Counted from the first letter of the stretch, positions 1-64,000 are shown. The stretch is 64,000 nt of DNA from Methanothrix sp. (GCA_963682135.1 OY821645.1:1792001-1856000); one strand, 5' to 3'. Notes: generated by a model from the sequence alone, not told the origin. Program-made: numbers and translations.

Positions 1-1
1 A

Positions 2-1174
2 GGATTCCTGATTATCCTCCTCTTATCAGGTACTTTAGCAATGGGCGCCGTTTTCTACAGCTATGCCGGCTCCTGGGCTATCCCCCAAGAAGATTATAAA
101 GCGATCCAGTGGTTGAAGGATCAAAACTATAGCGATGCCGTATGCATTAACCTTGATGAGACAGGAGCCTGGATCTACCCGCTCACAGGAATCAAGGTCA
201 CTCAACCGCGCATGGCATATGCGGCAGCCGCGTCATTCGATTGGAACTCATTTCCGCTAATTAGAGCAGATTCAGGCAGCTCTCTGTTGGATGACGTGTC
301 GAGCAGCTTTGGAATAAGTGGCGACAAGCCCGCGGTAGGTGATTGGAACGGGGACGGAATGGATGAGATAGGAGTTCTACGAAATGGCAATTGGTACTTA
401 GACTATAACGGCAACATAGTCTGGGATGAGTCGGGCGACGTATCGAGCAGCTTTGGAATAAGCGGCGATCAGCCTGCAGTAGGAGATTGGAACGGAGATG
501 GCAAGGGTGAGATCGGCGTCTTCCGAAACGGCACTTGGTACCTGGACTATAATGGCAACTGCGCCTCGGACGCGGGTGACATGTCAACCTACTTCGGAAT
601 AAGCGGCGATCAACCTGCAGTAGGAGATTGGAACGGAGATGGCAAGGGTGAGATAGGAGTTCTACGAAACGACACTTGGTACCTGGACTATAATGGCAAC
701 TGCGCCTCGGACGCGGGTGACATGTCAACCTGCTTCGGAATAAGCGGCGATCAGCCTGCAGTAGGAGATTGGAACGGGGACGGCAAGGATGAGATCGGCG
801 TCATCCGAAACGGCACTTGGTACCTGGACTATAATGGCAATAGAGTCGGGGACTTGGGGGACATGTCAAGCCGCTTTGGAATGAGCGGCGATCAGCCTGC
901 AGTAGGAGATTGGAACGGAGACGGCAAGGATGAGATCGGCGTCTTCCGAAACGGCACTTGGTACCTGGACTATAATGGCAGCAAACCCGGATACCCTCGT
1001 CATTTAGTCTACATATCGAGCGTGTCGGTTTCAAGACCAGGATATAAGCCGCCCTTTGCGGAATATATTCAGGTTTATCCCACGGCAAACTTGAGCTATC
1101 CTGAAGATCTCTATGATCGGATGTACGACAAGGGAGCTTTTATCTTTGGCTTCCCGAAAGGGGCCTTTGTCTGA
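2..1174 (+). CDS. 5'-truncated membrane protein (probable GT-C-like), C-terminal extracellular part with five GDWNGDG (FG-GAP/VCBS-like) repeats
   Basis: Frame is open from position 2 (GFLIILLLSGTLAMG, a hydrophobic TM segment), so the start lies before the window. Post-TM segment EDYKAIQWLK...GAWIYPLTG; five repeats of FGISGDQPAVGDWNGDGKxEIGVxRNGTWYLDYNG. Confidence 0.75.
   Translation, partial: GFLIILLLSGTLAMGAVFYSYAGSWAIPQEDYKAIQWLKDQNYSDAVCINLDETGAWIYPLTGIKVTQPRMAYAAAASFDWNSFPLIRADSGSSLLDDVSSSFGISGDKPAVGDWNGDGMDEIGVLRNGNWYLDYNGNIVWDESGDVSSSFGISGDQPAVGDWNGDGKGEIGVFRNGTWYLDYNGNCASDAGDMSTYFGISGDQPAVGDWNGDGKGEIGVLRNDTWYLDYNGNCASDAGDMSTCFGISGDQPAVGDWNGDGKDEIGVIRNGTWYLDYNGNRVGDLGDMSSRFGMSGDQPAVGDWNGDGKDEIGVFRNGTWYLDYNGSKPGYPRHLVYISSVSVSRPGYKPPFAEYIQVYPTANLSYPEDLYDRMYDKGAFIFGFPKGAFV
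290..985 (+). repeat. Intragenic tandem repeat, 5 units of ~141 bp (47 aa)
   Basis: GGCGAy anchors at 320, 464, 605, 746 and 887 (spacing 144, 141, 141, 141); near-identical DNA between units. Confidence 0.95.
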
Positions 1175-1206
1175 TGCAAGCGCCATTGCCCATTATCGTA
1201 TTTTAT

Positions 1207-3852
1207 CTATGGCATTATAATTAGGTCTTGGACGGCGACGCTCAGGCATCTGCAATCGCTACTGTTAAGCTCCGGCATATCACAAGGCTTCTCGCAGCCT
1301 TCCGGCACGCGGAATCTTATTAGATTTTCGCCCCTTGTCAGGCGGATCGGTTGGGTGAGATCAGCAAATTCCGTGGTAACGTTGAGCCTGACTTCAGGAA
1401 TAGCTTCCGAGGATAGCCCCAGAGATCTGGGCCGGGCAAAACTTTGGGCCCGCAAGCTCAAATTGGCGCTGCGGTTTTCCTCAGAATATGCGATGATGGT
1501 CGCATCGTCATCCATCCAGCGAGTCAGCGTTCCGTTCCAGTTCTCTGAATCATGCCAGCCGGAGATAAATTCAATAGATGATTGATCTTTGTCTGAACCG
1601 ACATTGCTTTCCTGCAAACTCGAATTATCTCCTCTTTCGCGTATCAATAGATTGGTAATGCCCACGCTGAGACACCGGCCGTCGATGTTGTTAAGCTTAG
1701 GAATGTCGGAAGGCCTGTTGCAGCCTTCTGGCACATCAAAGCGTACCTGGTTTGTTCCGCGCTTGAGATCAATGGGCATTTGCACAGCGATGGAGCTGGT
1801 GGGCACAATTTCCTTAGCAATGAGTTTGTCCTGGCTGAATGCCTGAAGGGTTCTCTTTGTATTGAAGCTCTGCACGCGCAAGCTTAGAATCGCCTGCATT
1901 TCCCGATCCGAATATATGGTTAGAGTCGCATTGCCCTTCATCCAGCTAGCAGGCACGCCGTTCCACAGCTCCATCTGATGCCAGCCTTCGGTCCTATCAA
2001 AGCCGTAGGGGGATCGGTTGTCCTTGATTATCGTCGGCTTGTATAACTGATAACCCCTCATCGAGAAGGCCAGAGACTGGTAAGGCAATATCTTCGAAGA
2101 TATTATGTAGCTGACGTTCCTCGCATAATCTGTATAGACGCCGGAAGGATCTTCAGCGGTGGAATAGGTAACCACATTTCCTTTCGCCCAGAATTTAGTA
2201 AACGGCAGCATAACCCGGTCTCTCGTGTCGTCTTCCAGATCCATGAGTATTAAAGAGCTATCATTCGAGAGCTTCTCCAGATACGATCCTATCTGATTCT
2301 GATCATGGAATTCCTTCGAAGCGGCTAGCTCGCTGGGAATAATATATGCAGATATGATTAGAGAGACTAAGATAGTAATAAATAATAGGATAAATCGGTG
2401 TTTCCGATTATAGAGTGATAAATATAATCCTGCTAAGAAGATGGGCATTATAACCGGAACTATGGCCCAGGTGGGCATCAGAGACGCCAGATGCCTGAGA
2501 TATAATATCGGCAGGACATCTTTCCCGGTCTCATAAGGAAAGGTTAAGGCAAATAGGAAGCAAGTGGCCAGATACATCATTACGAACGCGGAAATGACCT
2601 TGAATCGGCTCTCTTTCTTTTGCCCGCTTATCCGATTCAAACCGATGAGACCAAACAAAAATATGGCAGGAACCAGAGGATCTATGTACCGTCCCATGAT
2701 CAGAAAATCGTCTCGATTGCATAAAAGAAGAAGGGAATAGCCATCGGGCAGGTCTCTTATCATCTGGTACATGAAGACGACTACAGCAATAACCATAGCT
2801 ATGCCAGAGAATAGGAAATAAATAAGCGAGAATCTCAGGGCTCTGTCATCTCTCATATCTGTCGAATTCTCATAATCGATGACATTCAGGGAAAAGCCCC
2901 TCGTGATATTCAACACAAAAGCTAGAAGTATTGCAGCACCGAGGAATACAACAAAATAGGAGGAGATCATCAAATACTCCAGCTCATGCAAGAGAAGGAT
3001 GAGGAACTCATTCAAAGAGCTAATGTTAAAAATTATATTGGTGAGATCATTTGAATAAACCTCAAACATATACTGCACTCGCCCGATATAACCCCAAATT
3101 GTTGGATTACTGCTAACAGTTATATATGATATTAAAGATACAATGACGAATAAGAAAGCTAAAAACAATCGATATTTAGATAAAATTAATTTTTTAAATG
3201 CGGGGCCTATCTTATCATATTCCAACTCAAAAATGACTGATGCCGCCAAACCGAATAGCATGGCGATGCCGCTATGCTTGGTGAAAAATAACAGTATTAC
3301 AGATAACACGGCCGCAGAGATCCAAAATCTGGTTTTGGTCCGGTAGGCTTCATGCACAAACCAGATGCTAAAGATGAACAGGGGCAGTAACAGATTTTCG
3401 CACATCAGAGAGAAGTTGTAAAGAATCAGGCATGGCAATACTGCAATGGCAATGCAGCCAACTATGGCGTAATCCTTGGAGCAATACCGCCTCATAATGA
3501 AGTAAGACGGAAACATTATAGAAGTGTTTATAATAATAGTAATTAACAACATGATATGATAAATCACGGTTTTATCAGTTGAAAAAAGGTAAGCGAAAGA
3601 TAACGAAAACGGATATAATATTGGAGCTCCAATGAAGTCGGAGCTCAATGAACTTTCAGCCATTTTGGCATAAACCATCTCATCCTGAAAGAGCCATGGA
3701 GACTGAAACTTCAGAGATACAAATGACTTAATTAGAACAATGACGAGGAAAGCAAGAAGTAACAGTAAATTCTGCCTTGCGGCCATCAGAGAGCCAAGAT
3801 GATCAATTGTTCTAGATCTGAGACGATCGAGTTCCATCGGCTTTGGCTCCAC
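1207..3852 (-). CDS. Multi-pass membrane glycosyltransferase-like protein (GT-C/ArnT-PMT-like) with two C-terminal beta-sandwich domains
   Basis: DE motif after TM1 (PWLFQDEMVY), many TM segments, ENLLLPLF and GRYIDP motifs; two copies of GWH.E.WNG...W...VPEGC..P.D.P.LN..D.RCLSV. Confidence 0.75.
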   Translation of the reverse strand: MEPKPMELDRLRSRTIDHLGSLMAARQNLLLLLAFLVIVLIKSFVSLKFQSPWLFQDEMVYAKMAESSLSSDFIGAPILYPFSLSFAYLFSTDKTVIYHIMLLITIIINTSIMFPSYFIMRRYCSKDYAIVGCIAIAVLPCLILYNFSLMCENLLLPLFIFSIWFVHEAYRTKTRFWISAAVLSVILLFFTKHSGIAMLFGLAASVIFELEYDKIGPAFKKLILSKYRLFLAFLFVIVSLISYITVSSNPTIWGYIGRVQYMFEVYSNDLTNIIFNISSLNEFLILLLHELEYLMISSYFVVFLGAAILLAFVLNITRGFSLNVIDYENSTDMRDDRALRFSLIYFLFSGIAMVIAVVVFMYQMIRDLPDGYSLLLLCNRDDFLIMGRYIDPLVPAIFLFGLIGLNRISGQKKESRFKVISAFVMMYLATCFLFALTFPYETGKDVLPILYLRHLASLMPTWAIVPVIMPIFLAGLYLSLYNRKHRFILLFITILVSLIISAYIIPSELAASKEFHDQNQIGSYLEKLSNDSSLILMDLEDDTRDRVMLPFTKFWAKGNVVTYSTAEDPSGVYTDYARNVSYIISSKILPYQSLAFSMRGYQLYKPTIIKDNRSPYGFDRTEGWHQMELWNGVPASWMKGNATLTIYSDREMQAILSLRVQSFNTKRTLQAFSQDKLIAKEIVPTSSIAVQMPIDLKRGTNQVRFDVPEGCNRPSDIPKLNNIDGRCLSVGITNLLIRERGDNSSLQESNVGSDKDQSSIEFISGWHDSENWNGTLTRWMDDDATIIAYSEENRSANLSLRAQSFARPRSLGLSSEAIPEVRLNVTTEFADLTQPIRLTRGENLIRFRVPEGCEKPCDMPELNSSDCRCLSVAVQDLIIMP

Positions 3853-3948
3853 TGTCTACCTCGCATCTGCTCCTTTGATACGCGCTTATGGACACAAAGA
3901 TATGTGTGAAAGCAGATATTAATAAGAGTATCGGATTCTCAGCCCAAT

Positions 3949-5013
3949 TGTGTAGTCCCGAAACCTTTGACTTTATATACCCATCAAAGGGGCATGGGAA
4001 AGAAGAATAAAGTTGTAAAGCTAACAGATAGGAAGATCAGATATATCATTCGGGCCAAAAAGAGAGGCGAGAGCACCAAAAGAATCGCGGAGGATATGAA
4101 GTTAAGTCCGTCCTCTGTGAAACGTGTCTGGATGCACTGGACGAAAACCAAGATGCCCCTAAACATTAAGAAATTTGGGCGAAAGAGAATGACCCTGGAT
4201 GAAGAGTCAGTTAAGCTGATACTTGAAGTCCACAAAGAGCAAAATTTAGGCGCAAGACGACTGGAAAAGATCATCGAGTTCACACATGGAACGCATATCC
4301 CTCACAATGCTATTCATAAGGAACTGCTATCTCATGGCTTGGCCAATGTGAACCGCAACAAATCGAAGCGCAGAAAACCCTGGATTAGGTTCGAACGCAA
4401 GCACAGCCTGTCCATGGTGCATCTGGATTGGCATACAAGCATTCACGATGGAAAAAAGGTGTTCATCTGCTTGGTCCTTGATGATAGTTCGCGGCGCATT
4501 CTCGCGGGCGGGGAGTTCGATGCCGAAACAACAGATAACGCTTTGCTACTCCTCAAAGAAGCCATGGGCAGATTTGGCTGGCTGACAAGTATTGAGCAGG
4601 TGCTGACCGACAGAGGGACACAATTCTATGCAAACAAGCGAGACAAGAACGGCGATGCTGATAGCAGATTTGAAGATTTTCTTGAGGCGAATAAAATCAA
4701 GCATATCAAGGCTCGCGTTAAGCATCCTCAGACCAATGGAAAACTGGAAAAATGGAACGACACTTATGAACGTAACAGGTTTAGATTCGAGAATTTTGAC
4801 AATTTCATGAATTGGTATAATACAGTTAGATTTCATGAGTCCCTTGATACAAAATGGTATCTACAGACGCCAGATATCGCATTCTGGTCAAGATTGCCAG
4901 AAGGATGCAAATTGGGAATGTTCCTGAATCGGATGGAGACTGAATTAAATGGTTGATAAAGAATTTAATTTGCGGACCGGAGTATATAAAGTCCAAACAT
5001 TCGGGACTATACA
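3949..5013 (+). mobile_element. IS481-family insertion sequence, complete
   Basis: TGT...ACA ends; 32-bp imperfect TIRs (3949-3980 and 4982-5013, 27/32 match); 15-bp direct repeat GATTCTCAGCCCAAT at 3934-3948 and 5014-5028. Confidence 0.93.
3994..4956 (+). CDS. IS481-family DDE transposase
   Basis: N-terminal HTH; rve-like core VHLDW...LDDSSR...LTDRGTQF...HPQTNGKLEKWN. ATG at 3994 preferred over TTG at 3967, which lies inside the TIR. Confidence 0.9.
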   Translation: MGKKNKVVKLTDRKIRYIIRAKKRGESTKRIAEDMKLSPSSVKRVWMHWTKTKMPLNIKKFGRKRMTLDEESVKLILEVHKEQNLGARRLEKIIEFTHGTHIPHNAIHKELLSHGLANVNRNKSKRRKPWIRFERKHSLSMVHLDWHTSIHDGKKVFICLVLDDSSRRILAGGEFDAETTDNALLLLKEAMGRFGWLTSIEQVLTDRGTQFYANKRDKNGDADSRFEDFLEANKIKHIKARVKHPQTNGKLEKWNDTYERNRFRFENFDNFMNWYNTVRFHESLDTKWYLQTPDIAFWSRLPEGCKLGMFLNRMETELNG

Positions 5014-5111
5014 GATTCTCAGCCCAATCGACCGAAATTTCCGAGATCCGAAATGATGGTTATTTTATTATTTTACAGGTATCATGCACAGCGTTGCAGT
5101 TGGGCTTCCTC

Positions 5112-5870
5112 TCAGAATAAGGACGCTAACAAGAGAGTCACCAGCCCCATAGCAATACAGAACCTTGAGAAGTTAACCTTTTCCGCGAATCTGATCAAAA
5201 GATCCATGCAAAGGTATCCTGTGACAAAGGACGCCAAAATCGCCAGAGCAACAGACCCGGGGGGCACAGCGGTAACGGAATGATCCAGGACTAACGCGCC
5301 CAGGACGGCAGGCACGCTTATCATGAAGGAGATGACCAGAGCCATATCCTGCCGGATGTTCCTTATGAGAAGCACAGTGAGCGTTGTCCCGGATCGAGAT
5401 ACACCCGGCAAAATGGAGAAACCCTGGGCCAGTCCCAGTAGAATCATATCGGTGGTTTTCATATCCTCGATGCTCCTGGATCCGGACCCTTTGAACCTGA
5501 GAAGCAGCCCGGTAATAATTAGCAGGCCTCCAATCAACAGTGTGGCTTCTTTACCCCCGTTGAAACTCTCTTTGAAAAGGAAGTAAAGCGGCATTCCGGT
5601 TATGCCTGTAAAGATCGTGCAGACAACCAGGATTCTGGTCATGCGGGAGTGTATGTTCTTTAGCACATCCAAGAACTCGCCTCTGAACTTGACCAGGACT
5701 GCAGACATGGTGCCGATGTGGAGCAGAATGGAGTAAGAAAGGGCCTCTGCAGGGGTGATGCCCAGCCACTTCATCATGACAAGCATTGTCTGGCCTTCGC
5801 TGCTTATCGGTATCCATTCTGTTATCCCCTGGAGCATCCCCAGTAAAACCACCTGTATTGCATCCATCAT
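5112..5870 (-). CDS. uppP: Undecaprenyl/polyprenyl-diphosphate phosphatase (BacA/UppP family)
   Basis: LGMLQGITEWIPISSEG and AQGFSILPGVSRSGTT signature motifs; start taken at MMDAIQ. Confidence 0.92.
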   Translation of the reverse strand: MMDAIQVVLLGMLQGITEWIPISSEGQTMLVMMKWLGITPAEALSYSILLHIGTMSAVLVKFRGEFLDVLKNIHSRMTRILVVCTIFTGITGMPLYFLFKESFNGGKEATLLIGGLLIITGLLLRFKGSGSRSIEDMKTTDMILLGLAQGFSILPGVSRSGTTLTVLLIRNIRQDMALVISFMISVPAVLGALVLDHSVTAVPPGSVALAILASFVTGYLCMDLLIRFAEKVNFSRFCIAMGLVTLLLASLF

Positions 5871-6031
5871 CACATAGGAAATCTCAGGAAATATATCATA
5901 GTTTTGAAGGATGGCATCAACCAAAGGAGTACCCCGTTCGGCGAAAGAGAGAATTGCAGAGAAGATAGACTGCTAAATCAGCAATCAAAGCAATTGTCGC
6001 TCATGCCGTCATCTTTTGCAGATAGGCAAGC

Positions 6032-6039
6032 TTAATATA
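6032..6039 (+). promoter_or_regulatory. Probable archaeal TATA box for the aglH-wzz-wzx operon
   Basis: TTAATATA ~30 bp upstream of ATG 6068, preceded by purine-rich GGCAAG. Confidence 0.45.
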
Positions 6040-6067
6040 CTGTAACACCAATCGACGGCTTGATATT

Positions 6068-7057
6068 ATGGAGATTGTGATCACTCTCTGCGTGCTCGTT
6101 AGTTTCCTGGCCACCTGGGTAGTTGCCAGGAAGTGGATTCGCAAAGCACCGGAGATCGGCCTCCTCGGCTTCGACATGAACAAGCCCGGCATGCCCAAGG
6201 TGGCCGAGATGGGAGGAATTTGCGTTGTCTTTGGATTCGTTCTGGGCATACTCATCTACATCGGCCTGATGACATTTTATCTGCACATGCAGGATTATGT
6301 GGCGATTCTGGCCGTGCTCGCTACCATACTCAGCATGTGCATAATCGGCATGATGGACGATCTGTTGGGCTGGAAGAAGGGGCTGCGACAGTGGCAGAAA
6401 CCGATCTTCACTCTCTTTGCCGCCATGCCGATGATGGTAATTAACGCAGGACATTCCACCATGAACCTGCCGATCATAGGTGTTGTGGATTGGGGCATCA
6501 TGTATCCACTCTTGATAGTCCCCATCGGAATAGTAGGAGCTTCAAATGCGTACAACATGGTGGCAGGATATAATGGTCTGGAAGCTGGAATGGGGGTAAT
6601 AATACTATCCACACTTGGCTATTTTGCATTTATTAACGCCAAACAAAGTGCTATGATGCTGGCCATATGCATGGTCTGCGCGCTGATGGCATTCCTGTAT
6701 TTCAATTGGTATCCTGCTAAGGTATTTCCTGGCGATACGATGACCTACTCCGTGGGAGCGCTGGCCGCATGCGTTGCCATATTAGGGGATATGGAGAAGA
6801 TCGCAGTTGTGCTCTTCCTGCCCTATGCTTTCGACTTCATCATTCAGGCAACGGGCGGGTTTCGCAAGGAAGCGTTCGCCAAAGTAAACGAGGACGCAAG
6901 CCTGGAGAAACCTTATAAAGGATTATATCACCTCACGCATCTGGCAATAGTGGTGTTGATGCAGTTAAAGAGCAAGGTGTATGAGAGAGACGTGGTGCTA
7001 TTCTTGTGCGGGATAGAGATGGCTATAGCAGGATTGTGTGGTTATATATATTTATAA
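6068..7057 (+). CDS. aglH: Polyprenyl-phosphate HexNAc-1-phosphate transferase (MraY/Alg7/AglH family)
   Basis: GFDMNK, VAEMGG, GMMDD, NAYNMVAGYNGLEAG and FNWYPAKVFPGDT motifs of the archaeal/eukaryotic GPT branch. Confidence 0.88.
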   Translation: MEIVITLCVLVSFLATWVVARKWIRKAPEIGLLGFDMNKPGMPKVAEMGGICVVFGFVLGILIYIGLMTFYLHMQDYVAILAVLATILSMCIIGMMDDLLGWKKGLRQWQKPIFTLFAAMPMMVINAGHSTMNLPIIGVVDWGIMYPLLIVPIGIVGASNAYNMVAGYNGLEAGMGVIILSTLGYFAFINAKQSAMMLAICMVCALMAFLYFNWYPAKVFPGDTMTYSVGALAACVAILGDMEKIAVVLFLPYAFDFIIQATGGFRKEAFAKVNEDASLEKPYKGLYHLTHLAIVVLMQLKSKVYERDVVLFLCGIEMAIAGLCGYIYL

Positions 7058-7080
7058 AAAAACGTGCCTGAGGCTGTATA

Positions 7081-7911
7081 ATGGATGATGAAATTGATCT
7101 GCGTGATATATTCGGTGTTCTCTGGAAGAGGCGCCTCCTGATCATCGGCGTCTTTGTGGTAGCTGTCCTGGCGGCAGGCGTGATAAGCTTCGTCATGCCA
7201 CCTACATATGAGGTCTCCGGCATTGTCGCCCTGGGCAACTTTGGTGAGCCTATCTATACAGACCAGGCAGCTGCAACGGATATCATGCTGAGCGATGAAT
7301 TTCTTTTAGATTTAATTGGAAAACTCAACCTCAGCATAACTCCGGGCAACTACAGTGGATTTAAGGAAAGCATCAAAATCGAACCTGTAAAAGGAACGGA
7401 TAGCCTCCTTATGATCTCTATTGAGACAAAGGACAAGCAGCAAGGGATTGAGGTCATCGACGGGATTGTGCGCCTCTTCGCCAACCGCAGCGAAGTAAGC
7501 TACAATAAACAAATGAAGATCCTGTCAGACCAGTTGGCAGTCACTGATGAAAACCTGAATATAATTGAGGGGGATATAAATCAAACTCGAGACGTGCTCA
7601 AAGGCGTCGTAGAGGTATCAGGTGAGAGCGCAGGTACATTTTCGATTGATAACGAAGTGCGCGTCTCGCGTACTTTAGATTATTTACAGGCAGAAGAGAC
7701 CAGGCGCTCGGCACTAATTGATCGCGATTTAGACCTTAAAAAGCAATTGACTTTGTCGAGGCACCTGGATGTCGTGCAAAAGCCAACCGAACCCCTCGCA
7801 CCCATATGGCCTAAGAAGGCCCTGATTGTGGCCGTTGCAGGGATCCTCGGCCTGATGATAGGCATATTTGCGGCGTTCCTGAGGGAGGGGCTCGGGAAGC
7901 GGACAGGGTGA
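7081..7911 (+). CDS. wzz: Wzz-like polysaccharide chain-length determinant
   Basis: DDEIDLRDIFGVLWKRR N-terminus, TM-PPTY, coiled-coil middle, and P..P..PKKALI...GILGLMIG C-terminal TM. Confidence 0.88.
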   Translation: MDDEIDLRDIFGVLWKRRLLIIGVFVVAVLAAGVISFVMPPTYEVSGIVALGNFGEPIYTDQAAATDIMLSDEFLLDLIGKLNLSITPGNYSGFKESIKIEPVKGTDSLLMISIETKDKQQGIEVIDGIVRLFANRSEVSYNKQMKILSDQLAVTDENLNIIEGDINQTRDVLKGVVEVSGESAGTFSIDNEVRVSRTLDYLQAEETRRSALIDRDLDLKKQLTLSRHLDVVQKPTEPLAPIWPKKALIVAVAGILGLMIGIFAAFLREGLGKRTG

Positions 7912-7929
7912 GGGAGAACGTCAGGCAAG

Positions 7930-9489
7930 ATGAAAGGCTCGAGCGAGATTGAGGGAGGGAACACCAGGGTCAGCGGCAGCCAGATTGCTCGCAACACGCT
8001 TCTGAACCTGATCGGCCAAGCGGTGCCTCTGCTCGTGGCAGTGATCGCCATCCCTCTCATCGTGAAGGGACTGGGCACGGAGCGTTTCGGACTGCTCACC
8101 CTCACCTGGGTGGTTATGGGCTACTTTACCATCTTCGACCTGGGACTGGGAAGGGCCACGACCAAATATGTGGCTGAGGCCTTGGGCAAGGGCGAGGATG
8201 ATCAAGTACCTCAGATCATCTGGACCGCGGTCACCTTTCAGGCGATTCTGGGTATTGTTGGTACACTTGCGTTGTTCGGGAGCACGGACTTTCTAGTGGG
8301 AAGCGTCCTGAACATCCCAACACAGCTTCTGGGCGAAGCCAGGGATACCTTCCACCTGCTGGCATTTGCTATTCCTGTAGTTATGATATCCAGCTCATTC
8401 AGCGGTGTGATAGAGGCAACACAAAGGTTTGATCTGATAAATGTAGTGAAGATCCCGTCCAGCATTCTAACTTACCTTCTCCCTTTAGTGGGCTTGTTTC
8501 TAGGATTTAACTTACCTGGCATCGTAGCCTTAATTTTGCTGGCAAGGTTAGCAACATTAGTTGCCTTTATGGTGATGAGCCATCGCGTCGTTCCTAAGCT
8601 AAGTGAGTATTCGGTATCATTCAACCGCTTCTATAGTCTCTTTACATATGGTGGTTGGGTTACGGTAAGCAGTGTGGTCAGTCCCGTTCTGGTTTACCTG
8701 GACCGGTTACTGATCGGATCGCTTCTTACAATCGCTGCGGTAGCATATTACACAGCCCCTTATGAGGCGGTTACCCGCCTCTCGATCATCTCGTTTAGTC
8801 TGACCATGACGTTATTTCCGGCTTTTAGCACCTTGGAAGGCGTAAAAGATAGGCAGAAAATGGGCAAATTCTTTGCTCGTTCCATTAAATATGTCCTCTT
8901 AGCCACAGGACCGATTGTAATATTGGTAGTTCTCTTCGCCAAGGAGATCCTACAAATATGGTTGGGGACTGATTTTGCAGCAAAAAGCACAGTGGCAATG
9001 CAGGTGCTGGTATTGGGTGTGCTGATCAATTCTCTTGCTCTAACGCCTTTTGCGCTCCTTCAGGGCATAGGACGCCCGGATCTTCCGGCTAAGTTTCATC
9101 TGCTGGAGCTTCCCGTTTATATCGGTATAGCCTGGATTTTGGTGAATGAATTTGGCATCGCAGGAGCTGCAGGGGCCTGGACGGTGCGTGTGGCGTTGGA
9201 TGCACTCTTGCTGTTTGCAGCCACCTCCAAAGTATGCCAATTCTCACCTCGCCTTCTCGCAGAAAACGGCATAACACTTGCGGTTTTTGAGCTCGTAATG
9301 CTTGCTGGCATCGTATATGCACTTAAGACTTATGCCTATACGCTTCCCCTGCTCGTTCAATGCTTGCTAGTTATCGGACTTCTGGCCACTTTTGCCCTTT
9401 TTGCCTGGAATTACGTTATGGATAATTCGGATCGAAGAGTGGTTCTTAAGGTAATAAAGCTGAAGAAGTCATTGGAGAGCACATCATGA
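7930..9489 (+). CDS. wzx: Wzx-type oligosaccharide flippase (MOP superfamily)
   Basis: ARNTLLNLIGQ, LGTERFG, DLGLGRATTKYVA, YLDRLLIG and YYTAPYE motifs; many TM segments. Confidence 0.92.
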   Translation: MKGSSEIEGGNTRVSGSQIARNTLLNLIGQAVPLLVAVIAIPLIVKGLGTERFGLLTLTWVVMGYFTIFDLGLGRATTKYVAEALGKGEDDQVPQIIWTAVTFQAILGIVGTLALFGSTDFLVGSVLNIPTQLLGEARDTFHLLAFAIPVVMISSSFSGVIEATQRFDLINVVKIPSSILTYLLPLVGLFLGFNLPGIVALILLARLATLVAFMVMSHRVVPKLSEYSVSFNRFYSLFTYGGWVTVSSVVSPVLVYLDRLLIGSLLTIAAVAYYTAPYEAVTRLSIISFSLTMTLFPAFSTLEGVKDRQKMGKFFARSIKYVLLATGPIVILVVLFAKEILQIWLGTDFAAKSTVAMQVLVLGVLINSLALTPFALLQGIGRPDLPAKFHLLELPVYIGIAWILVNEFGIAGAAGAWTVRVALDALLLFAATSKVCQFSPRLLAENGITLAVFELVMLAGIVYALKTYAYTLPLLVQCLLVIGLLATFALFAWNYVMDNSDRRVVLKVIKLKKSLESTS

Positions 9490-10523
9490 ATGAGAATGAA
9501 GGCGTTCGTGTGAGAGAAGCTCGATGTTGTTTGCTGTGTGGATGCGAAGGGACGCAGTTATACACGGACCTGCGGGACCGCCTTTTCAGTGCGCCGGGCA
9601 ATTGGGAACTCATGCAATGTCTCAAGTGTCAGTTGGTCTGGCTCAATCCGCGCCCGATCCCAGACGACATCGGAAGACTTTATTCCCAATACTACACCCA
9701 TAAGATCCTTGATTCTCCTAACAATGTACTGGCTAGCATTCGCAAAATCGTGAAAGCAGGCATTCTGCAATCCAGCTATGGTTATAAGATGATGGGTTCA
9801 AATAGGTTGGCAGGATTCGTATTGAGCGGGCTTGGTCCCATCAAGGAAATTGCTGGAGGTTGCGTGCAGTGGCTTATTGCCAATGAGAAAGGACGTATTC
9901 TTGATGTGGGTCGCGGAAGTGGGGCATTCTTAGTCAAAATGAGGGAACTTGGCTGGAACGTAGTAGGCGTTGAGCCTTACGGAGAAGCTGTTAGGAATGC
10001 CCATGATATAGTAGGATTGGGTGTTCATCACGGAACATTAGAGGAAGCAAAGTTTTCCGATGATTACTTTGACGCGATCACTCAGAACCACGTAATCGAG
10101 CATATGCGTGGTCCGATTGGATTGCTGAAGGAATGTCGTCGTGCGCTAAAGCTCGGTGGAAAGCTGGTGGTTGTGATACCAAACATTGATAGCTTGGGAA
10201 CACGCATGTTTGGTTATACATGGTTACACTGGGATCCTCCGCGTCATTTGATTCTCTTCTCCACACAGAAGTTGCAGGAATGTGCAATGCGATCTGGGCT
10301 GATAATTCAGGAGCTTCGGACAACTAAAAAAGAAGGTCGATCGAGCTGGGCTGTTAACTGTTGCATCAAGAGAGATGGCATGCCTGGCATGCTTCCTGGC
10401 GTCTTGCCCAAAACATTGGGTATTTTACTCCGACTGAAAGGACTGGCGTTTCAGGCTGTAGAATACGAGCTGAGCGGCCGAGGTAAGGCAGGTGCGGAAC
10501 TGGTGCTGTTAGCTACAAAGTAG
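9486..10523 (+). CDS. Class I SAM-dependent methyltransferase with N-terminal Cys cluster (possibly degenerate)
   Basis: CLLC...CLKC; ILDVGRGSG; FDAITQNHVIEH; W.HWDPPRHL. ATGA overlap with wzx. Confidence 0.8.
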   Translation: MNENEGVRVREARCCLLCGCEGTQLYTDLRDRLFSAPGNWELMQCLKCQLVWLNPRPIPDDIGRLYSQYYTHKILDSPNNVLASIRKIVKAGILQSSYGYKMMGSNRLAGFVLSGLGPIKEIAGGCVQWLIANEKGRILDVGRGSGAFLVKMRELGWNVVGVEPYGEAVRNAHDIVGLGVHHGTLEEAKFSDDYFDAITQNHVIEHMRGPIGLLKECRRALKLGGKLVVVIPNIDSLGTRMFGYTWLHWDPPRHLILFSTQKLQECAMRSGLIIQELRTTKKEGRSSWAVNCCIKRDGMPGMLPGVLPKTLGILLRLKGLAFQAVEYELSGRGKAGAELVLLATK

Positions 10524-10577
10524 GAAAAATTCGAATAGAGGCAAGAAACTGCCCAAAGTTATCGTCGGGAGGGCCTG

Positions 10578-11867
10578 GTGGGAATGCAATTAGCTCGTTT
10601 TGCCCTAATAGGAAATGCGCCAAGAACCGATCAGAGAAGCGCCTTGAAGCGGATCTCTACCGAGAAGGTTATTCATGCCCTTTTTAAGATAATGCTAATT
10701 GTATTTTTAATTTTTCCTGCATCATTAGGCACTCTAATTAAATTTATAGTTATTTTTAGTATTTTCATTTTTAGTTTTCTAAGAGGACTAAAGATAAATC
10801 AATTCATAGTATTTCTCCTGATAACATCATTTAACATTGTTTATTTATTCTATTCCGTTACCAAACTAGACATTATTGAGGAGCTATCAATACGTGCATT
10901 CCTAAGCTACCAAGGTGTAATCTTAACAACGTTTGTCCTTGTTTGGGGGTCATATAATATAAAAAAAGAGGAGATTTTAAAATTTGTTGTGATAGGGGCG
11001 TCCGCATATTCTTTAATAAAATTAATATTAATTTTTATGCCATATTTAGGGTTCCTGACCGCTATTAATACAGGTTTTGTCATGGACCTTCGAGGTCAGG
11101 GTTTTTCCCGGATTGCAACATCCAATGACCTCATATTTCCTTTTGCGATTTTTTTAATTTTGAATAGAAACGCATTCAACTTAAAATTTGATAAAAAAAC
11201 AACCATAATCTCACTATTACTAATGCTGAGTACAAGTATACTAACATTTACAAGATTTATATGGATTTCAACGTTTATTGCGATAACAGGATATATACTA
11301 TTGAATTTTAGCCACATATTCAAACTATTTATAAGCAAAAAAATGATATTGGCCACCGTAATATTATCTATAATTTTTGCTTTATCCTTACTATATCCCC
11401 CGTCGCAGATAAAAGGAATTTCTGAAAATATTTTAATCAGATCTGGTGATTCACGTTCCATTGATGTCAAAGTTGAACAGGCTAGATATTTACTCACAGA
11501 TTTTTTCAATGCCCCACTTTTAGGTGCAGGAAACGCTGCGTTTATAAAGGATTATATTAGATACGAACGGTTGCCGTTTGTTTATGAAACGCAATGGGTC
11601 GCAATCTTATACCAATTTGGAATTGTTGGGACCGCCTGTATAGTAGTCTTTCTCTTATTACCAATTTTTCCTTTGATAAAACAGATCCTTATTTATCAGA
11701 GAACGTCTAATAATTTAATTATGGTATTCATTTTATACATAGGATTCCTATTTTCAGCATTTACAAATCCAAATCTATTCACACTTAATTCATCAATTAT
11801 ATACTTTTCAGTATATACTATGTGTCTATTTTGCATAGATAGCAAAAGGAGATGTGATCCAGAATGA
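10578..11867 (+). CDS. wzy: Wzy-like polymerase / O-antigen ligase-family membrane protein
   Basis: Many TM segments, LTFTRF, periplasmic-type loop with PLLGAG and YQFGIVG; AT-rich; sits between wzx and GTs. Start uncertain. Confidence 0.7.
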   Translation: MGMQLARFALIGNAPRTDQRSALKRISTEKVIHALFKIMLIVFLIFPASLGTLIKFIVIFSIFIFSFLRGLKINQFIVFLLITSFNIVYLFYSVTKLDIIEELSIRAFLSYQGVILTTFVLVWGSYNIKKEEILKFVVIGASAYSLIKLILIFMPYLGFLTAINTGFVMDLRGQGFSRIATSNDLIFPFAIFLILNRNAFNLKFDKKTTIISLLLMLSTSILTFTRFIWISTFIAITGYILLNFSHIFKLFISKKMILATVILSIIFALSLLYPPSQIKGISENILIRSGDSRSIDVKVEQARYLLTDFFNAPLLGAGNAAFIKDYIRYERLPFVYETQWVAILYQFGIVGTACIVVFLLLPIFPLIKQILIYQRTSNNLIMVFILYIGFLFSAFTNPNLFTLNSSIIYFSVYTMCLFCIDSKRRCDPE

Positions 11868-12694
11868 AAATGGACATCCTCCTGGCAACATACAACGGTG
11901 AAAAATATGTGGACCATTTGATAGAGTCACTACTAACTCAAAGCCATTCGCAATTTTCGATTCTTATAAGAGATGACGGATCGACTGATAAGACGATAGA
12001 GATAATTCGAGATTACGAGCAAATGCACAAAGGAAAAATAAAGATAATTCGAGATAACTTAGGAAATCTAGGTAGCAGCAGATGCTTTATAGAATTACTC
12101 ATGCATACCGAAGCAGATTATATAATGCTCTGTGATCAAGATGATGTATGGCTTCCGAATAAAATAGAAATAACATTGGAAATGATGGAGAGACTAGAAA
12201 AGATGCATAATAAAGAGACACCAATATTGGTCTTTACGGATTTGAAAGTCGTGAAAAATGATTTAGACATTGTTTCTGAATCTTTCTGGAAGTATCAAAA
12301 ATTAGATCCAGAGATATCAAAGGATTGGGTGGCACTGCTTGCGAGCAATGTTATAACCGGTTGTACTATAATGTTAAACCGAAAAGCAAAAGAAGTAGTA
12401 CTTCCATTTAGATTACCTAAAATGATACACGATCATTGGTTAGGCGTGAATATTTCGAGATATGGAATAGTTGACTATATAAGCATCCAAACAATTTTAT
12501 ACAAACAACATGGTGAAAATATTATAGGGGCCAGCGAATATAACGCAAGGTATTTTATTAAAAAAATTGCTAACGGGAAAAATATTATAAATATAATAAA
12601 AATAAACTATAATTTTTCTAAATACTTTAAGGTTTCATTTTGTAAAATACTATTTTTAAAATTAAAAATTAATCTGTCGAGGCTGCTGAAATGA
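11864..12694 (+). CDS. GT2 glycosyltransferase (rhamnosyltransferase-like)
   Basis: LLATYNGEKY, RDDGSTD, LCDQDDVW, GCT and HDHW motifs. Confidence 0.9.
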   Translation: MKMDILLATYNGEKYVDHLIESLLTQSHSQFSILIRDDGSTDKTIEIIRDYEQMHKGKIKIIRDNLGNLGSSRCFIELLMHTEADYIMLCDQDDVWLPNKIEITLEMMERLEKMHNKETPILVFTDLKVVKNDLDIVSESFWKYQKLDPEISKDWVALLASNVITGCTIMLNRKAKEVVLPFRLPKMIHDHWLGVNISRYGIVDYISIQTILYKQHGENIIGASEYNARYFIKKIANGKNIINIIKINYNFSKYFKVSFCKILFLKLKINLSRLLK

Positions 12695-13788
12695 AAATTG
12701 CGATTCTTGGTACACGCGGTATTCCAAATCGGTATGGAGGATTTGAGCAAAGTGCAGAGAATCTATCAATCAGGTGGAAAAATAATGGCAATGAAGTGAC
12801 TGTTTATAACCCCAACGACCATCCATATACGGAAAGAGAATGGAATGGTATCAGAATAAAGCAAATATATTCCAATGAAAAAAAAATTGGCGTAATAGGA
12901 ACTAATATCTTCGATTATTTATGCTTGAAGGACGCCTTGAATCAAGATTATGATATAGTATTGGAACTTGGCTATTCTGCTTCGGTGTTCTACCCATTAA
13001 AAAGGAATAGAAAGTTCAAAATAGTCACAAATATGGATGGATTAGAGTGGAAGAGAAGCAAATGGAATACACTGACTCGACGACTTTTAAAAACCCTAGA
13101 AAAACAGGCTGTGCTAAAAAGCGATGTATTGATCGCAGATAATCCGGGTATACAAGATTATTTGAAAATAACATACAATAAATCCAGTTTTTATGTACCA
13201 TATGGTGCTGATGCAAAAATATTTGTAACCCCATATAAGAATGTATTAGACGAATATCATTTGGAGCCATATTCCTATTATCTTTTAATAGCAAGACTTG
13301 AACCCGAGAATAATATCGAAATGATTCTAGATGGATATATTCAGCTAAAATTAAAAGAACCTTTTTTGGTTGTGGGAAATCATGAAACAAAATTTGGCAA
13401 TTATTTATTAAGAAAATATAAAAGATATCCTTTAATCAAATTTGTAGGTGGAATATATAATTATTACATTTTAAATAATATTAGATATTTTTCAAAAATA
13501 TATTTTCATGGGCATTCAGTAGGCGGTACAAACCCATCTTTGTTGGAAGCAATGAGTTGTGGTTGTTATATTGCATCACATAATAATTATTTTAATAAGT
13601 GCGTTTTGGAAAAGAACGCGCTATACTTTAATAATAGCAAAGAAGTTTGCGAAATAATAAATAATTATGACGAAAAATTTAAAAACAAGTTTGTTAATAA
13701 CTACAGAATAAAAATTCGCGAAGTTTATAATTGGGATATTGTTTCTAAACAGTACTTAGAAATTTTTAATAACATGTTAAGTTCATGA
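12691..13788 (+). CDS. GT4 glycosyltransferase, DUF1972-type
   Basis: KIAILGTRGIPNRYGGFE, NMDGLEWKRSKW, ARLEPENN and HGHSVGGTNPSLLEAM. Confidence 0.9.
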   Translation: MKIAILGTRGIPNRYGGFEQSAENLSIRWKNNGNEVTVYNPNDHPYTEREWNGIRIKQIYSNEKKIGVIGTNIFDYLCLKDALNQDYDIVLELGYSASVFYPLKRNRKFKIVTNMDGLEWKRSKWNTLTRRLLKTLEKQAVLKSDVLIADNPGIQDYLKITYNKSSFYVPYGADAKIFVTPYKNVLDEYHLEPYSYYLLIARLEPENNIEMILDGYIQLKLKEPFLVVGNHETKFGNYLLRKYKRYPLIKFVGGIYNYYILNNIRYFSKIYFHGHSVGGTNPSLLEAMSCGCYIASHNNYFNKCVLEKNALYFNNSKEVCEIINNYDEKFKNKFVNNYRIKIREVYNWDIVSKQYLEIFNNMLSS

Positions 13789-13895
13789 ACTAAACCCCTT
13801 TTTTTAGGCTTTTCATTGATTCATGCGCCCATATTTCGCACTAACGGTTTGAACGCTTTCTAATTTTCCCAGATTTTATGGATAATCTCTTTTAA

Positions 13896-13988
13896 CCTGA
13901 CCTCCCCATTTTTTAGGCACACATATGAAGGGCATCCAGAATTTGGCGCTGTTTCTTAGAGATCTCGGTCGTGATTCTTTCTCCATCC
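13896..13988 (-). pseudogene. 3' remnant of an IS4/IS1634-like transposase plus its terminal repeat
   Basis: Minus strand reads DGERITTEISKKQRQILDALHMCA* (stop 13913-13915), followed by AAAATGGGGAGGTCAGG, an IS-end-like sequence; cut by the IS256 left end. Confidence 0.55.
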
Positions 13989-15323
13989 GGTAGTGTGCCC
14001 GCTTTGCTGTAAAATCTCGGTTAAATCCCACGTCAAGAGCCGACGTGCTGTGAACGAGATAACAGCAAATTATTTCTTCACAAGATTTAATAATTAGCCC
14101 TGTATCCCCAAAGTTGTCGAAACCTAAGGAGGGACACAGAGCTATGAATATGGTAGACTTAGCAGAAGATTATCTTATCGATCCAAAAGAGGGTATGAGG
14201 AAGTTAATAGCTGGCTATCTCAATGAAGTAATGCAACTTGAAGCCCAAAAACAAATTCAGGCAGGACCTTACGAGCGCACCGGCAAGAGAAAAGGCCATC
14301 GTAACGGATCAAGACCGCGATCACTTAAGACCATTCACGGTGACATAACTCTCGATAAACCTGAAATCCGGGAGTTCCCATTCAAGTCAAAAGTATTCTA
14401 GAGATATTCTCGTGTAGAGGATTCTGTAAGAGTCGCTGTTGCGGAATCGTATTTAGAGGGTGTATCAACCAGAAAAGTCGAGAAGATATTCTCGAAATTT
14501 GGATTGCATGGCATCTCTGCTTCGGAAGTCTCACGAATAACCAAACGTCTTGATAAACAGGTTAAAGAGTTCCTTAACAGGCCCATTGAAGGAGCCATCC
14601 CTTATTTGTTCGCGGATGCAAGCTATTTCAAGGTCAGAACAGATGGCAGGTATATCAACAAGGCATTACTCGTTGTAACCGGCATTCGCGAAGACGGCTA
14701 TCGTGAGATTCTGAGTGCGGCGGTTGCTGATAGCGAAGAAGAGTATTGTTGGGAAAGCTGCTTTGAAGATTTGAAAGCCAGAGGACTTGACGGCGTCAAA
14801 TTAGTGATATCCGATGGTCACAAAGGGATACAGGCTGCGGTTGAAAAGGTATTCGTTGGTGCATCTTGGCAAATGTGCAATGTCCATTTTATGCGTGCAG
14901 TGCTCAAAAACATATCGAAAAAGGATAAAAAAGAAGTTGCGTACCTGCTGAAAGATGCTCTTGAAGATGAGCGCAAAATGCAGGAGACAGCAGTAATCCT
15001 TGATGGAATGGGTTATAAAAAGTCTGCAGACACAATCGATAGGTTCCGGTTCGATCTCTGGAATTACAAATCATTTCCAAGATCGCACTGGAGAAAGATC
15101 CGGACTACTAACGGTCTGGAAAGAATCAACAAAGAGCTGAAGCGAAGAAGTCGTGAATCTGGAGCGTACTCTAATGATCAATCACTCCTGAGAGTTGCAG
15201 TCTGCATCATGATGGACATCCATGAGGATTGGATAACTGGTAATAGGTATTTATCCTTGGAAGAGTAAATAGAATCAGGATATAGGGCTACTGCGAATTT
15301 TACAGCAAACAAGGCACGCTACC
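13989..15323 (+). mobile_element. IS256-family insertion sequence
   Basis: Imperfect TIRs GGTAGTGTGCCCGCTTTGCTGTAAAAT / GGTAGCGTGCCTTGTTTGCTGTAAAAT; flanks do not match (no TSD). Confidence 0.88.
14144..15268 (+). pseudogene. IS256 (Mutator-type) transposase interrupted by in-frame TAG at 14399-14401
   Basis: ORFs 14114-14401 and 14504-15268 are in the same frame; read-through gives VF*RYSR...SYLEGVSTRKV...DASY...ISDGHKG...WQMCNVH...TTNGLERINKELKRR. Confidence 0.88.
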
Positions 15324-15568
15324 GATTTTATCTCCGAGAGCCTTTTTCCAGGAGGTTCTGATGCAGAAGCGGCATAGAAAGTTATCTGGCCTTCATGAAG
15401 CTTCTCACCGAATGTCTCATTGAGAAAATCCCACATCAGATTCACAAGGGATCGGCAAGTAGCCTTCGGGAAGCTGTAGTCCGCTTCAAGTGTTTGGAAT
15501 AACCTTTGCTGAGCACTTCTCACCCAAGGGCCTTTGTAAACCAGATCAGTCTCATCTACTTGTACCAT
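15324..15568 (-). pseudogene. N-terminal fragment of a DUF1670-like protein, truncated by IS256
   Basis: MVQVDE...LEADYSFPKATCRSLV...GQITFYAASASEPPGKRLSEIK resembles DUF1670-type GQI..A....EP.GK.L (from recall, not searched); GGTGGGA precedes the ATG. Confidence 0.5.
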
Positions 15569-15674
15569 CTGTCCCACCAGTGCTAGAATTCGTATCCGAA
15601 GATACTTTAATGTAGGGGACATTTGGACGAATAGTAAATTATGAAGCGTTCAAACCGTTAGTGCGAAATATGGG

Positions 15675-15703
15675 ATAAAATTAAGGCCACCTGCGGGATG
15701 TGG
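15675..15703. mobile_element. Orphan IS1634-type terminal repeat, split by IS1 (completed at 16901-16909)
   Basis: CCTGCGGGATGTGG(G) is the reverse complement of CCCACATCCCGCAGG, the left end of the IS1634 at 46709. Confidence 0.7.
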
Positions 15704-16900
15704 GGTTGTGTACTTCTTTTACTGAAATATTTTAATACTACCTCATTGTATAATTGATAAGGGGTAGCGATGGAGTCAAGTCTTGATTTGACAAATTTTT
15801 GGTGCTGGCAGAAAGATTGTACTGATTACGGGAAAAAGGGTGCAGGAAACATAGTTTTGAAGGAGAGATATGGTAAGGATAACCGGGCGCTCCTTAAATG
15901 CAGAACATGCGGCCATTGTTTCAGCGAGACTCACGGAACGCCGTTCTTTGGCCTTAACACTTCAATTGATGAGGTCTGCCGAACACTGGCAATGATTCCA
16001 GAGAAAGGAAGCATTCGCGGAGCTGCACGGATGTCGGGCCATGATAAGAGCACAATATGCAAGTGGGTCGATCTTGCCGGCGAGCACTGCAAAGAAGTTA
16101 CGGATTATTTTCTGAGAGAACTTCGCTTGGACCGCGTGCAAGTTGATGAGATCTGGTCATATATAAAAAAAGGAGAAAAACGTCGCTGCCAGCGATTCGA
16201 AAGAATACGGTGATGTCTACAGCCTGACTGCAATAAAACCTGACACTCGACTTTTTTTAAGCCATCATGAAGGAAAAAGAACTGCCGATGATTGTGTCGA
16301 ATTTTTTGTCGATATTGAAAAACGTCGCGCAATTGATTCGTCAATTCCTGTATTTACTTCAGATAACTGGGATCCATTCGAGGAAGGGCTTCTCAATGTT
16401 TATGGTTTTCTTGAGACTCCCCATTACTGCGGAATCGGAAGAAAGCCTGAGCCAGTACTGGTTCCTTATCCCAATCTGAAGTATGCAAAGGTATGCAAGA
16501 AAAGGGAGAAGGGACGAATCGTTGAGGTAATACAGTGTGTTGTTTATGGTGATCCAAAAGAGGTAATGAGTTTACTCGGTACCGATTCTGGTGGAAAGAT
16601 CAATACGGCATATATTGAGCGGTTGAATCTCACAATTCGCAATTCATTGGCGCGATTTGTGCGCAAGAGTATGAATTGCAGCAAGATCTTGGGGAGGCAT
16701 ACTCATGCTTTGGACTTTTTCCAGGCTTGGTACAACTTCGTCAAGCCACATAAGTCACTTCGGAAAAGGATTGATCAAGGAAGGAAAAAGTGGATGCAAA
16801 GAACACCTGCAATGGCAGAAGGAATGACTGATCATGTATGGACTATCAAGGAGTTGATGGGATTCAAGATACCTTTTCAGTAAATCAAGTACACGACCCC
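15704..16900 (+). mobile_element. IS1-family insertion sequence
   Basis: TIRs GGTTGTGTACTTCTTTTACTGAAA / GGTCGTGTACTTGATTTACTGAAA (21/24); 8-bp direct repeat GGATGTGG at 15696-15703 and 16901-16908. Exact ends are uncertain by ~2 bp. Confidence 0.88.
15770..16883 (+). pseudogene. IS1 transposase (InsA zinc-finger/HTH plus InsB DDE) split by a frameshift at an A7 run
   Basis: C..C...CRTCG, HTH and QVDEIWSYIKK in frame 0; KEKN...FTSDNW...NTAYIERLNLTIR...YNFVKPHKSL in the +1 frame after A7 (16165-16171). Confidence 0.82.
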
Positions 16901-16951
16901 GGATGTGGGATATATCGTTAAACAGAATAAATGTTTGGTTTCTAACTATAA

Positions 16952-19900
16952 TCAATCGCCCTTTCTAATCAATACCTGTGCGATCTCTACATCTTCATTC
17001 GGCTTGATCGATATGCTATCTATCGGCTCATTCATCCAAAGGAACTGCGAGCTTATGCGAATCAGATAGTCTTCATATTCCTTAGTGGGTAAGACACGGA
17101 ATTTGATGCTTGATTTCAAACCCTTCCCATACGAAAGGCTAACATTGCCGTTCGTTTCAGACTTCATTTTAATATGAATATAATTTCCAGAAGACTTATC
17201 CATATTAGGGTCAATGGGTAGAGTCAATTCCTCATCTTTGGAAATTCTAGTCTTTGTCATCCTGATGTTTTCCAGGATTTTTGTTAATAAGGATGCCTTT
17301 CTCTCATCATATTTTCCCCAAATATATGGAAGAATTTTGAGATCAAAATCCTGTTGAAGGTCTTGCGGCGGTATGTTATTTAGCGGTGTATTTCGCTCAT
17401 CGAGCTGAACGCTTTGAACCTCAAAGATCGAACTATCCGGAGGATCAAATCGAACATCTGTCAATCCGATTTTTCCGTAAGTCAAGGGAACAGATACCTC
17501 AGAATAATTTCCTGTGCTACAGCTGCGGTTTATCAGATTGACTCCGCATGAGTATTCTCCGAATTCAGATCCATTATAGCCAAAGAATAGCTGCAATCTT
17601 CCTGCCAATGATGAGTTGTATCTTATTATTAGGTTTGAGTAAGCAGTCCTATTCAAAGGCCCTAGACTTGCCAAATCCAAAAAATTGGATAATTGTGGAT
17701 CATAATTGCCGCATAGGAATTCTAGCTTATCTTCAGAGGTCCTATTTATATCGCATGATCGCATCTCCTTTGGCTTAAAATTGATCGGCTTTATGATCTC
17801 GTTCGTGCGGAAGACATCGACTATGCTGCTATTCTTTTCTGTCCATATCTGATACTGATTGACGGTCCCTATCGGCCTGTAATTCTGATATATGTATTCT
17901 GCAATTCTATAGCTTCTAACTTCGTTAGGTATGCCGTCAACAAAATCCCACCAATTTCCTTGCTTAAAGATCACTACTGGTAAATCACCTTTGTCGTGAT
18001 AATTCTCAAGTTTCTCGATTGTAACATTTTGCATAAGATCTGATGTCTGATAAAGGTTGGGAATTATATATGGAATATGCTTTTTATCTGCCAACACATA
18101 TAACATTGGCGAATTTGTAAAATCAAAGAACGTTTGGTTCTTTTCTAACGAGTGGTCAATAAACGACACAATGTCTTGATACTGTGATTTATTGTCGTGG
18201 ACCCTTTTTTCCTTGTTCTGCCAATCGTGGTAATCAAAGAAATCCCCATCTTGATTATTGAACATTATTGTATATGATGGAATTGCTAATAAATATGCTA
18301 AGAGCAGCCCTAAACAGAGTACTCGTGATAGGTTCCTTTTAAAATTAAAATAAAACGGCATGCAGATCAATAAGAAGACAAATAGATACGAGTTGTAACT
18401 CTCTAATAGTGAGTGTCTCTGCACTGATCTAATTGACATAATCAGAGAGAATATTGCCAGGAAAACCAATATGATTTGCCTTTCATAAGGCTCTTCCTGC
18501 CTCATGAATACGATTAATATGAAATATATAACATATATTACTGAAATGCACGGAAGAAGACTGTATTGAAGCATAGCCAGATTCGAATAGCTGGATGCAA
18601 TAGCAACATAGGAGGCAACTTGGCTTTGATACACGGCAAATTGAATATTTTGCAGTATGATCTGGCCAATTGATTCGCTATTTGCTGTCGCTAACAACGC
18701 AAATATCGCGAGCGACAAAATTGTTATAATAAGAAAAGATAGACTCAAATTATAGATCCCAATCCGATCGAGAGATTTTATAAACACATTCTTAGCGTAA
18801 ATTATAGAGAAAATAAAGATGATCCCTGCCAGGGCCGCAATGCCAAAATCCAATCTCCAAAATAGCAGGAAAATCATAGTGATCCAGAACACGCAAGATC
18901 GGAAAAGCGTCAGCCTCTTCAACATCCAGATGAGACCGAGAGCAATCAGCATACAGAAAGCATAATAATAATATCCTCCGACCAGATCAAGAATAGGGAC
19001 CAGCAGCATTGCCATCAAGGAGAAGGCTGGATCTATGATATTCTTCAAGATAAAATAGACCAGCACCGATACGATAACTGGAGTAATCCACGCCCATAAA
19101 AGCGGCTCCACTGGATTATACCCATTCGCCAGTGAGTACAATACTAGATAATACATCTCAGAGAGGCCATGTGTTGGATAGATTCCAATATACGGCAGGC
19201 TGCCAAAGGAGAATAGCTGCTGATTCGAAATGAGCAATTCTCCTTGATGAAACATGTCATATTGGCCAATAACCAGAAGATGTTGATAGTACCGGAACAA
19301 AGTCGCTGTGGCTATGATTATCGGGAAATAAAGCTCCGCGATTACTCTTGCCGATCGCACCTTCGTTCTCTCTTTCTTTAAGAGAACCACGAACAGCACC
19401 AGGCTTGAAAGCAGAAGCAGAGCAACAATTATACTGGACAGCAATCTGGGCTCAATATGCACCATGCCTGATAGAGTGTATTGCAATTCATTGGATAGCG
19501 GTATGGAAATAGGAATTAAAAGAGCTGGAATAAATGATAGCACAATTAAGTTAGATACCAGCAAATCATGACCCTCAAATCCTATGCAGGTACGATTAAG
19601 GAGATAGTACCCTCCAATAAATGTCAGCCACAAAATAAATAAGATAAAATAATGATGACCATCATTGAAAAAACTGAGGGACATATTGAACAGAGTCAGA
19701 CAAGCAACATAGGCGATATAAGGAAAAATCAAGCTCAGAGTAATAATCTCCCTGGAAAATGCATCGGATACGCCCATCCATCCCCGATAGTAAGCCGCGA
19801 CTTTGATTAAAACAAATGAAATTAGCAATATTATAATAAAATATAGCAGCAGCAAATTGTTTAAGAAAATCTCTTGCCAGTTACTGCTAACATACAAAAA

Positions 19901-20281
19901 TGTAGATGCTATGGCGAATATAGATGCATAGAATATCATCTGTTTTTCAAATGGGACCGAAACCGACTTAAGGTACTTTTTTGATACGTAATTAAATAAA
20001 ACAAATAATATGCAGAATAGTAATATTGCGCCTAATATGAACTCAACATACAACTGCGTCCGAAGCGCCGTATCCACACCAGAGATGACGGCAATCCCAA
20101 GGGTCCTGTCCTTGAAGTTGGTCAATTCAAGGGCATTGTTATTTATCAAGTACTGCAAGATAAATACTATTATGCTTAGAGTCAGCGAGGCACTCAAAGT
20201 GATCGCACATGGATCAATGCCGCCTATGCGCTCTTCCTCTGCAATCAGCTCGTCCTTGCATTCCGAGCGTTTTATATCCAT
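16952..20281 (-). CDS. Very large multi-pass membrane protein, probable GT-C sugar transferase with extracellular beta domains
   Basis: Many TM segments; YDMFHQGE loop motif; FFDFTNSPMLY; soluble C-terminal region; directly downstream of a GtrB-like GT2. Confidence 0.65.
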   Translation of the reverse strand: MDIKRSECKDELIAEEERIGGIDPCAITLSASLTLSIIVFILQYLINNNALELTNFKDRTLGIAVISGVDTALRTQLYVEFILGAILLFCILFVLFNYVSKKYLKSVSVPFEKQMIFYASIFAIASTFLYVSSNWQEIFLNNLLLLYFIIILLISFVLIKVAAYYRGWMGVSDAFSREIITLSLIFPYIAYVACLTLFNMSLSFFNDGHHYFILFILWLTFIGGYYLLNRTCIGFEGHDLLVSNLIVLSFIPALLIPISIPLSNELQYTLSGMVHIEPRLLSSIIVALLLLSSLVLFVVLLKKERTKVRSARVIAELYFPIIIATATLFRYYQHLLVIGQYDMFHQGELLISNQQLFSFGSLPYIGIYPTHGLSEMYYLVLYSLANGYNPVEPLLWAWITPVIVSVLVYFILKNIIDPAFSLMAMLLVPILDLVGGYYYYAFCMLIALGLIWMLKRLTLFRSCVFWITMIFLLFWRLDFGIAALAGIIFIFSIIYAKNVFIKSLDRIGIYNLSLSFLIITILSLAIFALLATANSESIGQIILQNIQFAVYQSQVASYVAIASSYSNLAMLQYSLLPCISVIYVIYFILIVFMRQEEPYERQIILVFLAIFSLIMSIRSVQRHSLLESYNSYLFVFLLICMPFYFNFKRNLSRVLCLGLLLAYLLAIPSYTIMFNNQDGDFFDYHDWQNKEKRVHDNKSQYQDIVSFIDHSLEKNQTFFDFTNSPMLYVLADKKHIPYIIPNLYQTSDLMQNVTIEKLENYHDKGDLPVVIFKQGNWWDFVDGIPNEVRSYRIAEYIYQNYRPIGTVNQYQIWTEKNSSIVDVFRTNEIIKPINFKPKEMRSCDINRTSEDKLEFLCGNYDPQLSNFLDLASLGPLNRTAYSNLIIRYNSSLAGRLQLFFGYNGSEFGEYSCGVNLINRSCSTGNYSEVSVPLTYGKIGLTDVRFDPPDSSIFEVQSVQLDERNTPLNNIPPQDLQQDFDLKILPYIWGKYDERKASLLTKILENIRMTKTRISKDEELTLPIDPNMDKSSGNYIHIKMKSETNGNVSLSYGKGLKSSIKFRVLPTKEYEDYLIRISSQFLWMNEPIDSISIKPNEDVEIAQVLIRKGD

Positions 20282-20282
20282 A

Positions 20283-21227
20283 TCATTTGCGCCCCTGCTT
20301 TCCTTTATGCCGTTCTACAGAACGCACGATGTAATTTGGTCTGCTTTTGGCTTCAACGAGAATAATCGATATGTATTTTGATTGCAGCCCTAGAACCATA
20401 AAGACACCAGAGAAACAAAATGACATGAACAGCACCTGAGTTGTCCAGCCAGGAACCACGCCGCTCTGGATGGTGTAGATGGCCAGGGCATAGAGGCCCA
20501 ATAATAAGGATATCAGAAGGAATAGAAAGGACATGGCTGCAGAGATGTCTGTCCCAATATTAGAGAAAGAGACAAAGATGTCCATTGCCAGATGCATCTT
20601 TTCTCTAAGACTTAAACCTCGGATGTCAGAGGCGGATGTCACAGGCTCATAATTCAATATCCTGCTGGGGAAACCGGAAAACTTGTAGAGAATTTTTCTA
20701 TATATTATCTGCTCGTTCATTCCTAAAATAGAATTTAATGCTCTGCGGGAAATTATCCTTGCAGTTTCTTTATGGACATCAAAGGGCAAATAAGATATCC
20801 TATTAAACAGCTTGAAGAATAGCTTATCTGCCATATTTTGATTGCTCGATGGAGATGCAGCGACAATGTCAAAGCCTTTGCCTGCCTCCTTGAATAGGTC
20901 ATAGAGCAAATCCAGAGGATAATTCACCTTATCTATCTCGATTTCAAATACATAATCGCCAATGGCCAGATCAACTCCTGCCATCACGCCCTTCTCCGGC
21001 CCGTGCCTCCAGGCCAGATTCACTACAGTTATATCCCTGTTCAGACTCTGGGCTGATGCCTTTAGCTGCTCATCACTTCCATCCGAACTGAAATCATTTA
21101 CCACTATTATCTCATAGTTATCGAACTTATCCCCCATAAAGCCGTCTAATGCCAGGAGGGACTGAGGGATTTTCGAGGCACCGTTCTGTAGATAAAGGAC
21201 AACAGATACGAAGGCTTTCTCTTTCAT
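20283..21227 (-). CDS. GtrB/ArnC-like GT2 with two C-terminal TM helices (atypical DxD region)
   Basis: YEIIVVNDFSSDGS, AGVDLAIGDYVFEIEID, VPGWTT and EAKSRPNYIV. Confidence 0.82.
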   Translation of the reverse strand: MKEKAFVSVVLYLQNGASKIPQSLLALDGFMGDKFDNYEIIVVNDFSSDGSDEQLKASAQSLNRDITVVNLAWRHGPEKGVMAGVDLAIGDYVFEIEIDKVNYPLDLLYDLFKEAGKGFDIVAASPSSNQNMADKLFFKLFNRISYLPFDVHKETARIISRRALNSILGMNEQIIYRKILYKFSGFPSRILNYEPVTSASDIRGLSLREKMHLAMDIFVSFSNIGTDISAAMSFLFLLISLLLGLYALAIYTIQSGVVPGWTTQVLFMSFCFSGVFMVLGLQSKYISIILVEAKSRPNYIVRSVERHKGKQGRK

Positions 21228-22345
21228 CCTACAATCATCTCCATATCATAGACGGTATTTATTTTGCCAGAGAGAACTGCTGCATAGCCCGGATCTTTGG
21301 AGAAGGATCTTATCAATGTAGGCCTGGAATCGTCGATCTCGGAGGCTCGCAGTATGGGTTTGATGGCAAATAGCGAACACTTATAATCAATTTTGATATC
21401 TGGTCGGAGGTATTTCCTCGCCAGTTGATTCATATAAGGAAACGCAGTTGCAGGTTTTGCCGGGCATGTGTTGCAGTTCTGAAGATGGGCAGTAGTGCAG
21501 CTTCTATTAAATTCCTGGCAGCCAAAACGAGGCAGATCCTCATAGCATGATACATGAGGGGTAAATGTGACCGATGTAAGGGTGTGCGTATCAGAAATGC
21601 CGAAAGGCATAACCGAAAAGAATGGGCCATCCATAACTGTGATGCCCACATCGGATATGTTCCTGCTGACATTGCAGAGTATGACCTCTGCAATCTCATA
21701 CTTTATACGAAACATCTCCTGGCCAAATAATTTATTGATTTGATTGATCGAGGCATAGGTACTGTTCAAGACGTTATGAGCTTTTAATATAGAGCCATTA
21801 TTTAATTTCAATTTAAATAACTTGTCCGACTTCTCTGCGCGTTCAATAAATGAATTGAACCGGAATTCTACATTCAGTGTATCTTTGAGAAGCCTCTCCA
21901 GATGATTACTGATCCTCTGCGCATCAAAGGCATACTCCCTGGTTTCAAAGGCCGCTTCAACTGCATTTTCATTAAAATATTTATCGGGCTCAACTTCTTC
22001 GCATGGTATCTTAGCCTGATAACAGAATTTTTGAAATTGACTGGCCGAGGTCAATGAATACCTGCTTGAAATGGCATAAATTTTCTTGAAGCTTCTATTG
22101 ATGGCAAAGCCGAAATCTTCACAGAATCGCTCAAAGTACCCACAGGACTTCACAGCTGTAGAATAGCTTCTAGGATAATGGTAGCCGAAATGAACTCTAG
22201 CCTGATTGATATAGGATGCCCTCTGAAAGGGGCGATCTTCACACTCTAAAATTACAACTTTTTGACCGGCCTCTGCAATTAGTTTGGCAGCGTACATGCC
22301 ATAGATTCCTGAGCCGATGATAGCATAATCATAATCATCGATCAA
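21224..22345 (-). CDS. FAD-dependent oxidoreductase
   Basis: AIIGSGIYG Rossmann motif; ASYINQARVHFGYHYPRS; TVMDGPFFS; VLSGKINT. TTG start. Confidence 0.85.
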   Translation of the reverse strand: MIDDYDYAIIGSGIYGMYAAKLIAEAGQKVVILECEDRPFQRASYINQARVHFGYHYPRSYSTAVKSCGYFERFCEDFGFAINRSFKKIYAISSRYSLTSASQFQKFCYQAKIPCEEVEPDKYFNENAVEAAFETREYAFDAQRISNHLERLLKDTLNVEFRFNSFIERAEKSDKLFKLKLNNGSILKAHNVLNSTYASINQINKLFGQEMFRIKYEIAEVILCNVSRNISDVGITVMDGPFFSVMPFGISDTHTLTSVTFTPHVSCYEDLPRFGCQEFNRSCTTAHLQNCNTCPAKPATAFPYMNQLARKYLRPDIKIDYKCSLFAIKPILRASEIDDSRPTLIRSFSKDPGYAAVLSGKINTVYDMEMIVG

Positions 22346-22350
22346 TTAGG

Positions 22351-22359
22351 CCCCCCCCC
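22351..22359 (-). promoter_or_regulatory. G9 homopolymer at the ribosome-binding position of the FAD oxidoreductase gene
   Basis: C9 on the + strand; the minus strand reads G9-CCTAA-TTG(start 22345). Confidence 0.5.
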
Positions 22360-22746
22360 AAAAAAGAGACCGAACTGTGGAAACGGCAAAGACTTGAATC
22401 AACATGCGTATGCAACTCTATTGAGGTTGCTCTTCAAATTTTTCCTTTAAAAATCTTTTGCTAAGGCCTTAGCTAAATATTTTTCATTTCTACAACTATA
22501 TTTAATTCCACGTATTTAAGTTCTTTGACTTATGCATCGCGACTTAGCTTTGTAGAAAGATGGGTCGTACAATTTTTTAAATAAATAAGTTAAGTACGCT
22601 ATGTCCGGGACTGTAATCAGAAAAATGGTTACTAGATAAGCAGAAATTCAGCTTTATAGGAACCATTATTGGTCACTATGAATACATATATCAGTAGATA
22701 GATATATATACATCAATAGTTAAAACGCGAGTTATTACGTACGGAT

Positions 22747-25700
22747 GTGATAAAAATGAACAAGAAAGCTATATTTTCTCTGATCATGCTTATGCTATTG
22801 GACTTTTTTTCACCAACTTCATCGGCGTCAGATAGTATGGATGACATGGCATCGAATATCGAAAACAATAGCTTAGTGGGCCAATATATCGAGGTATATA
22901 CGAGCCCTATCATCAAGGAACAATACACGATCATTAAAGACCTGTCAAATGAGACTACACTATTTAGAGATGAGAACGGCACGGTCTATAACTCCGTGGA
23001 GGAGTTAATTGTCTCTGAGAGGCCGCGTGTCTCAATAAGCTCAGAACTGCTCAAACTGGATGAAGGATTAGAGAAGGCCGTAGAGGGTGGCGAGACGAAT
23101 ATGACAGTTCCGGTCATCATTGTCTTCGTCAAGCAACCTGCGAATAATGTAAGCATAGATGTGCAGTCCAGATATGAATCGAAGTTCGAGGCAATCACTG
23201 CCCCTGCAAAAGAGATATATGAGAAACTGGAACAAACAGCATCTTCTGAGAAAGACATTGCTGCCAGCACGCAGGAACAAGAATCGCTTAGCAATGAGGA
23301 GATGGATCAGCTAAATCAGACCAAAATGAGTCTGGATCAGGAGATCACCTTGATGAGGTCGGAGATCTTGGAAACATCCACGCCGTTGGTTGATGCGATT
23401 CAAGCCCCGGTTATCGAGAAGATAAAAGCCAATGGCGGCGAAATCGGATATAGCGGGAAGATCTTCAACTCACTATCTGCCAGAGTGCCCGTTAATTATC
23501 TTGTAGAGCTATCCAAGGATCCCGCAATATCCATGATTTATGCAGATCAAATAGAAGAGGCTTACCTGGATGCTGCTATCCCTGCAATAAGCGCTTCTAC
23601 CTGGTGGAGTCAAGGATATACGGGTGGGATCTGGGATGCAGCAGTATGCGATACCGGCATCGATGGCACGCATCCAGCACTTTCGGTCGATTATGCCGGA
23701 GTTTTCCACAATCAGGGCAAGTCTAATTCTGCATATGCGGACAATCCTGCCAGTACTGACGACCTCCAAGGACATGGGACGCATTGCGCAGGAATAATAG
23801 CGAGCACAGATGCGACCTATAAAGGGGCGGCATACGGCCTGGATGCATTGATAAATGCAAAAGCTGGCTGGAAGAACACTGCTGGAAGTGGCTCTATGTA
23901 CGATAGCGATTGTATGGCGGCTGTGGATTGGGCTCTGCTTCACGCCGGTCAGGATGCTGATGTCTTGAGCTACAGCTTTGGGGGCGGCACCAATACCAAT
24001 GGCGATACAGTCCTCTGCCATTATATGGATGCTGTCGTCTTCGACCTCAATACGCCAGTGGTTGTGTCCGCAGGGAATTCTGGGCCGAGCAGCAATACAG
24101 TTGGCTCTCCTGGATCAGCGTACAACGTGGTGACGGTAGGCAATGTCAACGATCAAAACACGGTAAGTCGCACTGATGACACCATATTGTCTTCAAGCAG
24201 CAGAGGTCCTACGGGTGACGGCAGGCGAAAGCCCGACATCTCTGCGCCTGGAACATACATCAAGTCGTGCAATAACAACTGGGAGAGCACTACCCAATTT
24301 GTAGATATGACGGGAACGAGCATGTCGACACCAATGGTTGCCGGATCTGTGCTTTTAATACTTGATTACGCGGCATCTCAGTGGGACAATAGAGCAATAA
24401 AGGCGCTCCTGCTAAATACTGCAGATGATATGGGAATAACCGGTCCAGACAATGATTATGGCTATGGATACATCGAGTTGTGGCATGCAAATTTCCATCG
24501 AGGAGATGTATTTACGGGCAGCCTCGCGGCCACTCCAGAAGGTCAAGTTGAAAAATTCTATAGAGGGCCTGCGTATACAGGAGATAAGGCTACAATGGTA
24601 TGGAACAGGCACGTCACATACAACGACGCTAACGAACCTACGAACTACCTAGGCTTGAGTGACCTGGATCTACATTGGTACGACGAATCGACTGGCGCTT
24701 CAATAGATGCGTCGACCTCTAGCATCAACAATGTTGAACAAGTGAATTCCGGCGGAGATTATCCATCTTCAATAATTAAGATTGAACCGTTTTCTTCTTA
24801 TCCATCAGGGATTAACTCGGAGAGCTACGGTTTGTCCACAGAAGAAGGCTTCACGGCAGTAAGTCCTCCAGCATTGAGCGCCGCTCTCGGGGTCCCAAGT
24901 GGCACAATCGGCAGTGCAGCATCTTTTGCCGTTACAACGACAGTGACTGATACAGGAATTAACGCCCATAGCGTCAGCGCAAGTTTGAGCCTTCCCTCTG
25001 GATTCACCATCATCAGCGGCTCAAATCCACAGTTGTTGGGAACAGTAGGATCCAGCAGCAGCAAGTCAGCAACCTGGACGGTTCGAGCACCTTCAGTGGG
25101 CTCGTCTCAGAGCTATACGATATCGACATCCATTTCTTCAAGCTCTTATGGAGAAAGCTATAATGCAGCTGACTCAGAACAGATAACGGTAGGGCTAATT
25201 AGCAGCGTCCCTGATCGCCTAGGAAATTACAAGGGCAATGGCGTCTGGGGTCTGGACTATAACGGAAACGGCCAGTGGGATGGAACCAGCACAGATCGCG
25301 TGTTCTATTTCGGATGTGCCACGGATCAGCCGGTAGTAGGTGACTGGAATAACGATGGAAAGGACGAACTAGGCAACTACAAGGGCAATGGCGTCTGGGG
25401 TCTGGACTATAACGGAAACGGCCAGTGGGACGGAGACAGCATAGATCGCGTGTTCTATTTCGGATGTGCCACGGATAAGCCGGTAGTAGGTGACTGGAAT
25501 AACGATGGAAAGGATGAGCTGGGCAACTACAAGGGCAATGGCCTCTGGGCTCTGGACTATAACGGAAACGGAGCATGGGATGGAAACAGCCTAGATCGCG
25601 CGTTCTATTTCGGATGTGCCACGGATCAGCCGGTAGTAGGTGACTGGAATGGTGACGGAAAGGATGAGGTGGGCAACTACAAGGGCAATGGCCTCTGGGC

Positions 25701-25950
25701 TCTGGACCATAACGGAAACGGAGCATGGGATGGAGACAGCCTAGACCGCGCGTTCTATTTCGGATGTGCCACGGATCAGCCGGTAGTAGGTGACTGGAAT
25801 GGTGACGGAAAGGATGAGGTGGGCAACTACAAGGGCAATGGCCTCTGGGCTCTGGACTATAACGGAAACGGAGCATGGGATGGAGACAGCATAGATCGCG
25901 TGTTCTATTTCGGAGGTGCCACGGATAAGCCGGTAATCGGAAAATGGTAA
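22747..25950 (+). CDS. Secreted S8 subtilisin-like serine protease with Ig-like domain and C-terminal GDWNxDG repeats
   Basis: Signal peptide; catalytic motifs DTGID, GHGTHCAG, SAGNSG and GTSMSTP; five 50-aa repeats ending in PVIGKW. Confidence 0.92.
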   Translation: MIKMNKKAIFSLIMLMLLDFFSPTSSASDSMDDMASNIENNSLVGQYIEVYTSPIIKEQYTIIKDLSNETTLFRDENGTVYNSVEELIVSERPRVSISSELLKLDEGLEKAVEGGETNMTVPVIIVFVKQPANNVSIDVQSRYESKFEAITAPAKEIYEKLEQTASSEKDIAASTQEQESLSNEEMDQLNQTKMSLDQEITLMRSEILETSTPLVDAIQAPVIEKIKANGGEIGYSGKIFNSLSARVPVNYLVELSKDPAISMIYADQIEEAYLDAAIPAISASTWWSQGYTGGIWDAAVCDTGIDGTHPALSVDYAGVFHNQGKSNSAYADNPASTDDLQGHGTHCAGIIASTDATYKGAAYGLDALINAKAGWKNTAGSGSMYDSDCMAAVDWALLHAGQDADVLSYSFGGGTNTNGDTVLCHYMDAVVFDLNTPVVVSAGNSGPSSNTVGSPGSAYNVVTVGNVNDQNTVSRTDDTILSSSSRGPTGDGRRKPDISAPGTYIKSCNNNWESTTQFVDMTGTSMSTPMVAGSVLLILDYAASQWDNRAIKALLLNTADDMGITGPDNDYGYGYIELWHANFHRGDVFTGSLAATPEGQVEKFYRGPAYTGDKATMVWNRHVTYNDANEPTNYLGLSDLDLHWYDESTGASIDASTSSINNVEQVNSGGDYPSSIIKIEPFSSYPSGINSESYGLSTEEGFTAVSPPALSAALGVPSGTIGSAASFAVTTTVTDTGINAHSVSASLSLPSGFTIISGSNPQLLGTVGSSSSKSATWTVRAPSVGSSQSYTISTSISSSSYGESYNAADSEQITVGLISSVPDRLGNYKGNGVWGLDYNGNGQWDGTSTDRVFYFGCATDQPVVGDWNNDGKDELGNYKGNGVWGLDYNGNGQWDGDSIDRVFYFGCATDKPVVGDWNNDGKDELGNYKGNGLWALDYNGNGAWDGNSLDRAFYFGCATDQPVVGDWNGDGKDEVGNYKGNGLWALDHNGNGAWDGDSLDRAFYFGCATDQPVVGDWNGDGKDEVGNYKGNGLWALDYNGNGAWDGDSIDRVFYFGGATDKPVIGKW
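25213..25947 (+). repeat. Intragenic tandem repeat, 5 units of 150 bp (50 aa)
   Basis: TGACTGGAAT recurs at 25341, 25491, 25641 and 25791; units near-identical. Confidence 0.95.
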
Positions 25951-26003
25951 CAAAAAATGAAGCGCCTCGCATCCTTGGAGAGCAATTAATCCCAAGGGAT
26001 TTT

Positions 26004-26339
26004 TTAATTTTTGGCAATGATGGCCGCGCCAACGGAAATAAAGATTACTCCTATAATTTTTAGCAGCCCTATATTCTCTTTCAAGCAGGTTTTGCTGAGA
26101 TAGAGGCTCCAAATATATGTAATAGATGAACAAGGCAGAACGACCGTATAAGGAAGCTCAAGCAGAACAATTATATTTAAGATTGCGCTTGCAACGTAAA
26201 AGAATGTTCCAAGCAGCAGGTATTTATTAATGAGTTGAATTACCGATTTTGTTGCCCCAAATGCTGCTCTCTTGAAATAGAAGCTTCCGAGAGCACCTAA
26301 AATGGTGAACAAAACCAATAAGATATAACTAATTATCAT
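26004..26339 (-). CDS. Small EamA/SMR (ArnE/ArnF-like) flippase subunit
   Basis: Four TM segments; ELPYTVVLP...SITYIWS...LKENI...IIGV. Confidence 0.8.
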   Translation of the reverse strand: MIISYILLVLFTILGALGSFYFKRAAFGATKSVIQLINKYLLLGTFFYVASAILNIIVLLELPYTVVLPCSSITYIWSLYLSKTCLKENIGLLKIIGVIFISVGAAIIAKN

Positions 26340-26679
26340 CGCCGCTCCCAATTAGGACACAGCCTATAATAATAGCAATTAATCCAATAATTTTTCCCGC
26401 ACTCAACTCTTCCCCAAGAAACCGGAATCCTAGCAAAAAAGCTATAATGTAGCTTATGCTCATCATAGGATGTAGAACGGATAGACTTCCATGCCTATAA
26501 GCAATAATCATAAGCGTTGCACCCAATCCATAGATTACAAAACCACTTAATAAAAATAGGCAATTCTTGCCATCCGACATCTTCCACAACAACTGCCCAA
26601 TCGCCAGAGATGAAGCGGATAATACCATAAGGATAATGCCTATGCAGTTTTTCCTCAATGATTTTATAAAATTCGTCAT
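26329..26679 (-). CDS. Small EamA/SMR (ArnE/ArnF-like) flippase subunit
   Basis: IGQLLWK; AYRHGSLSVLHPMMSISY; LGEELS; overlaps its partner gene. Confidence 0.82.
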   Translation of the reverse strand: MTNFIKSLRKNCIGIILMVLSASSLAIGQLLWKMSDGKNCLFLLSGFVIYGLGATLMIIAYRHGSLSVLHPMMSISYIIAFLLGFRFLGEELSAGKIIGLIAIIIGCVLIGSGDDN

Positions 26680-26689
26680 GTCACCATTT

Positions 26690-27478
26690 TCATTTTGCAT
26701 TGTACTTATCGAGGAATAAATCAAATAATATTCGCAGAATTTTAATATTTCCTTTTACAGGGGATATCTTTGTAGGTGTTTTGGTATTCATAGGATAGGC
26801 TCTTTCTACAGGAATCTCGGTTACAAGATATCCGGCTCGAGGGGCCTTTACAGATAGGTATGCCAACAGCTCATATGTTTCAAAGATTTCTCGAAATATT
26901 TGAAGATCCTTGTCAAGCAGGAGTCTGCAAGAATATGCCCTGAATCCATTTGTGGTATCCGTATATCTAAATCCAGCCATATAAGAGATTACCGGCACAT
27001 GTATCAGCTTGATTGGGATCATCCTCATCAGGGGCGTGTTAATGGCTTTTCCGCCTGGCAAAAAACGTGATCCCTGGACAAAATCATATCCTTCGTCCAG
27101 TTTCTTAACAAAGCTAGGTATGCGAGCCACATTATCCTTATTGTTGCCATCGACGGTTATTACTCCTTTGTATCCTTGTAATATCAATGCATAATGAAAA
27201 GCCATGCGAAGCTGCGCACTTAATTTTCCTTTTCCAATTTTTGTCAGCAGAGTCCTGACACCAAAGGATCTAAGCCGTTCAATATCTACAGATCCATCGC
27301 TGCTGCCACCGTCGGCTATTATTATATCAATTGAATGGCCCAAATTGCTCATCCTCTGCAGCTGCTCAACAATCCGCGAACCTTCATTGATAACCGGGAC
27401 GCAAACACAATATTTCGTCTTCTTGGGGCGGAGCTCAAAGATCTCATATTCAGGATACTGGATCCCCAGATTATTCAT
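26690..27478 (-). CDS. Polyprenol-phosphate glycosyltransferase (DPM1-like GT2, soluble)
   Basis: VPVINEG, ADGGSSDGS, TVDGNNKD, VQGSRF and TDTTNGFRAYS. Confidence 0.88.
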   Translation of the reverse strand: MNNLGIQYPEYEIFELRPKKTKYCVCVPVINEGSRIVEQLQRMSNLGHSIDIIIADGGSSDGSVDIERLRSFGVRTLLTKIGKGKLSAQLRMAFHYALILQGYKGVITVDGNNKDNVARIPSFVKKLDEGYDFVQGSRFLPGGKAINTPLMRMIPIKLIHVPVISYMAGFRYTDTTNGFRAYSCRLLLDKDLQIFREIFETYELLAYLSVKAPRAGYLVTEIPVERAYPMNTKTPTKISPVKGNIKILRILFDLFLDKYNAK

Positions 27479-27502
27479 ATATACCCCCTCATGAATAAAT
27501 TA

Positions 27503-28309
27503 CTAAGCGAATAAGAGACTAATATCTTTCAATACGCCCTTTACGGCCTCAATATTCTGCTTTTTGGGGTTAGCTTTCATTTCAATGGATACGTACTCTA
27601 GATAATTGCGTTCACTTAAGCTGTTTATAAGATCCTTATAAATGCATCTGCTCCGATCAATAAGGTTTAAAAAAGGTTCGCTGATGTGAACATGTCCAAT
27701 ATAATCCCACCCATCGTCCAAGATCTCTTTATAGTCCTCATTATTCGCAATTATCGTTCCCGTATCAATATTTACCTTTAATCCTTTATTATCTACTTCT
27801 CTTACAAAACTAATTGCATCTCTGGTGTTGCACAAGAAGTTAGTCCCATATTCAGAAGGATTGGGCTCCATGCAGAATACAGATCCTTTTCTCGTGCAAT
27901 ATCTTCCGATTTTATCAAAAAATTCTTTTGCGTCGCCCATATAATCATAATCAGCAGGAATTATCCTATTTTTAGGAGAACCAAAAACTAGCGCCTTTAC
28001 ACCTAATTCCGCACCAATGTCGGCACATAATTGAAGGTGACCTAGGGTTTTTTCTCTTGAAATTGAATCAAAAAATAGTCTCATTTCAGAATGGCCATAG
28101 AGCAAAGATTGCATTGCGACTATATCTATATGTTTATTATTCCAGAATGATTTATAGTCGCGTAATTCATTAGCACTAATTCGAGTTATATCAGAAGAGA
28201 TCTTGCTGGGAGCAATCTCAGCTCCACCGACTCCTAATTCTTGCATTATGCAGGAAATCTCATGCTCTTCTTCCGCCTCCCAGGCAATGTTTGAAATTGC
28301 TAGCTTCAT
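27503..28309 (-). CDS. Sugar-phosphate isomerase/epimerase (xylose-isomerase-like TIM barrel)
   Basis: MKLAISNIAW, EIAP, LVFGSPKNR, MEPNP, NIDTG, HVHISEP and SIEM. Confidence 0.85.
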   Translation of the reverse strand: MKLAISNIAWEAEEEHEISCIMQELGVGGAEIAPSKISSDITRISANELRDYKSFWNNKHIDIVAMQSLLYGHSEMRLFFDSISREKTLGHLQLCADIGAELGVKALVFGSPKNRIIPADYDYMGDAKEFFDKIGRYCTRKGSVFCMEPNPSEYGTNFLCNTRDAISFVREVDNKGLKVNIDTGTIIANNEDYKEILDDGWDYIGHVHISEPFLNLIDRSRCIYKDLINSLSERNYLEYVSIEMKANPKKQNIEAVKGVLKDISLLFA

Positions 28310-29118
28310 AAAAGCTCCTTTTTCCCATAATTCTTTATTTCATTAATTATCATTTGTTTGTTATACATGTATCCATCATGTGAATTAAAGATATCACTGT
28401 ATTTAGTTTTGATATTATATTTAATTGGGTCTTTTTCCGTAATGTTATTAAAATTAATGCCAAAGCACTCTCTTGCCAGCTCATTAGCACTTATCGGTTC
28501 GGAAGTTATATTAATAGTCATAATATTGTTTTCATGGGCGATTGTGATATCATTCCACAGATGATCCAGACTATAGAATTGGAATTCGCTATCTTTATGG
28601 GTCCAGTTAAGACAATTGCTATGAATCAGATCGAATATGAAATTTTTTTTGAGCCCTGCCCCAAATAAGGCAGGCAATCGAATTATCAAATGATTTTTAA
28701 AATGTCCTCTAACAAATTCCTCTAAATGATATCTGTTCTTGCCATAAGGATGCAAGCCATCCAATTCTATTGGAGTATCTTCATTAACATTGCACACATT
28801 CCTGTAAACGTCGACAGTTGAGACATAAACAAAATACTTGGTATTAATGTCGGCTATCGAGTTTATTAAATTATTAATTTGATTCAAATCCCATTCCGGA
28901 TTTAAATTTGCTTTCCATTTCTCTGCCCCAGGCGCGGCACAAATGACCAAATCAAAAACTTTGCCCGAAGATTCATAAATATTTGATTTATTATACATGT
29001 TGTTAAAATGCATTTGATTTAATATATTAGATCCGATAAAACCAGTATACCCTATTAATGCTGATTTCTTATTGACGGACCCAGATGCATTACCCTGAAG
29101 ACTATTCGAATGAGTCAT
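28306..29118 (-). CDS. NAD-dependent epimerase/dehydratase (short extended-SDR type)
   Basis: ALIGYTGFIGS, STVDVY, HPYGKNR and IIRLPALFG. Confidence 0.85.
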   Translation of the reverse strand: MTHSNSLQGNASGSVNKKSALIGYTGFIGSNILNQMHFNNMYNKSNIYESSGKVFDLVICAAPGAEKWKANLNPEWDLNQINNLINSIADINTKYFVYVSTVDVYRNVCNVNEDTPIELDGLHPYGKNRYHLEEFVRGHFKNHLIIRLPALFGAGLKKNFIFDLIHSNCLNWTHKDSEFQFYSLDHLWNDITIAHENNIMTINITSEPISANELARECFGINFNNITEKDPIKYNIKTKYSDIFNSHDGYMYNKQMIINEIKNYGKKELL

Positions 29119-29855
29119 AATACGCCCTTATTAGTTAAATAATAGTAATTTGCTCGCATCAAATCCTGTGGAGTCCCTACATCGATATGAATTCCAAGAA
29201 ATTTATAATAAAACACATCTTTCCCTTCGTTGATCAATATCTTTATAGAATCCGTGAGCTGCAGCTCTCCATTGAATCCGGCGCTTGTTTTTCTTATGGC
29301 TTCGAATATGCACTCGTTGAAGACATAAGCACCCATTGCACCAATTTTGCTTGGCGCAGTCTCAGGTGATGGCTTTTCGACCATATCCATGATCCTTTGG
29401 CCATTCATCCGAATTATTCCATATCTAGTTACATCTTCTACATCGACTGCACCCAGGGTAACATCTGCGTTATTCTTTGAATGACTAGTAACAAGATCAG
29501 AAATCAATGATTTAGGCGAAAAAAAGTTGTCACCAAGAACAACGATAAAAGGCCCATTAATTACATGCTCGCCAGCAAGAACTGCATCGGCTAGTCCTAG
29601 CCGGTGATCTTGAACAACATAGGTAAACTTCACACCAAAACGCTTTCCTGAGCCCAGATAATCAGATAATCCATGCTTATTAGGACTGACCACAATGGTT
29701 ATTTCTTCGATCCCTGCTAAGCTCATTGCTTCTACAACATGCTCAATAACTGCCTTATCACCCACAGGCAGCAATTCTTTAGGGATGGCTCTGGTAAATG
29801 GACCTAATCTCGTCCCGAGGCCGGCAGCCGGAATTAATCCGCATTTCACGTCCAT
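29115..29855 (-). CDS. Sugar-1-phosphate nucleotidyltransferase (GalU/RmlA/AglF-like)
   Basis: IPAAGLGTRLGP.T..PKELLP, LGLADAV, LGDN, EKP, GELQLTD and DVGTP. Confidence 0.92.
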   Translation of the reverse strand: MDVKCGLIPAAGLGTRLGPFTRAIPKELLPVGDKAVIEHVVEAMSLAGIEEITIVVSPNKHGLSDYLGSGKRFGVKFTYVVQDHRLGLADAVLAGEHVINGPFIVVLGDNFFSPKSLISDLVTSHSKNNADVTLGAVDVEDVTRYGIIRMNGQRIMDMVEKPSPETAPSKIGAMGAYVFNECIFEAIRKTSAGFNGELQLTDSIKILINEGKDVFYYKFLGIHIDVGTPQDLMRANYYYLTNKGVL

Positions 29856-29907
29856 CTATTGCGCATCTCTTTCCACCTAATTCAAGCTTTCGGATAAAAA
29901 TATTCTC

Positions 29908-30272
29908 TGTGTAGTCCCTAATGTCAGGATTCTTAAAAGATATAAAGATCTCAAATACTGAATACAAAGCAATTGTGGCTATCATAGATAATTTCTCATC
30001 TCATAAGAGCAAGCTCGTAAAGCAAACGGCTGAGGACCTTGATATATATTTCGTGTTTCTCCCACCGTATTCTCCTGACTTGAACCCGATTGAGTTCATT
30101 TGAAAATCTATAAAACGAGTATTATCGATATCGTTTGTATCAGATCAGGATGAGATGAGACATATCATCAAGGAATCATATTACAGGTTTGCAAAATTTA
30201 AGAGCCATGCGGATTATCGGATTGACAAATTTAAAATAATAATAATTATAAATACTTATACAAATGACTATA
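29908..30272 (+). pseudogene. IS630-family transposase 3' remnant, preceded by a 17-bp IS481-end-like sequence
   Basis: IIDNFSSH...FLPPYSPDLNPIEFI*KSIKR (TGA at the conserved Trp), ending near ...AAATGACTATA; TGTGTAGTCCCTAATGT at 29908. Confidence 0.8.
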
Positions 30273-30379
30273 ATAGCCTTGCTCGATGAGAGCATGTACT
30301 TATGCAACAATCCAATGAACCCTTGTAGTGATTCGAAAGATGGATATAGGAGATTGCGGATTTTTGAGAATGGAAAATT

Positions 30380-30682
30380 ATGAACACACGAGTTACAGGC
30401 GGCGCAGGATTTATCATCTCCAATCTGGTAGAGGAAGGCGCGAATGTCTTTGGCCTGCTGCGCCGCCGGGCAGATGGCAAAGTGCCGCATAACATGTTGC
30501 GTCTGGGCCTGGGAAAAGAAGTTCGCCTGGTGGAAGGCGGCCTGGAGAGCATATCGAGCATAGGAAGCGCCATCACCGCCCGCGAGCCGGATATTATTTT
30601 CCATCTGGCTGCCCAATCGTTTGTGCCTCGATCTTTCCAGGATCCCAATGAGACCATGTTCTGCAACTGCTGGGGATCATAA
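30380..30682 (+). pseudogene. gmd: Truncated GDP-mannose 4,6-dehydratase-like SDR (N-terminal third only)
   Basis: VTGGAGF, GLLRRR and PDIIFHLAAQSFVPRSF..P; stops at 100 aa, before the catalytic residues. Confidence 0.75.
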
Positions 30683-31761
30683 TGAAAGTAGCCATCTTCC
30701 TGGACTACATCGGAGCTATTGGTGGAGGCGAACGGGTGGCTCTGATGCTGGCCCGCGCTCTCTGTGCAGATATCATAACCACTGATGTCAGCCTGGAAGC
30801 CGTGCAAAAGCTGGGATACGAGGACGTCCGGATAAGAAGTCTTGGCAAGACTGTGAAGCTGCCGCCCTTCAAGCAGATCTCAGCTTCGCTTCTATTTGCA
30901 GCATGCGACTTTTCCCAGGAATACGATTTCTTCATATTTTCGGGAAATTGGTCGCATTACGCAGCGCGAAAACATCATCCCAACCTGTGGTACTGCTACA
31001 CGCCGGTGAGGGCCTTTTACGATCTGAGGGATGTCATGATCGCCAGGCAGCCCAATGCAGCCATGAGAATTCTGGCAGCTTCGTGGATAAGAGCGCATAG
31101 CTGGTTTGATCAGCGCTCGGTGCAAAATCTGGACCAGGTGGTCGCAATCAGCGAGACTGTGCAGCGACGCATTAAGGATTTTCACGGCATATCCTCACGG
31201 ATAATCTATCCGCCTGTGGATACCAGGAGGTTCCAATTCAAGGAGTACGGCGACTTCTGGCTTTCGGTGAACAGGATCTATCCGGAGAAGAGGATTGATC
31301 TGCAGTTTGAGGTCTTTAGAAATCTGCCGGAGGAGAGACTGGTAGTTATCGGCGGATATGCACAGGGAGATCATGCTGCCAGATACTATGAAACGCTGGC
31401 CGGGAAAATTCCCGGCAATGTCGAAATGCGCGGCGCAGTCTCCGAAGAGGAGTTGATGCGGCTGTACGCCGAATGCAGGGGATTGATATGCACTGCAGTG
31501 GACGAGGACTTCGGACTGACACCCCTGGAGGCCATGGCCAGCGGAAAGCCGGTGGTAGCGGTGAATGAGGGCGGTTTTAGGGAGACGGTGGTGCACGGCA
31601 AGACGGGAATGCTGGTGGAAGCGAACCGGGATGCGCTGGTGAGGGCGATAAAGGAGATCTCCAGAGATCCGCAGCAGTACAGGGACGCATGCGAGAAGCG
31701 TGCTGCAGAGTTCGACACGTCGATATTCCTGGAAAAGATGAAGAAAATAATGCAGACTTAA
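30682..31761 (+). CDS. GT4 glycosyltransferase (mannosyltransferase-like)
   Basis: GGGERV, YCYTPVR, IYPPVD, EKRID and EDFGLTPLEAMASGKPV. Confidence 0.9.
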   Translation: MKVAIFLDYIGAIGGGERVALMLARALCADIITTDVSLEAVQKLGYEDVRIRSLGKTVKLPPFKQISASLLFAACDFSQEYDFFIFSGNWSHYAARKHHPNLWYCYTPVRAFYDLRDVMIARQPNAAMRILAASWIRAHSWFDQRSVQNLDQVVAISETVQRRIKDFHGISSRIIYPPVDTRRFQFKEYGDFWLSVNRIYPEKRIDLQFEVFRNLPEERLVVIGGYAQGDHAARYYETLAGKIPGNVEMRGAVSEEELMRLYAECRGLICTAVDEDFGLTPLEAMASGKPVVAVNEGGFRETVVHGKTGMLVEANRDALVRAIKEISRDPQQYRDACEKRAAEFDTSIFLEKMKKIMQT

Positions 31762-31806
31762 TGCCTACTACAACACACATATTAATGTTTTTGATTGTAA
31801 AGATAT

Positions 31807-32409
31807 TTACATGCCGATTCTCGCTTTGATACGCGAAATATCCACCTCAATCTTGCCCAATTTCTCATCTAGATAGGACTTCAGGTCGGAATGGGAATCT
31901 CTGAAATCCACTGCATTCCTCTCCCTTGAATTCCTTAGTTCAGAGACGAGGGATTCTGAAGATGTTCGTATTTCATCAACAATATCAAGCCGAACATTCT
32001 CCATCTTATCGAGCATTTGGTCCTGTTTGCCAAGCATTTGTTCCTGCTTCTCTAACATGGTCTCCTGCAATTTCTTTATCCTAATAATTGATTCAATGCC
32101 CTTGCCGACCTGGAGAGATTGAATTTGGAAAGCAAATCGGGATATGCTTTCTACGCGATCTTGATAATTCTCAAAGGCTACGTCGGCGACCTTCGCGGCT
32201 TTTGGCTGCTGGGTTTTTACAGTTTCAAGGAATTCCTGGATCTGGCAATCATCTCCCTCCACAAGGATTTGCACGGATTGCTTTCCATTCGATCTAAGAT
32301 TGCGCGCCGAGAAACCTTTCAGTCCAATATTATCCGCATTGTTGAGCAGGAAATAGCGATATCCTACATTGTGGACCTTAGGACCATGAATCATGATTTT
32401 GAGTTTCAT
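31807..32409 (-). CDS. Acylphosphatase-domain protein with C-terminal coiled coil
   Basis: HGPKVHNVGYRYFL...GFSARNL...VQILVEG, then heptads MLEKQEQ/MLGKQDQ/MLDKMEN. Confidence 0.82.
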   Translation of the reverse strand: MKLKIMIHGPKVHNVGYRYFLLNNADNIGLKGFSARNLRSNGKQSVQILVEGDDCQIQEFLETVKTQQPKAAKVADVAFENYQDRVESISRFAFQIQSLQVGKGIESIIRIKKLQETMLEKQEQMLGKQDQMLDKMENVRLDIVDEIRTSSESLVSELRNSRERNAVDFRDSHSDLKSYLDEKLGKIEVDISRIKARIGM

Positions 32410-32462
32410 CCACGGGTAAGGTCTGCGCTATAAATATTAAAGGTTAATTCATCATGCAAAGG

Positions 32463-32470
32463 TTTATTAT
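32463..32470 (+). promoter_or_regulatory. Probable TATA box for the wzm-wzt operon
   Basis: GCAAAGG-TTTATTAT ~32 bp before GTG 32502 in a short divergent intergenic region. Confidence 0.4.
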
Positions 32471-32501
32471 GGTGGCAATAAATTAGCCGTCGGAAAATCA
32501 G

Positions 32502-33293
32502 GTGCATAAGTTGCTGACCGCAAATCACATTCATGATCTTTACAGGTACCGCGATCTGATTCTGCGCGTAGCCTGGAGTGACTTCAAGCTGCGCTACAAG
32601 AACTCTGCACTGGGATTCTTATGGTCTCTCTTAGACCCGCTGCTCATGCTCGTAGTCCTTTATGTCGTATTCACAAACCTCATGCGCATTCAGGTAGAGC
32701 ACTACCAGCTCTTCCTTCTGCTGGGAATAATCCTCTGGAACTTTCTGGACAGAGGAACGTCCTTAAGCATATGGGGCATTGTGGGAAAGCCAAGCCTGGT
32801 GCAAAAGGTCTACTTCCCCCGGGATATTCTCGTCATATCCACCTGCATCATGGCGCTCATGATGACGGCGCTGGAGTTCGTAGTATTCGTAATATTCATG
32901 GCCGTCTTTAGAGTTGTGCCCGGTATGACTCTGGCCTACTTTCCCCTCATATTTGCATGCCTTTTTCTCATCACCCTGGGATTGTCTCTGGCCCTGGCCG
33001 CCTTGAATGTCTACTTCAGAGATGTGCAATTCATCTGGAAAGTGATTGTGCAGATCGGCTTCTTTGCCACGCCAATTATATATCCGATCACCATATTTCC
33101 GGAGAATGTGCGCTGGATGGTAATGATCAATCCCATGGCCCAGATAATAACGATGATGCGCGACTGCGTGCTCTACCAAACGGGGCCTCAGCTTCTGAGT
33201 CTGGCCTATCTGGCCGTATGCTCTGTGCTGGTGCTTTTCGTAGGCTACCTGATCTTCGATCGACTGGAGCCCAAATTTGCCGAGGTGATCTAG
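32502..33293 (+). CDS. wzm: ABC-2 polysaccharide export permease
   Basis: DFKLRYKNSALGFLWSLL.PL, KVYFPR, FFATPIIYP and NPM. Confidence 0.93.
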   Translation: MHKLLTANHIHDLYRYRDLILRVAWSDFKLRYKNSALGFLWSLLDPLLMLVVLYVVFTNLMRIQVEHYQLFLLLGIILWNFLDRGTSLSIWGIVGKPSLVQKVYFPRDILVISTCIMALMMTALEFVVFVIFMAVFRVVPGMTLAYFPLIFACLFLITLGLSLALAALNVYFRDVQFIWKVIVQIGFFATPIIYPITIFPENVRWMVMINPMAQIITMMRDCVLYQTGPQLLSLAYLAVCSVLVLFVGYLIFDRLEPKFAEVI

Positions 33294-33294
33294 G

Positions 33295-34494
33295 ATGACG
33301 GTAGAGGTGGAGCACATCTGGAAGACCTTCCAGATCCCCCATGAGAAAAGGACCACGTTCTTTGAGAACCTGATGGGTTTGATGAGGCCCAACAATTATG
33401 AGACATTCTCCGTATTAAAGGACATCAGCTTCCAGGTGGAAGCGGGTGAATGCGTGGGCATAATCGGAGACAACGGCTCAGGCAAGAGCACGCTGCTCAA
33501 AATCATAGCCAATATTTTGCGGGCATCCAAGGGAACGGTCCGGGTTAAAGGCAAGATGACGCCCTTTTTGGAATTAGGAGTGGGCTTTCATCCCGATATG
33601 ACGGCCCGGGAAAATATTGGCGTTTATGGCACCATTATGGGTCTATCCAGAAGAGAGATCAATGAGAGGATCGATGATGTGATCGATTTTGCGGGCCTGC
33701 ACAAATTTGAGGATACGAAGCTGAAGAATCTCTCTTCCGGAATGCAGGTGCGTCTGGCCTTCTCCACCGCTATTCAGACCAATCCGGATGTTCTCTTGGT
33801 GGACGAGGTGCTGGCTGTGGGGGACATGGAGTTTCAGCAGAAGTGCTTTGATGTCTTCAACCGCTACCGCAAGGAAGGTGTGACGATTCTATTCGTCTCG
33901 CATGATCTGGGTGCCGTTAGAAGGTTTTGTGATAGGACGCTGCTCCTGGGTGGCGGCGAGCAGAGAGCGTTTGGGGAGACGGGCGAGATTCTGGACAGGT
34001 ATGTTTATGGTGAAAATGAGACGAGCCGAGAAGGCAAAGATGTGGCGGAGAAAGGGGCAGATCCTGCTGAGCCCAAACGGTGGGGCGACAAAAAGGTATC
34101 GATAACCGATGTTAAGTTCCTTGACAAATTCGGCAGGGAAAGCAGCAGATTTTCTTCCTTTGACACCATGACAATCAGGATATTCTACCGCGCACCGGCT
34201 ATTATTCGCGATCCCGTATTTGGAATTGCCCTGTACTCAGAGCAGGAGCAATATCTTTACGGCACTAATACTGAGCTGAAAAATATTGCTATCGACAAAA
34301 TTGAGGGCGACGGACATATCGATCTGTTGATAGAGACGATACCCATGCTATCCGGCCGTTTCCTGCTCACCGTGGCGGTGCACCCCCACGAAGGCAAAGC
34401 TTATGATTGGATAGATAAGCAATACTCCTTTGAAGTATTGCCAAAGGGACGGGACGCTGGAATCTTCGAGGTTCCCTGCAAATGGGTTACATAA
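33295..34494 (+). CDS. wzt: ABC polysaccharide export ATPase with C-terminal Wzt_C carbohydrate-binding domain
   Basis: GDNGSGKST, LSSGMQVRLAF, DEVLAVGD, plus a ~150-aa C-terminal beta domain. Confidence 0.93.
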   Translation: MTVEVEHIWKTFQIPHEKRTTFFENLMGLMRPNNYETFSVLKDISFQVEAGECVGIIGDNGSGKSTLLKIIANILRASKGTVRVKGKMTPFLELGVGFHPDMTARENIGVYGTIMGLSRREINERIDDVIDFAGLHKFEDTKLKNLSSGMQVRLAFSTAIQTNPDVLLVDEVLAVGDMEFQQKCFDVFNRYRKEGVTILFVSHDLGAVRRFCDRTLLLGGGEQRAFGETGEILDRYVYGENETSREGKDVAEKGADPAEPKRWGDKKVSITDVKFLDKFGRESSRFSSFDTMTIRIFYRAPAIIRDPVFGIALYSEQEQYLYGTNTELKNIAIDKIEGDGHIDLLIETIPMLSGRFLLTVAVHPHEGKAYDWIDKQYSFEVLPKGRDAGIFEVPCKWVT

Positions 34495-34500
34495 CTGAGG

Positions 34501-35874
34501 GTGTTCGTGTTGGATACATTCGAGATTCACGATGATGAGATAAATGTTGAAGAGATAATGCAGAAGATCAGGGAAAATATAAAGAGACGAAAGGAATCGG
34601 GCGCTTATCCGGATGTTGAGCCGCATATTTTTGACCAGACTGAAGAACAGGTGAGTCTCTGCCGGCAAACAAAGCAAGTTGCAGATATAAAGAAGAGCGA
34701 TTTGTTCATCTGTGAAGATGGGATGAAAAGGGATCTCGACTATATCAATTCTAACTGGGATATTCAGAATAATAGCTATTTTATCAGCTCTCATCGGCCC
34801 CATACAGGGAAGTTCCTCATAAAAGGCAGAGAGCTGGTACATGGGGAAGTCAAACGCTATGTTGATCCCATGATTTGGAAGCAAAAAGAGTTCAATGCAA
34901 GCGTAGTGAGGACCCTGAACGAGACCACGAAAAAGATATCAGAGATCTCACAGAGGACGATTGAGCTGGAAAGCACTTCCATAAAAAAAATCAGATCAGA
35001 GATTGGCGACAAGGTAGACGAGCAGATCGGTCTCGTAAGGTCTGAGATCAACAATGAGATCTCAACTCAAGTAAGAGCCATCGTGGCATCCATGAATCAA
35101 GAGATCGAGAACAAAGCATGGCTGGCAAATATACTTGATAAAAAGATTGGGGAATATCAGAATATCGAGACATCAGCGCCAATGCCGGAATTGGAGCTCA
35201 ATTATTTTCTCTTTGAGGAAAGATTTCGCGGCAGCAGAGCAGACATAAAACAACGGCAAACGGCTTTTCTGCATTACTTCGTGGGCTGCAAGAAAGTCCT
35301 GGATATAGGGTGTGGTCGCGGAGAATTCCTGGAGTTATTGCTGGAGAATGGTATCGGTGGACATGGCATAGATGTAGATGGAAATATGATAGATTTCTGC
35401 AAATCAAAAGGCTTGAATGCCGAGAAGATCGATGCCATATCTTATCTCGAAAAAATCGAGGATAAAAGCTTGGATGGTATACTCATAGATCAGGTAGTAG
35501 AACATCTGGAGCCCGATTACCTGATAAAGATGCTGCAGTTATGTTATAAAAAGCTCAATTTTGGATACCATATGCTTATTGAGACTGTGAACCCGTTATC
35601 ATTAGTATCATTTGTCAATTTTTATTTAGATATGGGCCATAAAAAACCAATTCACCCAGAAACGTTGAAGTTTTTAATGGCGTCGGTGAATTTTAGAGAG
35701 ATCGATACGAGGTTCTTTTCACCAATTCTAGATGAAATGAAGCTGAGGAAGATCAATATTGAAGGCGTTGAGGAAAATGATAAGCATTTGATGGATGTTT
35801 ATAACCACAACATCGATCTGCTAAATGATCTCCTTTATGGGGCCCAAGATTACGTAGTTATAGGGAAGAAATGA
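34501..35874 (+). CDS. Coiled-coil plus SAM methyltransferase (glycan chain-terminator-like)
   Basis: INVEEIMQKIRE; long heptad region; FEERFRGSR; LDIGCGRGEF; QVVEHL; ETVNP. Confidence 0.85.
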   Translation: MFVLDTFEIHDDEINVEEIMQKIRENIKRRKESGAYPDVEPHIFDQTEEQVSLCRQTKQVADIKKSDLFICEDGMKRDLDYINSNWDIQNNSYFISSHRPHTGKFLIKGRELVHGEVKRYVDPMIWKQKEFNASVVRTLNETTKKISEISQRTIELESTSIKKIRSEIGDKVDEQIGLVRSEINNEISTQVRAIVASMNQEIENKAWLANILDKKIGEYQNIETSAPMPELELNYFLFEERFRGSRADIKQRQTAFLHYFVGCKKVLDIGCGRGEFLELLLENGIGGHGIDVDGNMIDFCKSKGLNAEKIDAISYLEKIEDKSLDGILIDQVVEHLEPDYLIKMLQLCYKKLNFGYHMLIETVNPLSLVSFVNFYLDMGHKKPIHPETLKFLMASVNFREIDTRFFSPILDEMKLRKINIEGVEENDKHLMDVYNHNIDLLNDLLYGAQDYVVIGKK

Positions 35875-35908
35875 CCTTACACACTTATAATTTAAAGGAT
35901 TGCAAAAC

Positions 35909-38269
35909 ATGAAGATTGCCGTAGTAGGCCCCAGCCCAGTTCCTTATGCATACGGTGGAGCAGAGAGCTTATTTTGGACGCTGGCAGAGAGCATAAATGA
36001 TCTTACGGAGCACAATGCGGAACTAATAAAACTGCCGGTGAAAGAGCAAAACTTCTGGGATCTTATTGATTCATATCATAGCTTTTATCGTCTAGACCTT
36101 TCGCACTTTGACATGATCATCTCGACCAAATATCCGGCATGGATGGTGCAACATAAGAATCATATTATTTATCTTCAACATCATCTGAGAGGCTTGTTCG
36201 ATACGTATCACTTCTGCAATGAACCTGATCAAATTCCGGAAATATTAAAAAAAGAACTTGTGGAAGAGATACTCATTACTATCAAAAATCCTGAAGCAAA
36301 AATTGAGTCCGTATTCAGCATGTTGGACGAACTAAAGGGAAATAGCACATCATATGATCCAACCACTTTTAAATTTCCAGGACCGTTTATAAGAGAGATT
36401 GTACATTATTTTGATTCATATGCACTTTCTCCAAAGAGAATCCGCAAATACTTCTGTATATCTAGCAATGTGAAGACAAGAGTGGATTATTTTCCACCCG
36501 GTGTGAGTGTCGAAGCCATACCACATCCATCCAAGCTTGAGGGTTTACGAAGCAGAGAGTATGACTACATTTTCACTGCAAGCAGGATTGATGGTCCCAA
36601 AAGAATAAAAACTATGGTCGAAGCTATGAAGTATGTACCTCATGATATTCAGTTCAATATCGCAGGCACTGGACCCGATGAGATCGCGCTCAAAGAGATG
36701 GCAAAAGAGGACAATAGGATCAAATTTTTAGGCTTCGTAAATGAAAGGGACCTTGTAGATCTCTATTCTAACGCCCTTGCAGTTCTTTACATCCCCTATG
36801 ATGAAGATTATGGCCTGATCACTTTTGAGGCCATGAAGAGCAAGAAACCATTGATCACTGCATGCGATAGTGGTGGTCCCCTAGAGTTCGTGAAGGATTC
36901 CGTGACGGGATACGTAGTGCCCCCAGATCCAAAGATGCTGGCGGCGAAGATCAATCATTTTATAGAGCATCCGGAAGAGGCAAGGACGCTAGGCTCAAAG
37001 GGCTTCCAAGCTGTGCAAGATATCACATGGGAAAGGTTAGTTGCCAAATTGCTTGACACAAATATCGTTAAGCCTCATGGGAGGCCAAGAATTCTTGTTC
37101 TTTGTACTTATTCGTGTTATCCTCCGAGAGGTGGGGGACAGCACAGATTGTATAACCTGTACTCTCTATTGGCTAGAAATTTTGATGTGACGATATGCTC
37201 GATCATAGAAGCTAACAAACCATACCAGAACCTTCTCCTGGTGAATGGCATGAGGCAGATCTGCGTTCCCCAGGCAAGAGAGCATGCGCAAGCTCAGTGG
37301 GAAACAGAAAGGAAAAACGGGCTAAACCTCTACGATGTCTGCATGATAGACCTTATAGATAAGTCCAAGGACTATGTGCAAATAGCCAGGAATTTGATTG
37401 ATGAATCGGATATAATAATTTTTTCGCATCCATATCTCTTTAGATTGAGCAAGTATGTAGAGAAGAACAAGCGAATAGTTTATGAGTCACATAACATAGA
37501 ATATTTATTGAAAAAGGATTATATCCAAAACCAGGTTATTTCAGAGAAAATAAGGGAGATCGAGAAACAGGCATGCATAAAATCGGATATAATCCTCACG
37601 ACTTCAGAAGAGGATAAATCAGGCCTTGTTGACATTTATTCAGCCAATTCCAAGAAAATAATCGTGGCACCCAATGGCGTAGATACAAACAAGATCTTGT
37701 TTATAGATGATGACGAAAAGATAAAAACCAAGTCAATCGCAGGATTGCATTATAGTACCATCCTTTTCGTCGGCAGTTGGCACCCACCAAACCTGGAAGC
37801 ATTGGAGTTTATAGTCGATAAACTTGCAAAAAAGCTAGATGATTGCGTCATACTGGTTGTTGGCAGCGTGCGAGATTACTATCTTCAGAAGCATAAGGCC
37901 ATGCCAAAGAACGTTATGGCCTTAGGAACTGTCGATGAAGAGGAAAAATATGAGATTTATAAGCTGGCAGATATTGCAGTAAATCCCATGTTCTCGGGAT
38001 CTGGAACAAACCTTAAGATGCTCGACTACATGAGCGCAGGCATACCTGTAATTAGCACAGAGATCGGGGCGAGGGGATTGAGGGCCTCGGATTCCAGGCA
38101 TATGTTGATATGTGCCCCAGACCAAATTTATGAAAAAATCAGGAATCTCCAGGCAAATAAGGATTTGAGGGACAATCTGAGGAGGTCCGCAAGAGCTCAT
38201 GTAGAGGAAAGCTATTCTTGGGAAAAAATTGCGAAAAATGTCGAAGAGACATTACAAAAGCTAGTGTGA
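35909..38269 (+). CDS. Two-domain GT4 glycosyltransferase
   Basis: Two GT-B units: YGGAE...EDYGLITFEAM and GGGQHR...SGTNLKMLDYM. Confidence 0.9.
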   Translation: MKIAVVGPSPVPYAYGGAESLFWTLAESINDLTEHNAELIKLPVKEQNFWDLIDSYHSFYRLDLSHFDMIISTKYPAWMVQHKNHIIYLQHHLRGLFDTYHFCNEPDQIPEILKKELVEEILITIKNPEAKIESVFSMLDELKGNSTSYDPTTFKFPGPFIREIVHYFDSYALSPKRIRKYFCISSNVKTRVDYFPPGVSVEAIPHPSKLEGLRSREYDYIFTASRIDGPKRIKTMVEAMKYVPHDIQFNIAGTGPDEIALKEMAKEDNRIKFLGFVNERDLVDLYSNALAVLYIPYDEDYGLITFEAMKSKKPLITACDSGGPLEFVKDSVTGYVVPPDPKMLAAKINHFIEHPEEARTLGSKGFQAVQDITWERLVAKLLDTNIVKPHGRPRILVLCTYSCYPPRGGGQHRLYNLYSLLARNFDVTICSIIEANKPYQNLLLVNGMRQICVPQAREHAQAQWETERKNGLNLYDVCMIDLIDKSKDYVQIARNLIDESDIIIFSHPYLFRLSKYVEKNKRIVYESHNIEYLLKKDYIQNQVISEKIREIEKQACIKSDIILTTSEEDKSGLVDIYSANSKKIIVAPNGVDTNKILFIDDDEKIKTKSIAGLHYSTILFVGSWHPPNLEALEFIVDKLAKKLDDCVILVVGSVRDYYLQKHKAMPKNVMALGTVDEEEKYEIYKLADIAVNPMFSGSGTNLKMLDYMSAGIPVISTEIGARGLRASDSRHMLICAPDQIYEKIRNLQANKDLRDNLRRSARAHVEESYSWEKIAKNVEETLQKLV

Positions 38270-38273
38270 TACC

Positions 38274-39437
38274 ATGAGAGTTGCCTTTATTGTGCCGCGC
38301 TACGGAGAAGATATCGTTGGCGGAGCAGAATACTATGCGCGAATGGTGGCAGAACACCTAAATGATGAACATACTATTGAGGTTCTTACCACATGTGCCA
38401 GGGATTATCTCACCTGGAAGAACGAATATAAACCCGGCACAGAATCAGTCAACGGTGTGATAGTAAGGCGCTTCAAGACAGATCGAGAAAGGGTACTCTC
38501 AAGGCATACAGAGATAGAACAAAAAGTGTTCTATAATAATGCGCATGGAAAGGATGACGAACTCAGGTGGATTGATGAACAAGGACCGCATTCATCAGGT
38601 TTAATTAAGTATATTAAATCCCAAAAAAATAATTATGATGGCTTTATCTTTTTTACATTCAGGTACTTCCTGAGCTATTACGGCATCATGGAAGTGGGCA
38701 CAAAATCATTAATTGCCCCGTTTGCTGAGAACGATCCGGCACTGAATCTTTCGACAACTCAGGAGATGTTTAATAATGTTGGCGGGATCATATACAGCAC
38801 CCCAGAGGAGAGACAGCTGATTTTAAACAAGGTCGATTTCAAAGACGGTGAGAAATTCTGGGACCTAATAGGCTTCGGTATTGAGATTCATGCTGACTGT
38901 AATGAAGTGGACGAATTAAAAAATGAGAATTATATTATATACCTTGGGAGGATCGACGGCTCTAAAGGGTGCTATACTCTTTTCGAATACTACCAGAAGG
39001 CCGCAAGAGAATTGAGTACTATGCCAAATCTGATTCTGGTGGGCCATAAGGGAATAGATATACCAAAGCATAAAAAGATCAAGAATATTGGCTTTGTATC
39101 AGAGGAAAAGAAGTTCTCATTGCTAATGAATTCGAAATTCCTGATCATGCCTTCCCCTTATGAAAGCCTCTCAATCGTTACCCTGGAAGCCATGGCCTGC
39201 AAAACTCCCGTTCTGGTAAATGGGGAATGCGCGGTCTTAAAGGGACATTGCAAGAGAAGCAATGCGGGATTATGGTACAATGATTATGATGAGTTTATGG
39301 AATGCTCGAGATTACTCGCCTCAAATGACGAGCTTAGGAAACAGATGGGAAGGAATGGGGAGCGATATGTTAATGAAAATTATAACTGGGTGGACCTCAA
39401 AAGGAAATATTCTAATCTACTGGAAAAAATTAAATGA
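38274..39437 (+). CDS. GT4 glycosyltransferase
   Basis: VPRYG..VGGAE, YLGRID..KG and PSPYESLSIVTLEAM. Confidence 0.9.
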   Translation: MRVAFIVPRYGEDIVGGAEYYARMVAEHLNDEHTIEVLTTCARDYLTWKNEYKPGTESVNGVIVRRFKTDRERVLSRHTEIEQKVFYNNAHGKDDELRWIDEQGPHSSGLIKYIKSQKNNYDGFIFFTFRYFLSYYGIMEVGTKSLIAPFAENDPALNLSTTQEMFNNVGGIIYSTPEERQLILNKVDFKDGEKFWDLIGFGIEIHADCNEVDELKNENYIIYLGRIDGSKGCYTLFEYYQKAARELSTMPNLILVGHKGIDIPKHKKIKNIGFVSEEKKFSLLMNSKFLIMPSPYESLSIVTLEAMACKTPVLVNGECAVLKGHCKRSNAGLWYNDYDEFMECSRLLASNDELRKQMGRNGERYVNENYNWVDLKRKYSNLLEKIK

Positions 39438-39657
39438 AAGGGCGACGTACCCTGCAGCAAGCATCAACAGTGCGACGACTTGAAAAGAATCTGTTATCGG
39501 TGGGTAAGTCGTTTGGCATTACGAAGAGTTTATTTATTCGAAATGCCCGATGCTTGCATCGATGTACTCTGCCGTTTGATCCCGGCGTTGGCAATGACTT
39601 AGGTGAAACAATTATCTGCAAAGCCAGAACAACACGCGAAACGAGGGAAGTCATAAG

Positions 39658-41847
39658 ATGAATTGCTCTAATAAATATTATAATATAATAGCAGCTTACG
39701 TTCTTGCTATCACTCTGAGCCTGGCTATTTTGACTTGGATAATGCAACTTTGGAGAGCAGACTTATCTATTCCTTTTTATCAAGACTGGGATGCAAATTT
39801 TTTCCAGATGACAATCAAAGGCATGATGGACAATGGCTGGTACCAATCAAACGTTTTTCTTGGAGCGCCTGAAAGCCAATATCTGTATGATTTCCCCTTT
39901 GCGTCGAACTTAGACATGATATTAATAAAATTAATCTCCCTTTTTGTCTCCACCTATCCATTAATCCTCAATATCTACTTATTGATTACGTTTCCTCTTA
40001 TAACCATCACATCCATGATCTGCTTCAGGCAGTTTAAGATTCCATATTCTCTCTCCATCATGGGAGGAGTGCTTTACACCTTTATGCCATATCACTTTCT
40101 ACGGATTGGAGCTAGCCACCTGAATCTAGTAGGTTATTACATAATACCACTCGTAATCCTGGTCATCCTTTGGATCAACGAAGGCAAATCCCTGATCTTC
40201 TCAAGAATTGATGGCAAAATAACGCTGGACATAATAAATAAAAGATCTTTTGCTTGCATTATTATTTGTATATTAGTTTCAACCTCATGTATTTATTATT
40301 CTTTTTTTACATGTTTCTTGTTGCTGATATCTGGCTTAGTCCTTTTTCTATCTCATAAAGATAGACTCCCATTGCTTATATCTGGCGTGCTTATTGCGAT
40401 AATCGTCATAGGCGTCTTTGTCAACAATGCTCCCACATTGGTATATCAACAGGAATATGGCAAGAACCCGATAGTAGCGGTTCGCAGTCCGGGTGGATCT
40501 GAATATTATGGATTAAAGATTACCAAGCTTCTCTTGCCTCTTGGCGGTCACAGGATACCGCTGCTGGCAGATGTTAGCCAGAGATACGGGAGCACAACGC
40601 TTCTGCCTAATTCGGGTAGTGAGACCTTGGGGGGATTAGGAGCTATCGGTTTCCTGGCCTTGATTCTATGGTCGTTCTCCCGAATAGCAAGTGAATGTGG
40701 GGCTAAATTGAGCGACCGGGAGAAGGATCTGAACGGATTAGGTATCTTGAACCTTTCATCCTTATTGCTAGGTACCCTAGGTGGGTTTGGATCTGTCTTC
40801 GCCTATCTTGTGTCCCCCCAGATAAGAGATTACTCCCGGATCAGTATTTTTATGGCCTTTTTTTCGATATTTGCTCTCCTAATACTATTAGATGCATCTG
40901 CAAATAAGTATGCTAGGAGCAAACGCATCAGGTTCCTTTTCAGGGGGTTACTAGTCATTTTCTTGATTGCAGGTGTAATGGATCAGACCACTGTATATTT
41001 CGTTCCTCCATACAACTCTACAAAAGCTGAATTTGTCAGCGATGGAGATTTTATAAAGACGATCGAAAGGATGATGCCAGAAGGCGCCATGATTTTTCAG
41101 CTTCCTTATGTACCCTTTCCAGAAAACCCTCCTGTCAATAAAATGATTGATTATTCGCATCTTAAAGGATACCTGCACTCGGAAAAGTTGAGATGGAGTT
41201 ATGGAACGATGAAGGGAAGGCCAATGGATGCATGGCAAGGAATGGTAGCAGGCATGCCTGTTGGCGATATGCTCAAGACGCTGTCTGAAACGGGCTTTAA
41301 AGGTATTTATATAGATAGCTATGGCTATCAGGACGGGGGGTCTAAATTGATATCCGATATCATGCAGATCCTCGGTGCCGAGCCCTTAATTAGTGATAAT
41401 AAACGGCTATACTTTTTCGATATGACATTGTACAATAAGAAAATCAAAGCCGAATCATCTAAAAATGGAGAGATCGCTGTAGCATTTAGTTCCGACTGGT
41501 ATGGTATAGAAGACTGGTCCGGCGTCCCAACACGCTGGATGCAAGCTGATGCAACGCTATTTGCATTTTCACCCGAAAATCGTACGACTACCTTGAGCCT
41601 CCAGACACTCAGCTTCTATCTTCCCAGGACACTAGAGATCTACAATGGCGACGATCTGGTAGCACAGGTGGCTGTACCCATAAGTCTCATCAACGTGAGT
41701 AAGCTCATCCACCTGTCGAAAGGAGCAAACACCGTGCGGTTTCACGTACCGGAGGGCTGCGATAGGCCGAACGATATCATAGGGCTAAATAATAAAGATA
41801 CCAGATGTTTGAGCGTAGCCGTGCAGAATCTCAGTGTAGAGGCTTAA
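39658..41847 (+). CDS. Multi-pass membrane protein (probable GT-C sugar transferase) with one C-terminal beta-sandwich domain
   Basis: GWY.SN.FLGAP, YTFMPYHFLR, QIRDYSR and FQLPYVPFPE...WSYG; same C-terminal Cys-pair domain as 1207..3852. Confidence 0.72.
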   Translation: MNCSNKYYNIIAAYVLAITLSLAILTWIMQLWRADLSIPFYQDWDANFFQMTIKGMMDNGWYQSNVFLGAPESQYLYDFPFASNLDMILIKLISLFVSTYPLILNIYLLITFPLITITSMICFRQFKIPYSLSIMGGVLYTFMPYHFLRIGASHLNLVGYYIIPLVILVILWINEGKSLIFSRIDGKITLDIINKRSFACIIICILVSTSCIYYSFFTCFLLLISGLVLFLSHKDRLPLLISGVLIAIIVIGVFVNNAPTLVYQQEYGKNPIVAVRSPGGSEYYGLKITKLLLPLGGHRIPLLADVSQRYGSTTLLPNSGSETLGGLGAIGFLALILWSFSRIASECGAKLSDREKDLNGLGILNLSSLLLGTLGGFGSVFAYLVSPQIRDYSRISIFMAFFSIFALLILLDASANKYARSKRIRFLFRGLLVIFLIAGVMDQTTVYFVPPYNSTKAEFVSDGDFIKTIERMMPEGAMIFQLPYVPFPENPPVNKMIDYSHLKGYLHSEKLRWSYGTMKGRPMDAWQGMVAGMPVGDMLKTLSETGFKGIYIDSYGYQDGGSKLISDIMQILGAEPLISDNKRLYFFDMTLYNKKIKAESSKNGEIAVAFSSDWYGIEDWSGVPTRWMQADATLFAFSPENRTTTLSLQTLSFYLPRTLEIYNGDDLVAQVAVPISLINVSKLIHLSKGANTVRFHVPEGCDRPNDIIGLNNKDTRCLSVAVQNLSVEA

Positions 41848-42056
41848 TTCGTCATGATCAAGTTGATCCCAATGATGCTTGAATAACAAATGCATCATTA
41901 TTTATAAAATCAAGGAGAAAGAAAATACTGGGCAATTCCAGTCCATCCGTGAAGATAAGATGATGACGTTGTTGAATTTTGCAGTGGTGAGAAATTTTGT
42001 TTGGTCGCATGACCATGGTTTCATAAGGCGGACACCACAAAACGTAATAGATTCAT

Positions 42057-43475
42057 TTACTTGTATTTTGGCCTCACTAGGTCATCAAGTAGATGCAATA
42101 GAGCATTCCGCAGGGTTCTACAAAAATTGAATAGCATGGATCCGTCTCGCTCTAAAGGACGAGGTATGCATTGGGCTGCACTTTTAGTTTCTGAGGTACT
42201 AATATTTGCCAATTCTTCTTTGGCTTGATCTATTTGGTTTGTACGATCGAGGTAGAGCGTTCGGTTTTCTCTGAGAATCGTCCTTAATTTAATGACCTTC
42301 GGGTCTAACTCTACATGTTGCGGTAGGTCAAGAGAGTATTGCCTAAATGCATTTTCTAGATAAGTCGCTAAGCTCATTGAATTGCCTTTTGTTACCGGCA
42401 AAAAAAATATTTCGGGGGACCTATAGGTTAGTCTATGATATTCACAGATTGGAGACCAGATTGGATAAATTACATTTGATTGCAGTTCGTCCCGCCAAAA
42501 TGATGTCCATTTAACATCAATACCGAGATACATCAAAATTTTTTTTGATGTTAGATTTATCAACTCTAGTGAAGGATGATTTGAAGAATAAAATAATGGC
42601 TTTTTTTTAATATTCTTCGTAATTTCGTCTAAAATTGAGATATCGCAAAAAAAATCTCTACCTCTAAATTCATGTAAACTTTTTTCCCATTCATTAAAAA
42701 AACCCGCTGATTGAAATAGCTCGAAATCTCGATAAAGATGAATCGCTTGTTCCGGAGAAATCCCCTCCAAAAAAGAAGCAATGCCTATGGCACTATGATA
42801 ATCACCTATTGGAGAATGATACCGATTTCCTGTCTCGCCTACATATATTAGGTCTGGATGGAGACCTGAAAAATAGATATTAGGGATTACAATAAGGGTT
42901 TTAATACGTTTTTTCAATTGTTTTGTCTGCAATTTTCCATAATGATCGGCCAATAAGGGCTGGGTTATTACAATATTGGCTTCTTCTGTTTTTTTTAAGA
43001 TGCATCTATGATTTTCGCTATCTTCCAGCATATCTTCGCGAAAATTCTCTACTTTACATCCACTCATGTGTGAAAGTACACACGCTAACAGATCCGTTTG
43101 GCAGTTCCCCAATATCACAATATTTTTGCCAGAGTTAACACAAACGAATGGCTTCTTTTGATTGTTGATTCTGCACTGTTGGACCAGTGAATTAGCCAAT
43201 ATGTCCAGGTTATTTATTTGTTTCACTAATTCTGCATTGGGTGCCTGTCCGAGAAGTGCGCTCCATGCATATTTTATATATTTGTCATCGATTAATGTAG
43301 TTTGTCGGATTGCCTGGCACTTTTGACTTGAAAATTCAGACGATATCAACATTTCTCCAAAAAGCATTTCAATATTATTTAAGCGATTTATTTTATCTAC
43401 AATCACATCTTCATTTTCTGGGTCTCTGCCAAGGAAAATTTTGTAACTCCAAATGACTTGATCCCGCGAAATCAT
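42057..43475 (-). CDS. WcbI-family polysaccharide biosynthesis protein (putative acetyltransferase)
   Basis: ILGNCQ, ITQP, IPNIYFSGLHPD, DYHS and FYSSNHPS; N-terminal W.YKIFLGRDPE helical module. Confidence 0.75.
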   Translation of the reverse strand: MISRDQVIWSYKIFLGRDPENEDVIVDKINRLNNIEMLFGEMLISSEFSSQKCQAIRQTTLIDDKYIKYAWSALLGQAPNAELVKQINNLDILANSLVQQCRINNQKKPFVCVNSGKNIVILGNCQTDLLACVLSHMSGCKVENFREDMLEDSENHRCILKKTEEANIVITQPLLADHYGKLQTKQLKKRIKTLIVIPNIYFSGLHPDLIYVGETGNRYHSPIGDYHSAIGIASFLEGISPEQAIHLYRDFELFQSAGFFNEWEKSLHEFRGRDFFCDISILDEITKNIKKKPLFYSSNHPSLELINLTSKKILMYLGIDVKWTSFWRDELQSNVIYPIWSPICEYHRLTYRSPEIFFLPVTKGNSMSLATYLENAFRQYSLDLPQHVELDPKVIKLRTILRENRTLYLDRTNQIDQAKEELANISTSETKSAAQCIPRPLERDGSMLFNFCRTLRNALLHLLDDLVRPKYK

Positions 43476-44017
43476 TTATCTATTCACCTTTTTAAATGCA
43501 GTTTATGCGTGCGTGCTACTGAAATTGGAGATTCACGTTGATGCCCACAGAAGGCTTTCGGTCTCCAGGAAAAACTTATATTGGCAGCCAATACGAAAAG
43601 AGTAATTCGGGGATTTGATGGTAGCTTCTGCCTTGATAATGCCCCTATGGATAATGTCCTTGTGGGCTCCGGTAAATCACTGTTCGTTGTCCACATCTCA
43701 TCCCAATTCTTTGTGTGCTGCCAAATATCTCTTCCTCATATACCCATTACCATCTCTCACATGAAATAGTTTTGGGTGCCACCTGTCAAGATAAGGATTA
43801 TTCTATGTGCAAATCTATGTATTGACGAACAAATTAGCCCCTCAACTCATAATTATAATAATTAAAGTAACCTAGCTATGGATGAGGGTTGATTTGCAGG
43901 ATAACAGTACCAGACAAATTATGGAAGATCTGCCACGCTACCTATCGAAGCGCTATTCGAAAAAAGATGGAGAACGGGGTGGAAGATTTCACACCTGCAT
44001 CCAACTACGATCCAAAT

Positions 44018-46441
44018 CTATGGAGCGATTTGATCCGGAACATTATCATGCACTATTCCAATATTCCCACTTACTGTACCAGCATTCTTGTAAATACCTC
44101 CGCCGCTCAGTGTAGCTAGGTTGTTGTCTATTGAACCGCCGTTCAGGATCAACGCATTGTTGTTGAAAATTCCTCCACCCCATGTTGCAGTATTCTGGCT
44201 AATTGAGCCGCTATTTATGTTCGACGTGACCTCGTTGTAAACGCCGCCGCCTGAGTTGGCTGCATTGTAGGCGACAGTTGCCCCATTTAGATTGAGTGTA
44301 GCACCGACAATATTCGCTATGCCTCCTCCAACCCTTACTGCTATATTATGGTCTATTGAGCCACCATTCAAGTTTAAAGTGCTGTGGTCTTGACAGATTC
44401 CCCCGCCATCATTTGCCGCGTTGTTATTGCTTATTGTGCCCCCTAAGAGGTCCATTGCGCCCACCCAATTGTAGACACCACCACCGGAACCTGTTGCAGC
44501 GTTGTAGCTTATGGTGCCTGCAATCATAGTTGTCTTGCCTCCTTGTTCGTTTGCAAGACCTCCTCCAAATTTAGCACGGTTATTGATTATCGAACCGTAA
44601 TTCAAGTTGACTTTTCCGAAAGTGCAAATGCCACCACCATCTTCACCTGCTGTGTTATGGTCTATCAAAGCACCGTTCATATGCAATACACCATAGTTGT
44701 CATAAATGCCACCACCAGAACCTGTCGCAGCATTGTAAGAGATCTGGAAGCCCTCGTTTAGGGTTACTGTGCCGTATTCATTTAAGATTCCGCCACCTAG
44801 GAACGCATTATTATGATCAATGGAGCCGCTGTTCAGATTCAATGTGCCGAGGTTGAAGATTCCACCACCATTTGCTTTTGCGGTGTTGCCGTTTATAGAG
44901 ACGCTATTTAGGTGCAGTATACCACGATCATTGTAGATGCCACCGCCGCCATAGTCAACATCGTTACCCGATATTGTGACACCGTTCAACGTCAGTGTGC
45001 CGGAATTCCAAATGCCTCCACCCCATTGGTCATGGCCGTTTTGCAGTGTCAGGTCAGAGAGTATCACTTCAATACTAGGTCCGAGGGCAAGCACTCGATG
45101 AACCTTATTGCCATCCACCACAGGCTTACCTTTGCCGGTGTCTACGCCCTGAAGGATTATGCTCTTGGCAATGCTCAAGCCTTCAAAATAAGTTCCGCTT
45201 AGCACCTTCACCCTATTGCCGGCGCTCGCTCCATTCACGGCGGATTGAATATCTTTGTAATCGCAAGCAATTGGTCCAACAAGGCTTGTCGGGGGCTGAT
45301 CAATTCCGATTGTGCAGATCCACAGGCTGTTATCTCCCCCGGCCACTGCCACGCGAACTCTGCCGTTTTTATCCCTCTGAGCATTGGGGTCCGATTTTAA
45401 AAATCCGCCTAAATTGTACCAATTGCCATTGGCATTATCCCATAGCCCCCTATCATTTCCTTGGACAAAGGTGTGCATGACTCCGTCGGGATCTATTGCA
45501 GGAGCCGGATTGCCGTTATTCATCAAGTCATATCCCTGCGCTATGTAACCTCCAAGTCCCTGCCATGATGCGGTATTTGTAGTAATATCCAGATCATTGC
45601 GCCACAAGGAACCATCACCGCCTCGCACAAGAGTATAGACATACTTAGTGTCGAACGGATTTATAATTGGTTTCGCATCCGATGTTATAAAACCGCCACG
45701 ATTCTGCCAGATACCATCAACATTATCCCATAGAGTGCCGTCGCTTCCTCTTGCCAGGACATGGAGCTTTCCGTCTGCATCGAAAATCAATTGTGGGTTT
45801 GATGTAATTATTCCACCCAGCGAAGACCATGCACCTGTGGTTATATCCTTAATCCACAAGGAGTCATCTCCACCTTTGACTGCGACCTTCACCTTATTGT
45901 CCGGGGATAAGGCCGCACTGGGATTAGAAGTGATTATGCCACCAAGGTTCGTCCACCCACCATCCAAGACCCTATCCAAAAGAGCACCATCGCTTCCCCT
46001 GACGAGAACATGAATTTTTCCCTGACCATCTTTGACGGCAAAAGGGTCCGAAGCTATAGATCCACCTAACGATTGCCATGTTCCATCAATATTATCCCAT
46101 AGTCCATTGTCGCCTCCTTTCACAAGGGTATGACCTCTACCCTGATTGTCCTTGATCTGAAACGCATTTGAGGCGATATAGCCTCCTGAACCACTCCATC
46201 CCCACGATCCTGAGGTGGGGAAAAAATTCGGCGACTCACTGCAGACGTTGATACTGAGATTGGAAGGGGTTTCGAATGCAATTGCATCCGCAGTGGAATT
46301 GCCTAAGGTCACCGATGATGCACCACCGCCGTCATCTAACTCACAGCAAGCCAACGACAAAAGGAGAAATCCTAACAGAATATAAATAATTATACTATGC
46401 TTGATACGAGACGATACTTTTATCAACATTTTGGCCACCAC
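44018..46441 (-). CDS. Secreted protein: 7-blade lectin-like propeller plus pectin-lyase-like beta-helix (GGGI.N repeats)
   Basis: Signal/lipobox-like N-terminus; seven GxDxxL(W) blades; IQSAVN..G; many N.A..GGGI.N repeats. Confidence 0.85.
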   Translation of the reverse strand: MVAKMLIKVSSRIKHSIIIYILLGFLLLSLACCELDDGGGASSVTLGNSTADAIAFETPSNLSINVCSESPNFFPTSGSWGWSGSGGYIASNAFQIKDNQGRGHTLVKGGDNGLWDNIDGTWQSLGGSIASDPFAVKDGQGKIHVLVRGSDGALLDRVLDGGWTNLGGIITSNPSAALSPDNKVKVAVKGGDDSLWIKDITTGAWSSLGGIITSNPQLIFDADGKLHVLARGSDGTLWDNVDGIWQNRGGFITSDAKPIINPFDTKYVYTLVRGGDGSLWRNDLDITTNTASWQGLGGYIAQGYDLMNNGNPAPAIDPDGVMHTFVQGNDRGLWDNANGNWYNLGGFLKSDPNAQRDKNGRVRVAVAGGDNSLWICTIGIDQPPTSLVGPIACDYKDIQSAVNGASAGNRVKVLSGTYFEGLSIAKSIILQGVDTGKGKPVVDGNKVHRVLALGPSIEVILSDLTLQNGHDQWGGGIWNSGTLTLNGVTISGNDVDYGGGGIYNDRGILHLNSVSINGNTAKANGGGIFNLGTLNLNSGSIDHNNAFLGGGILNEYGTVTLNEGFQISYNAATGSGGGIYDNYGVLHMNGALIDHNTAGEDGGGICTFGKVNLNYGSIINNRAKFGGGLANEQGGKTTMIAGTISYNAATGSGGGVYNWVGAMDLLGGTISNNNAANDGGGICQDHSTLNLNGGSIDHNIAVRVGGGIANIVGATLNLNGATVAYNAANSGGGVYNEVTSNINSGSISQNTATWGGGIFNNNALILNGGSIDNNLATLSGGGIYKNAGTVSGNIGIVHDNVPDQIAP

Positions 46442-46708
46442 CTCGCATAGATGTTTATTAGAAATGATATATATAGTTTATGTAAAAATTTCATAATAAG
46501 AAGTTAAAGGCGGTTAAGTTATGGAAATTGGACTCAAAATAAAGTAAAAATAATACATCAGTTAGTAAAGATCTTAACCTAAAACATTCAAGTTATTTTA
46601 GAGAATTTTGCTTTGATTTTATTATTGTACAAGGCCATATTAAAGAAGCCCTAATTGAAGTAGTCTCCCTAGATTGCAATAATGTGAATTCATGCATTTT
46701 ATTTATAG

Positions 46709-48413
46709 CCCACATCCCGCAGGTATCCCTAATTTTGTGAAACATTTTTATGCTGCCATGATTTCTTAGCCCCAAAGGGATTCGAAGGGGCCAAAATGAA
46801 ACTATCAACTTTGTCGCTTGATCATCTTGGACTAGTTGCAGCAATCTTCGATGCTTTGGGCATTTCTGAATTGATTGATGGATTGATTCCGAAGACTCGC
46901 GAATGCAAGCTGAGCCATTCTGAAATAATAAAGGCCTTGATAATCAACGGTTTAGGTTTCGTTGAGCGAAGGCTGTACATATTTCCAAGCTATTTCGAGA
47001 ATCTTGCGCTGGAACGCCTTTTTCATCCAGGAGTTATTTCAACAGATTTTAATGAAGATGCTGTTGGCAGGACTCTTGATAGAATCAATCGATACGGCTC
47101 GACCATGCTTTTCAATCAGATAGCCATGAAGTGCGTGCGGAAACTATCGATTGGCACTCAGATCTATCATGTCGATACTACAAGTTTCAGCGTCCATGGG
47201 GATTACGAAGGACCGGATTGTCTGCCTGCTATGGAAATAACTCTCGGTCATCCCAAGGACGGTCGATGGGATCTAAAACAATTCGTTATCAGCATGGTAA
47301 CCAACCAATGCGGCATCCCTCTTTTTGTCCAGGCTCATTCTGGAAATAAATCAGATAAGAAAACTGTCATCCAGACAATTCAAGCGTTCAAGTCCAACCT
47401 AGACTTTTCTGAAAAAGGTTACTTTGCCGCAGATAGCGCTTTTTTCAGTTCAGAGAATATCCGCCTCCTAGGTGACGAGACCTTATGGATTACTCATGTC
47501 CCTTCAACTGTTGGCGAAGTCAAGGATTTTCTAAAACGCGATCTTGAGATGAAGACGTGCTCAGATGATCGTTACAGCGTATTTGAGACAGATATAAACT
47601 ATGGCGGAATAGATCAAAAGTGGGTTGTGGTCGATTCCAGGGAAATGCATGCCAGCAAGACAAAGACCTTTGATAAGAGGATGGAAAAAGAGTTCACTGA
47701 AACAAGAAAATCGCTCAAAAAACTGGGAAGAGTGCTCTTCGCGTGCGAAGCCGATGCTAGAAAGGCAGCTGATCGATGGCTATTGGAGAATCCTCATTTT
47801 ATCCTTCAAAATTTGAAAATTAACGCATTCAGCAAACGCAAAGGCTCTAAAAAAGGGCGTCCGAAGAAAGATGAGGAACTTGAAAAAGGCTATCATGTTG
47901 AAGCCGAAGTCATGCTAAATAAGGAAAGCATTGAGAACGAGAGAGCGAGACTGGGCAGGTTTATCCTGGCGAGCAACGATAAAGCACTTGATGGCGAATT
48001 GATGCTAAAATACTACAAAGGCCAGAACGCTGTCGAGAAAGGCTTCCGATTCTTAAAGGACAAAAGCTTTCGGGTAGCGGAAGTCTATCTCAAGAAAGAA
48101 GAACGAATTGAAGCCTTGTCTATGATCATGGCTCTTTCCCTATTGATCTATTCGATTGCCGAATGGATGATCAGACAAAAATTGAAGGAATATAGCGAAA
48201 CCGTGTTGAATCAGCTCGGAAAGCCCACTGCTCGTCCAACTCTAAAATGGATATTCCAGAAATTCAGGAATATCAACGAGGCCATCTTTGAATTCAAGGG
48301 TGCAATTCAGCGAGAGATTATTAATTTAAATGATGAGCAAATTAAAATTATAAAGTTGCTAGGACAGGAATGCGAAAAATACTATGTTTGAAGGGTTACA
48401 TGCGGGATGTGGG
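46709..48413 (+). mobile_element. IS1634-family insertion sequence, complete
   Basis: TIRs CCCACATCCCGCAGGTATCCCT / CCCACATCCCGCATGTAACCCT (20/22); 6-bp TSD TTATAG at 46703-46708 and 48414-48419. Confidence 0.95.
46796..48391 (+). CDS. IS1634-family transposase
   Basis: LDHLGLVA, HVDTTSFSVHG, GHPKDGRWDLKQ, ADSAF and YKGQNAVEKGFRFLK. Confidence 0.95.
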   Translation: MKLSTLSLDHLGLVAAIFDALGISELIDGLIPKTRECKLSHSEIIKALIINGLGFVERRLYIFPSYFENLALERLFHPGVISTDFNEDAVGRTLDRINRYGSTMLFNQIAMKCVRKLSIGTQIYHVDTTSFSVHGDYEGPDCLPAMEITLGHPKDGRWDLKQFVISMVTNQCGIPLFVQAHSGNKSDKKTVIQTIQAFKSNLDFSEKGYFAADSAFFSSENIRLLGDETLWITHVPSTVGEVKDFLKRDLEMKTCSDDRYSVFETDINYGGIDQKWVVVDSREMHASKTKTFDKRMEKEFTETRKSLKKLGRVLFACEADARKAADRWLLENPHFILQNLKINAFSKRKGSKKGRPKKDEELEKGYHVEAEVMLNKESIENERARLGRFILASNDKALDGELMLKYYKGQNAVEKGFRFLKDKSFRVAEVYLKKEERIEALSMIMALSLLIYSIAEWMIRQKLKEYSETVLNQLGKPTARPTLKWIFQKFRNINEAIFEFKGAIQREIINLNDEQIKIIKLLGQECEKYYV

Positions 48414-48505
48414 TTATAGCAAAGCCGACGAAATATATAGATGAAATTGGTAGAATATAGTAGTATATCTATATCAAATAGTTGACTTTCGATCAGCTAA
48501 GGTCC

Positions 48506-48895
48506 TTAACTTCTCACAATTAAAATGCATCCAATCACCACGAGAGCAATTCCTGCCCACCGATAAATAGTGACCATTTCCCCCAGAAAGACAACAGCAA
48601 AGACTGCCGTAACCACATAGGCTAAACTCAATAAGGGATACATTGAACTGACATCCAGCGTAGAAAGCGCCCCTAGCCACAAGAATGCCGAGACCATGTA
48701 TAAAAATAGACCACCCATGACATAATAATTGCCGAAAATCTGCATTACTGTACTCAGATTCAATAGATCGGAGAAGTCATCGATCTGCTGCACCTGTCTC
48801 ATCCCTGCCTTCATGGAAACCTGCCCCAGAGCTCCGAAGACTACGCATATTAAAACCAGGCCGATAGCGAACATATTTGATCCATTTCTTTTCAT
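48506..48895 (-). CDS. Small EamA/SMR (ArnF-like) flippase
   Basis: GQVSMK.G; WLGALSTLDVSSMYPLLSLAYV; FLGE.V. Confidence 0.85.
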   Translation of the reverse strand: MKRNGSNMFAIGLVLICVVFGALGQVSMKAGMRQVQQIDDFSDLLNLSTVMQIFGNYYVMGGLFLYMVSAFLWLGALSTLDVSSMYPLLSLAYVVTAVFAVVFLGEMVTIYRWAGIALVVIGCILIVRS

Positions 48896-49647
48896 GATTG
48901 ACCGTCTCTAGGCTTTCTGCACACGCACATGACGCTTACACCAAACGGCAGATCAAACCATCCTAAGATGCTATTCTCTGCCCACAACAATCCCCTCAAT
49001 ATTCTATTTATCGGGGCAGGCAATTCTGCTAAATCCGTTTGCTTATTTCTCTGGGAACTGGTGGCTCTTTTCAGCATACGCATAGCTGCCACGGGCCAAA
49101 ATAGGAAAAAGTTCCAGTAGGTGGCTCTTTCAACAATAAAACCTCCTAAACCGAGAATATCACAAAGCTCCGATCGCGTATACCTTCTTTTATGATGCAC
49201 TGCCAGATCATGATTGCTCCAGAGAAACTGAAAGGCAGGAACAGTCACAATCAGGCTTCCCCCAGGCCTTAATACGCGATTTAGCTCACGAATGGCGGGG
49301 AGATCTTCTTGAATATGTTCTATAACATCTAGAGCCACTACCAGGTCAAAGAACTCGTTTTTTAAGGGCAACCTATCCACAGAACCGCAAATGAGCAAAG
49401 ATAACCCTCGAATGCGGCTGAATTCTAAAGCCTCTTTTGAGATATCCAAACCATATGCATCGCCATAATCCAGAAGATATCTCAGATTAATACCAGTTCC
49501 ACAGCCTGCATCTAAAATATTCATGGATTTGTCGGGATATTTCTTATGAATCTGGGCAACAGCCTTTAGAATCAACCTTCTGCGCCCTGAATACCACCAG
49601 TTGGTCTCCTCCAATTGATACATTTTGTCGTATTCAGAGGAGTCCAT
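48892..49647 (-). CDS. Class I SAM-dependent methyltransferase
   Basis: E.TNWWY.GRR, ILDAGCGTG, LDVIEH and VPAFQFLWSNHD..HHKRRY. Confidence 0.9.
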   Translation of the reverse strand: MDSSEYDKMYQLEETNWWYSGRRRLILKAVAQIHKKYPDKSMNILDAGCGTGINLRYLLDYGDAYGLDISKEALEFSRIRGLSLLICGSVDRLPLKNEFFDLVVALDVIEHIQEDLPAIRELNRVLRPGGSLIVTVPAFQFLWSNHDLAVHHKRRYTRSELCDILGLGGFIVERATYWNFFLFWPVAAMRMLKRATSSQRNKQTDLAELPAPINRILRGLLWAENSILGWFDLPFGVSVMCVCRKPRDGQS

Positions 49648-49666
49648 TTATTTTGCCTCCATTGAG

Positions 49667-50414
49667 TCAGCGGCCATTTCCCCGAAGGTCCCACCAGAGC
49701 CGCAAAATCTGCTGCCCCATATCATTAGCATCCTTAACAATATTGACCTTAGTGGACGCCGACTCCTTCCACTCAACGGGTATTTCTTTAATTCTATATC
49801 CTCGCCTTTGCCCCCTCACGAGGAGCTCTGTATCCCAAAACCAATGATTATCTTTAATATCATCCAATAAGCAGGTGATTTTATCCCGTTTAAATGCTTT
49901 GAAGCCGCATTGATGGTCTAAGACCTTGGAACCGAGAAGGTGCCGGACCATTCTATTATAAACCGTGCTTGCCAACAGGCGCTTTGTATTCCTTTTTGCC
50001 TTGCTCGCCGCCATCATCCTTGATCCAATTGCAATGTCGTATCCTTCCTTCGCCACGGCATTTATAATATCCGGCAAATAGGTCATATCTGTTGCTAGAT
50101 CTGCATCAATATAACAAACAACATCGCCTAAACAGGACTTGATAGCCAAATTTAGAGCTTTGCCGCGTCCCAGTCTCTGGCGAGAGCTTAAAAGATGTAT
50201 ATCGGAATTTTCGCGGGCCATATCAAGGGCAAGATCTCGGGTCCTATCATTGCTTCCATCTTCCGCGACAATTATCTCACCCGGAATGTTTGAATTGGCG
50301 AGAGTACTTTGTGTTATGAGAACCGCACGTTTTATTCTGGATTCCTCATTGTATGCAGGAATAACAACAGAGACAATATATTTCGGTGCCGTTCCAACTC
50401 ACATCCCGCTTCAT
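49667..50414 (-). pseudogene. Polyprenol-phosphate hexosyltransferase (DPG-synthase/AglD-like GT2) lacking an in-frame start
   Basis: Frame extends upstream of 50221 through VSVVIPAYNEE...EDGSND to an in-frame TGA with no ATG/GTG/TTG; the nearest ATG (50414) is 1 nt out of frame. IDADLATD, DHQCGFKAF and WFWDTELL are intact. Confidence 0.7.
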
Positions 50415-50438
50415 GCAGGCTTTTCCTTGCCGTATCGA

Positions 50439-50454
50439 TATATAAAGCTTTTTC
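50439..50454 (-). promoter_or_regulatory. BRE-TATA promoter for the GT2-methyltransferase-EamA operon
   Basis: Minus strand GAAAAAGC-TTTATATA, ~25 nt upstream of ATG 50414. Confidence 0.6.
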
Positions 50455-50534
50455 AGGGGGAGATATCGGATAATGAAAAAAATACTAGCAAGCCTGAGGA
50501 TATCTCTCCTCATGCCTGCTTTCCTAAGGTCAAC

Positions 50535-53500
50535 TCAGCCTTCTGTCGAATTTGCAGCCACCTCCACCAGCGTCACCGCCTCGACTGGGCCTTCAGTGTT
50601 TCTAGAAAATTCCCCGGCAGAGGACGAGGGTGCAGACGTAGCATACACCTTGCGCCATATTGCCGAGTCACCCCCCTGCACATAGGCATAGGTCAGGCCA
50701 TCCAGCAATGCCTGCGGCGACCCGATAATGCTTCCACCATGGCCGATCCAGAGAGCACCGGACGGATTCCAGGGATTGCCGGAAAAGACGTTCTCCCACA
50801 TTGCGCCATCATTGCCCCGAGCAAAGGCATGAACCCTGCCGGAGGTATCTGTAGAGGCAAAGGGATCGGAAGTGATGCCTCCGCCAAAGCTTATCTGGGT
50901 ACAGGTCTCAGAATTGCTCAGGCTGTTGACATTTGCCATCCAGAGTGCATTGTCCGTTCCGCGGTAGACCGCTAACAGGTTACCACTGGTGCCTGGATTT
51001 AAAGCGGCGAAAGGCGCTCCTTGAATGGAGCCGCCAAGGCCATACCAGTTGCGGACATATACTCCGGAGGTGAGAATGCCTCGGTTATCCCATAGAGCAT
51101 TGTCGCCACCAACTGCAAAGACATGCATACGGCTGTTTGAATCGAAGATCACAAATGGCCTGCTGTTTAGAGATCCGCCCAGGCCATACCAATTATATGA
51201 CGACAGATCATTGACATTAAATTCGCAGAGCCAGAGTGAATTATCGCCGCCTCTGGCGACTATCTCCATGACGTTTCCATAGGTTGGCTCCATGGCAGCG
51301 GTCGCCTGAGTGCTGAGAATTCCGCCGAGTCCCTTCCAGCCGCCTGTCCAGCTTGCCGTATCAAAGACATAATCCCAGAGCCCATTGTCTCCACCGCGAG
51401 CAACAATGTGTATCCGGCCGTTTTTGTCCCTGGCAGCATAAGGCGCTGAGGTCAGAACTCCACCAAGGCCAACCCAGGATCCGTCCACATTGTCCCAGAG
51501 AGCATTGTCCCCACCTATGACGAATAGGTGCCTTCTGCCCTGATTGTCGATTATGGCAGTGTGCTCATATTTCTTGTATCCGCCGAGGGAGGTCCAGGTC
51601 TGTGGCACAGAGGGGTTCTTTATGGAGACAGATGGATCGCCGTAAACGTTGAACACATAGTAGTTCATCAGACATGCACTGCTAGGGGGAGACATGCTCG
51701 ACTTCATCAGGTGCAGAGCATCTGCGGCAGGCTGCTGCGATACCAGTCTCTTCACATATTCATAAACCATTCCAGCATTGGTAGCGGTCATGGCGAAGCT
51801 GGTCTGGCCGGTATAGTACCACGATACCCTGGTTGCGGAGACGGTAGCAATACCGCCTTTCTTGAGGATGGCATATTGCAAGTTCCCTGAATCTTCTGGA
51901 TAGCCGTTCAAACAGGAGCACTGATAGGTGAAAGAAGGATGAGTATCGTCAAGGCTGGGTGCATAGCTGCTGAGCATGAATGAACCGTCAACACAAGAGC
52001 CATAACCCACATTGGCACTTTGGGAACTGCCATGCCCCCACCAACTGACTATACCAAAGTCGCTGCCTGCCCAACGATTGGGAACAACGCTGCCCCCTCT
52101 CAGGTCCTCCTCACTGGCAAATATCGAATCCAATGTGCATGACCCGGAAGCGCCTTGCTGGTACATTCTCCAGGTAGAGTAGCTATTGGAGGACAGATAG
52201 TTGTTCTTCATCTGTTCGCCCAGGTAAGCTCCGTCCGTGCTGGCATCAGAAAAACTCATAGGCAGAAGAGCGCTCTTCCTCCAGGCAGTGCTGCCGGACG
52301 TCTCGTAATCAATCGTCTTTTGCAGGATGCTATCTAATGCGGCATAATTTGCGCTGTAGACAGGAATTCTTCCCACATAGACCTCCGAAGAAAAGTCCAC
52401 GCCACCAGACGTTGTGAAGTCAGACCATTCGCCATAAAGGCCATCTCCATTGATGTCCCAGTTGCCGGTCAGATCGGCATAAAATGCATCTGTGGGTGCA
52501 TTCTCATAACCATCACCGGCGCCGTAGCGCGGCCAGCACATTTTCATGGGAATATCGCCTTCCCCTGACTCATAGGGAGCTGGATTTCCTATCAATAGTA
52601 CGTATTTGATGCCAAGGGATACATAGTTATTCTTCAGCCATTGCCTGATCTTCTCTGCTTTTTGGTTTGGAGATGGCCCGACCAGCCCACCAAAATCAGT
52701 CTCCGTCACTACACTGACCGTATACCCGAGAGATTGCTTGTGAGCAATAAACGCATTCAGCTTGCTGCTTGCAGATCTGATAGCATTTGTTGTAATAATG
52801 ACGTAGCGGCCTGTTGCGCTGGTCTCTGGGCCGGCAGCGATCTGTGCACCATACGAATCCTTCAATTCCTTATAGTTGATGAACATGCCATGTGCCAGGC
52901 TATCCATCACAGTATCTTTTAAAAGATTTGATTCATCTGCACTGATTGCAGGCAGCAGGTCGTAGGAAATCTTCACAGTTACATTCTCTATAAGGATTAA
53001 AGTCTTCTGCACGGGATTGTACTTGAAGGGTATGAACTGCACCGGGACGAATATCCATTTTCTCATCTGCGAGTAGGGCAATAGCTGAACATTATTCTGC
53101 GGATATGCTGAGTCGTTCAGATAGACCGCACTTTTTATGATCTCAATTGGCTCATCTGAAGCAGCGAAATCATATGTCCCGTTGTCTGATAAGACCCTGG
53201 GCTCTGGCGCGGGCCGGATATTGTAGGTTCCATCGAGAAGCGTTGTCTCTTCAGAGATTGCCTCCAATTTGATGCTGGAAGGATCAACATTCGGCGGGAG
53301 AAGAACATCCACTTTGCCACTGGGCAGCATTGGCTCTCCCGTAATATATTTAATCGAAAAGTCATTCATATCAATGCCGTCATAACCATCAGAATCCTTT
53401 GTAATAGTGAACCTATTTGATTTGAGTTGAACCATAATTTCGTTTGCGGCCCCTCCAACTACTTTCCCAATTTTAATATCATCTGCGGGAATAGGCTGCA

Positions 53501-53714
53501 GTCCAAGTGCCTCCTGTTCGCCGAGATCCTGGTTTGCGCTTGCATTTACATCACTTGCAGTAACGAAAGGCAATAATAGAGGGCCAGGCGAGGAAAGCGG
53601 TCCTGAATTTACAGCTATTTCTTCGCATGATGCACAGAATATAAACGAAATAAATAATAAAATTACCATAGACCATACATTTTCTCGTAGCAAAGAGATC
53701 ACTCCACCAATCAT
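50535..53714 (-). CDS. Secreted C25 (gingipain-like) cysteine peptidase with propeptide and C-terminal 7-blade lectin-like propeller
   Basis: GEPMLP propeptide; YVIIT, YVLLIG, TDAFYADL, YVGRIP, WWGHGS (His), QCSCLNG (Cys) and YGDP; seven GxDxx(L/M/I)W blades. Confidence 0.88.
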   Translation of the reverse strand: MIGGVISLLRENVWSMVILLFISFIFCASCEEIAVNSGPLSSPGPLLLPFVTASDVNASANQDLGEQEALGLQPIPADDIKIGKVVGGAANEIMVQLKSNRFTITKDSDGYDGIDMNDFSIKYITGEPMLPSGKVDVLLPPNVDPSSIKLEAISEETTLLDGTYNIRPAPEPRVLSDNGTYDFAASDEPIEIIKSAVYLNDSAYPQNNVQLLPYSQMRKWIFVPVQFIPFKYNPVQKTLILIENVTVKISYDLLPAISADESNLLKDTVMDSLAHGMFINYKELKDSYGAQIAAGPETSATGRYVIITTNAIRSASSKLNAFIAHKQSLGYTVSVVTETDFGGLVGPSPNQKAEKIRQWLKNNYVSLGIKYVLLIGNPAPYESGEGDIPMKMCWPRYGAGDGYENAPTDAFYADLTGNWDINGDGLYGEWSDFTTSGGVDFSSEVYVGRIPVYSANYAALDSILQKTIDYETSGSTAWRKSALLPMSFSDASTDGAYLGEQMKNNYLSSNSYSTWRMYQQGASGSCTLDSIFASEEDLRGGSVVPNRWAGSDFGIVSWWGHGSSQSANVGYGSCVDGSFMLSSYAPSLDDTHPSFTYQCSCLNGYPEDSGNLQYAILKKGGIATVSATRVSWYYTGQTSFAMTATNAGMVYEYVKRLVSQQPAADALHLMKSSMSPPSSACLMNYYVFNVYGDPSVSIKNPSVPQTWTSLGGYKKYEHTAIIDNQGRRHLFVIGGDNALWDNVDGSWVGLGGVLTSAPYAARDKNGRIHIVARGGDNGLWDYVFDTASWTGGWKGLGGILSTQATAAMEPTYGNVMEIVARGGDNSLWLCEFNVNDLSSYNWYGLGGSLNSRPFVIFDSNSRMHVFAVGGDNALWDNRGILTSGVYVRNWYGLGGSIQGAPFAALNPGTSGNLLAVYRGTDNALWMANVNSLSNSETCTQISFGGGITSDPFASTDTSGRVHAFARGNDGAMWENVFSGNPWNPSGALWIGHGGSIIGSPQALLDGLTYAYVQGGDSAIWRKVYATSAPSSSAGEFSRNTEGPVEAVTLVEVAANSTEG

Positions 53715-54070
53715 ACTAAATACTTTTAAACTATTAATCCTGGCGCTCCAATTTTTGAGATCAGGCTGTATTGGTCAATGATAGCTATATTGAGCACATT
53801 CACCTCATCGACGACCGAGTCCATAAAGAATTTACATATTTAATTATTTTTTAAATAATGTTCTTATTCCCTGAATCATTTGGGTGACTCATGATTTCCA
53901 CCAAGAGTATTCCCGTCAAGAGACAATAACCGATTGCATGAACCATTCAATCATTGGATGGCAATTCGTCAGCTAAGATATAATGCCACCTGTTACTCGA
54001 ATCAGTCTACAATATTTTCTTACAAAGTTATATATACTTTTACATTCGATGGAAGCAAAAGTGAATATTA

Positions 54071-55597
54071 ATGAGAAGCATAAATAGTAAAGTATTATCA
54101 ATATGTTTTATATATCTATTTATAATTGATTCCGCCTGTGCCATTGGAATGAGCATTTCATCAGGAGATGAAAGAGGCAACGTGGCAATTTTCGATAGCT
54201 ATAAACTATCGACCGATACCGCTCTGAAATCGGAATCGACACTTGATGGACATAATATCTATCAAGATCGCCTTCTCTATGGAGACGGCAATAATTATCT
54301 CGTCCATTGCGTTGAAGGAAATGGATATAATTCGAAAAACGTTGTTGAGAGTTCTGGACCACTGCGCATTTCCACATCATCGGCTGCCTCACCCCAGTCT
54401 GCATCGATATCCCAAGCAGTGATGGGCACAGGCAATATTTTTGCAGAATTAGAGGGAACTCAAGGGACCAATTTTGTGGAGCAGAAGACAACTGTGATAG
54501 ATGGAGGCCTGTCATTATCCCAGAGTCTCGCAGCCGGCAGCCTCCTTTCAGCAAGCCAGGAAACAAAGATGAGCGGTACATCTTGTTACCTGGAAGCCAA
54601 TTCGCAATCCCGTGAAAATGCAATGTTGGTAAATGGGATCTTTTACGAAGTAGGGGACATAGCGGCGGATCTGACTGCAGCATCCCAAGGAAAAGCCTGG
54701 ACAATGGGAGATATATCCGCATACGGGGATAGTTGCCTGGATAAGGATACATTGAGATTGATAGGCTCGAAGAACATGGGTCTTTCCTTCGATTCCAGCT
54801 ATATTAAAGACTGCGAAAATGTCGATTCAGCCCCTATATTCAAGGGATCTGTGCAGACCAATGCAGTTAACATGGATCGTGACGTGTTTGATAGCGCCTC
54901 CCAAGCCAACCAGGCCCAAGCATCCACCGAGTCTGCATTGCAGTCTCAGACCTACGGTGGCCGGGTGGGCAACTTTTGGGGATGGCTCTCCCTTGGCAAT
55001 AGCTACGATGGAGGAATCTATGGACCTGCCAGGAGATGGAACCAGGCAAACCCAAGCATTCAATTGTATCTTCTTACTGACGCCAACTACAATGCAGAGG
55101 GCCTGAACACTAACAATGTCTGCGCGGCGATTCAAACAGCTGCGAACATATGGGACGGCGCAACTTACCAGAGACTCTTCGCAAGCACAGTATTGCCCAG
55201 CAGCATCGTTTCCCGCGATGTACAAGACGGGAAATCCGTTCATTCCTGGGAAAATATCGGAGCCTATAATGGGGTTTATTCCCCAGGTCACGCTCACACC
55301 TGGTACACCACCAGCAGTCAAGAGGATGGCTTTTACCAGATAACCGACTCCGATGTTGATTACAATACCTACTATAGCTGGAATACGAATGGCATTAGCG
55401 GTGGAACAAATTACGATATAGAGACCATTGCCGTCCACGAGCTTGGCCATACCCTGGGCCTGGCGGACCTCTATAACAAGGATAACGCCCCCCTCTACAA
55501 GGCACAGGTTCAGCAGATAATGAACCGCCAGTACAATCATCCTTTGTGGCTGGGAAATGGAGATCGCCAGGCCATTTGGGCTATGTATGGACGGTGA
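54071..55597 (+). CDS. Secreted metzincin (matrixin/M10-like) metalloprotease with beta-rich N-terminal domain
   Basis: Signal peptide; YDIETIAVHELGHTLGLADLY; Met-turn QIMN; LGNGD. Confidence 0.85.
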   Translation: MRSINSKVLSICFIYLFIIDSACAIGMSISSGDERGNVAIFDSYKLSTDTALKSESTLDGHNIYQDRLLYGDGNNYLVHCVEGNGYNSKNVVESSGPLRISTSSAASPQSASISQAVMGTGNIFAELEGTQGTNFVEQKTTVIDGGLSLSQSLAAGSLLSASQETKMSGTSCYLEANSQSRENAMLVNGIFYEVGDIAADLTAASQGKAWTMGDISAYGDSCLDKDTLRLIGSKNMGLSFDSSYIKDCENVDSAPIFKGSVQTNAVNMDRDVFDSASQANQAQASTESALQSQTYGGRVGNFWGWLSLGNSYDGGIYGPARRWNQANPSIQLYLLTDANYNAEGLNTNNVCAAIQTAANIWDGATYQRLFASTVLPSSIVSRDVQDGKSVHSWENIGAYNGVYSPGHAHTWYTTSSQEDGFYQITDSDVDYNTYYSWNTNGISGGTNYDIETIAVHELGHTLGLADLYNKDNAPLYKAQVQQIMNRQYNHPLWLGNGDRQAIWAMYGR

Positions 55598-55602
55598 GAC
55601 AA

Positions 55603-57627
55603 ATGCAAACATCAATATATAAAGTAGTTATCGCACTTATTTTCATTCTTAACATAATGAGCCTGCCGGCATTCTCTGTAACCGTATCCATGAGCTCAAA
55701 TAATGCAAATGCCGAAGTCTCCCTAATCCAAAGATATGATATCGATAAGTCAACCGATCTTAGAGTCCGGACGGGCCTTGGAGAAGGCACCATCATGCAG
55801 ACTCAGTGGGCATGCGGTCAAGGCAATAACAAAATCAGCCAATCTTTGAGCAACGGGTATCAAAGTGCGTACAGCGCAATCTATTCAGACGGCTACTTCG
55901 GCCTGAACTCCAACACTCTGGCCACAGGAACGAACTTGGACTTGAGAGCAAACTTAGGTGCATCTGGTGAAACCAGAAGTCTGCTTTCCGGATCGACAGG
56001 ATCTTCCTTTGCTACCCAGGAGGCCTGGACATTAGGCGGCAGCCAGACCTCAAATCAAGCCCTAATTGTACAAGGTGACATAGTTAGAGCCGATCAGAGT
56101 ACCGGTATCATGGGCGCCCTTGGATATTCATTGGGCCGGTCTGGGTTAAAAGATAAAGAGGTGGAGGTTACAGGAGGACTTAACGGCCAGGGCATAGTGT
56201 TCAGCCAGATGACCGCCGTTGCCTCAGATGAGGCCAGCGCGTCAGGAGAGATCAGAAGCATCAGCCAGGACAGCAAGTCCTACTCAACTATAAAAGCCAC
56301 TTCTGCCCAAGAGGAGACCTATTCCTATCTCTCCTCTCGCGATGGTCTGCACTCTACTCTTACAGCCAACGCCAATGAACACGCAGGAGTACAGCAAAAT
56401 ATAGCGGCGGTTAGTGGCATCATGGCTTATGCCAGTGCAAGAGAGGGCACCGATTTCCTCAGTTTTGCGGAAGAAGGGAGCATCGCATCCGGCAGCATAA
56501 TCGCTTCGACAGACGGGCGTCCCTGCATTAATAAAGAGCTCACAGGAGACACACAGAGCACAGTACTGCAAGCCGCACCTCTCGCTGGAGCTGAACTCTT
56601 TGCCCTGCCTCTGCCCAGCTCAACCAGACCGTCATCCATAATTGATAACAGTAATATCGAACACATATTTGTTCGAGGAGGAGATGGCTCACTTTGGGAC
56701 AACAAGGGCGGAGACTGGTACTCATTGGGAGGATATTTCAACCTCAATCCATCGGCAGTCAAGGATGGCAATGGCAACATCCATATTTTTGTGCAGGGCG
56801 GCGATCTCGGCCTCTGGGACAGAAAGCTCACAAGCACTATGGGCGGGGATTGGACCGGCCTCGGAGGACAAATAACATCATCTCCCAGTGCCGTAATAGA
56901 GCCTGCATATCCCTCTTGGATTGCAATCGCGGTGAAGGGAACCGATAATTCTCTCTGGATACGAAACCTCTATACCACGACAATGACATCCGGCTCTTGG
57001 AGCAACATGGGCGGATACATAAAGGGAGATCCATTCTTGGTTGCTTCAAATGATGGTTCCAACTATGTGTATGCCCTTGCAAGGGGAGGCGATGATGGAT
57101 TATGGATCAACAAAGCGCAATCCGGACCAACGACCGCTAGCTCAGTAGAGTGGTATGGATTCGGCAACAGCCTCGCCTCAGACCTGAGCGGCGCGATTGA
57201 GCCGGTCTCAAACGGCTTTCTTAAGGTGGCCGGTCGGGGTTCGGACAACGGCCTCTGGATGTGTGACATCGATTTAGTTGCCTCCCCCAGCGGTGAAATT
57301 GAATATGCTTGGAGCTCATTAGGCGGAATCATAACCTCAAACCCTTATGTTGCATTCGATACTAGCGGCAATATCCACACCTTCGCTCGCGGCAGTGACA
57401 ATGGACTCTGGGATAACAAGGGTATCTGGGGAAGCGGCGTGTATGAGCATAATTGGTATTCATTGGGAGGTGTAATTGCCTCAGATCCAAAGCCCTTAAT
57501 GAATCAGAATACGGATAAGATAGATATAGCTGTCCAGGGAGGAGACGGAGCACTATGGATTAACAGGATGCAACCGAATAACCCAGCTAATTCCAATTGG
57601 TATGGTCTCGGTGGTTGGATCACCTAA
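55603..57627 (+). CDS. Secreted protein: beta-rich N-terminal domain plus 7-blade lectin-like propeller
   Basis: Signal peptide from MQTSIY; N-domain aligns by eye with that of 54071; seven GxDxxLW blades. Confidence 0.82.
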   Translation: MQTSIYKVVIALIFILNIMSLPAFSVTVSMSSNNANAEVSLIQRYDIDKSTDLRVRTGLGEGTIMQTQWACGQGNNKISQSLSNGYQSAYSAIYSDGYFGLNSNTLATGTNLDLRANLGASGETRSLLSGSTGSSFATQEAWTLGGSQTSNQALIVQGDIVRADQSTGIMGALGYSLGRSGLKDKEVEVTGGLNGQGIVFSQMTAVASDEASASGEIRSISQDSKSYSTIKATSAQEETYSYLSSRDGLHSTLTANANEHAGVQQNIAAVSGIMAYASAREGTDFLSFAEEGSIASGSIIASTDGRPCINKELTGDTQSTVLQAAPLAGAELFALPLPSSTRPSSIIDNSNIEHIFVRGGDGSLWDNKGGDWYSLGGYFNLNPSAVKDGNGNIHIFVQGGDLGLWDRKLTSTMGGDWTGLGGQITSSPSAVIEPAYPSWIAIAVKGTDNSLWIRNLYTTTMTSGSWSNMGGYIKGDPFLVASNDGSNYVYALARGGDDGLWINKAQSGPTTASSVEWYGFGNSLASDLSGAIEPVSNGFLKVAGRGSDNGLWMCDIDLVASPSGEIEYAWSSLGGIITSNPYVAFDTSGNIHTFARGSDNGLWDNKGIWGSGVYEHNWYSLGGVIASDPKPLMNQNTDKIDIAVQGGDGALWINRMQPNNPANSNWYGLGGWIT

Positions 57628-57702
57628 TCATGAGTCGAATGATGCTCGAAAAATAAAATAGATTGATTATTGAAATCATCGTCATTGATAATTTCAATAA
57701 TC

Positions 57703-60700
57703 TTAATTCAATAATGTTGCATCAAGTTTTGTTATCGAACCTCCCTGGCTCTGCCATGCACTCCATGCAGTTCCATCCCAATTTCTCTGCCAAAGGGCAC
57801 CATCAGTCCCAATTGCATAGACTCCGACATTGCTTCCAGATGATACTGCATCAAGGTCTGTTATCGCGCCACCCAGGCTCTGCCAATCACTCCAGGCAAC
57901 ACCATTCCAATTTCGGTACCATAGGCCACCATCTCCACCGCGGGCGAAAACATAGACATTGCCACCAGATGATGTCGAATCAAGGGCAGTTATCGCGCCA
58001 CCCAGGCTCTGCCAATCACTCCAGGCAACACCATTCCAATTTCGGTACCACACGGCATCATCTCCACCACGGGCAAAGACATAGACATTGCCACCTGATG
58101 ATGTGGCATCAAGATCTGTTATCGCGCCACCCAGGCTCTGCCAATCGGCCCAGTTAACGCCATTCCAATTTCGGTACCATAAGGCATTATCACCACCAAT
58201 TCCGAACGCATAAACACTGCCTGCAGTAGATGTGGCATCAAGGTTTGTTATAATGCCTCCCAGGCTCTGCCAATCGGCCCAGTTAACGCCATTCCAATTT
58301 CGGTACCATAAGGCATTATCACCACCAATTCCGAACGCATAAACACTGCCCGCAGTAGATGTGGATTCAAGTTTTGTTATGATGCCTCCCAGGCTCTGCC
58401 AATCGGCCCAGTTAACGCCATTCCAATTTCGGTACCATAAGGCATTATCTCCACCAATTCCAAACGCATAAACACTGCCTGCAGTAGATGTGGCATCAAG
58501 GTCTGTTATGAAGCCACCCAGGCTCTGCCAAGCACCCCACGCACCTAGATTGAGCTGTTTGATCTGTAGGTCGTTACCGGTGCCTATTGCAGATATGGTC
58601 AATACTTCGGACAGCATCGCAGTGTTCGACCATCCCGAATATGCGGTCTTCTGGGGGAATCCCACTGCAGGAGCCGGATACACTGTGGTATCGCCCACCA
58701 CGTTAATAGCTCGCACCCTGTAGTAGTATGGTGTACCGGGAACTAGTGTGGTATCGGTGTATGTTACCACATTAGGCCCAACTGTGAATTCAGTCAGATC
58801 CACAGTGAATGCGGCATCCTTTGCTCTTTGAATGAAGAATCCGGTTTCGCTGATGGAATTGTCCACCCAGTTCAGAGTAGCAACCGGTGGTACTGTTCCG
58901 GATAATGCGACTACCAGATTAGAAGGAGCCCTTGGCGGCACCACAAAGGCCACAGCATGCATCATATCCATCTCTTCATGGGAGAGAAGATGGCAATGCA
59001 TCATGTACTCCCATCCAAAGTTGACGATATGATTGATCACCGTAACTGGTTCACCACTCGGGTCCTGGAATCCTAGCGGCCCTCCTTTGAGTTCAGCACC
59101 CTCCGGCATAGTCGGGTCTATCAACCGCTCACTGTTGGGAACTTCGAAAGGCTGCGTGGGCGCTATGGGCCTCAAAGCGATGATGGTGTCTTGCAGCGGG
59201 TTAACCCGGAATGTCTCCTTCCATCCCAGCTCATTGAGATCTGGCACACGAAGGGCATTGTCCCAGGCCACCCGGTTGATCAATTGGGCATTGAACAGGT
59301 GCACGTGTATGGTGTGCGTGTCCACTCCGTTATGGGTGATCTTCCAGATCTGGGTTCCATCTCCCAGCGATCCGATCTGAGTTCCATAGACCGAACCCTT
59401 GACAATCTCCAATGGTGGAGATGCAAAGGGATAGAGAAGCAGATTCTGATTGCCGGCTCCAGTGAATGGCACCTCCAAACCTAACAGGCCACTCATTCGT
59501 CCGTAGTCGGTCTCGAAGGCTTCACCCATCTCATCCTGGATGGCCTTCGGCTCGAAGGGAATAGTCACCGTCGAGCCGGCAAGTGTCTGGAATGTCTTGC
59601 TGTTCTCAAAAATCCTCGCATAAGGATCTGCTGCCAGATCCGTCCTGTCGTAGGCTGAGTTGTATTCCGCCTGCGGCACAATGATCTCGTCCTGGGATGC
59701 CTCGAAGACGCCCTTCTTATTGTTCACCGTGTCCTTGGCAAATACCGCCTGCAATTTGGTCAGATCGTAGGATTGCACGGGGGCGGCTGCTACCCGGATC
59801 TGCATGATGGTGCGCGTGTTGGGACCATAGCCTGCCTGGGTCGTAGGTGCGCCACCGGTATCAGTCTGATCCGGATGGTTGGTGTAGTAGTCATAGCGCG
59901 GATCGATTGCCGGGAAGGGTGCAGGAGCATCGTTGTACAATATGAGTGTTCTTCCGGCATATGCGGAGAAGTCTACTATGACATCCGCCCGTTCCGCCGG
60001 ACCCAGCAAGAGAGTTCCCTGGTTAACATTCCCGAAATCGAAGTTTGTTTGATCCCAGTTCCAGTTGACCGGCTGATTGGGCAGCACCACCGGTGCCGGC
60101 AAGAAGCCGCCTTCCGTTCCTATTTGAATGAAAGATGGGCCCGCTTTGGCTGGATCAGGCACACCGCCATCCCTTCCGTCTGTCGGCCAGTTTGCCGGCA
60201 AGCCTGCACAATTTGATGCAGGAATCATGCCAACCTCGGTCGGATTAGTGTAGACGGTTGCGGTTGCTGCAGCACCGCCTCCGACAGTATCCGTAATCGT
60301 AACCCCAGGCGCAGTATAACCGCTGCCCACAGTTAGCAGTTCGATGCCGGTAATTACGCCATTCACTACTGTCGCTTTAGCAGTTGCACCTTTTCCATTT
60401 CCGATAGTATCAGTTATGGTGACCTTTGGATCTACGTAATTGCTGCCCCCGCTCGTGACGGTTATACTGCTGATTATATTATTGGTCTCATAAATCTGCA
60501 GGTTGAAGAACCGGTCGTCGGCTGCATTCAGAATACGGAACCGATAAGCTTTGGGCTCTACCTCCAGGTAGGGATAGGCCATGCCGTTGACCACCGGAGT
60601 GTCTACGAAAGACTCCATGGCCATAGAGTTATGGGGCACGCCCGGAATCATTGGCGGCTCATTGGGGCCGGCATAGGGATTGGGGACTGGTCCGTGCGCA

Positions 60701-62871
60701 ATATCCGTTGTGGGCGGCCAGAACCATGGTCCATAATGCCAGCGGCCGAATGCATTCATGCCTCCGATATCCCAGGGATTTTGGTTTGTCATATAGACAT
60801 GAGGCATCCAGAGGTCGCCGGTATTGGCATTCAGAATTTTTCCCGTATCTGGATCTCTGGCAGCTGTCCCCCAGTTCCAGGTGGGGTCCTGGGCTGCAAT
60901 GGTCGTTGCATCGACAAAGGTCTTGTCCTGAATGACCAGGGGAATTCCTACATCAGGAAGGACTTTAACCGGCGGATTGAGGTTGATTCCGGCAAGGTTG
61001 GTGCCGTCTATCATATCCTTCTCAACCTGGTCGGTTATCAAGTACCCGGCTGCTTCTCCAGCATAGACATTGATCCGAGTGATACCATAGGAATGATCAT
61101 GGTAAAACATCAGCCTGGCGCTCTGCTGGTTGTTATAGTAGAAGGTCATCGATCCGTCGCCTGGATCAGGCATGTCCGGAACATTGCGCATGCTGACGCC
61201 TTTGGGGTAGGAGGTGGTCTCTCCGGCAGGAGTTATCCACTGATGAGGCGTTCCATCGCTAATCCATGGAACATAGCCGCCGTGCAGATGTACTGTGGCA
61301 CGGTTCTGGGTATAAAGCTCCATGATGTGGCCTATGGTTACGACCGCAGGTGCTGGATTTGTCTTGAGCTTGATCTGGAATTTATTCGCAGTCAAACCCG
61401 TGCCCAACACACGGTACTCTCCATTGTAAGCATCCGGTACAAAGCCGTGTAACATAATCAATTGCCCCTGAGCAAGGTTATGAGGCATCATTGTCATGAC
61501 CTCGACTACAGCTCCGCCTACTGGCGTCACCGTATTGGCCATAATCATGTCGGGACCCATTCCAGCACCCATAACCGTTGTGTCCACTGGCAGGAATAGG
61601 TCGCCGCCCTCGCCCTTGGCAAGCAGGTTAAAGAATTTGATGCGCACCGGACGGTCCCTCTGGGAGACTATGATGGGACCCATGTACTGAGGATTTGTCA
61701 CGGCAATAGCCGGAGTGCTGTCGGGTTTCAGGATAGGATTGTTGTTCGCATCCAGCAACGCAACGCCAGCTCCAGGAACTACTGGGGTAGCCAGCTGCAC
61801 ATAACCCCTCAGCCTGGTCGCAGGAAGATTGGTATGCATCTTCTGGCTGTACTCAACCAATGCAATCTCATAATAATCACACCCAAAGAGCGTGACTGCT
61901 GTGATGACGCCACCTACCACCGTTGCCTTTCCAATGGCATGTGTCGCCGCCCCACCACCTCTGAATGTAATGGTCGGATTGGCAGAATATCCGCTCCCAC
62001 CACTGTCGATGGTGACACTAGAAACTGTATCACCGGTCAAATGGGCAGTGGCTGCAGCACCTGTGCCGGTCCCATCAGTGATCTCAATTGTGGGAGCAGA
62101 TGTGTAGCCTTTTCCACCAGGTGGATAAGTTGCCTGATCTGGAGTGGCCTGAATAAGATTCGGTAGCGTATCAACGAACTTTCTAATTCCACCGGTTAGA
62201 GCGCCACCTAATATTGCTGTAGCTGTTGCGCCAGTGCCCGGACCGGCCGCATCAATAATGGTAACTAGAGGTGCAGTGTAACCGCTGCCTGATGAACCGG
62301 GATTTATGTTGATGCTTGTAATAACACCACCAATAGCCGTTGCGGTAGCCGCAGCTCCTGAGCCAGTACCGTAGACGTCTGAAATTACAGCAATGGGACT
62401 GACATAACCGCTGCCTCCATTTGTCAGAGTGATACTGGCAATAGAACCAGTAGGCATGGGGCTGTTGGCATAGTTAGGATAGGGGCCGAAGTAGTGAGGA
62501 ATGCCGCCTGGGTCAAACGCGGGTGTTATCGTAGGCGCAACGCCTGGGGCAGCCTCACGGGCCAGGGCCATAGCCTCTTCACGAGCTGCTTTGTTGCGTT
62601 GTGCCGCAGCTTTCCTCTCCGCAGGCAATTGCATCCTCATTTTGAGAGATTGCCTTGCATCGAAGGTAACATTTTCATCTAAATTCGGGCTATCCGATGA
62701 ATTGAGAGCAATGCTGTTTAATTCAATGCTCTCATTGGCAGCACTGCCATTTAAAGACAATATGGCAAGCAGCATTCCTGCCAGAAATAATATTGCAGCA
62801 GCTTCAAGAAAAGAGAACCTCTCTTTGAATTTGCATTTGGCCGATTTATTACGAAAGTCCATATCAATCAT
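57703..62871 (-). CDS. Large secreted multicopper oxidase with inserted Ig-like repeats, Fn3 domain and 7-blade lectin-like propeller
   Basis: Cu motifs VHLHGG, FYHDH, HTIHVHL and HCHLLSHEEMDMM; Fn3 (APSNL...W.DNS..ETGF...YYYRVRA); seven WQS(L/Q)GG repeats. Confidence 0.9.
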   Translation of the reverse strand: MIDMDFRNKSAKCKFKERFSFLEAAAILFLAGMLLAILSLNGSAANESIELNSIALNSSDSPNLDENVTFDARQSLKMRMQLPAERKAAAQRNKAAREEAMALAREAAPGVAPTITPAFDPGGIPHYFGPYPNYANSPMPTGSIASITLTNGGSGYVSPIAVISDVYGTGSGAAATATAIGGVITSININPGSSGSGYTAPLVTIIDAAGPGTGATATAILGGALTGGIRKFVDTLPNLIQATPDQATYPPGGKGYTSAPTIEITDGTGTGAAATAHLTGDTVSSVTIDSGGSGYSANPTITFRGGGAATHAIGKATVVGGVITAVTLFGCDYYEIALVEYSQKMHTNLPATRLRGYVQLATPVVPGAGVALLDANNNPILKPDSTPAIAVTNPQYMGPIIVSQRDRPVRIKFFNLLAKGEGGDLFLPVDTTVMGAGMGPDMIMANTVTPVGGAVVEVMTMMPHNLAQGQLIMLHGFVPDAYNGEYRVLGTGLTANKFQIKLKTNPAPAVVTIGHIMELYTQNRATVHLHGGYVPWISDGTPHQWITPAGETTSYPKGVSMRNVPDMPDPGDGSMTFYYNNQQSARLMFYHDHSYGITRINVYAGEAAGYLITDQVEKDMIDGTNLAGINLNPPVKVLPDVGIPLVIQDKTFVDATTIAAQDPTWNWGTAARDPDTGKILNANTGDLWMPHVYMTNQNPWDIGGMNAFGRWHYGPWFWPPTTDIAHGPVPNPYAGPNEPPMIPGVPHNSMAMESFVDTPVVNGMAYPYLEVEPKAYRFRILNAADDRFFNLQIYETNNIISSITVTSGGSNYVDPKVTITDTIGNGKGATAKATVVNGVITGIELLTVGSGYTAPGVTITDTVGGGAAATATVYTNPTEVGMIPASNCAGLPANWPTDGRDGGVPDPAKAGPSFIQIGTEGGFLPAPVVLPNQPVNWNWDQTNFDFGNVNQGTLLLGPAERADVIVDFSAYAGRTLILYNDAPAPFPAIDPRYDYYTNHPDQTDTGGAPTTQAGYGPNTRTIMQIRVAAAPVQSYDLTKLQAVFAKDTVNNKKGVFEASQDEIIVPQAEYNSAYDRTDLAADPYARIFENSKTFQTLAGSTVTIPFEPKAIQDEMGEAFETDYGRMSGLLGLEVPFTGAGNQNLLLYPFASPPLEIVKGSVYGTQIGSLGDGTQIWKITHNGVDTHTIHVHLFNAQLINRVAWDNALRVPDLNELGWKETFRVNPLQDTIIALRPIAPTQPFEVPNSERLIDPTMPEGAELKGGPLGFQDPSGEPVTVINHIVNFGWEYMMHCHLLSHEEMDMMHAVAFVVPPRAPSNLVVALSGTVPPVATLNWVDNSISETGFFIQRAKDAAFTVDLTEFTVGPNVVTYTDTTLVPGTPYYYRVRAINVVGDTTVYPAPAVGFPQKTAYSGWSNTAMLSEVLTISAIGTGNDLQIKQLNLGAWGAWQSLGGFITDLDATSTAGSVYAFGIGGDNALWYRNWNGVNWADWQSLGGIITKLESTSTAGSVYAFGIGGDNALWYRNWNGVNWADWQSLGGIITNLDATSTAGSVYAFGIGGDNALWYRNWNGVNWADWQSLGGAITDLDATSSGGNVYVFARGGDDAVWYRNWNGVAWSDWQSLGGAITALDSTSSGGNVYVFARGGDGGLWYRNWNGVAWSDWQSLGGAITDLDAVSSGSNVGVYAIGTDGALWQRNWDGTAWSAWQSQGGSITKLDATLLN
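57715..58600 (-). repeat. Intragenic tandem repeat, ~7 units of 129 bp (43 aa)
   Basis: CAGGCTCTGCCAATC recurs with 129-bp spacing (e.g. 58261, 58390). Confidence 0.93.
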
Positions 62872-63225
62872 CCATCTTATACTGAATTATTCGTAAGTCA
62901 TTTCCACCTATAGGATCAATAAATTAACATTAATCTATCTTTGAAATTTTGAAATACCTCCCCTTCCTTGAAATCGTAGATACATAAACTAAATATCTTT
63001 TTGAAGTATTTAAATATGTAGGAAAGATACCTCCTAAAAACAGTATATTAGTAATAACGAATGTCAGATAACGTAGAACCTAATGCAAGAGCAAAACATA
63101 ACTAAAAAAAGGGAAAAGCGAATGCAGAGAATTGGGAATATAACGAAAAATTGGTATAATCTAAATAAAAATGCAATCGCGATTAGCCATCAGAATGCAG
63201 CCACCGCCTTTCACCGGCTTTCTGA

Positions 63226-63999
63226 TCAAAAGTCGAAGAGCGACCTCTGCCCATCTTTCTTGCCTTCCGCCCCGGCAGCTTGCGCCAGCCCAACCTCCCC
63301 GTACTTGCCCCCGCCACCGGGTTGCACCTTTACCCTGCCCATGCGAAAGTTTTGGATGGCTTCGATAACTCTCGGCTCGGCCTTCAGCTCGGCAAGATCG
63401 ATTTCCATTAAAACCTCAATCTCCGTTCTCGACTGCGTCAGCTCGCTCCAGCTTTTTTGCACGCCGGCTGTCATGACACTCTTGTGACCCAGGGCCAGAG
63501 CAATGATCTCGGCCAGAGGAATCGTATGCAAGTAAGGCGGCCGATGGGTAGGATGCACAGGCTTCTCATAATCAGCCAGAAGATTCACCCGGTCAGACAC
63601 TCCCAGCTTGATTCGCCCCCCACAATCCGGACAGCGCCCCATCAGTTCGTCCTTTTGGGTGAGGGAGTACTGCCGATAGCAGCGTGTGCATGCGGTGCGA
63701 TTGTACTTTCCTTCCTCTGGGAAGAGGCCCACATTCTTTATGGGGCGCCGTCCGCCCTCACGCTTGATGGCGAGGATGAGATCCTGATAGCTGAAAGAAA
63801 CAAGCTCCATCTGGTTGAATTCCCTGGCCAGCTTATTGGAGCGGGGAGAATGGGCATCGGAGTTGGAGAGAAAGGTCCGGGTGGACAGATCTGCGATCCT
63901 GTCTGCATAGTCTGTGTCCGCAGAGAGGCCCAGCTCGATGAACCGGATCTGCTGCGCCTTATCCTGGTAACACTCTGCTATTGAGCCAAAGTAAGCAAA
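63226..63999 (-). CDS. Endonuclease Q family (PHP-domain, TIGR00375-like), 5' part outside the window
   Basis: Frame open to the window edge: IELGLSAD...FLSNSDAHSP...AREFN...GKYNRTAC..C...CPDCGG..KLGV..R...PGGGGKYG. Confidence 0.9.
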   Translation of the reverse strand, partial: FAYFGSIAECYQDKAQQIRFIELGLSADTDYADRIADLSTRTFLSNSDAHSPRSNKLAREFNQMELVSFSYQDLILAIKREGGRRPIKNVGLFPEEGKYNRTACTRCYRQYSLTQKDELMGRCPDCGGRIKLGVSDRVNLLADYEKPVHPTHRPPYLHTIPLAEIIALALGHKSVMTAGVQKSWSELTQSRTEIEVLMEIDLAELKAEPRVIEAIQNFRMGRVKVQPGGGGKYGEVGLAQAAGAEGKKDGQRSLFDF

Positions 64000-64000
64000 A

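What the first reader, a model, noticed from the sequence alone, without database searches (positions are those of the whole stretch)
44018..62871. One 7-blade lectin-like propeller tag on four unrelated secreted proteins next to a methyl-glycan island: candidate glycan-anchored surface display system
Seen: seven W..LGG.I...P / G.D..LW blades in each of the beta-helix protein (~45300-46210, N-terminal), the C25 peptidase (~50640-51605), the 55603 protein (~56630-57624) and the multicopper oxidase (~57706-58600). None shows a C-terminal TM or PGF-CTERM-like anchor. Established: 7-bladed PLL/PHL-family propellers with similar motifs bind fucose and O-methylated sugars. The adjacent island encodes three methyltransferases. 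Inference: the propeller is a non-covalent anchor, analogous to SLH or choline-binding repeats, that docks enzymes on the cell's own methylated sheath/S-layer glycan.
Basis: partly seen in the sequence, partly recalled or inferred. Interest (0 to 1): 0.78.

Follow-up and report, generated by a model that had tools for sequence, protein, structure and literature searches.

The report
Swappable lectin tails on Methanothrix enzymes
Four secreted enzymes of a sheathed methanogen each carry a sugar-binding propeller domain known from insect-pathogen lectins, and related strains replace that tail with other lectin-like tails, which suggests a strain-specific sugar address for surface enzymes.

Summary
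All four ORFs carry a seven-bladed propeller homologous to the solved Photorhabdus PLL/PHL lectins (phmmer E 1.7e-45 to 3.6e-56; the AF2 model of one matches PLL at Z 38.2). The window lies in a Methanothrix-type genome with 8 such proteins. All 8 have an N-terminal hydrophobic segment and no C-terminal anchor. The two-Trp pocket that binds fucose and O-methyl sugars in PHL is intact in 25 of 28 inter-blade sites; the polar galactose site is not kept.

It is not strictly "one tag". Three propellers belong to a Methanotrichaceae-only clade, and the multicopper-oxidase propeller is of the bacterial type.

The specific link to methylation is not supported:
- The tag occurs in 17 of 81 family genomes, independently of Wzt_C and of the neighbouring methyltransferase.
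- Only 2 of 23 related loci have glycan genes within 3 kb.
- Bacteria fuse this domain to many hydrolases.

A broader form of the idea gains support. In other strains the same C25 peptidase, M10 protease, C1 peptidase and beta-meander protein carry FG-GAP, beta-trefoil or ~95-aa-repeat tails instead. The tail type matches within each genome. The C25 gene lies beside glycan genes in 5 of 5 same-genus genomes examined.

Best reading: exchangeable lectin tails address a fixed enzyme set to a strain-specific glycan, probably the cell's own.

The parts
44018..46441 (-). Secreted protein P0001, 807 aa: N-terminal hydrophobic segment, PLL propeller (about 45320-46198), then a GGGI-repeat beta-helix-like region.
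   Evidence: E 1.7e-45 to PLL; 7 blades; weak Chlam_PMP and NosD hits.
48506..50221 (-). Three co-directional genes directly downstream of the C25 gene: a Dol-P-hexose-transferase-like GT2 (49667-50221, N-terminally short), a SAM methyltransferase (48892-49647) and a small ArnE/F-like EamA protein (48506-48895).
   Evidence: The same gene order follows the C25-PLL gene in G033. Identity to the G033 genes: EamA 63%, GT2 36%, methyltransferase 34%.
50535..53714 (-). Secreted C25 cysteine peptidase P0002, 1059 aa: propeptide, catalytic domain, then a C-terminal PLL propeller (about 50655-51596).
   Evidence: Peptidase_C25 E 1.3e-33; E 3.6e-56 to PLL2; orthologues with other tails.
54071..55597 (+). 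Secreted matrixin-like (M10) metalloprotease, 508 aa, whose N-terminal part is homologous to the beta-meander domain of the next gene. It forms a conserved gene pair with that gene.
   Evidence: Peptidase_M10 E 1.8e-5; hhalign probability 97.3, E 2.2e-11.
55603..57627 (+). Secreted protein P0003, 674 aa: signal peptide, about 300-aa all-beta meander domain (55663-56607), then a C-terminal PLL propeller (56653-57624).
   Evidence: E 5e-47 to PHL; 7 of 7 Trp pairs.
57703..62871 (-). Secreted multicopper oxidase P0004, 1722 aa: oxidase, fn3, then a C-terminal PLL propeller of the bacterial subtype (57706-58599). Its blades are homogenised at the DNA level.
   Evidence: E 5.4e-55 to PHL; PhsA-like; 129-bp period x5.6, 87% matches.
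32502..39437 (+). Genes of an ABC-transporter glycan pathway: Wzm, Wzt with the Wzt_C carbohydrate-binding domain, a 457-aa methyltransferase, a double GT4 and a GT4.
   Evidence: Wzt best PDB match is the full-length WzmWzt 8dku, E 6.9e-67.
5112..13788 (.). Wzx/Wzy-type glycan genes: UppP, GT4 family (WecA/MraY-like), Wzz, flippase, methyltransferase at 9486-10523, Wzy_C, GT2 and GT1.
   Evidence: GC falls to 0.32-0.37 at 10-14 kb.
46796..48391 (+). DDE transposase (DUF4277 + DDE_Tnp_1) lying between P0001 and the EamA/methyltransferase/GT2 genes.

Best explanation
Each of the four proteins carries a seven-bladed PLL/PHL-family lectin propeller. It acts as an exchangeable glycan-binding tail, or in P0001 a head.

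The pockets between blades keep the pair of tryptophans that cradles a small hydrophobic group of a sugar in PHL and PLL. That group is the C6 methyl of fucose or rhamnose, or an O-methyl. Up to seven low-affinity sites per domain would give avid binding to a repetitive glycan.

A Methanothrix lineage fits this tail to a fixed set of secreted envelope enzymes: C25 and C1 peptidases, the partner of an M10 protease, a multicopper oxidase and beta-helix proteins. Sister strains fit the same enzymes with other lectin-like tails. The tail therefore works as a strain-specific address.

The most likely addressee is a glycan on the cell's own sheath or envelope, which would hold the enzymes at the surface without a covalent or membrane anchor.

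Shown: domain identity, fold, blade number, conservation of the Trp pair, modular distribution, and matched tail replacement.
Inferred: sugar binding, which sugar, and that the target is the cell's own surface.
For: Domain identity:
- Homology to solved PLL-family lectins at E 1.7e-45 to 3.6e-56.
- Fold match at Z 38.2, rmsd 2.0 A. The first 20 Foldseek rows are all PLL family, including entries titled as complexes with L-rhamnose and 3-O-methyl-D-glucose.

Binding pocket:
- The PHL site residues are Thr194, Trp199 and Trp214 (passages of PMC5584973). I mapped them through the HMMER alignment.
- The Trp pair is intact in 6/7, 6/7, 7/7 and 6/7 sites, 25 of 28 in all.

Distribution:
- 8 proteins in the genome carry the domain at N-terminal, middle or C-terminal positions. 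All have one N-terminal hydrophobic segment and no C-terminal TM.
- 7 of the 8 propellers fall in a Methanotrichaceae-only clade (26 rows, SH-aLRT 100). Inside it, the propeller of a C1 peptidase nests among C25 propellers, which indicates shuffling.

Tail replacement:
- Close C25 orthologues (51-80% identity) were found at 14 places in 13 genomes.
- Tails: PLL in G000 and G033; six ~95-aa repeats in G042; FG-GAP in G080; Fascin/FRG1/DUF7910 beta-trefoil in G039; PKD plus one ~95-aa repeat in G067. Open frames are only 700-804 aa in the 7 genus-g8 genomes (one cut by a contig end), and the one examined by Pfam (G046) has no tail.
- In three of three non-PLL genomes with enough context, a neighbouring homologue of another window enzyme has the same tail type as that genome's C25. 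These are the G042 M10 (E 1e-48 to the window M10), the G080 beta-meander protein (E 2e-14 to P0003) and the G039 C1-peptidase-like protein (E 1e-85 to L014).

Context:
- The C25 gene is flanked by glycan-synthesis genes in 5 of 5 same-genus genomes examined: G000, G033, G042, G080 and G039.
- A review reports the M. concilii sheath as a glycoprotein with a glycan linked through rhamnose (passage of PMC2952790). The genome has one RmlC-family hit.
- From general knowledge: Methanothrix lives on acetate, so secreted peptidases are unlikely to serve nutrition.
Against: - No binding data exist.
- The Thr that hydrogen-bonds fucose in PHL is Gly in 18 of the 28 sites, Thr or Ser in only 7, and Asn in 3. 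The polar R-x-E galactose site is not kept. Specificity may therefore differ, or binding may be weak.
- The domain is in only 17 of 81 family genomes, so it is not part of core sheath biology.
- 4 of the 8 PLL genes of this genome lie among housekeeping genes. 21 of 23 related loci have no glycan gene within 3 kb.
- In bacteria the domain is fused to GH5, GH6, GH27, S8, M10, M23 and astacin domains and to a protein kinase. That fits ordinary substrate or signal targeting.
- Tail matching was seen between adjacent genes. Local duplication or gene conversion could produce it without selection for a shared ligand.
- The adjacency of C25 to glycan genes may be inherited synteny and so may count as one event.
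- The N-terminal hydrophobic segments could themselves be membrane or lipid anchors, which would make a lectin anchor unnecessary.
Confidence: 0.5

Rival explanations
1. The propeller binds O-methylated sugars made by the adjacent island with its three methyltransferases, so tag and island form one dedicated display system.
For: - PLL-family lectins bind O-methylated saccharides at the hydrophobic sites (passages of PMC6943638 and PMC12203525; PDB titles).
- Three methyltransferases sit among glycan genes.
- Wzt carries a Wzt_C domain next to a methyltransferase. From my recollection of the E. coli O8/O9a system, that arrangement suggests a capped glycan.
- A GT2-methyltransferase-ArnE/F-like triad follows the C25-PLL gene in both G000 and G033.
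- In G011 the methyltransferase orthologue lies about 2 kb from a PLL gene.
Against: - PLL and Wzt_C overlap in 5 genomes against 4.4 expected under independence: 17 and 21 of 81.
- Of the six multi-copy PLL genomes, three lack Wzt_C: G033, G075 and G025.
- Orthologues of methyltransferase 48892 are in 6 of 81 genomes, 4 of them without PLL.
- Methyltransferases also flank C25 genes that carry non-PLL tails: FkbM in G042 and a methyltransferase-GT fusion in G080.
- The 457-aa methyltransferase gave no WbdD match.
- The substrates of all three methyltransferases are unknown.
Confidence: 0.15
2. The tails face outward and bind foreign or matrix glycans. They would then be adhesins or CBM-like substrate-targeting modules that attach the filament or its enzymes to EPS, partner cells or particles in anaerobic granules.
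For: - Bacterial relatives fuse the domain to cellulases, alpha-galactosidase, proteases and other hydrolases, as CBMs are used.
- Characterised PLL lectins bind the glycans of other organisms.
- The patchy, accessory distribution of 17 of 81 genomes suits niche adaptation.
- Methanothrix clusters in granules are embedded in lectin-stainable glycoconjugates, and partner bacteria attach to its sheath (passages of PMC9128505, and PMC10470525).
- Sheath proteins with Ig-like and carbohydrate-binding caps have been proposed as adhesins (PMC11576556 section 9).
- P0003, pll4, pll6 and the M10 protein share a beta-meander domain that might itself be the attachment part.
Against: - An acetate specialist has no obvious use for digesting foreign polymers (general knowledge).
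- Several unrelated enzymes carry the same tail within a genome, beside that genome's own variable glycan genes. A self ligand explains this more simply.
- No secreted glycoside hydrolase was found among the 8 tagged proteins of this genome.
Confidence: 0.25
3. The propeller no longer binds sugar. It would serve as a protein-protein scaffold, a stabilising domain or a maturation domain for large secreted proteins.
For: - The key Thr is mostly replaced by Gly, and the polar site is lost.
- Blade linkers in the Methanotrichaceae clade are shorter than in PHL.
- Beta-propellers are common protein-binding platforms (general knowledge).
Against: - 25 of 28 Trp pairs are conserved across propellers that are only 34-45% identical. 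That argues for selection on the pockets.
- At least two of the three replacement tail types are lectin-like: the FG-GAP class is listed as PropLec7B in the PMC11186620 table, and the beta-trefoil tail gives a weak RicinB_lectin_2 hit.
Confidence: 0.07

Closest known systems
PLL-family seven-bladed propeller lectins of Photorhabdus (PLL, PLL2-5, PHL; UniLectin class PropLec7A; Pfam DUF346/PF03984, and PF26607 in newer Pfam)
   Same: - Sequence homology at E 1e-45 to 1e-56.
- Same fold (Z 38.2) and seven W-motif blades.
- The two-Trp hydrophobic pocket between blades is conserved.
   Different: - The known members are stand-alone soluble lectins of about 370 aa that form dimers or tetramers and act on host or symbiont glycans. 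Here the domain is a module inside proteins of 674-1891 aa in an archaeon.
- Blade linkers are shorter.
- The Thr of the fucose site is mostly Gly.
- The polar galactose site is absent.
- These propellers form a separate Methanotrichaceae clade.
Non-covalent cell-surface anchoring modules of bacteria (SLH domains, choline-binding repeats, LysM, CWB2). Named from general knowledge, not from a call.
   Same: - One repeated module is shared by many otherwise unrelated secreted proteins of a genome.
- The proteins have no covalent or C-terminal membrane anchor.
- The proposed ligand is a polymer of the cell's own envelope.
   Different: - There is no homology to these modules.
- The ligand is unproven.
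- The module is accessory (17 of 81 genomes) and is replaced by other tail types in sister strains. Such wholesale replacement is not typical of SLH or choline-binding systems.
Carbohydrate-binding modules appended to secreted enzymes, including the bacterial DUF346/PLL fusions
   Same: A lectin-type domain is appended to catalytic domains. Bacterial relatives are fused to GH5, GH6, GH27, S8, M10 with PG_binding_1, M23, astacin and NAGPA domains.
   Different: - The partner enzymes here are peptidases, an oxidase and beta-helix proteins in an organism that does not feed on polymers.
- The same tail sits on many enzymes and varies by strain, not by enzyme.
Archaeal sheath (SH) proteins with variable cap domains (PMC11576556)
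   Same: - Same organism group.
- Variable outward-facing accessory domains, including carbohydrate-binding ones, sit on a conserved beta-rich core (section 9).
   Different: - The PLL proteins were not shown to contain an SH core.
- The beta-meander domain of P0003 has no confident structural match, and no SH structure is in the PDB, so any relationship is untested.
- The paper's text does not mention propellers (0 occurrences).

Membership tests
PLL/PHL lectin family (PropLec7A) | Significant sequence similarity to solved family members across the whole propeller | tested here: met
   phmmer E 1.7e-45, 3.6e-56, 5e-47 and 5.4e-55 for the four propellers.
PLL/PHL lectin family (PropLec7A) | Seven-bladed beta-propeller fold | tested here: met
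   Seven blade motifs in each protein. For P0003: AF2 pLDDT 88.9, 5c9o_A at Z 38.2 and rmsd 2.0 A over 318 residues, Foldseek TMt 0.81-0.87. Only P0003 was modelled.
PLL/PHL lectin family (PropLec7A) | Hydrophobic (fucose / O-methyl) site: the Trp of the ..LW motif plus the Trp of the next blade's WxxLGG | tested here: met
   25 of 28 sites keep both Trp. Residue roles come from PMC5584973 and the mapping.
PLL/PHL lectin family (PropLec7A) | Thr (PHL Thr194, the x of RGxDNALW) that hydrogen-bonds the sugar | tested here: not met
   The position is Thr or Ser in 7 of 28 blades, Gly in 18 and Asn in 3.
PLL/PHL lectin family (PropLec7A) | Polar (galactose) site: Arg-x-Glu strand plus the stacking Trp three residues after ..LW | tested here: not met
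   The strand reads K/R/N-I-H or S/N-V-Y, and three of the four propellers have no Trp at +3.
PLL/PHL lectin family (PropLec7A) | Measured binding of L-fucose, O-methyl sugars or similar | not testable with these tools
   Needs purified protein.
PLL/PHL lectin family (PropLec7A) | Stand-alone soluble lectin architecture | tested here: not met
   All 8 proteins of this genome and all 23 Methanotrichaceae ORFs are at least 573 aa with other domains.
Tectonin / PropLec6B lectins | Six-bladed tectonin repeats | tested here: inconclusive
   No tectonin appears among the Pfam hits or in the listed Foldseek and VIA rows. Seven blades and the PLL matches favour PropLec7A.
Non-covalent surface-anchor systems (works like SLH or choline-binding) | One module shared by several unrelated secreted proteins of a genome | tested here: met
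   8 proteins with 5 or more different partner architectures.
Non-covalent surface-anchor systems (works like SLH or choline-binding) | The module binds a polymer of the producer's own envelope | not testable with these tools
   Indirect only: tails match within genomes beside variable glycan genes.
Non-covalent surface-anchor systems (works like SLH or choline-binding) | Co-occurrence of the module with genes that make the ligand | tested here: inconclusive
   Against: no association with Wzt_C (overlap 5 against 4.4 expected) or with methyltransferase 48892, and glycan genes in only 2 of 23 loci within 3 kb. For: C25 lies beside glycan genes in 5 of 5 same-genus genomes.
ABC-transporter glycan pathway with a capped chain (E. 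coli O8/O9a type; features recalled) | Wzt with a C-terminal carbohydrate-binding domain | tested here: met
   Wzt_C E 1.5e-29. The best PDB match is the full-length WzmWzt.
ABC-transporter glycan pathway with a capped chain (E. coli O8/O9a type; features recalled) | WbdD-like terminating methyltransferase or kinase | tested here: inconclusive
   A 457-aa methyltransferase lies next to wzt. Its PDB matches are generic methyltransferases and include no WbdD.
Peptidase family C25 | Full-length match to the catalytic domain and the propeptide | tested here: met
   PF01364 positions 1-373 of 374, E 1.3e-33; PF08126 E 1.2e-11. I did not check the catalytic His and Cys; phmmer against the PDB found nothing.

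The most novel reading that the evidence does not exclude
Methanothrix strains may use a glycan-lectin zip code for surface display. A fixed kit of envelope enzymes (C25 and C1 peptidases, an M10 protease with its beta-meander partner, a multicopper oxidase, beta-helix proteins) would be held on the sheath by non-covalent lectin tails. When a strain changes its surface glycan island, the whole kit swaps tails together: PLL propeller, FG-GAP propeller, beta-trefoil or ~95-aa repeats. In this strain the PLL tail would read a 6-deoxy or O-methyl sugar of the sheath glycoprotein. The tagged enzymes would be the missing sheath-remodelling machinery.
Probability: 0.3. Interest if true: 0.8.

Novelty: new variant of a known kind. 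Interest (0 to 1): 0.6.

Why it matters
- Sheathed methanogens have no cell wall polymer of the bacterial kind. It is not known how they retain enzymes at the surface. It is also not known which proteins insert hoops, cut or cross-link the sheath; PMC11576556 section 9 says no assembly proteins could be identified. A set of lectin-addressed peptidases and an oxidase beside variable glycan genes gives concrete, testable candidates.
- The PLL lectin family would extend from soluble bacterial lectins to a modular archaeal targeting domain.
- Strain-specific tail swapping would be a new way to read archaeal surface-glycan diversity.
- Methanothrix filaments are the backbone of anaerobic granules, so surface lectins bear on aggregation in digesters.
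- The propellers may also be useful reagents for 6-deoxy or methylated sugars.

Tried and rejected
- One search failed because I gave out-of-frame coordinates. I corrected them.
- The local Pfam copy recognises the propeller only weakly as DUF346 (best E 1.9e-5). The newer family PF26607 annotates all 67 database homologues but is not in the local library, so its name and definition were not seen.
- NCBIfam has no model for the propeller.
- WbdD membership of the methyltransferase next to wzt: no WbdD among its PDB matches.
- Expression: no RNA holder was listed for window:50400-60399. I did not use read laying, because contigs cannot show expression.
- phmmer of the C25 catalytic region against PDB sequences found nothing at E <= 0.001, so I did not check the catalytic residues.
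- Beta-meander domain: Foldseek found nothing at E <= 0.001. The best VIA match is Z 8.7 at rmsd 6.8 A, to porin-like barrels, which is within the range the tool calls unreliable. The protein atlas gave no usable hit.
- A link to sheath SH proteins could not be tested.
- The search of earlier findings returned nothing for this genome.
- Complex prediction was not run. The report claims no protein-protein binding that a pass would change.
- I considered a lipobox reading of the Cys after the signal segment in P0001 and P0002, but no tool here predicts archaeal signal cleavage or lipidation.
- I considered a sortase-like role for the C25 enzyme, suggested by a PorU hit at E 4.3e-6, far below its cut-off. 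I left this as speculation.
Full report
**1. What is there**

The four ORFs exist as described (translations). Each contains seven repeats of the pattern W-x-x-L-G-G ... G-x-D-x-x-L-W.
- beta-helix protein: seven of each motif, with one ..LL in place of ..LW.
- C25 peptidase: seven of each, with one W lost.
- 55603 protein: seven of each.
- Oxidase: seven WxxLGG motifs, six good GxDxxLW motifs and one degenerate.

In the last two proteins the final WxxLGG stretch sits at the very C-terminus. I read this as the usual closure of the ring by a terminal strand, but I inferred that from the sequence and did not measure it.

The four propellers are 34-45% identical to one another.

**2. Identity of the propeller**

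phmmer against all PDB sequences returns only the Photorhabdus lectins PLL, PLL2-5 and PHL at the top. E-values are 1.7e-45, 3.6e-56, 5e-47 and 5.4e-55.

I modelled the whole 55603 protein from an alignment of 27 homologues. The model has pLDDT 88.9 and pTM 0.82.
- The first 20 Foldseek rows are all PLL-family entries, at E 4.8e-21 to 1e-18 and TMt 0.81-0.87. Their titles include complexes with L-rhamnose, 3-O-methyl-D-glucose and an O-methylated disaccharide.
- An aligner that does not depend on Foldseek gives PLL 5c9o_A at Z 38.2, rmsd 2.0 A over 318 residues.

The local Pfam copy sees only weak DUF346 matches. The precomputed annotation of all 67 database homologues is PF26607, which the local library lacks.

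What is in print:
- DUF346 has been equated with the "PLL-like lectin (PropLec7A)" class (passage of PMC7778903).
- A review table lists PropLec7A as present in Archaea, with ligands Gal, Glc, L-Rha and L-Fuc (PMC11186620).

The domain family is therefore known.

**3. Binding sites**

In PHL the fucose site lies between blades. It uses Thr194, the backbone of Val172, and Trp199 plus Trp214 as a hydrophobic pocket for the C6 methyl. The separate galactose site uses Arg-x-Glu, Gln and further Trp residues (passages of PMC5584973).

Later papers assign L-fucose and O-methylated sugars to these hydrophobic sites (passages of PMC6943638 and PMC12203525).

The HMMER alignment to 5mxe places the PHL residues as follows:
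- Thr194 at the x of G-x-D.
- Trp199 at ..LW.
- Trp214 at the W of the next blade's WxxLGG.

On that mapping the Trp pair is intact in 25 of 28 sites. The Thr position is Thr or Ser in only 7 of 28 sites and mostly Gly. The Arg-x-Glu strand is not kept. The pockets look selected for, but the sugar specificity cannot be read off.

**4. Organism and copy number**

Related loci are almost all from Methanothrix and Methanotrichaceae. The window lies in a 3.04-Mb single-contig genome that holds 8 propeller proteins: the four of the window and four elsewhere (848, 1891, 794 and 816 aa).

The domain can be N-terminal, central or C-terminal. All 8 proteins have one N-terminal hydrophobic segment and no C-terminal one.

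NCBIfam finds no PGF-CTERM in any of them. The genome nevertheless encodes archaeosortase A and at least one PGF-CTERM protein. The four PLL genes outside the window sit among housekeeping genes.

**5. One tag or two**

I built a tree of 62 propellers: the 8 from this genome plus 54 of the 79 fetched loci. I left out 25 loci that I judged partial or near-duplicate.
- 7 of the 8 propellers fall in a clade of 26 rows that contains only Methanotrichaceae (SH-aLRT 100).
- The oxidase propeller falls among bacterial sequences on a long branch.

The oxidase propeller's blades are nearly identical at the DNA level: 129-bp period, 5.6 copies, 87% matches. An orthologous oxidase-fn3-propeller gene with less uniform blades lies next to a 55603-like gene in another Methanothrix genome.

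Inside the archaeal clade, the propeller of a C1 peptidase nests among C25 propellers, which indicates domain shuffling.

**6. Tests of the link to the methyl-glycan island**

The island is real:
- a Wzx/Wzy set with a methyltransferase at 9486;
- a wzm-wzt set in which Wzt has the Wzt_C carbohydrate-binding domain, followed by a 457-aa methyltransferase and GT4 genes;
- directly downstream of the C25 gene, a Dol-P-hexose-transferase-like GT2, a methyltransferase and an ArnE/F-like protein.

The co-occurrence tests do not support a specific tie.
- Among 81 family genomes, the propeller is in 17 and Wzt_C in 21. They overlap in 5, against 4.4 expected if independent.
- Orthologues of methyltransferase 48892 are in 6 genomes, of which 2 have the propeller, adjacent in both.
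- Of 23 Methanotrichaceae propeller loci with up to 3 kb of flank (74 flanking ORFs; 2 loci had none), only 2 have a glycan or methyltransferase gene.
- In those flanks the propeller genes instead sit beside other propeller genes, the M10 gene and the oxidase.

In bacteria the domain is either stand-alone, at about 270-370 aa (Photorhabdus, Bdellovibrio, Streptomyces, Sporosarcina), or fused. Fusion partners include M10 with PG_binding_1 (4 cases), S8 (2 cases), GH5, GH6, GH27, M23, astacin, NAGPA, an Rv2525c-like domain and a protein kinase (55 ORFs scanned).

**7. The result that changes the picture**

I searched the family for the C25 catalytic region alone. Close orthologues (51-80% identity) turned up at 14 places in 13 genomes. 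Their C-terminal parts differ:

| Genome | Genus | C25 tail |
|---|---|---|
| G000, G033 | g1 | PLL propeller |
| G042 | g1 | six copies of a ~95-aa repeat |
| G080 | g1 | FG-GAP repeats |
| G039 | g1 | Fascin/FRG1/DUF7910 beta-trefoil repeats |
| G067 | g1 | PKD plus one ~95-aa repeat |
| 7 genomes | g8 | none seen: open frames 700-804 aa, one cut by a contig end; G046 checked by Pfam |

In each of the three non-PLL genomes with enough context, a neighbouring gene carries the same tail type as that genome's C25. Each neighbour is homologous to another enzyme of this window.
- G042: an M10 protease, 29% identical over 516 aa to the window's M10 (E 1e-48). It has the ~95-aa repeats.
- G080: a beta-meander protein, E 2e-14 to the 55603 protein. 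It has FG-GAP-like repeats.
- G039: an SdrD_B/C1-peptidase-like protein, 41% identical to the PLL-tailed L014 (E 1e-85). It has the beta-trefoil repeats.

The C25 gene is flanked by glycan-synthesis genes in 5 of 5 same-genus genomes examined. G067 could not be judged. The one tail-less g8 locus examined has none.

The conserved unit is therefore a kit of secreted enzymes beside a variable glycan region. The lectin-like tail is the variable part, and it matches within a genome.

**8. Interpretation**

A shared tail that changes by strain rather than by enzyme points to a shared strain-specific ligand. The simplest candidate is a glycan of the cell's own envelope. A review reports the sheath of M. 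concilii as a glycoprotein with a glycan linked through rhamnose (PMC2952790, passage), and rhamnose is a 6-deoxy sugar of the kind the Trp pocket accommodates.

The narrower claim, O-methyl sugars from this island, is not supported.

Weaknesses of the argument:
- The matching tails were seen in adjacent genes, so gene conversion is a possible cause.
- The adjacency to glycan genes may be one inherited arrangement.
- The N-terminal segments could be anchors in their own right.
- Nothing shows binding.

The main rival is that the tails bind matrix or partner glycans in granules.

**9. Novelty**

Five searches and the passages read turned up no description of PLL-type propellers on archaeal enzymes or of tail swapping in Methanothrix. 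"Archaea" occurs 0 times in the two PLL papers checked.

The library does not cover subscription journals. I did not open the supplementary tables of PMC11576556, and they may list some of these proteins.

I rate the finding a new variant of a known kind: a known lectin family, in a new modular and strain-variable role.

Noticed in passing
window 55663-56607; also 54071-55597; G000:C1:2519127-2520038, 672386-673360, 2227780-2228424: An all-beta meander domain of about 300 aa and 19 antiparallel strands (AF2 pLDDT 84-89) is shared by the 55603 protein, two other PLL proteins and a 510-aa ORF. It is also shared, distantly, with the N-terminal part of the M10 protease (hhalign probability 97.3). 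It has no confident structural match: the best is Z 8.7, to porin-like barrels. Whether it relates to the amyloid-like sheath core is untested.
   Followed up: partly
window 54071-57627; L093:180-3358; L094:14893-18497; flanks of L011, L015, L020, L021, L028: The M10-like protease gene and the beta-meander/PLL gene form a conserved pair with overlapping ends in every genome looked at. In four bacterial relatives, M10 and the PLL propeller are fused in one protein together with PG_binding_1.
   Followed up: partly
window 57827-58543: The blades of the oxidase propeller are homogenised at the DNA level: 129-bp unit, 5.6 copies, 87% matches. The orthologue in L011 has less uniform blades. This suggests recent intragenic conversion or duplication.
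   Followed up: partly
window 32502-39437: An archaeal wzm-wzt cluster in which Wzt carries the Wzt_C carbohydrate-binding domain, followed by a 457-aa methyltransferase and a double GT4. The layout recalls bacterial capped O-antigen pathways. Wzt_C is in 21 of 81 family genomes. In G033 the equivalent Wzt lacks the domain.
   Followed up: partly
window 49667-50534: The GT2 gene after the C25 gene is N-terminally short: 184 aa against 237 aa in G033, matching Pfam profile positions 51-164. A 313-bp gap lies upstream. The gene may be truncated or frameshifted.
   Followed up: no
window 3967-4956, 14504-15268, 46796-48391; GC dip at 10001-14000: Three transposase or integrase genes (rve, a Mutator fragment, DDE_Tnp_1) lie in the window, and GC falls to 0.32-0.37 within the glycan island. 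Both suggest a mobile or recently exchanged region.
   Followed up: no
L088:2845-11104 (G000:C1:2511845-2520104): Archaeosortase A, with phosphatidylserine decarboxylase and CDP-alcohol phosphatidyltransferase genes, lies about 5 kb from the PLL protein pll4. Between them is a 634-aa protein with a DUF4785_3rd-like domain. The same kind of repeat forms the C25 and M10 tails in G042.
   Followed up: no
C-termini of L088:8558-11104(-) and L089:7267-12942(+): Two PLL proteins outside the window end with a similar stretch of about 60 aa (..PSP.EL.WYQGWGVY...TG.FN..TQVTGN..). It may be another shared terminal module.
   Followed up: no
window 16952-20281, 22747-25950, 39658-41847, 41-1174: Further large proteins lie in the glycan region: a 1109-aa and a 729-aa ORF with no family hit, a 1067-aa S8 subtilase and an FG-GAP protein. 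None has a PLL propeller.
   Followed up: no
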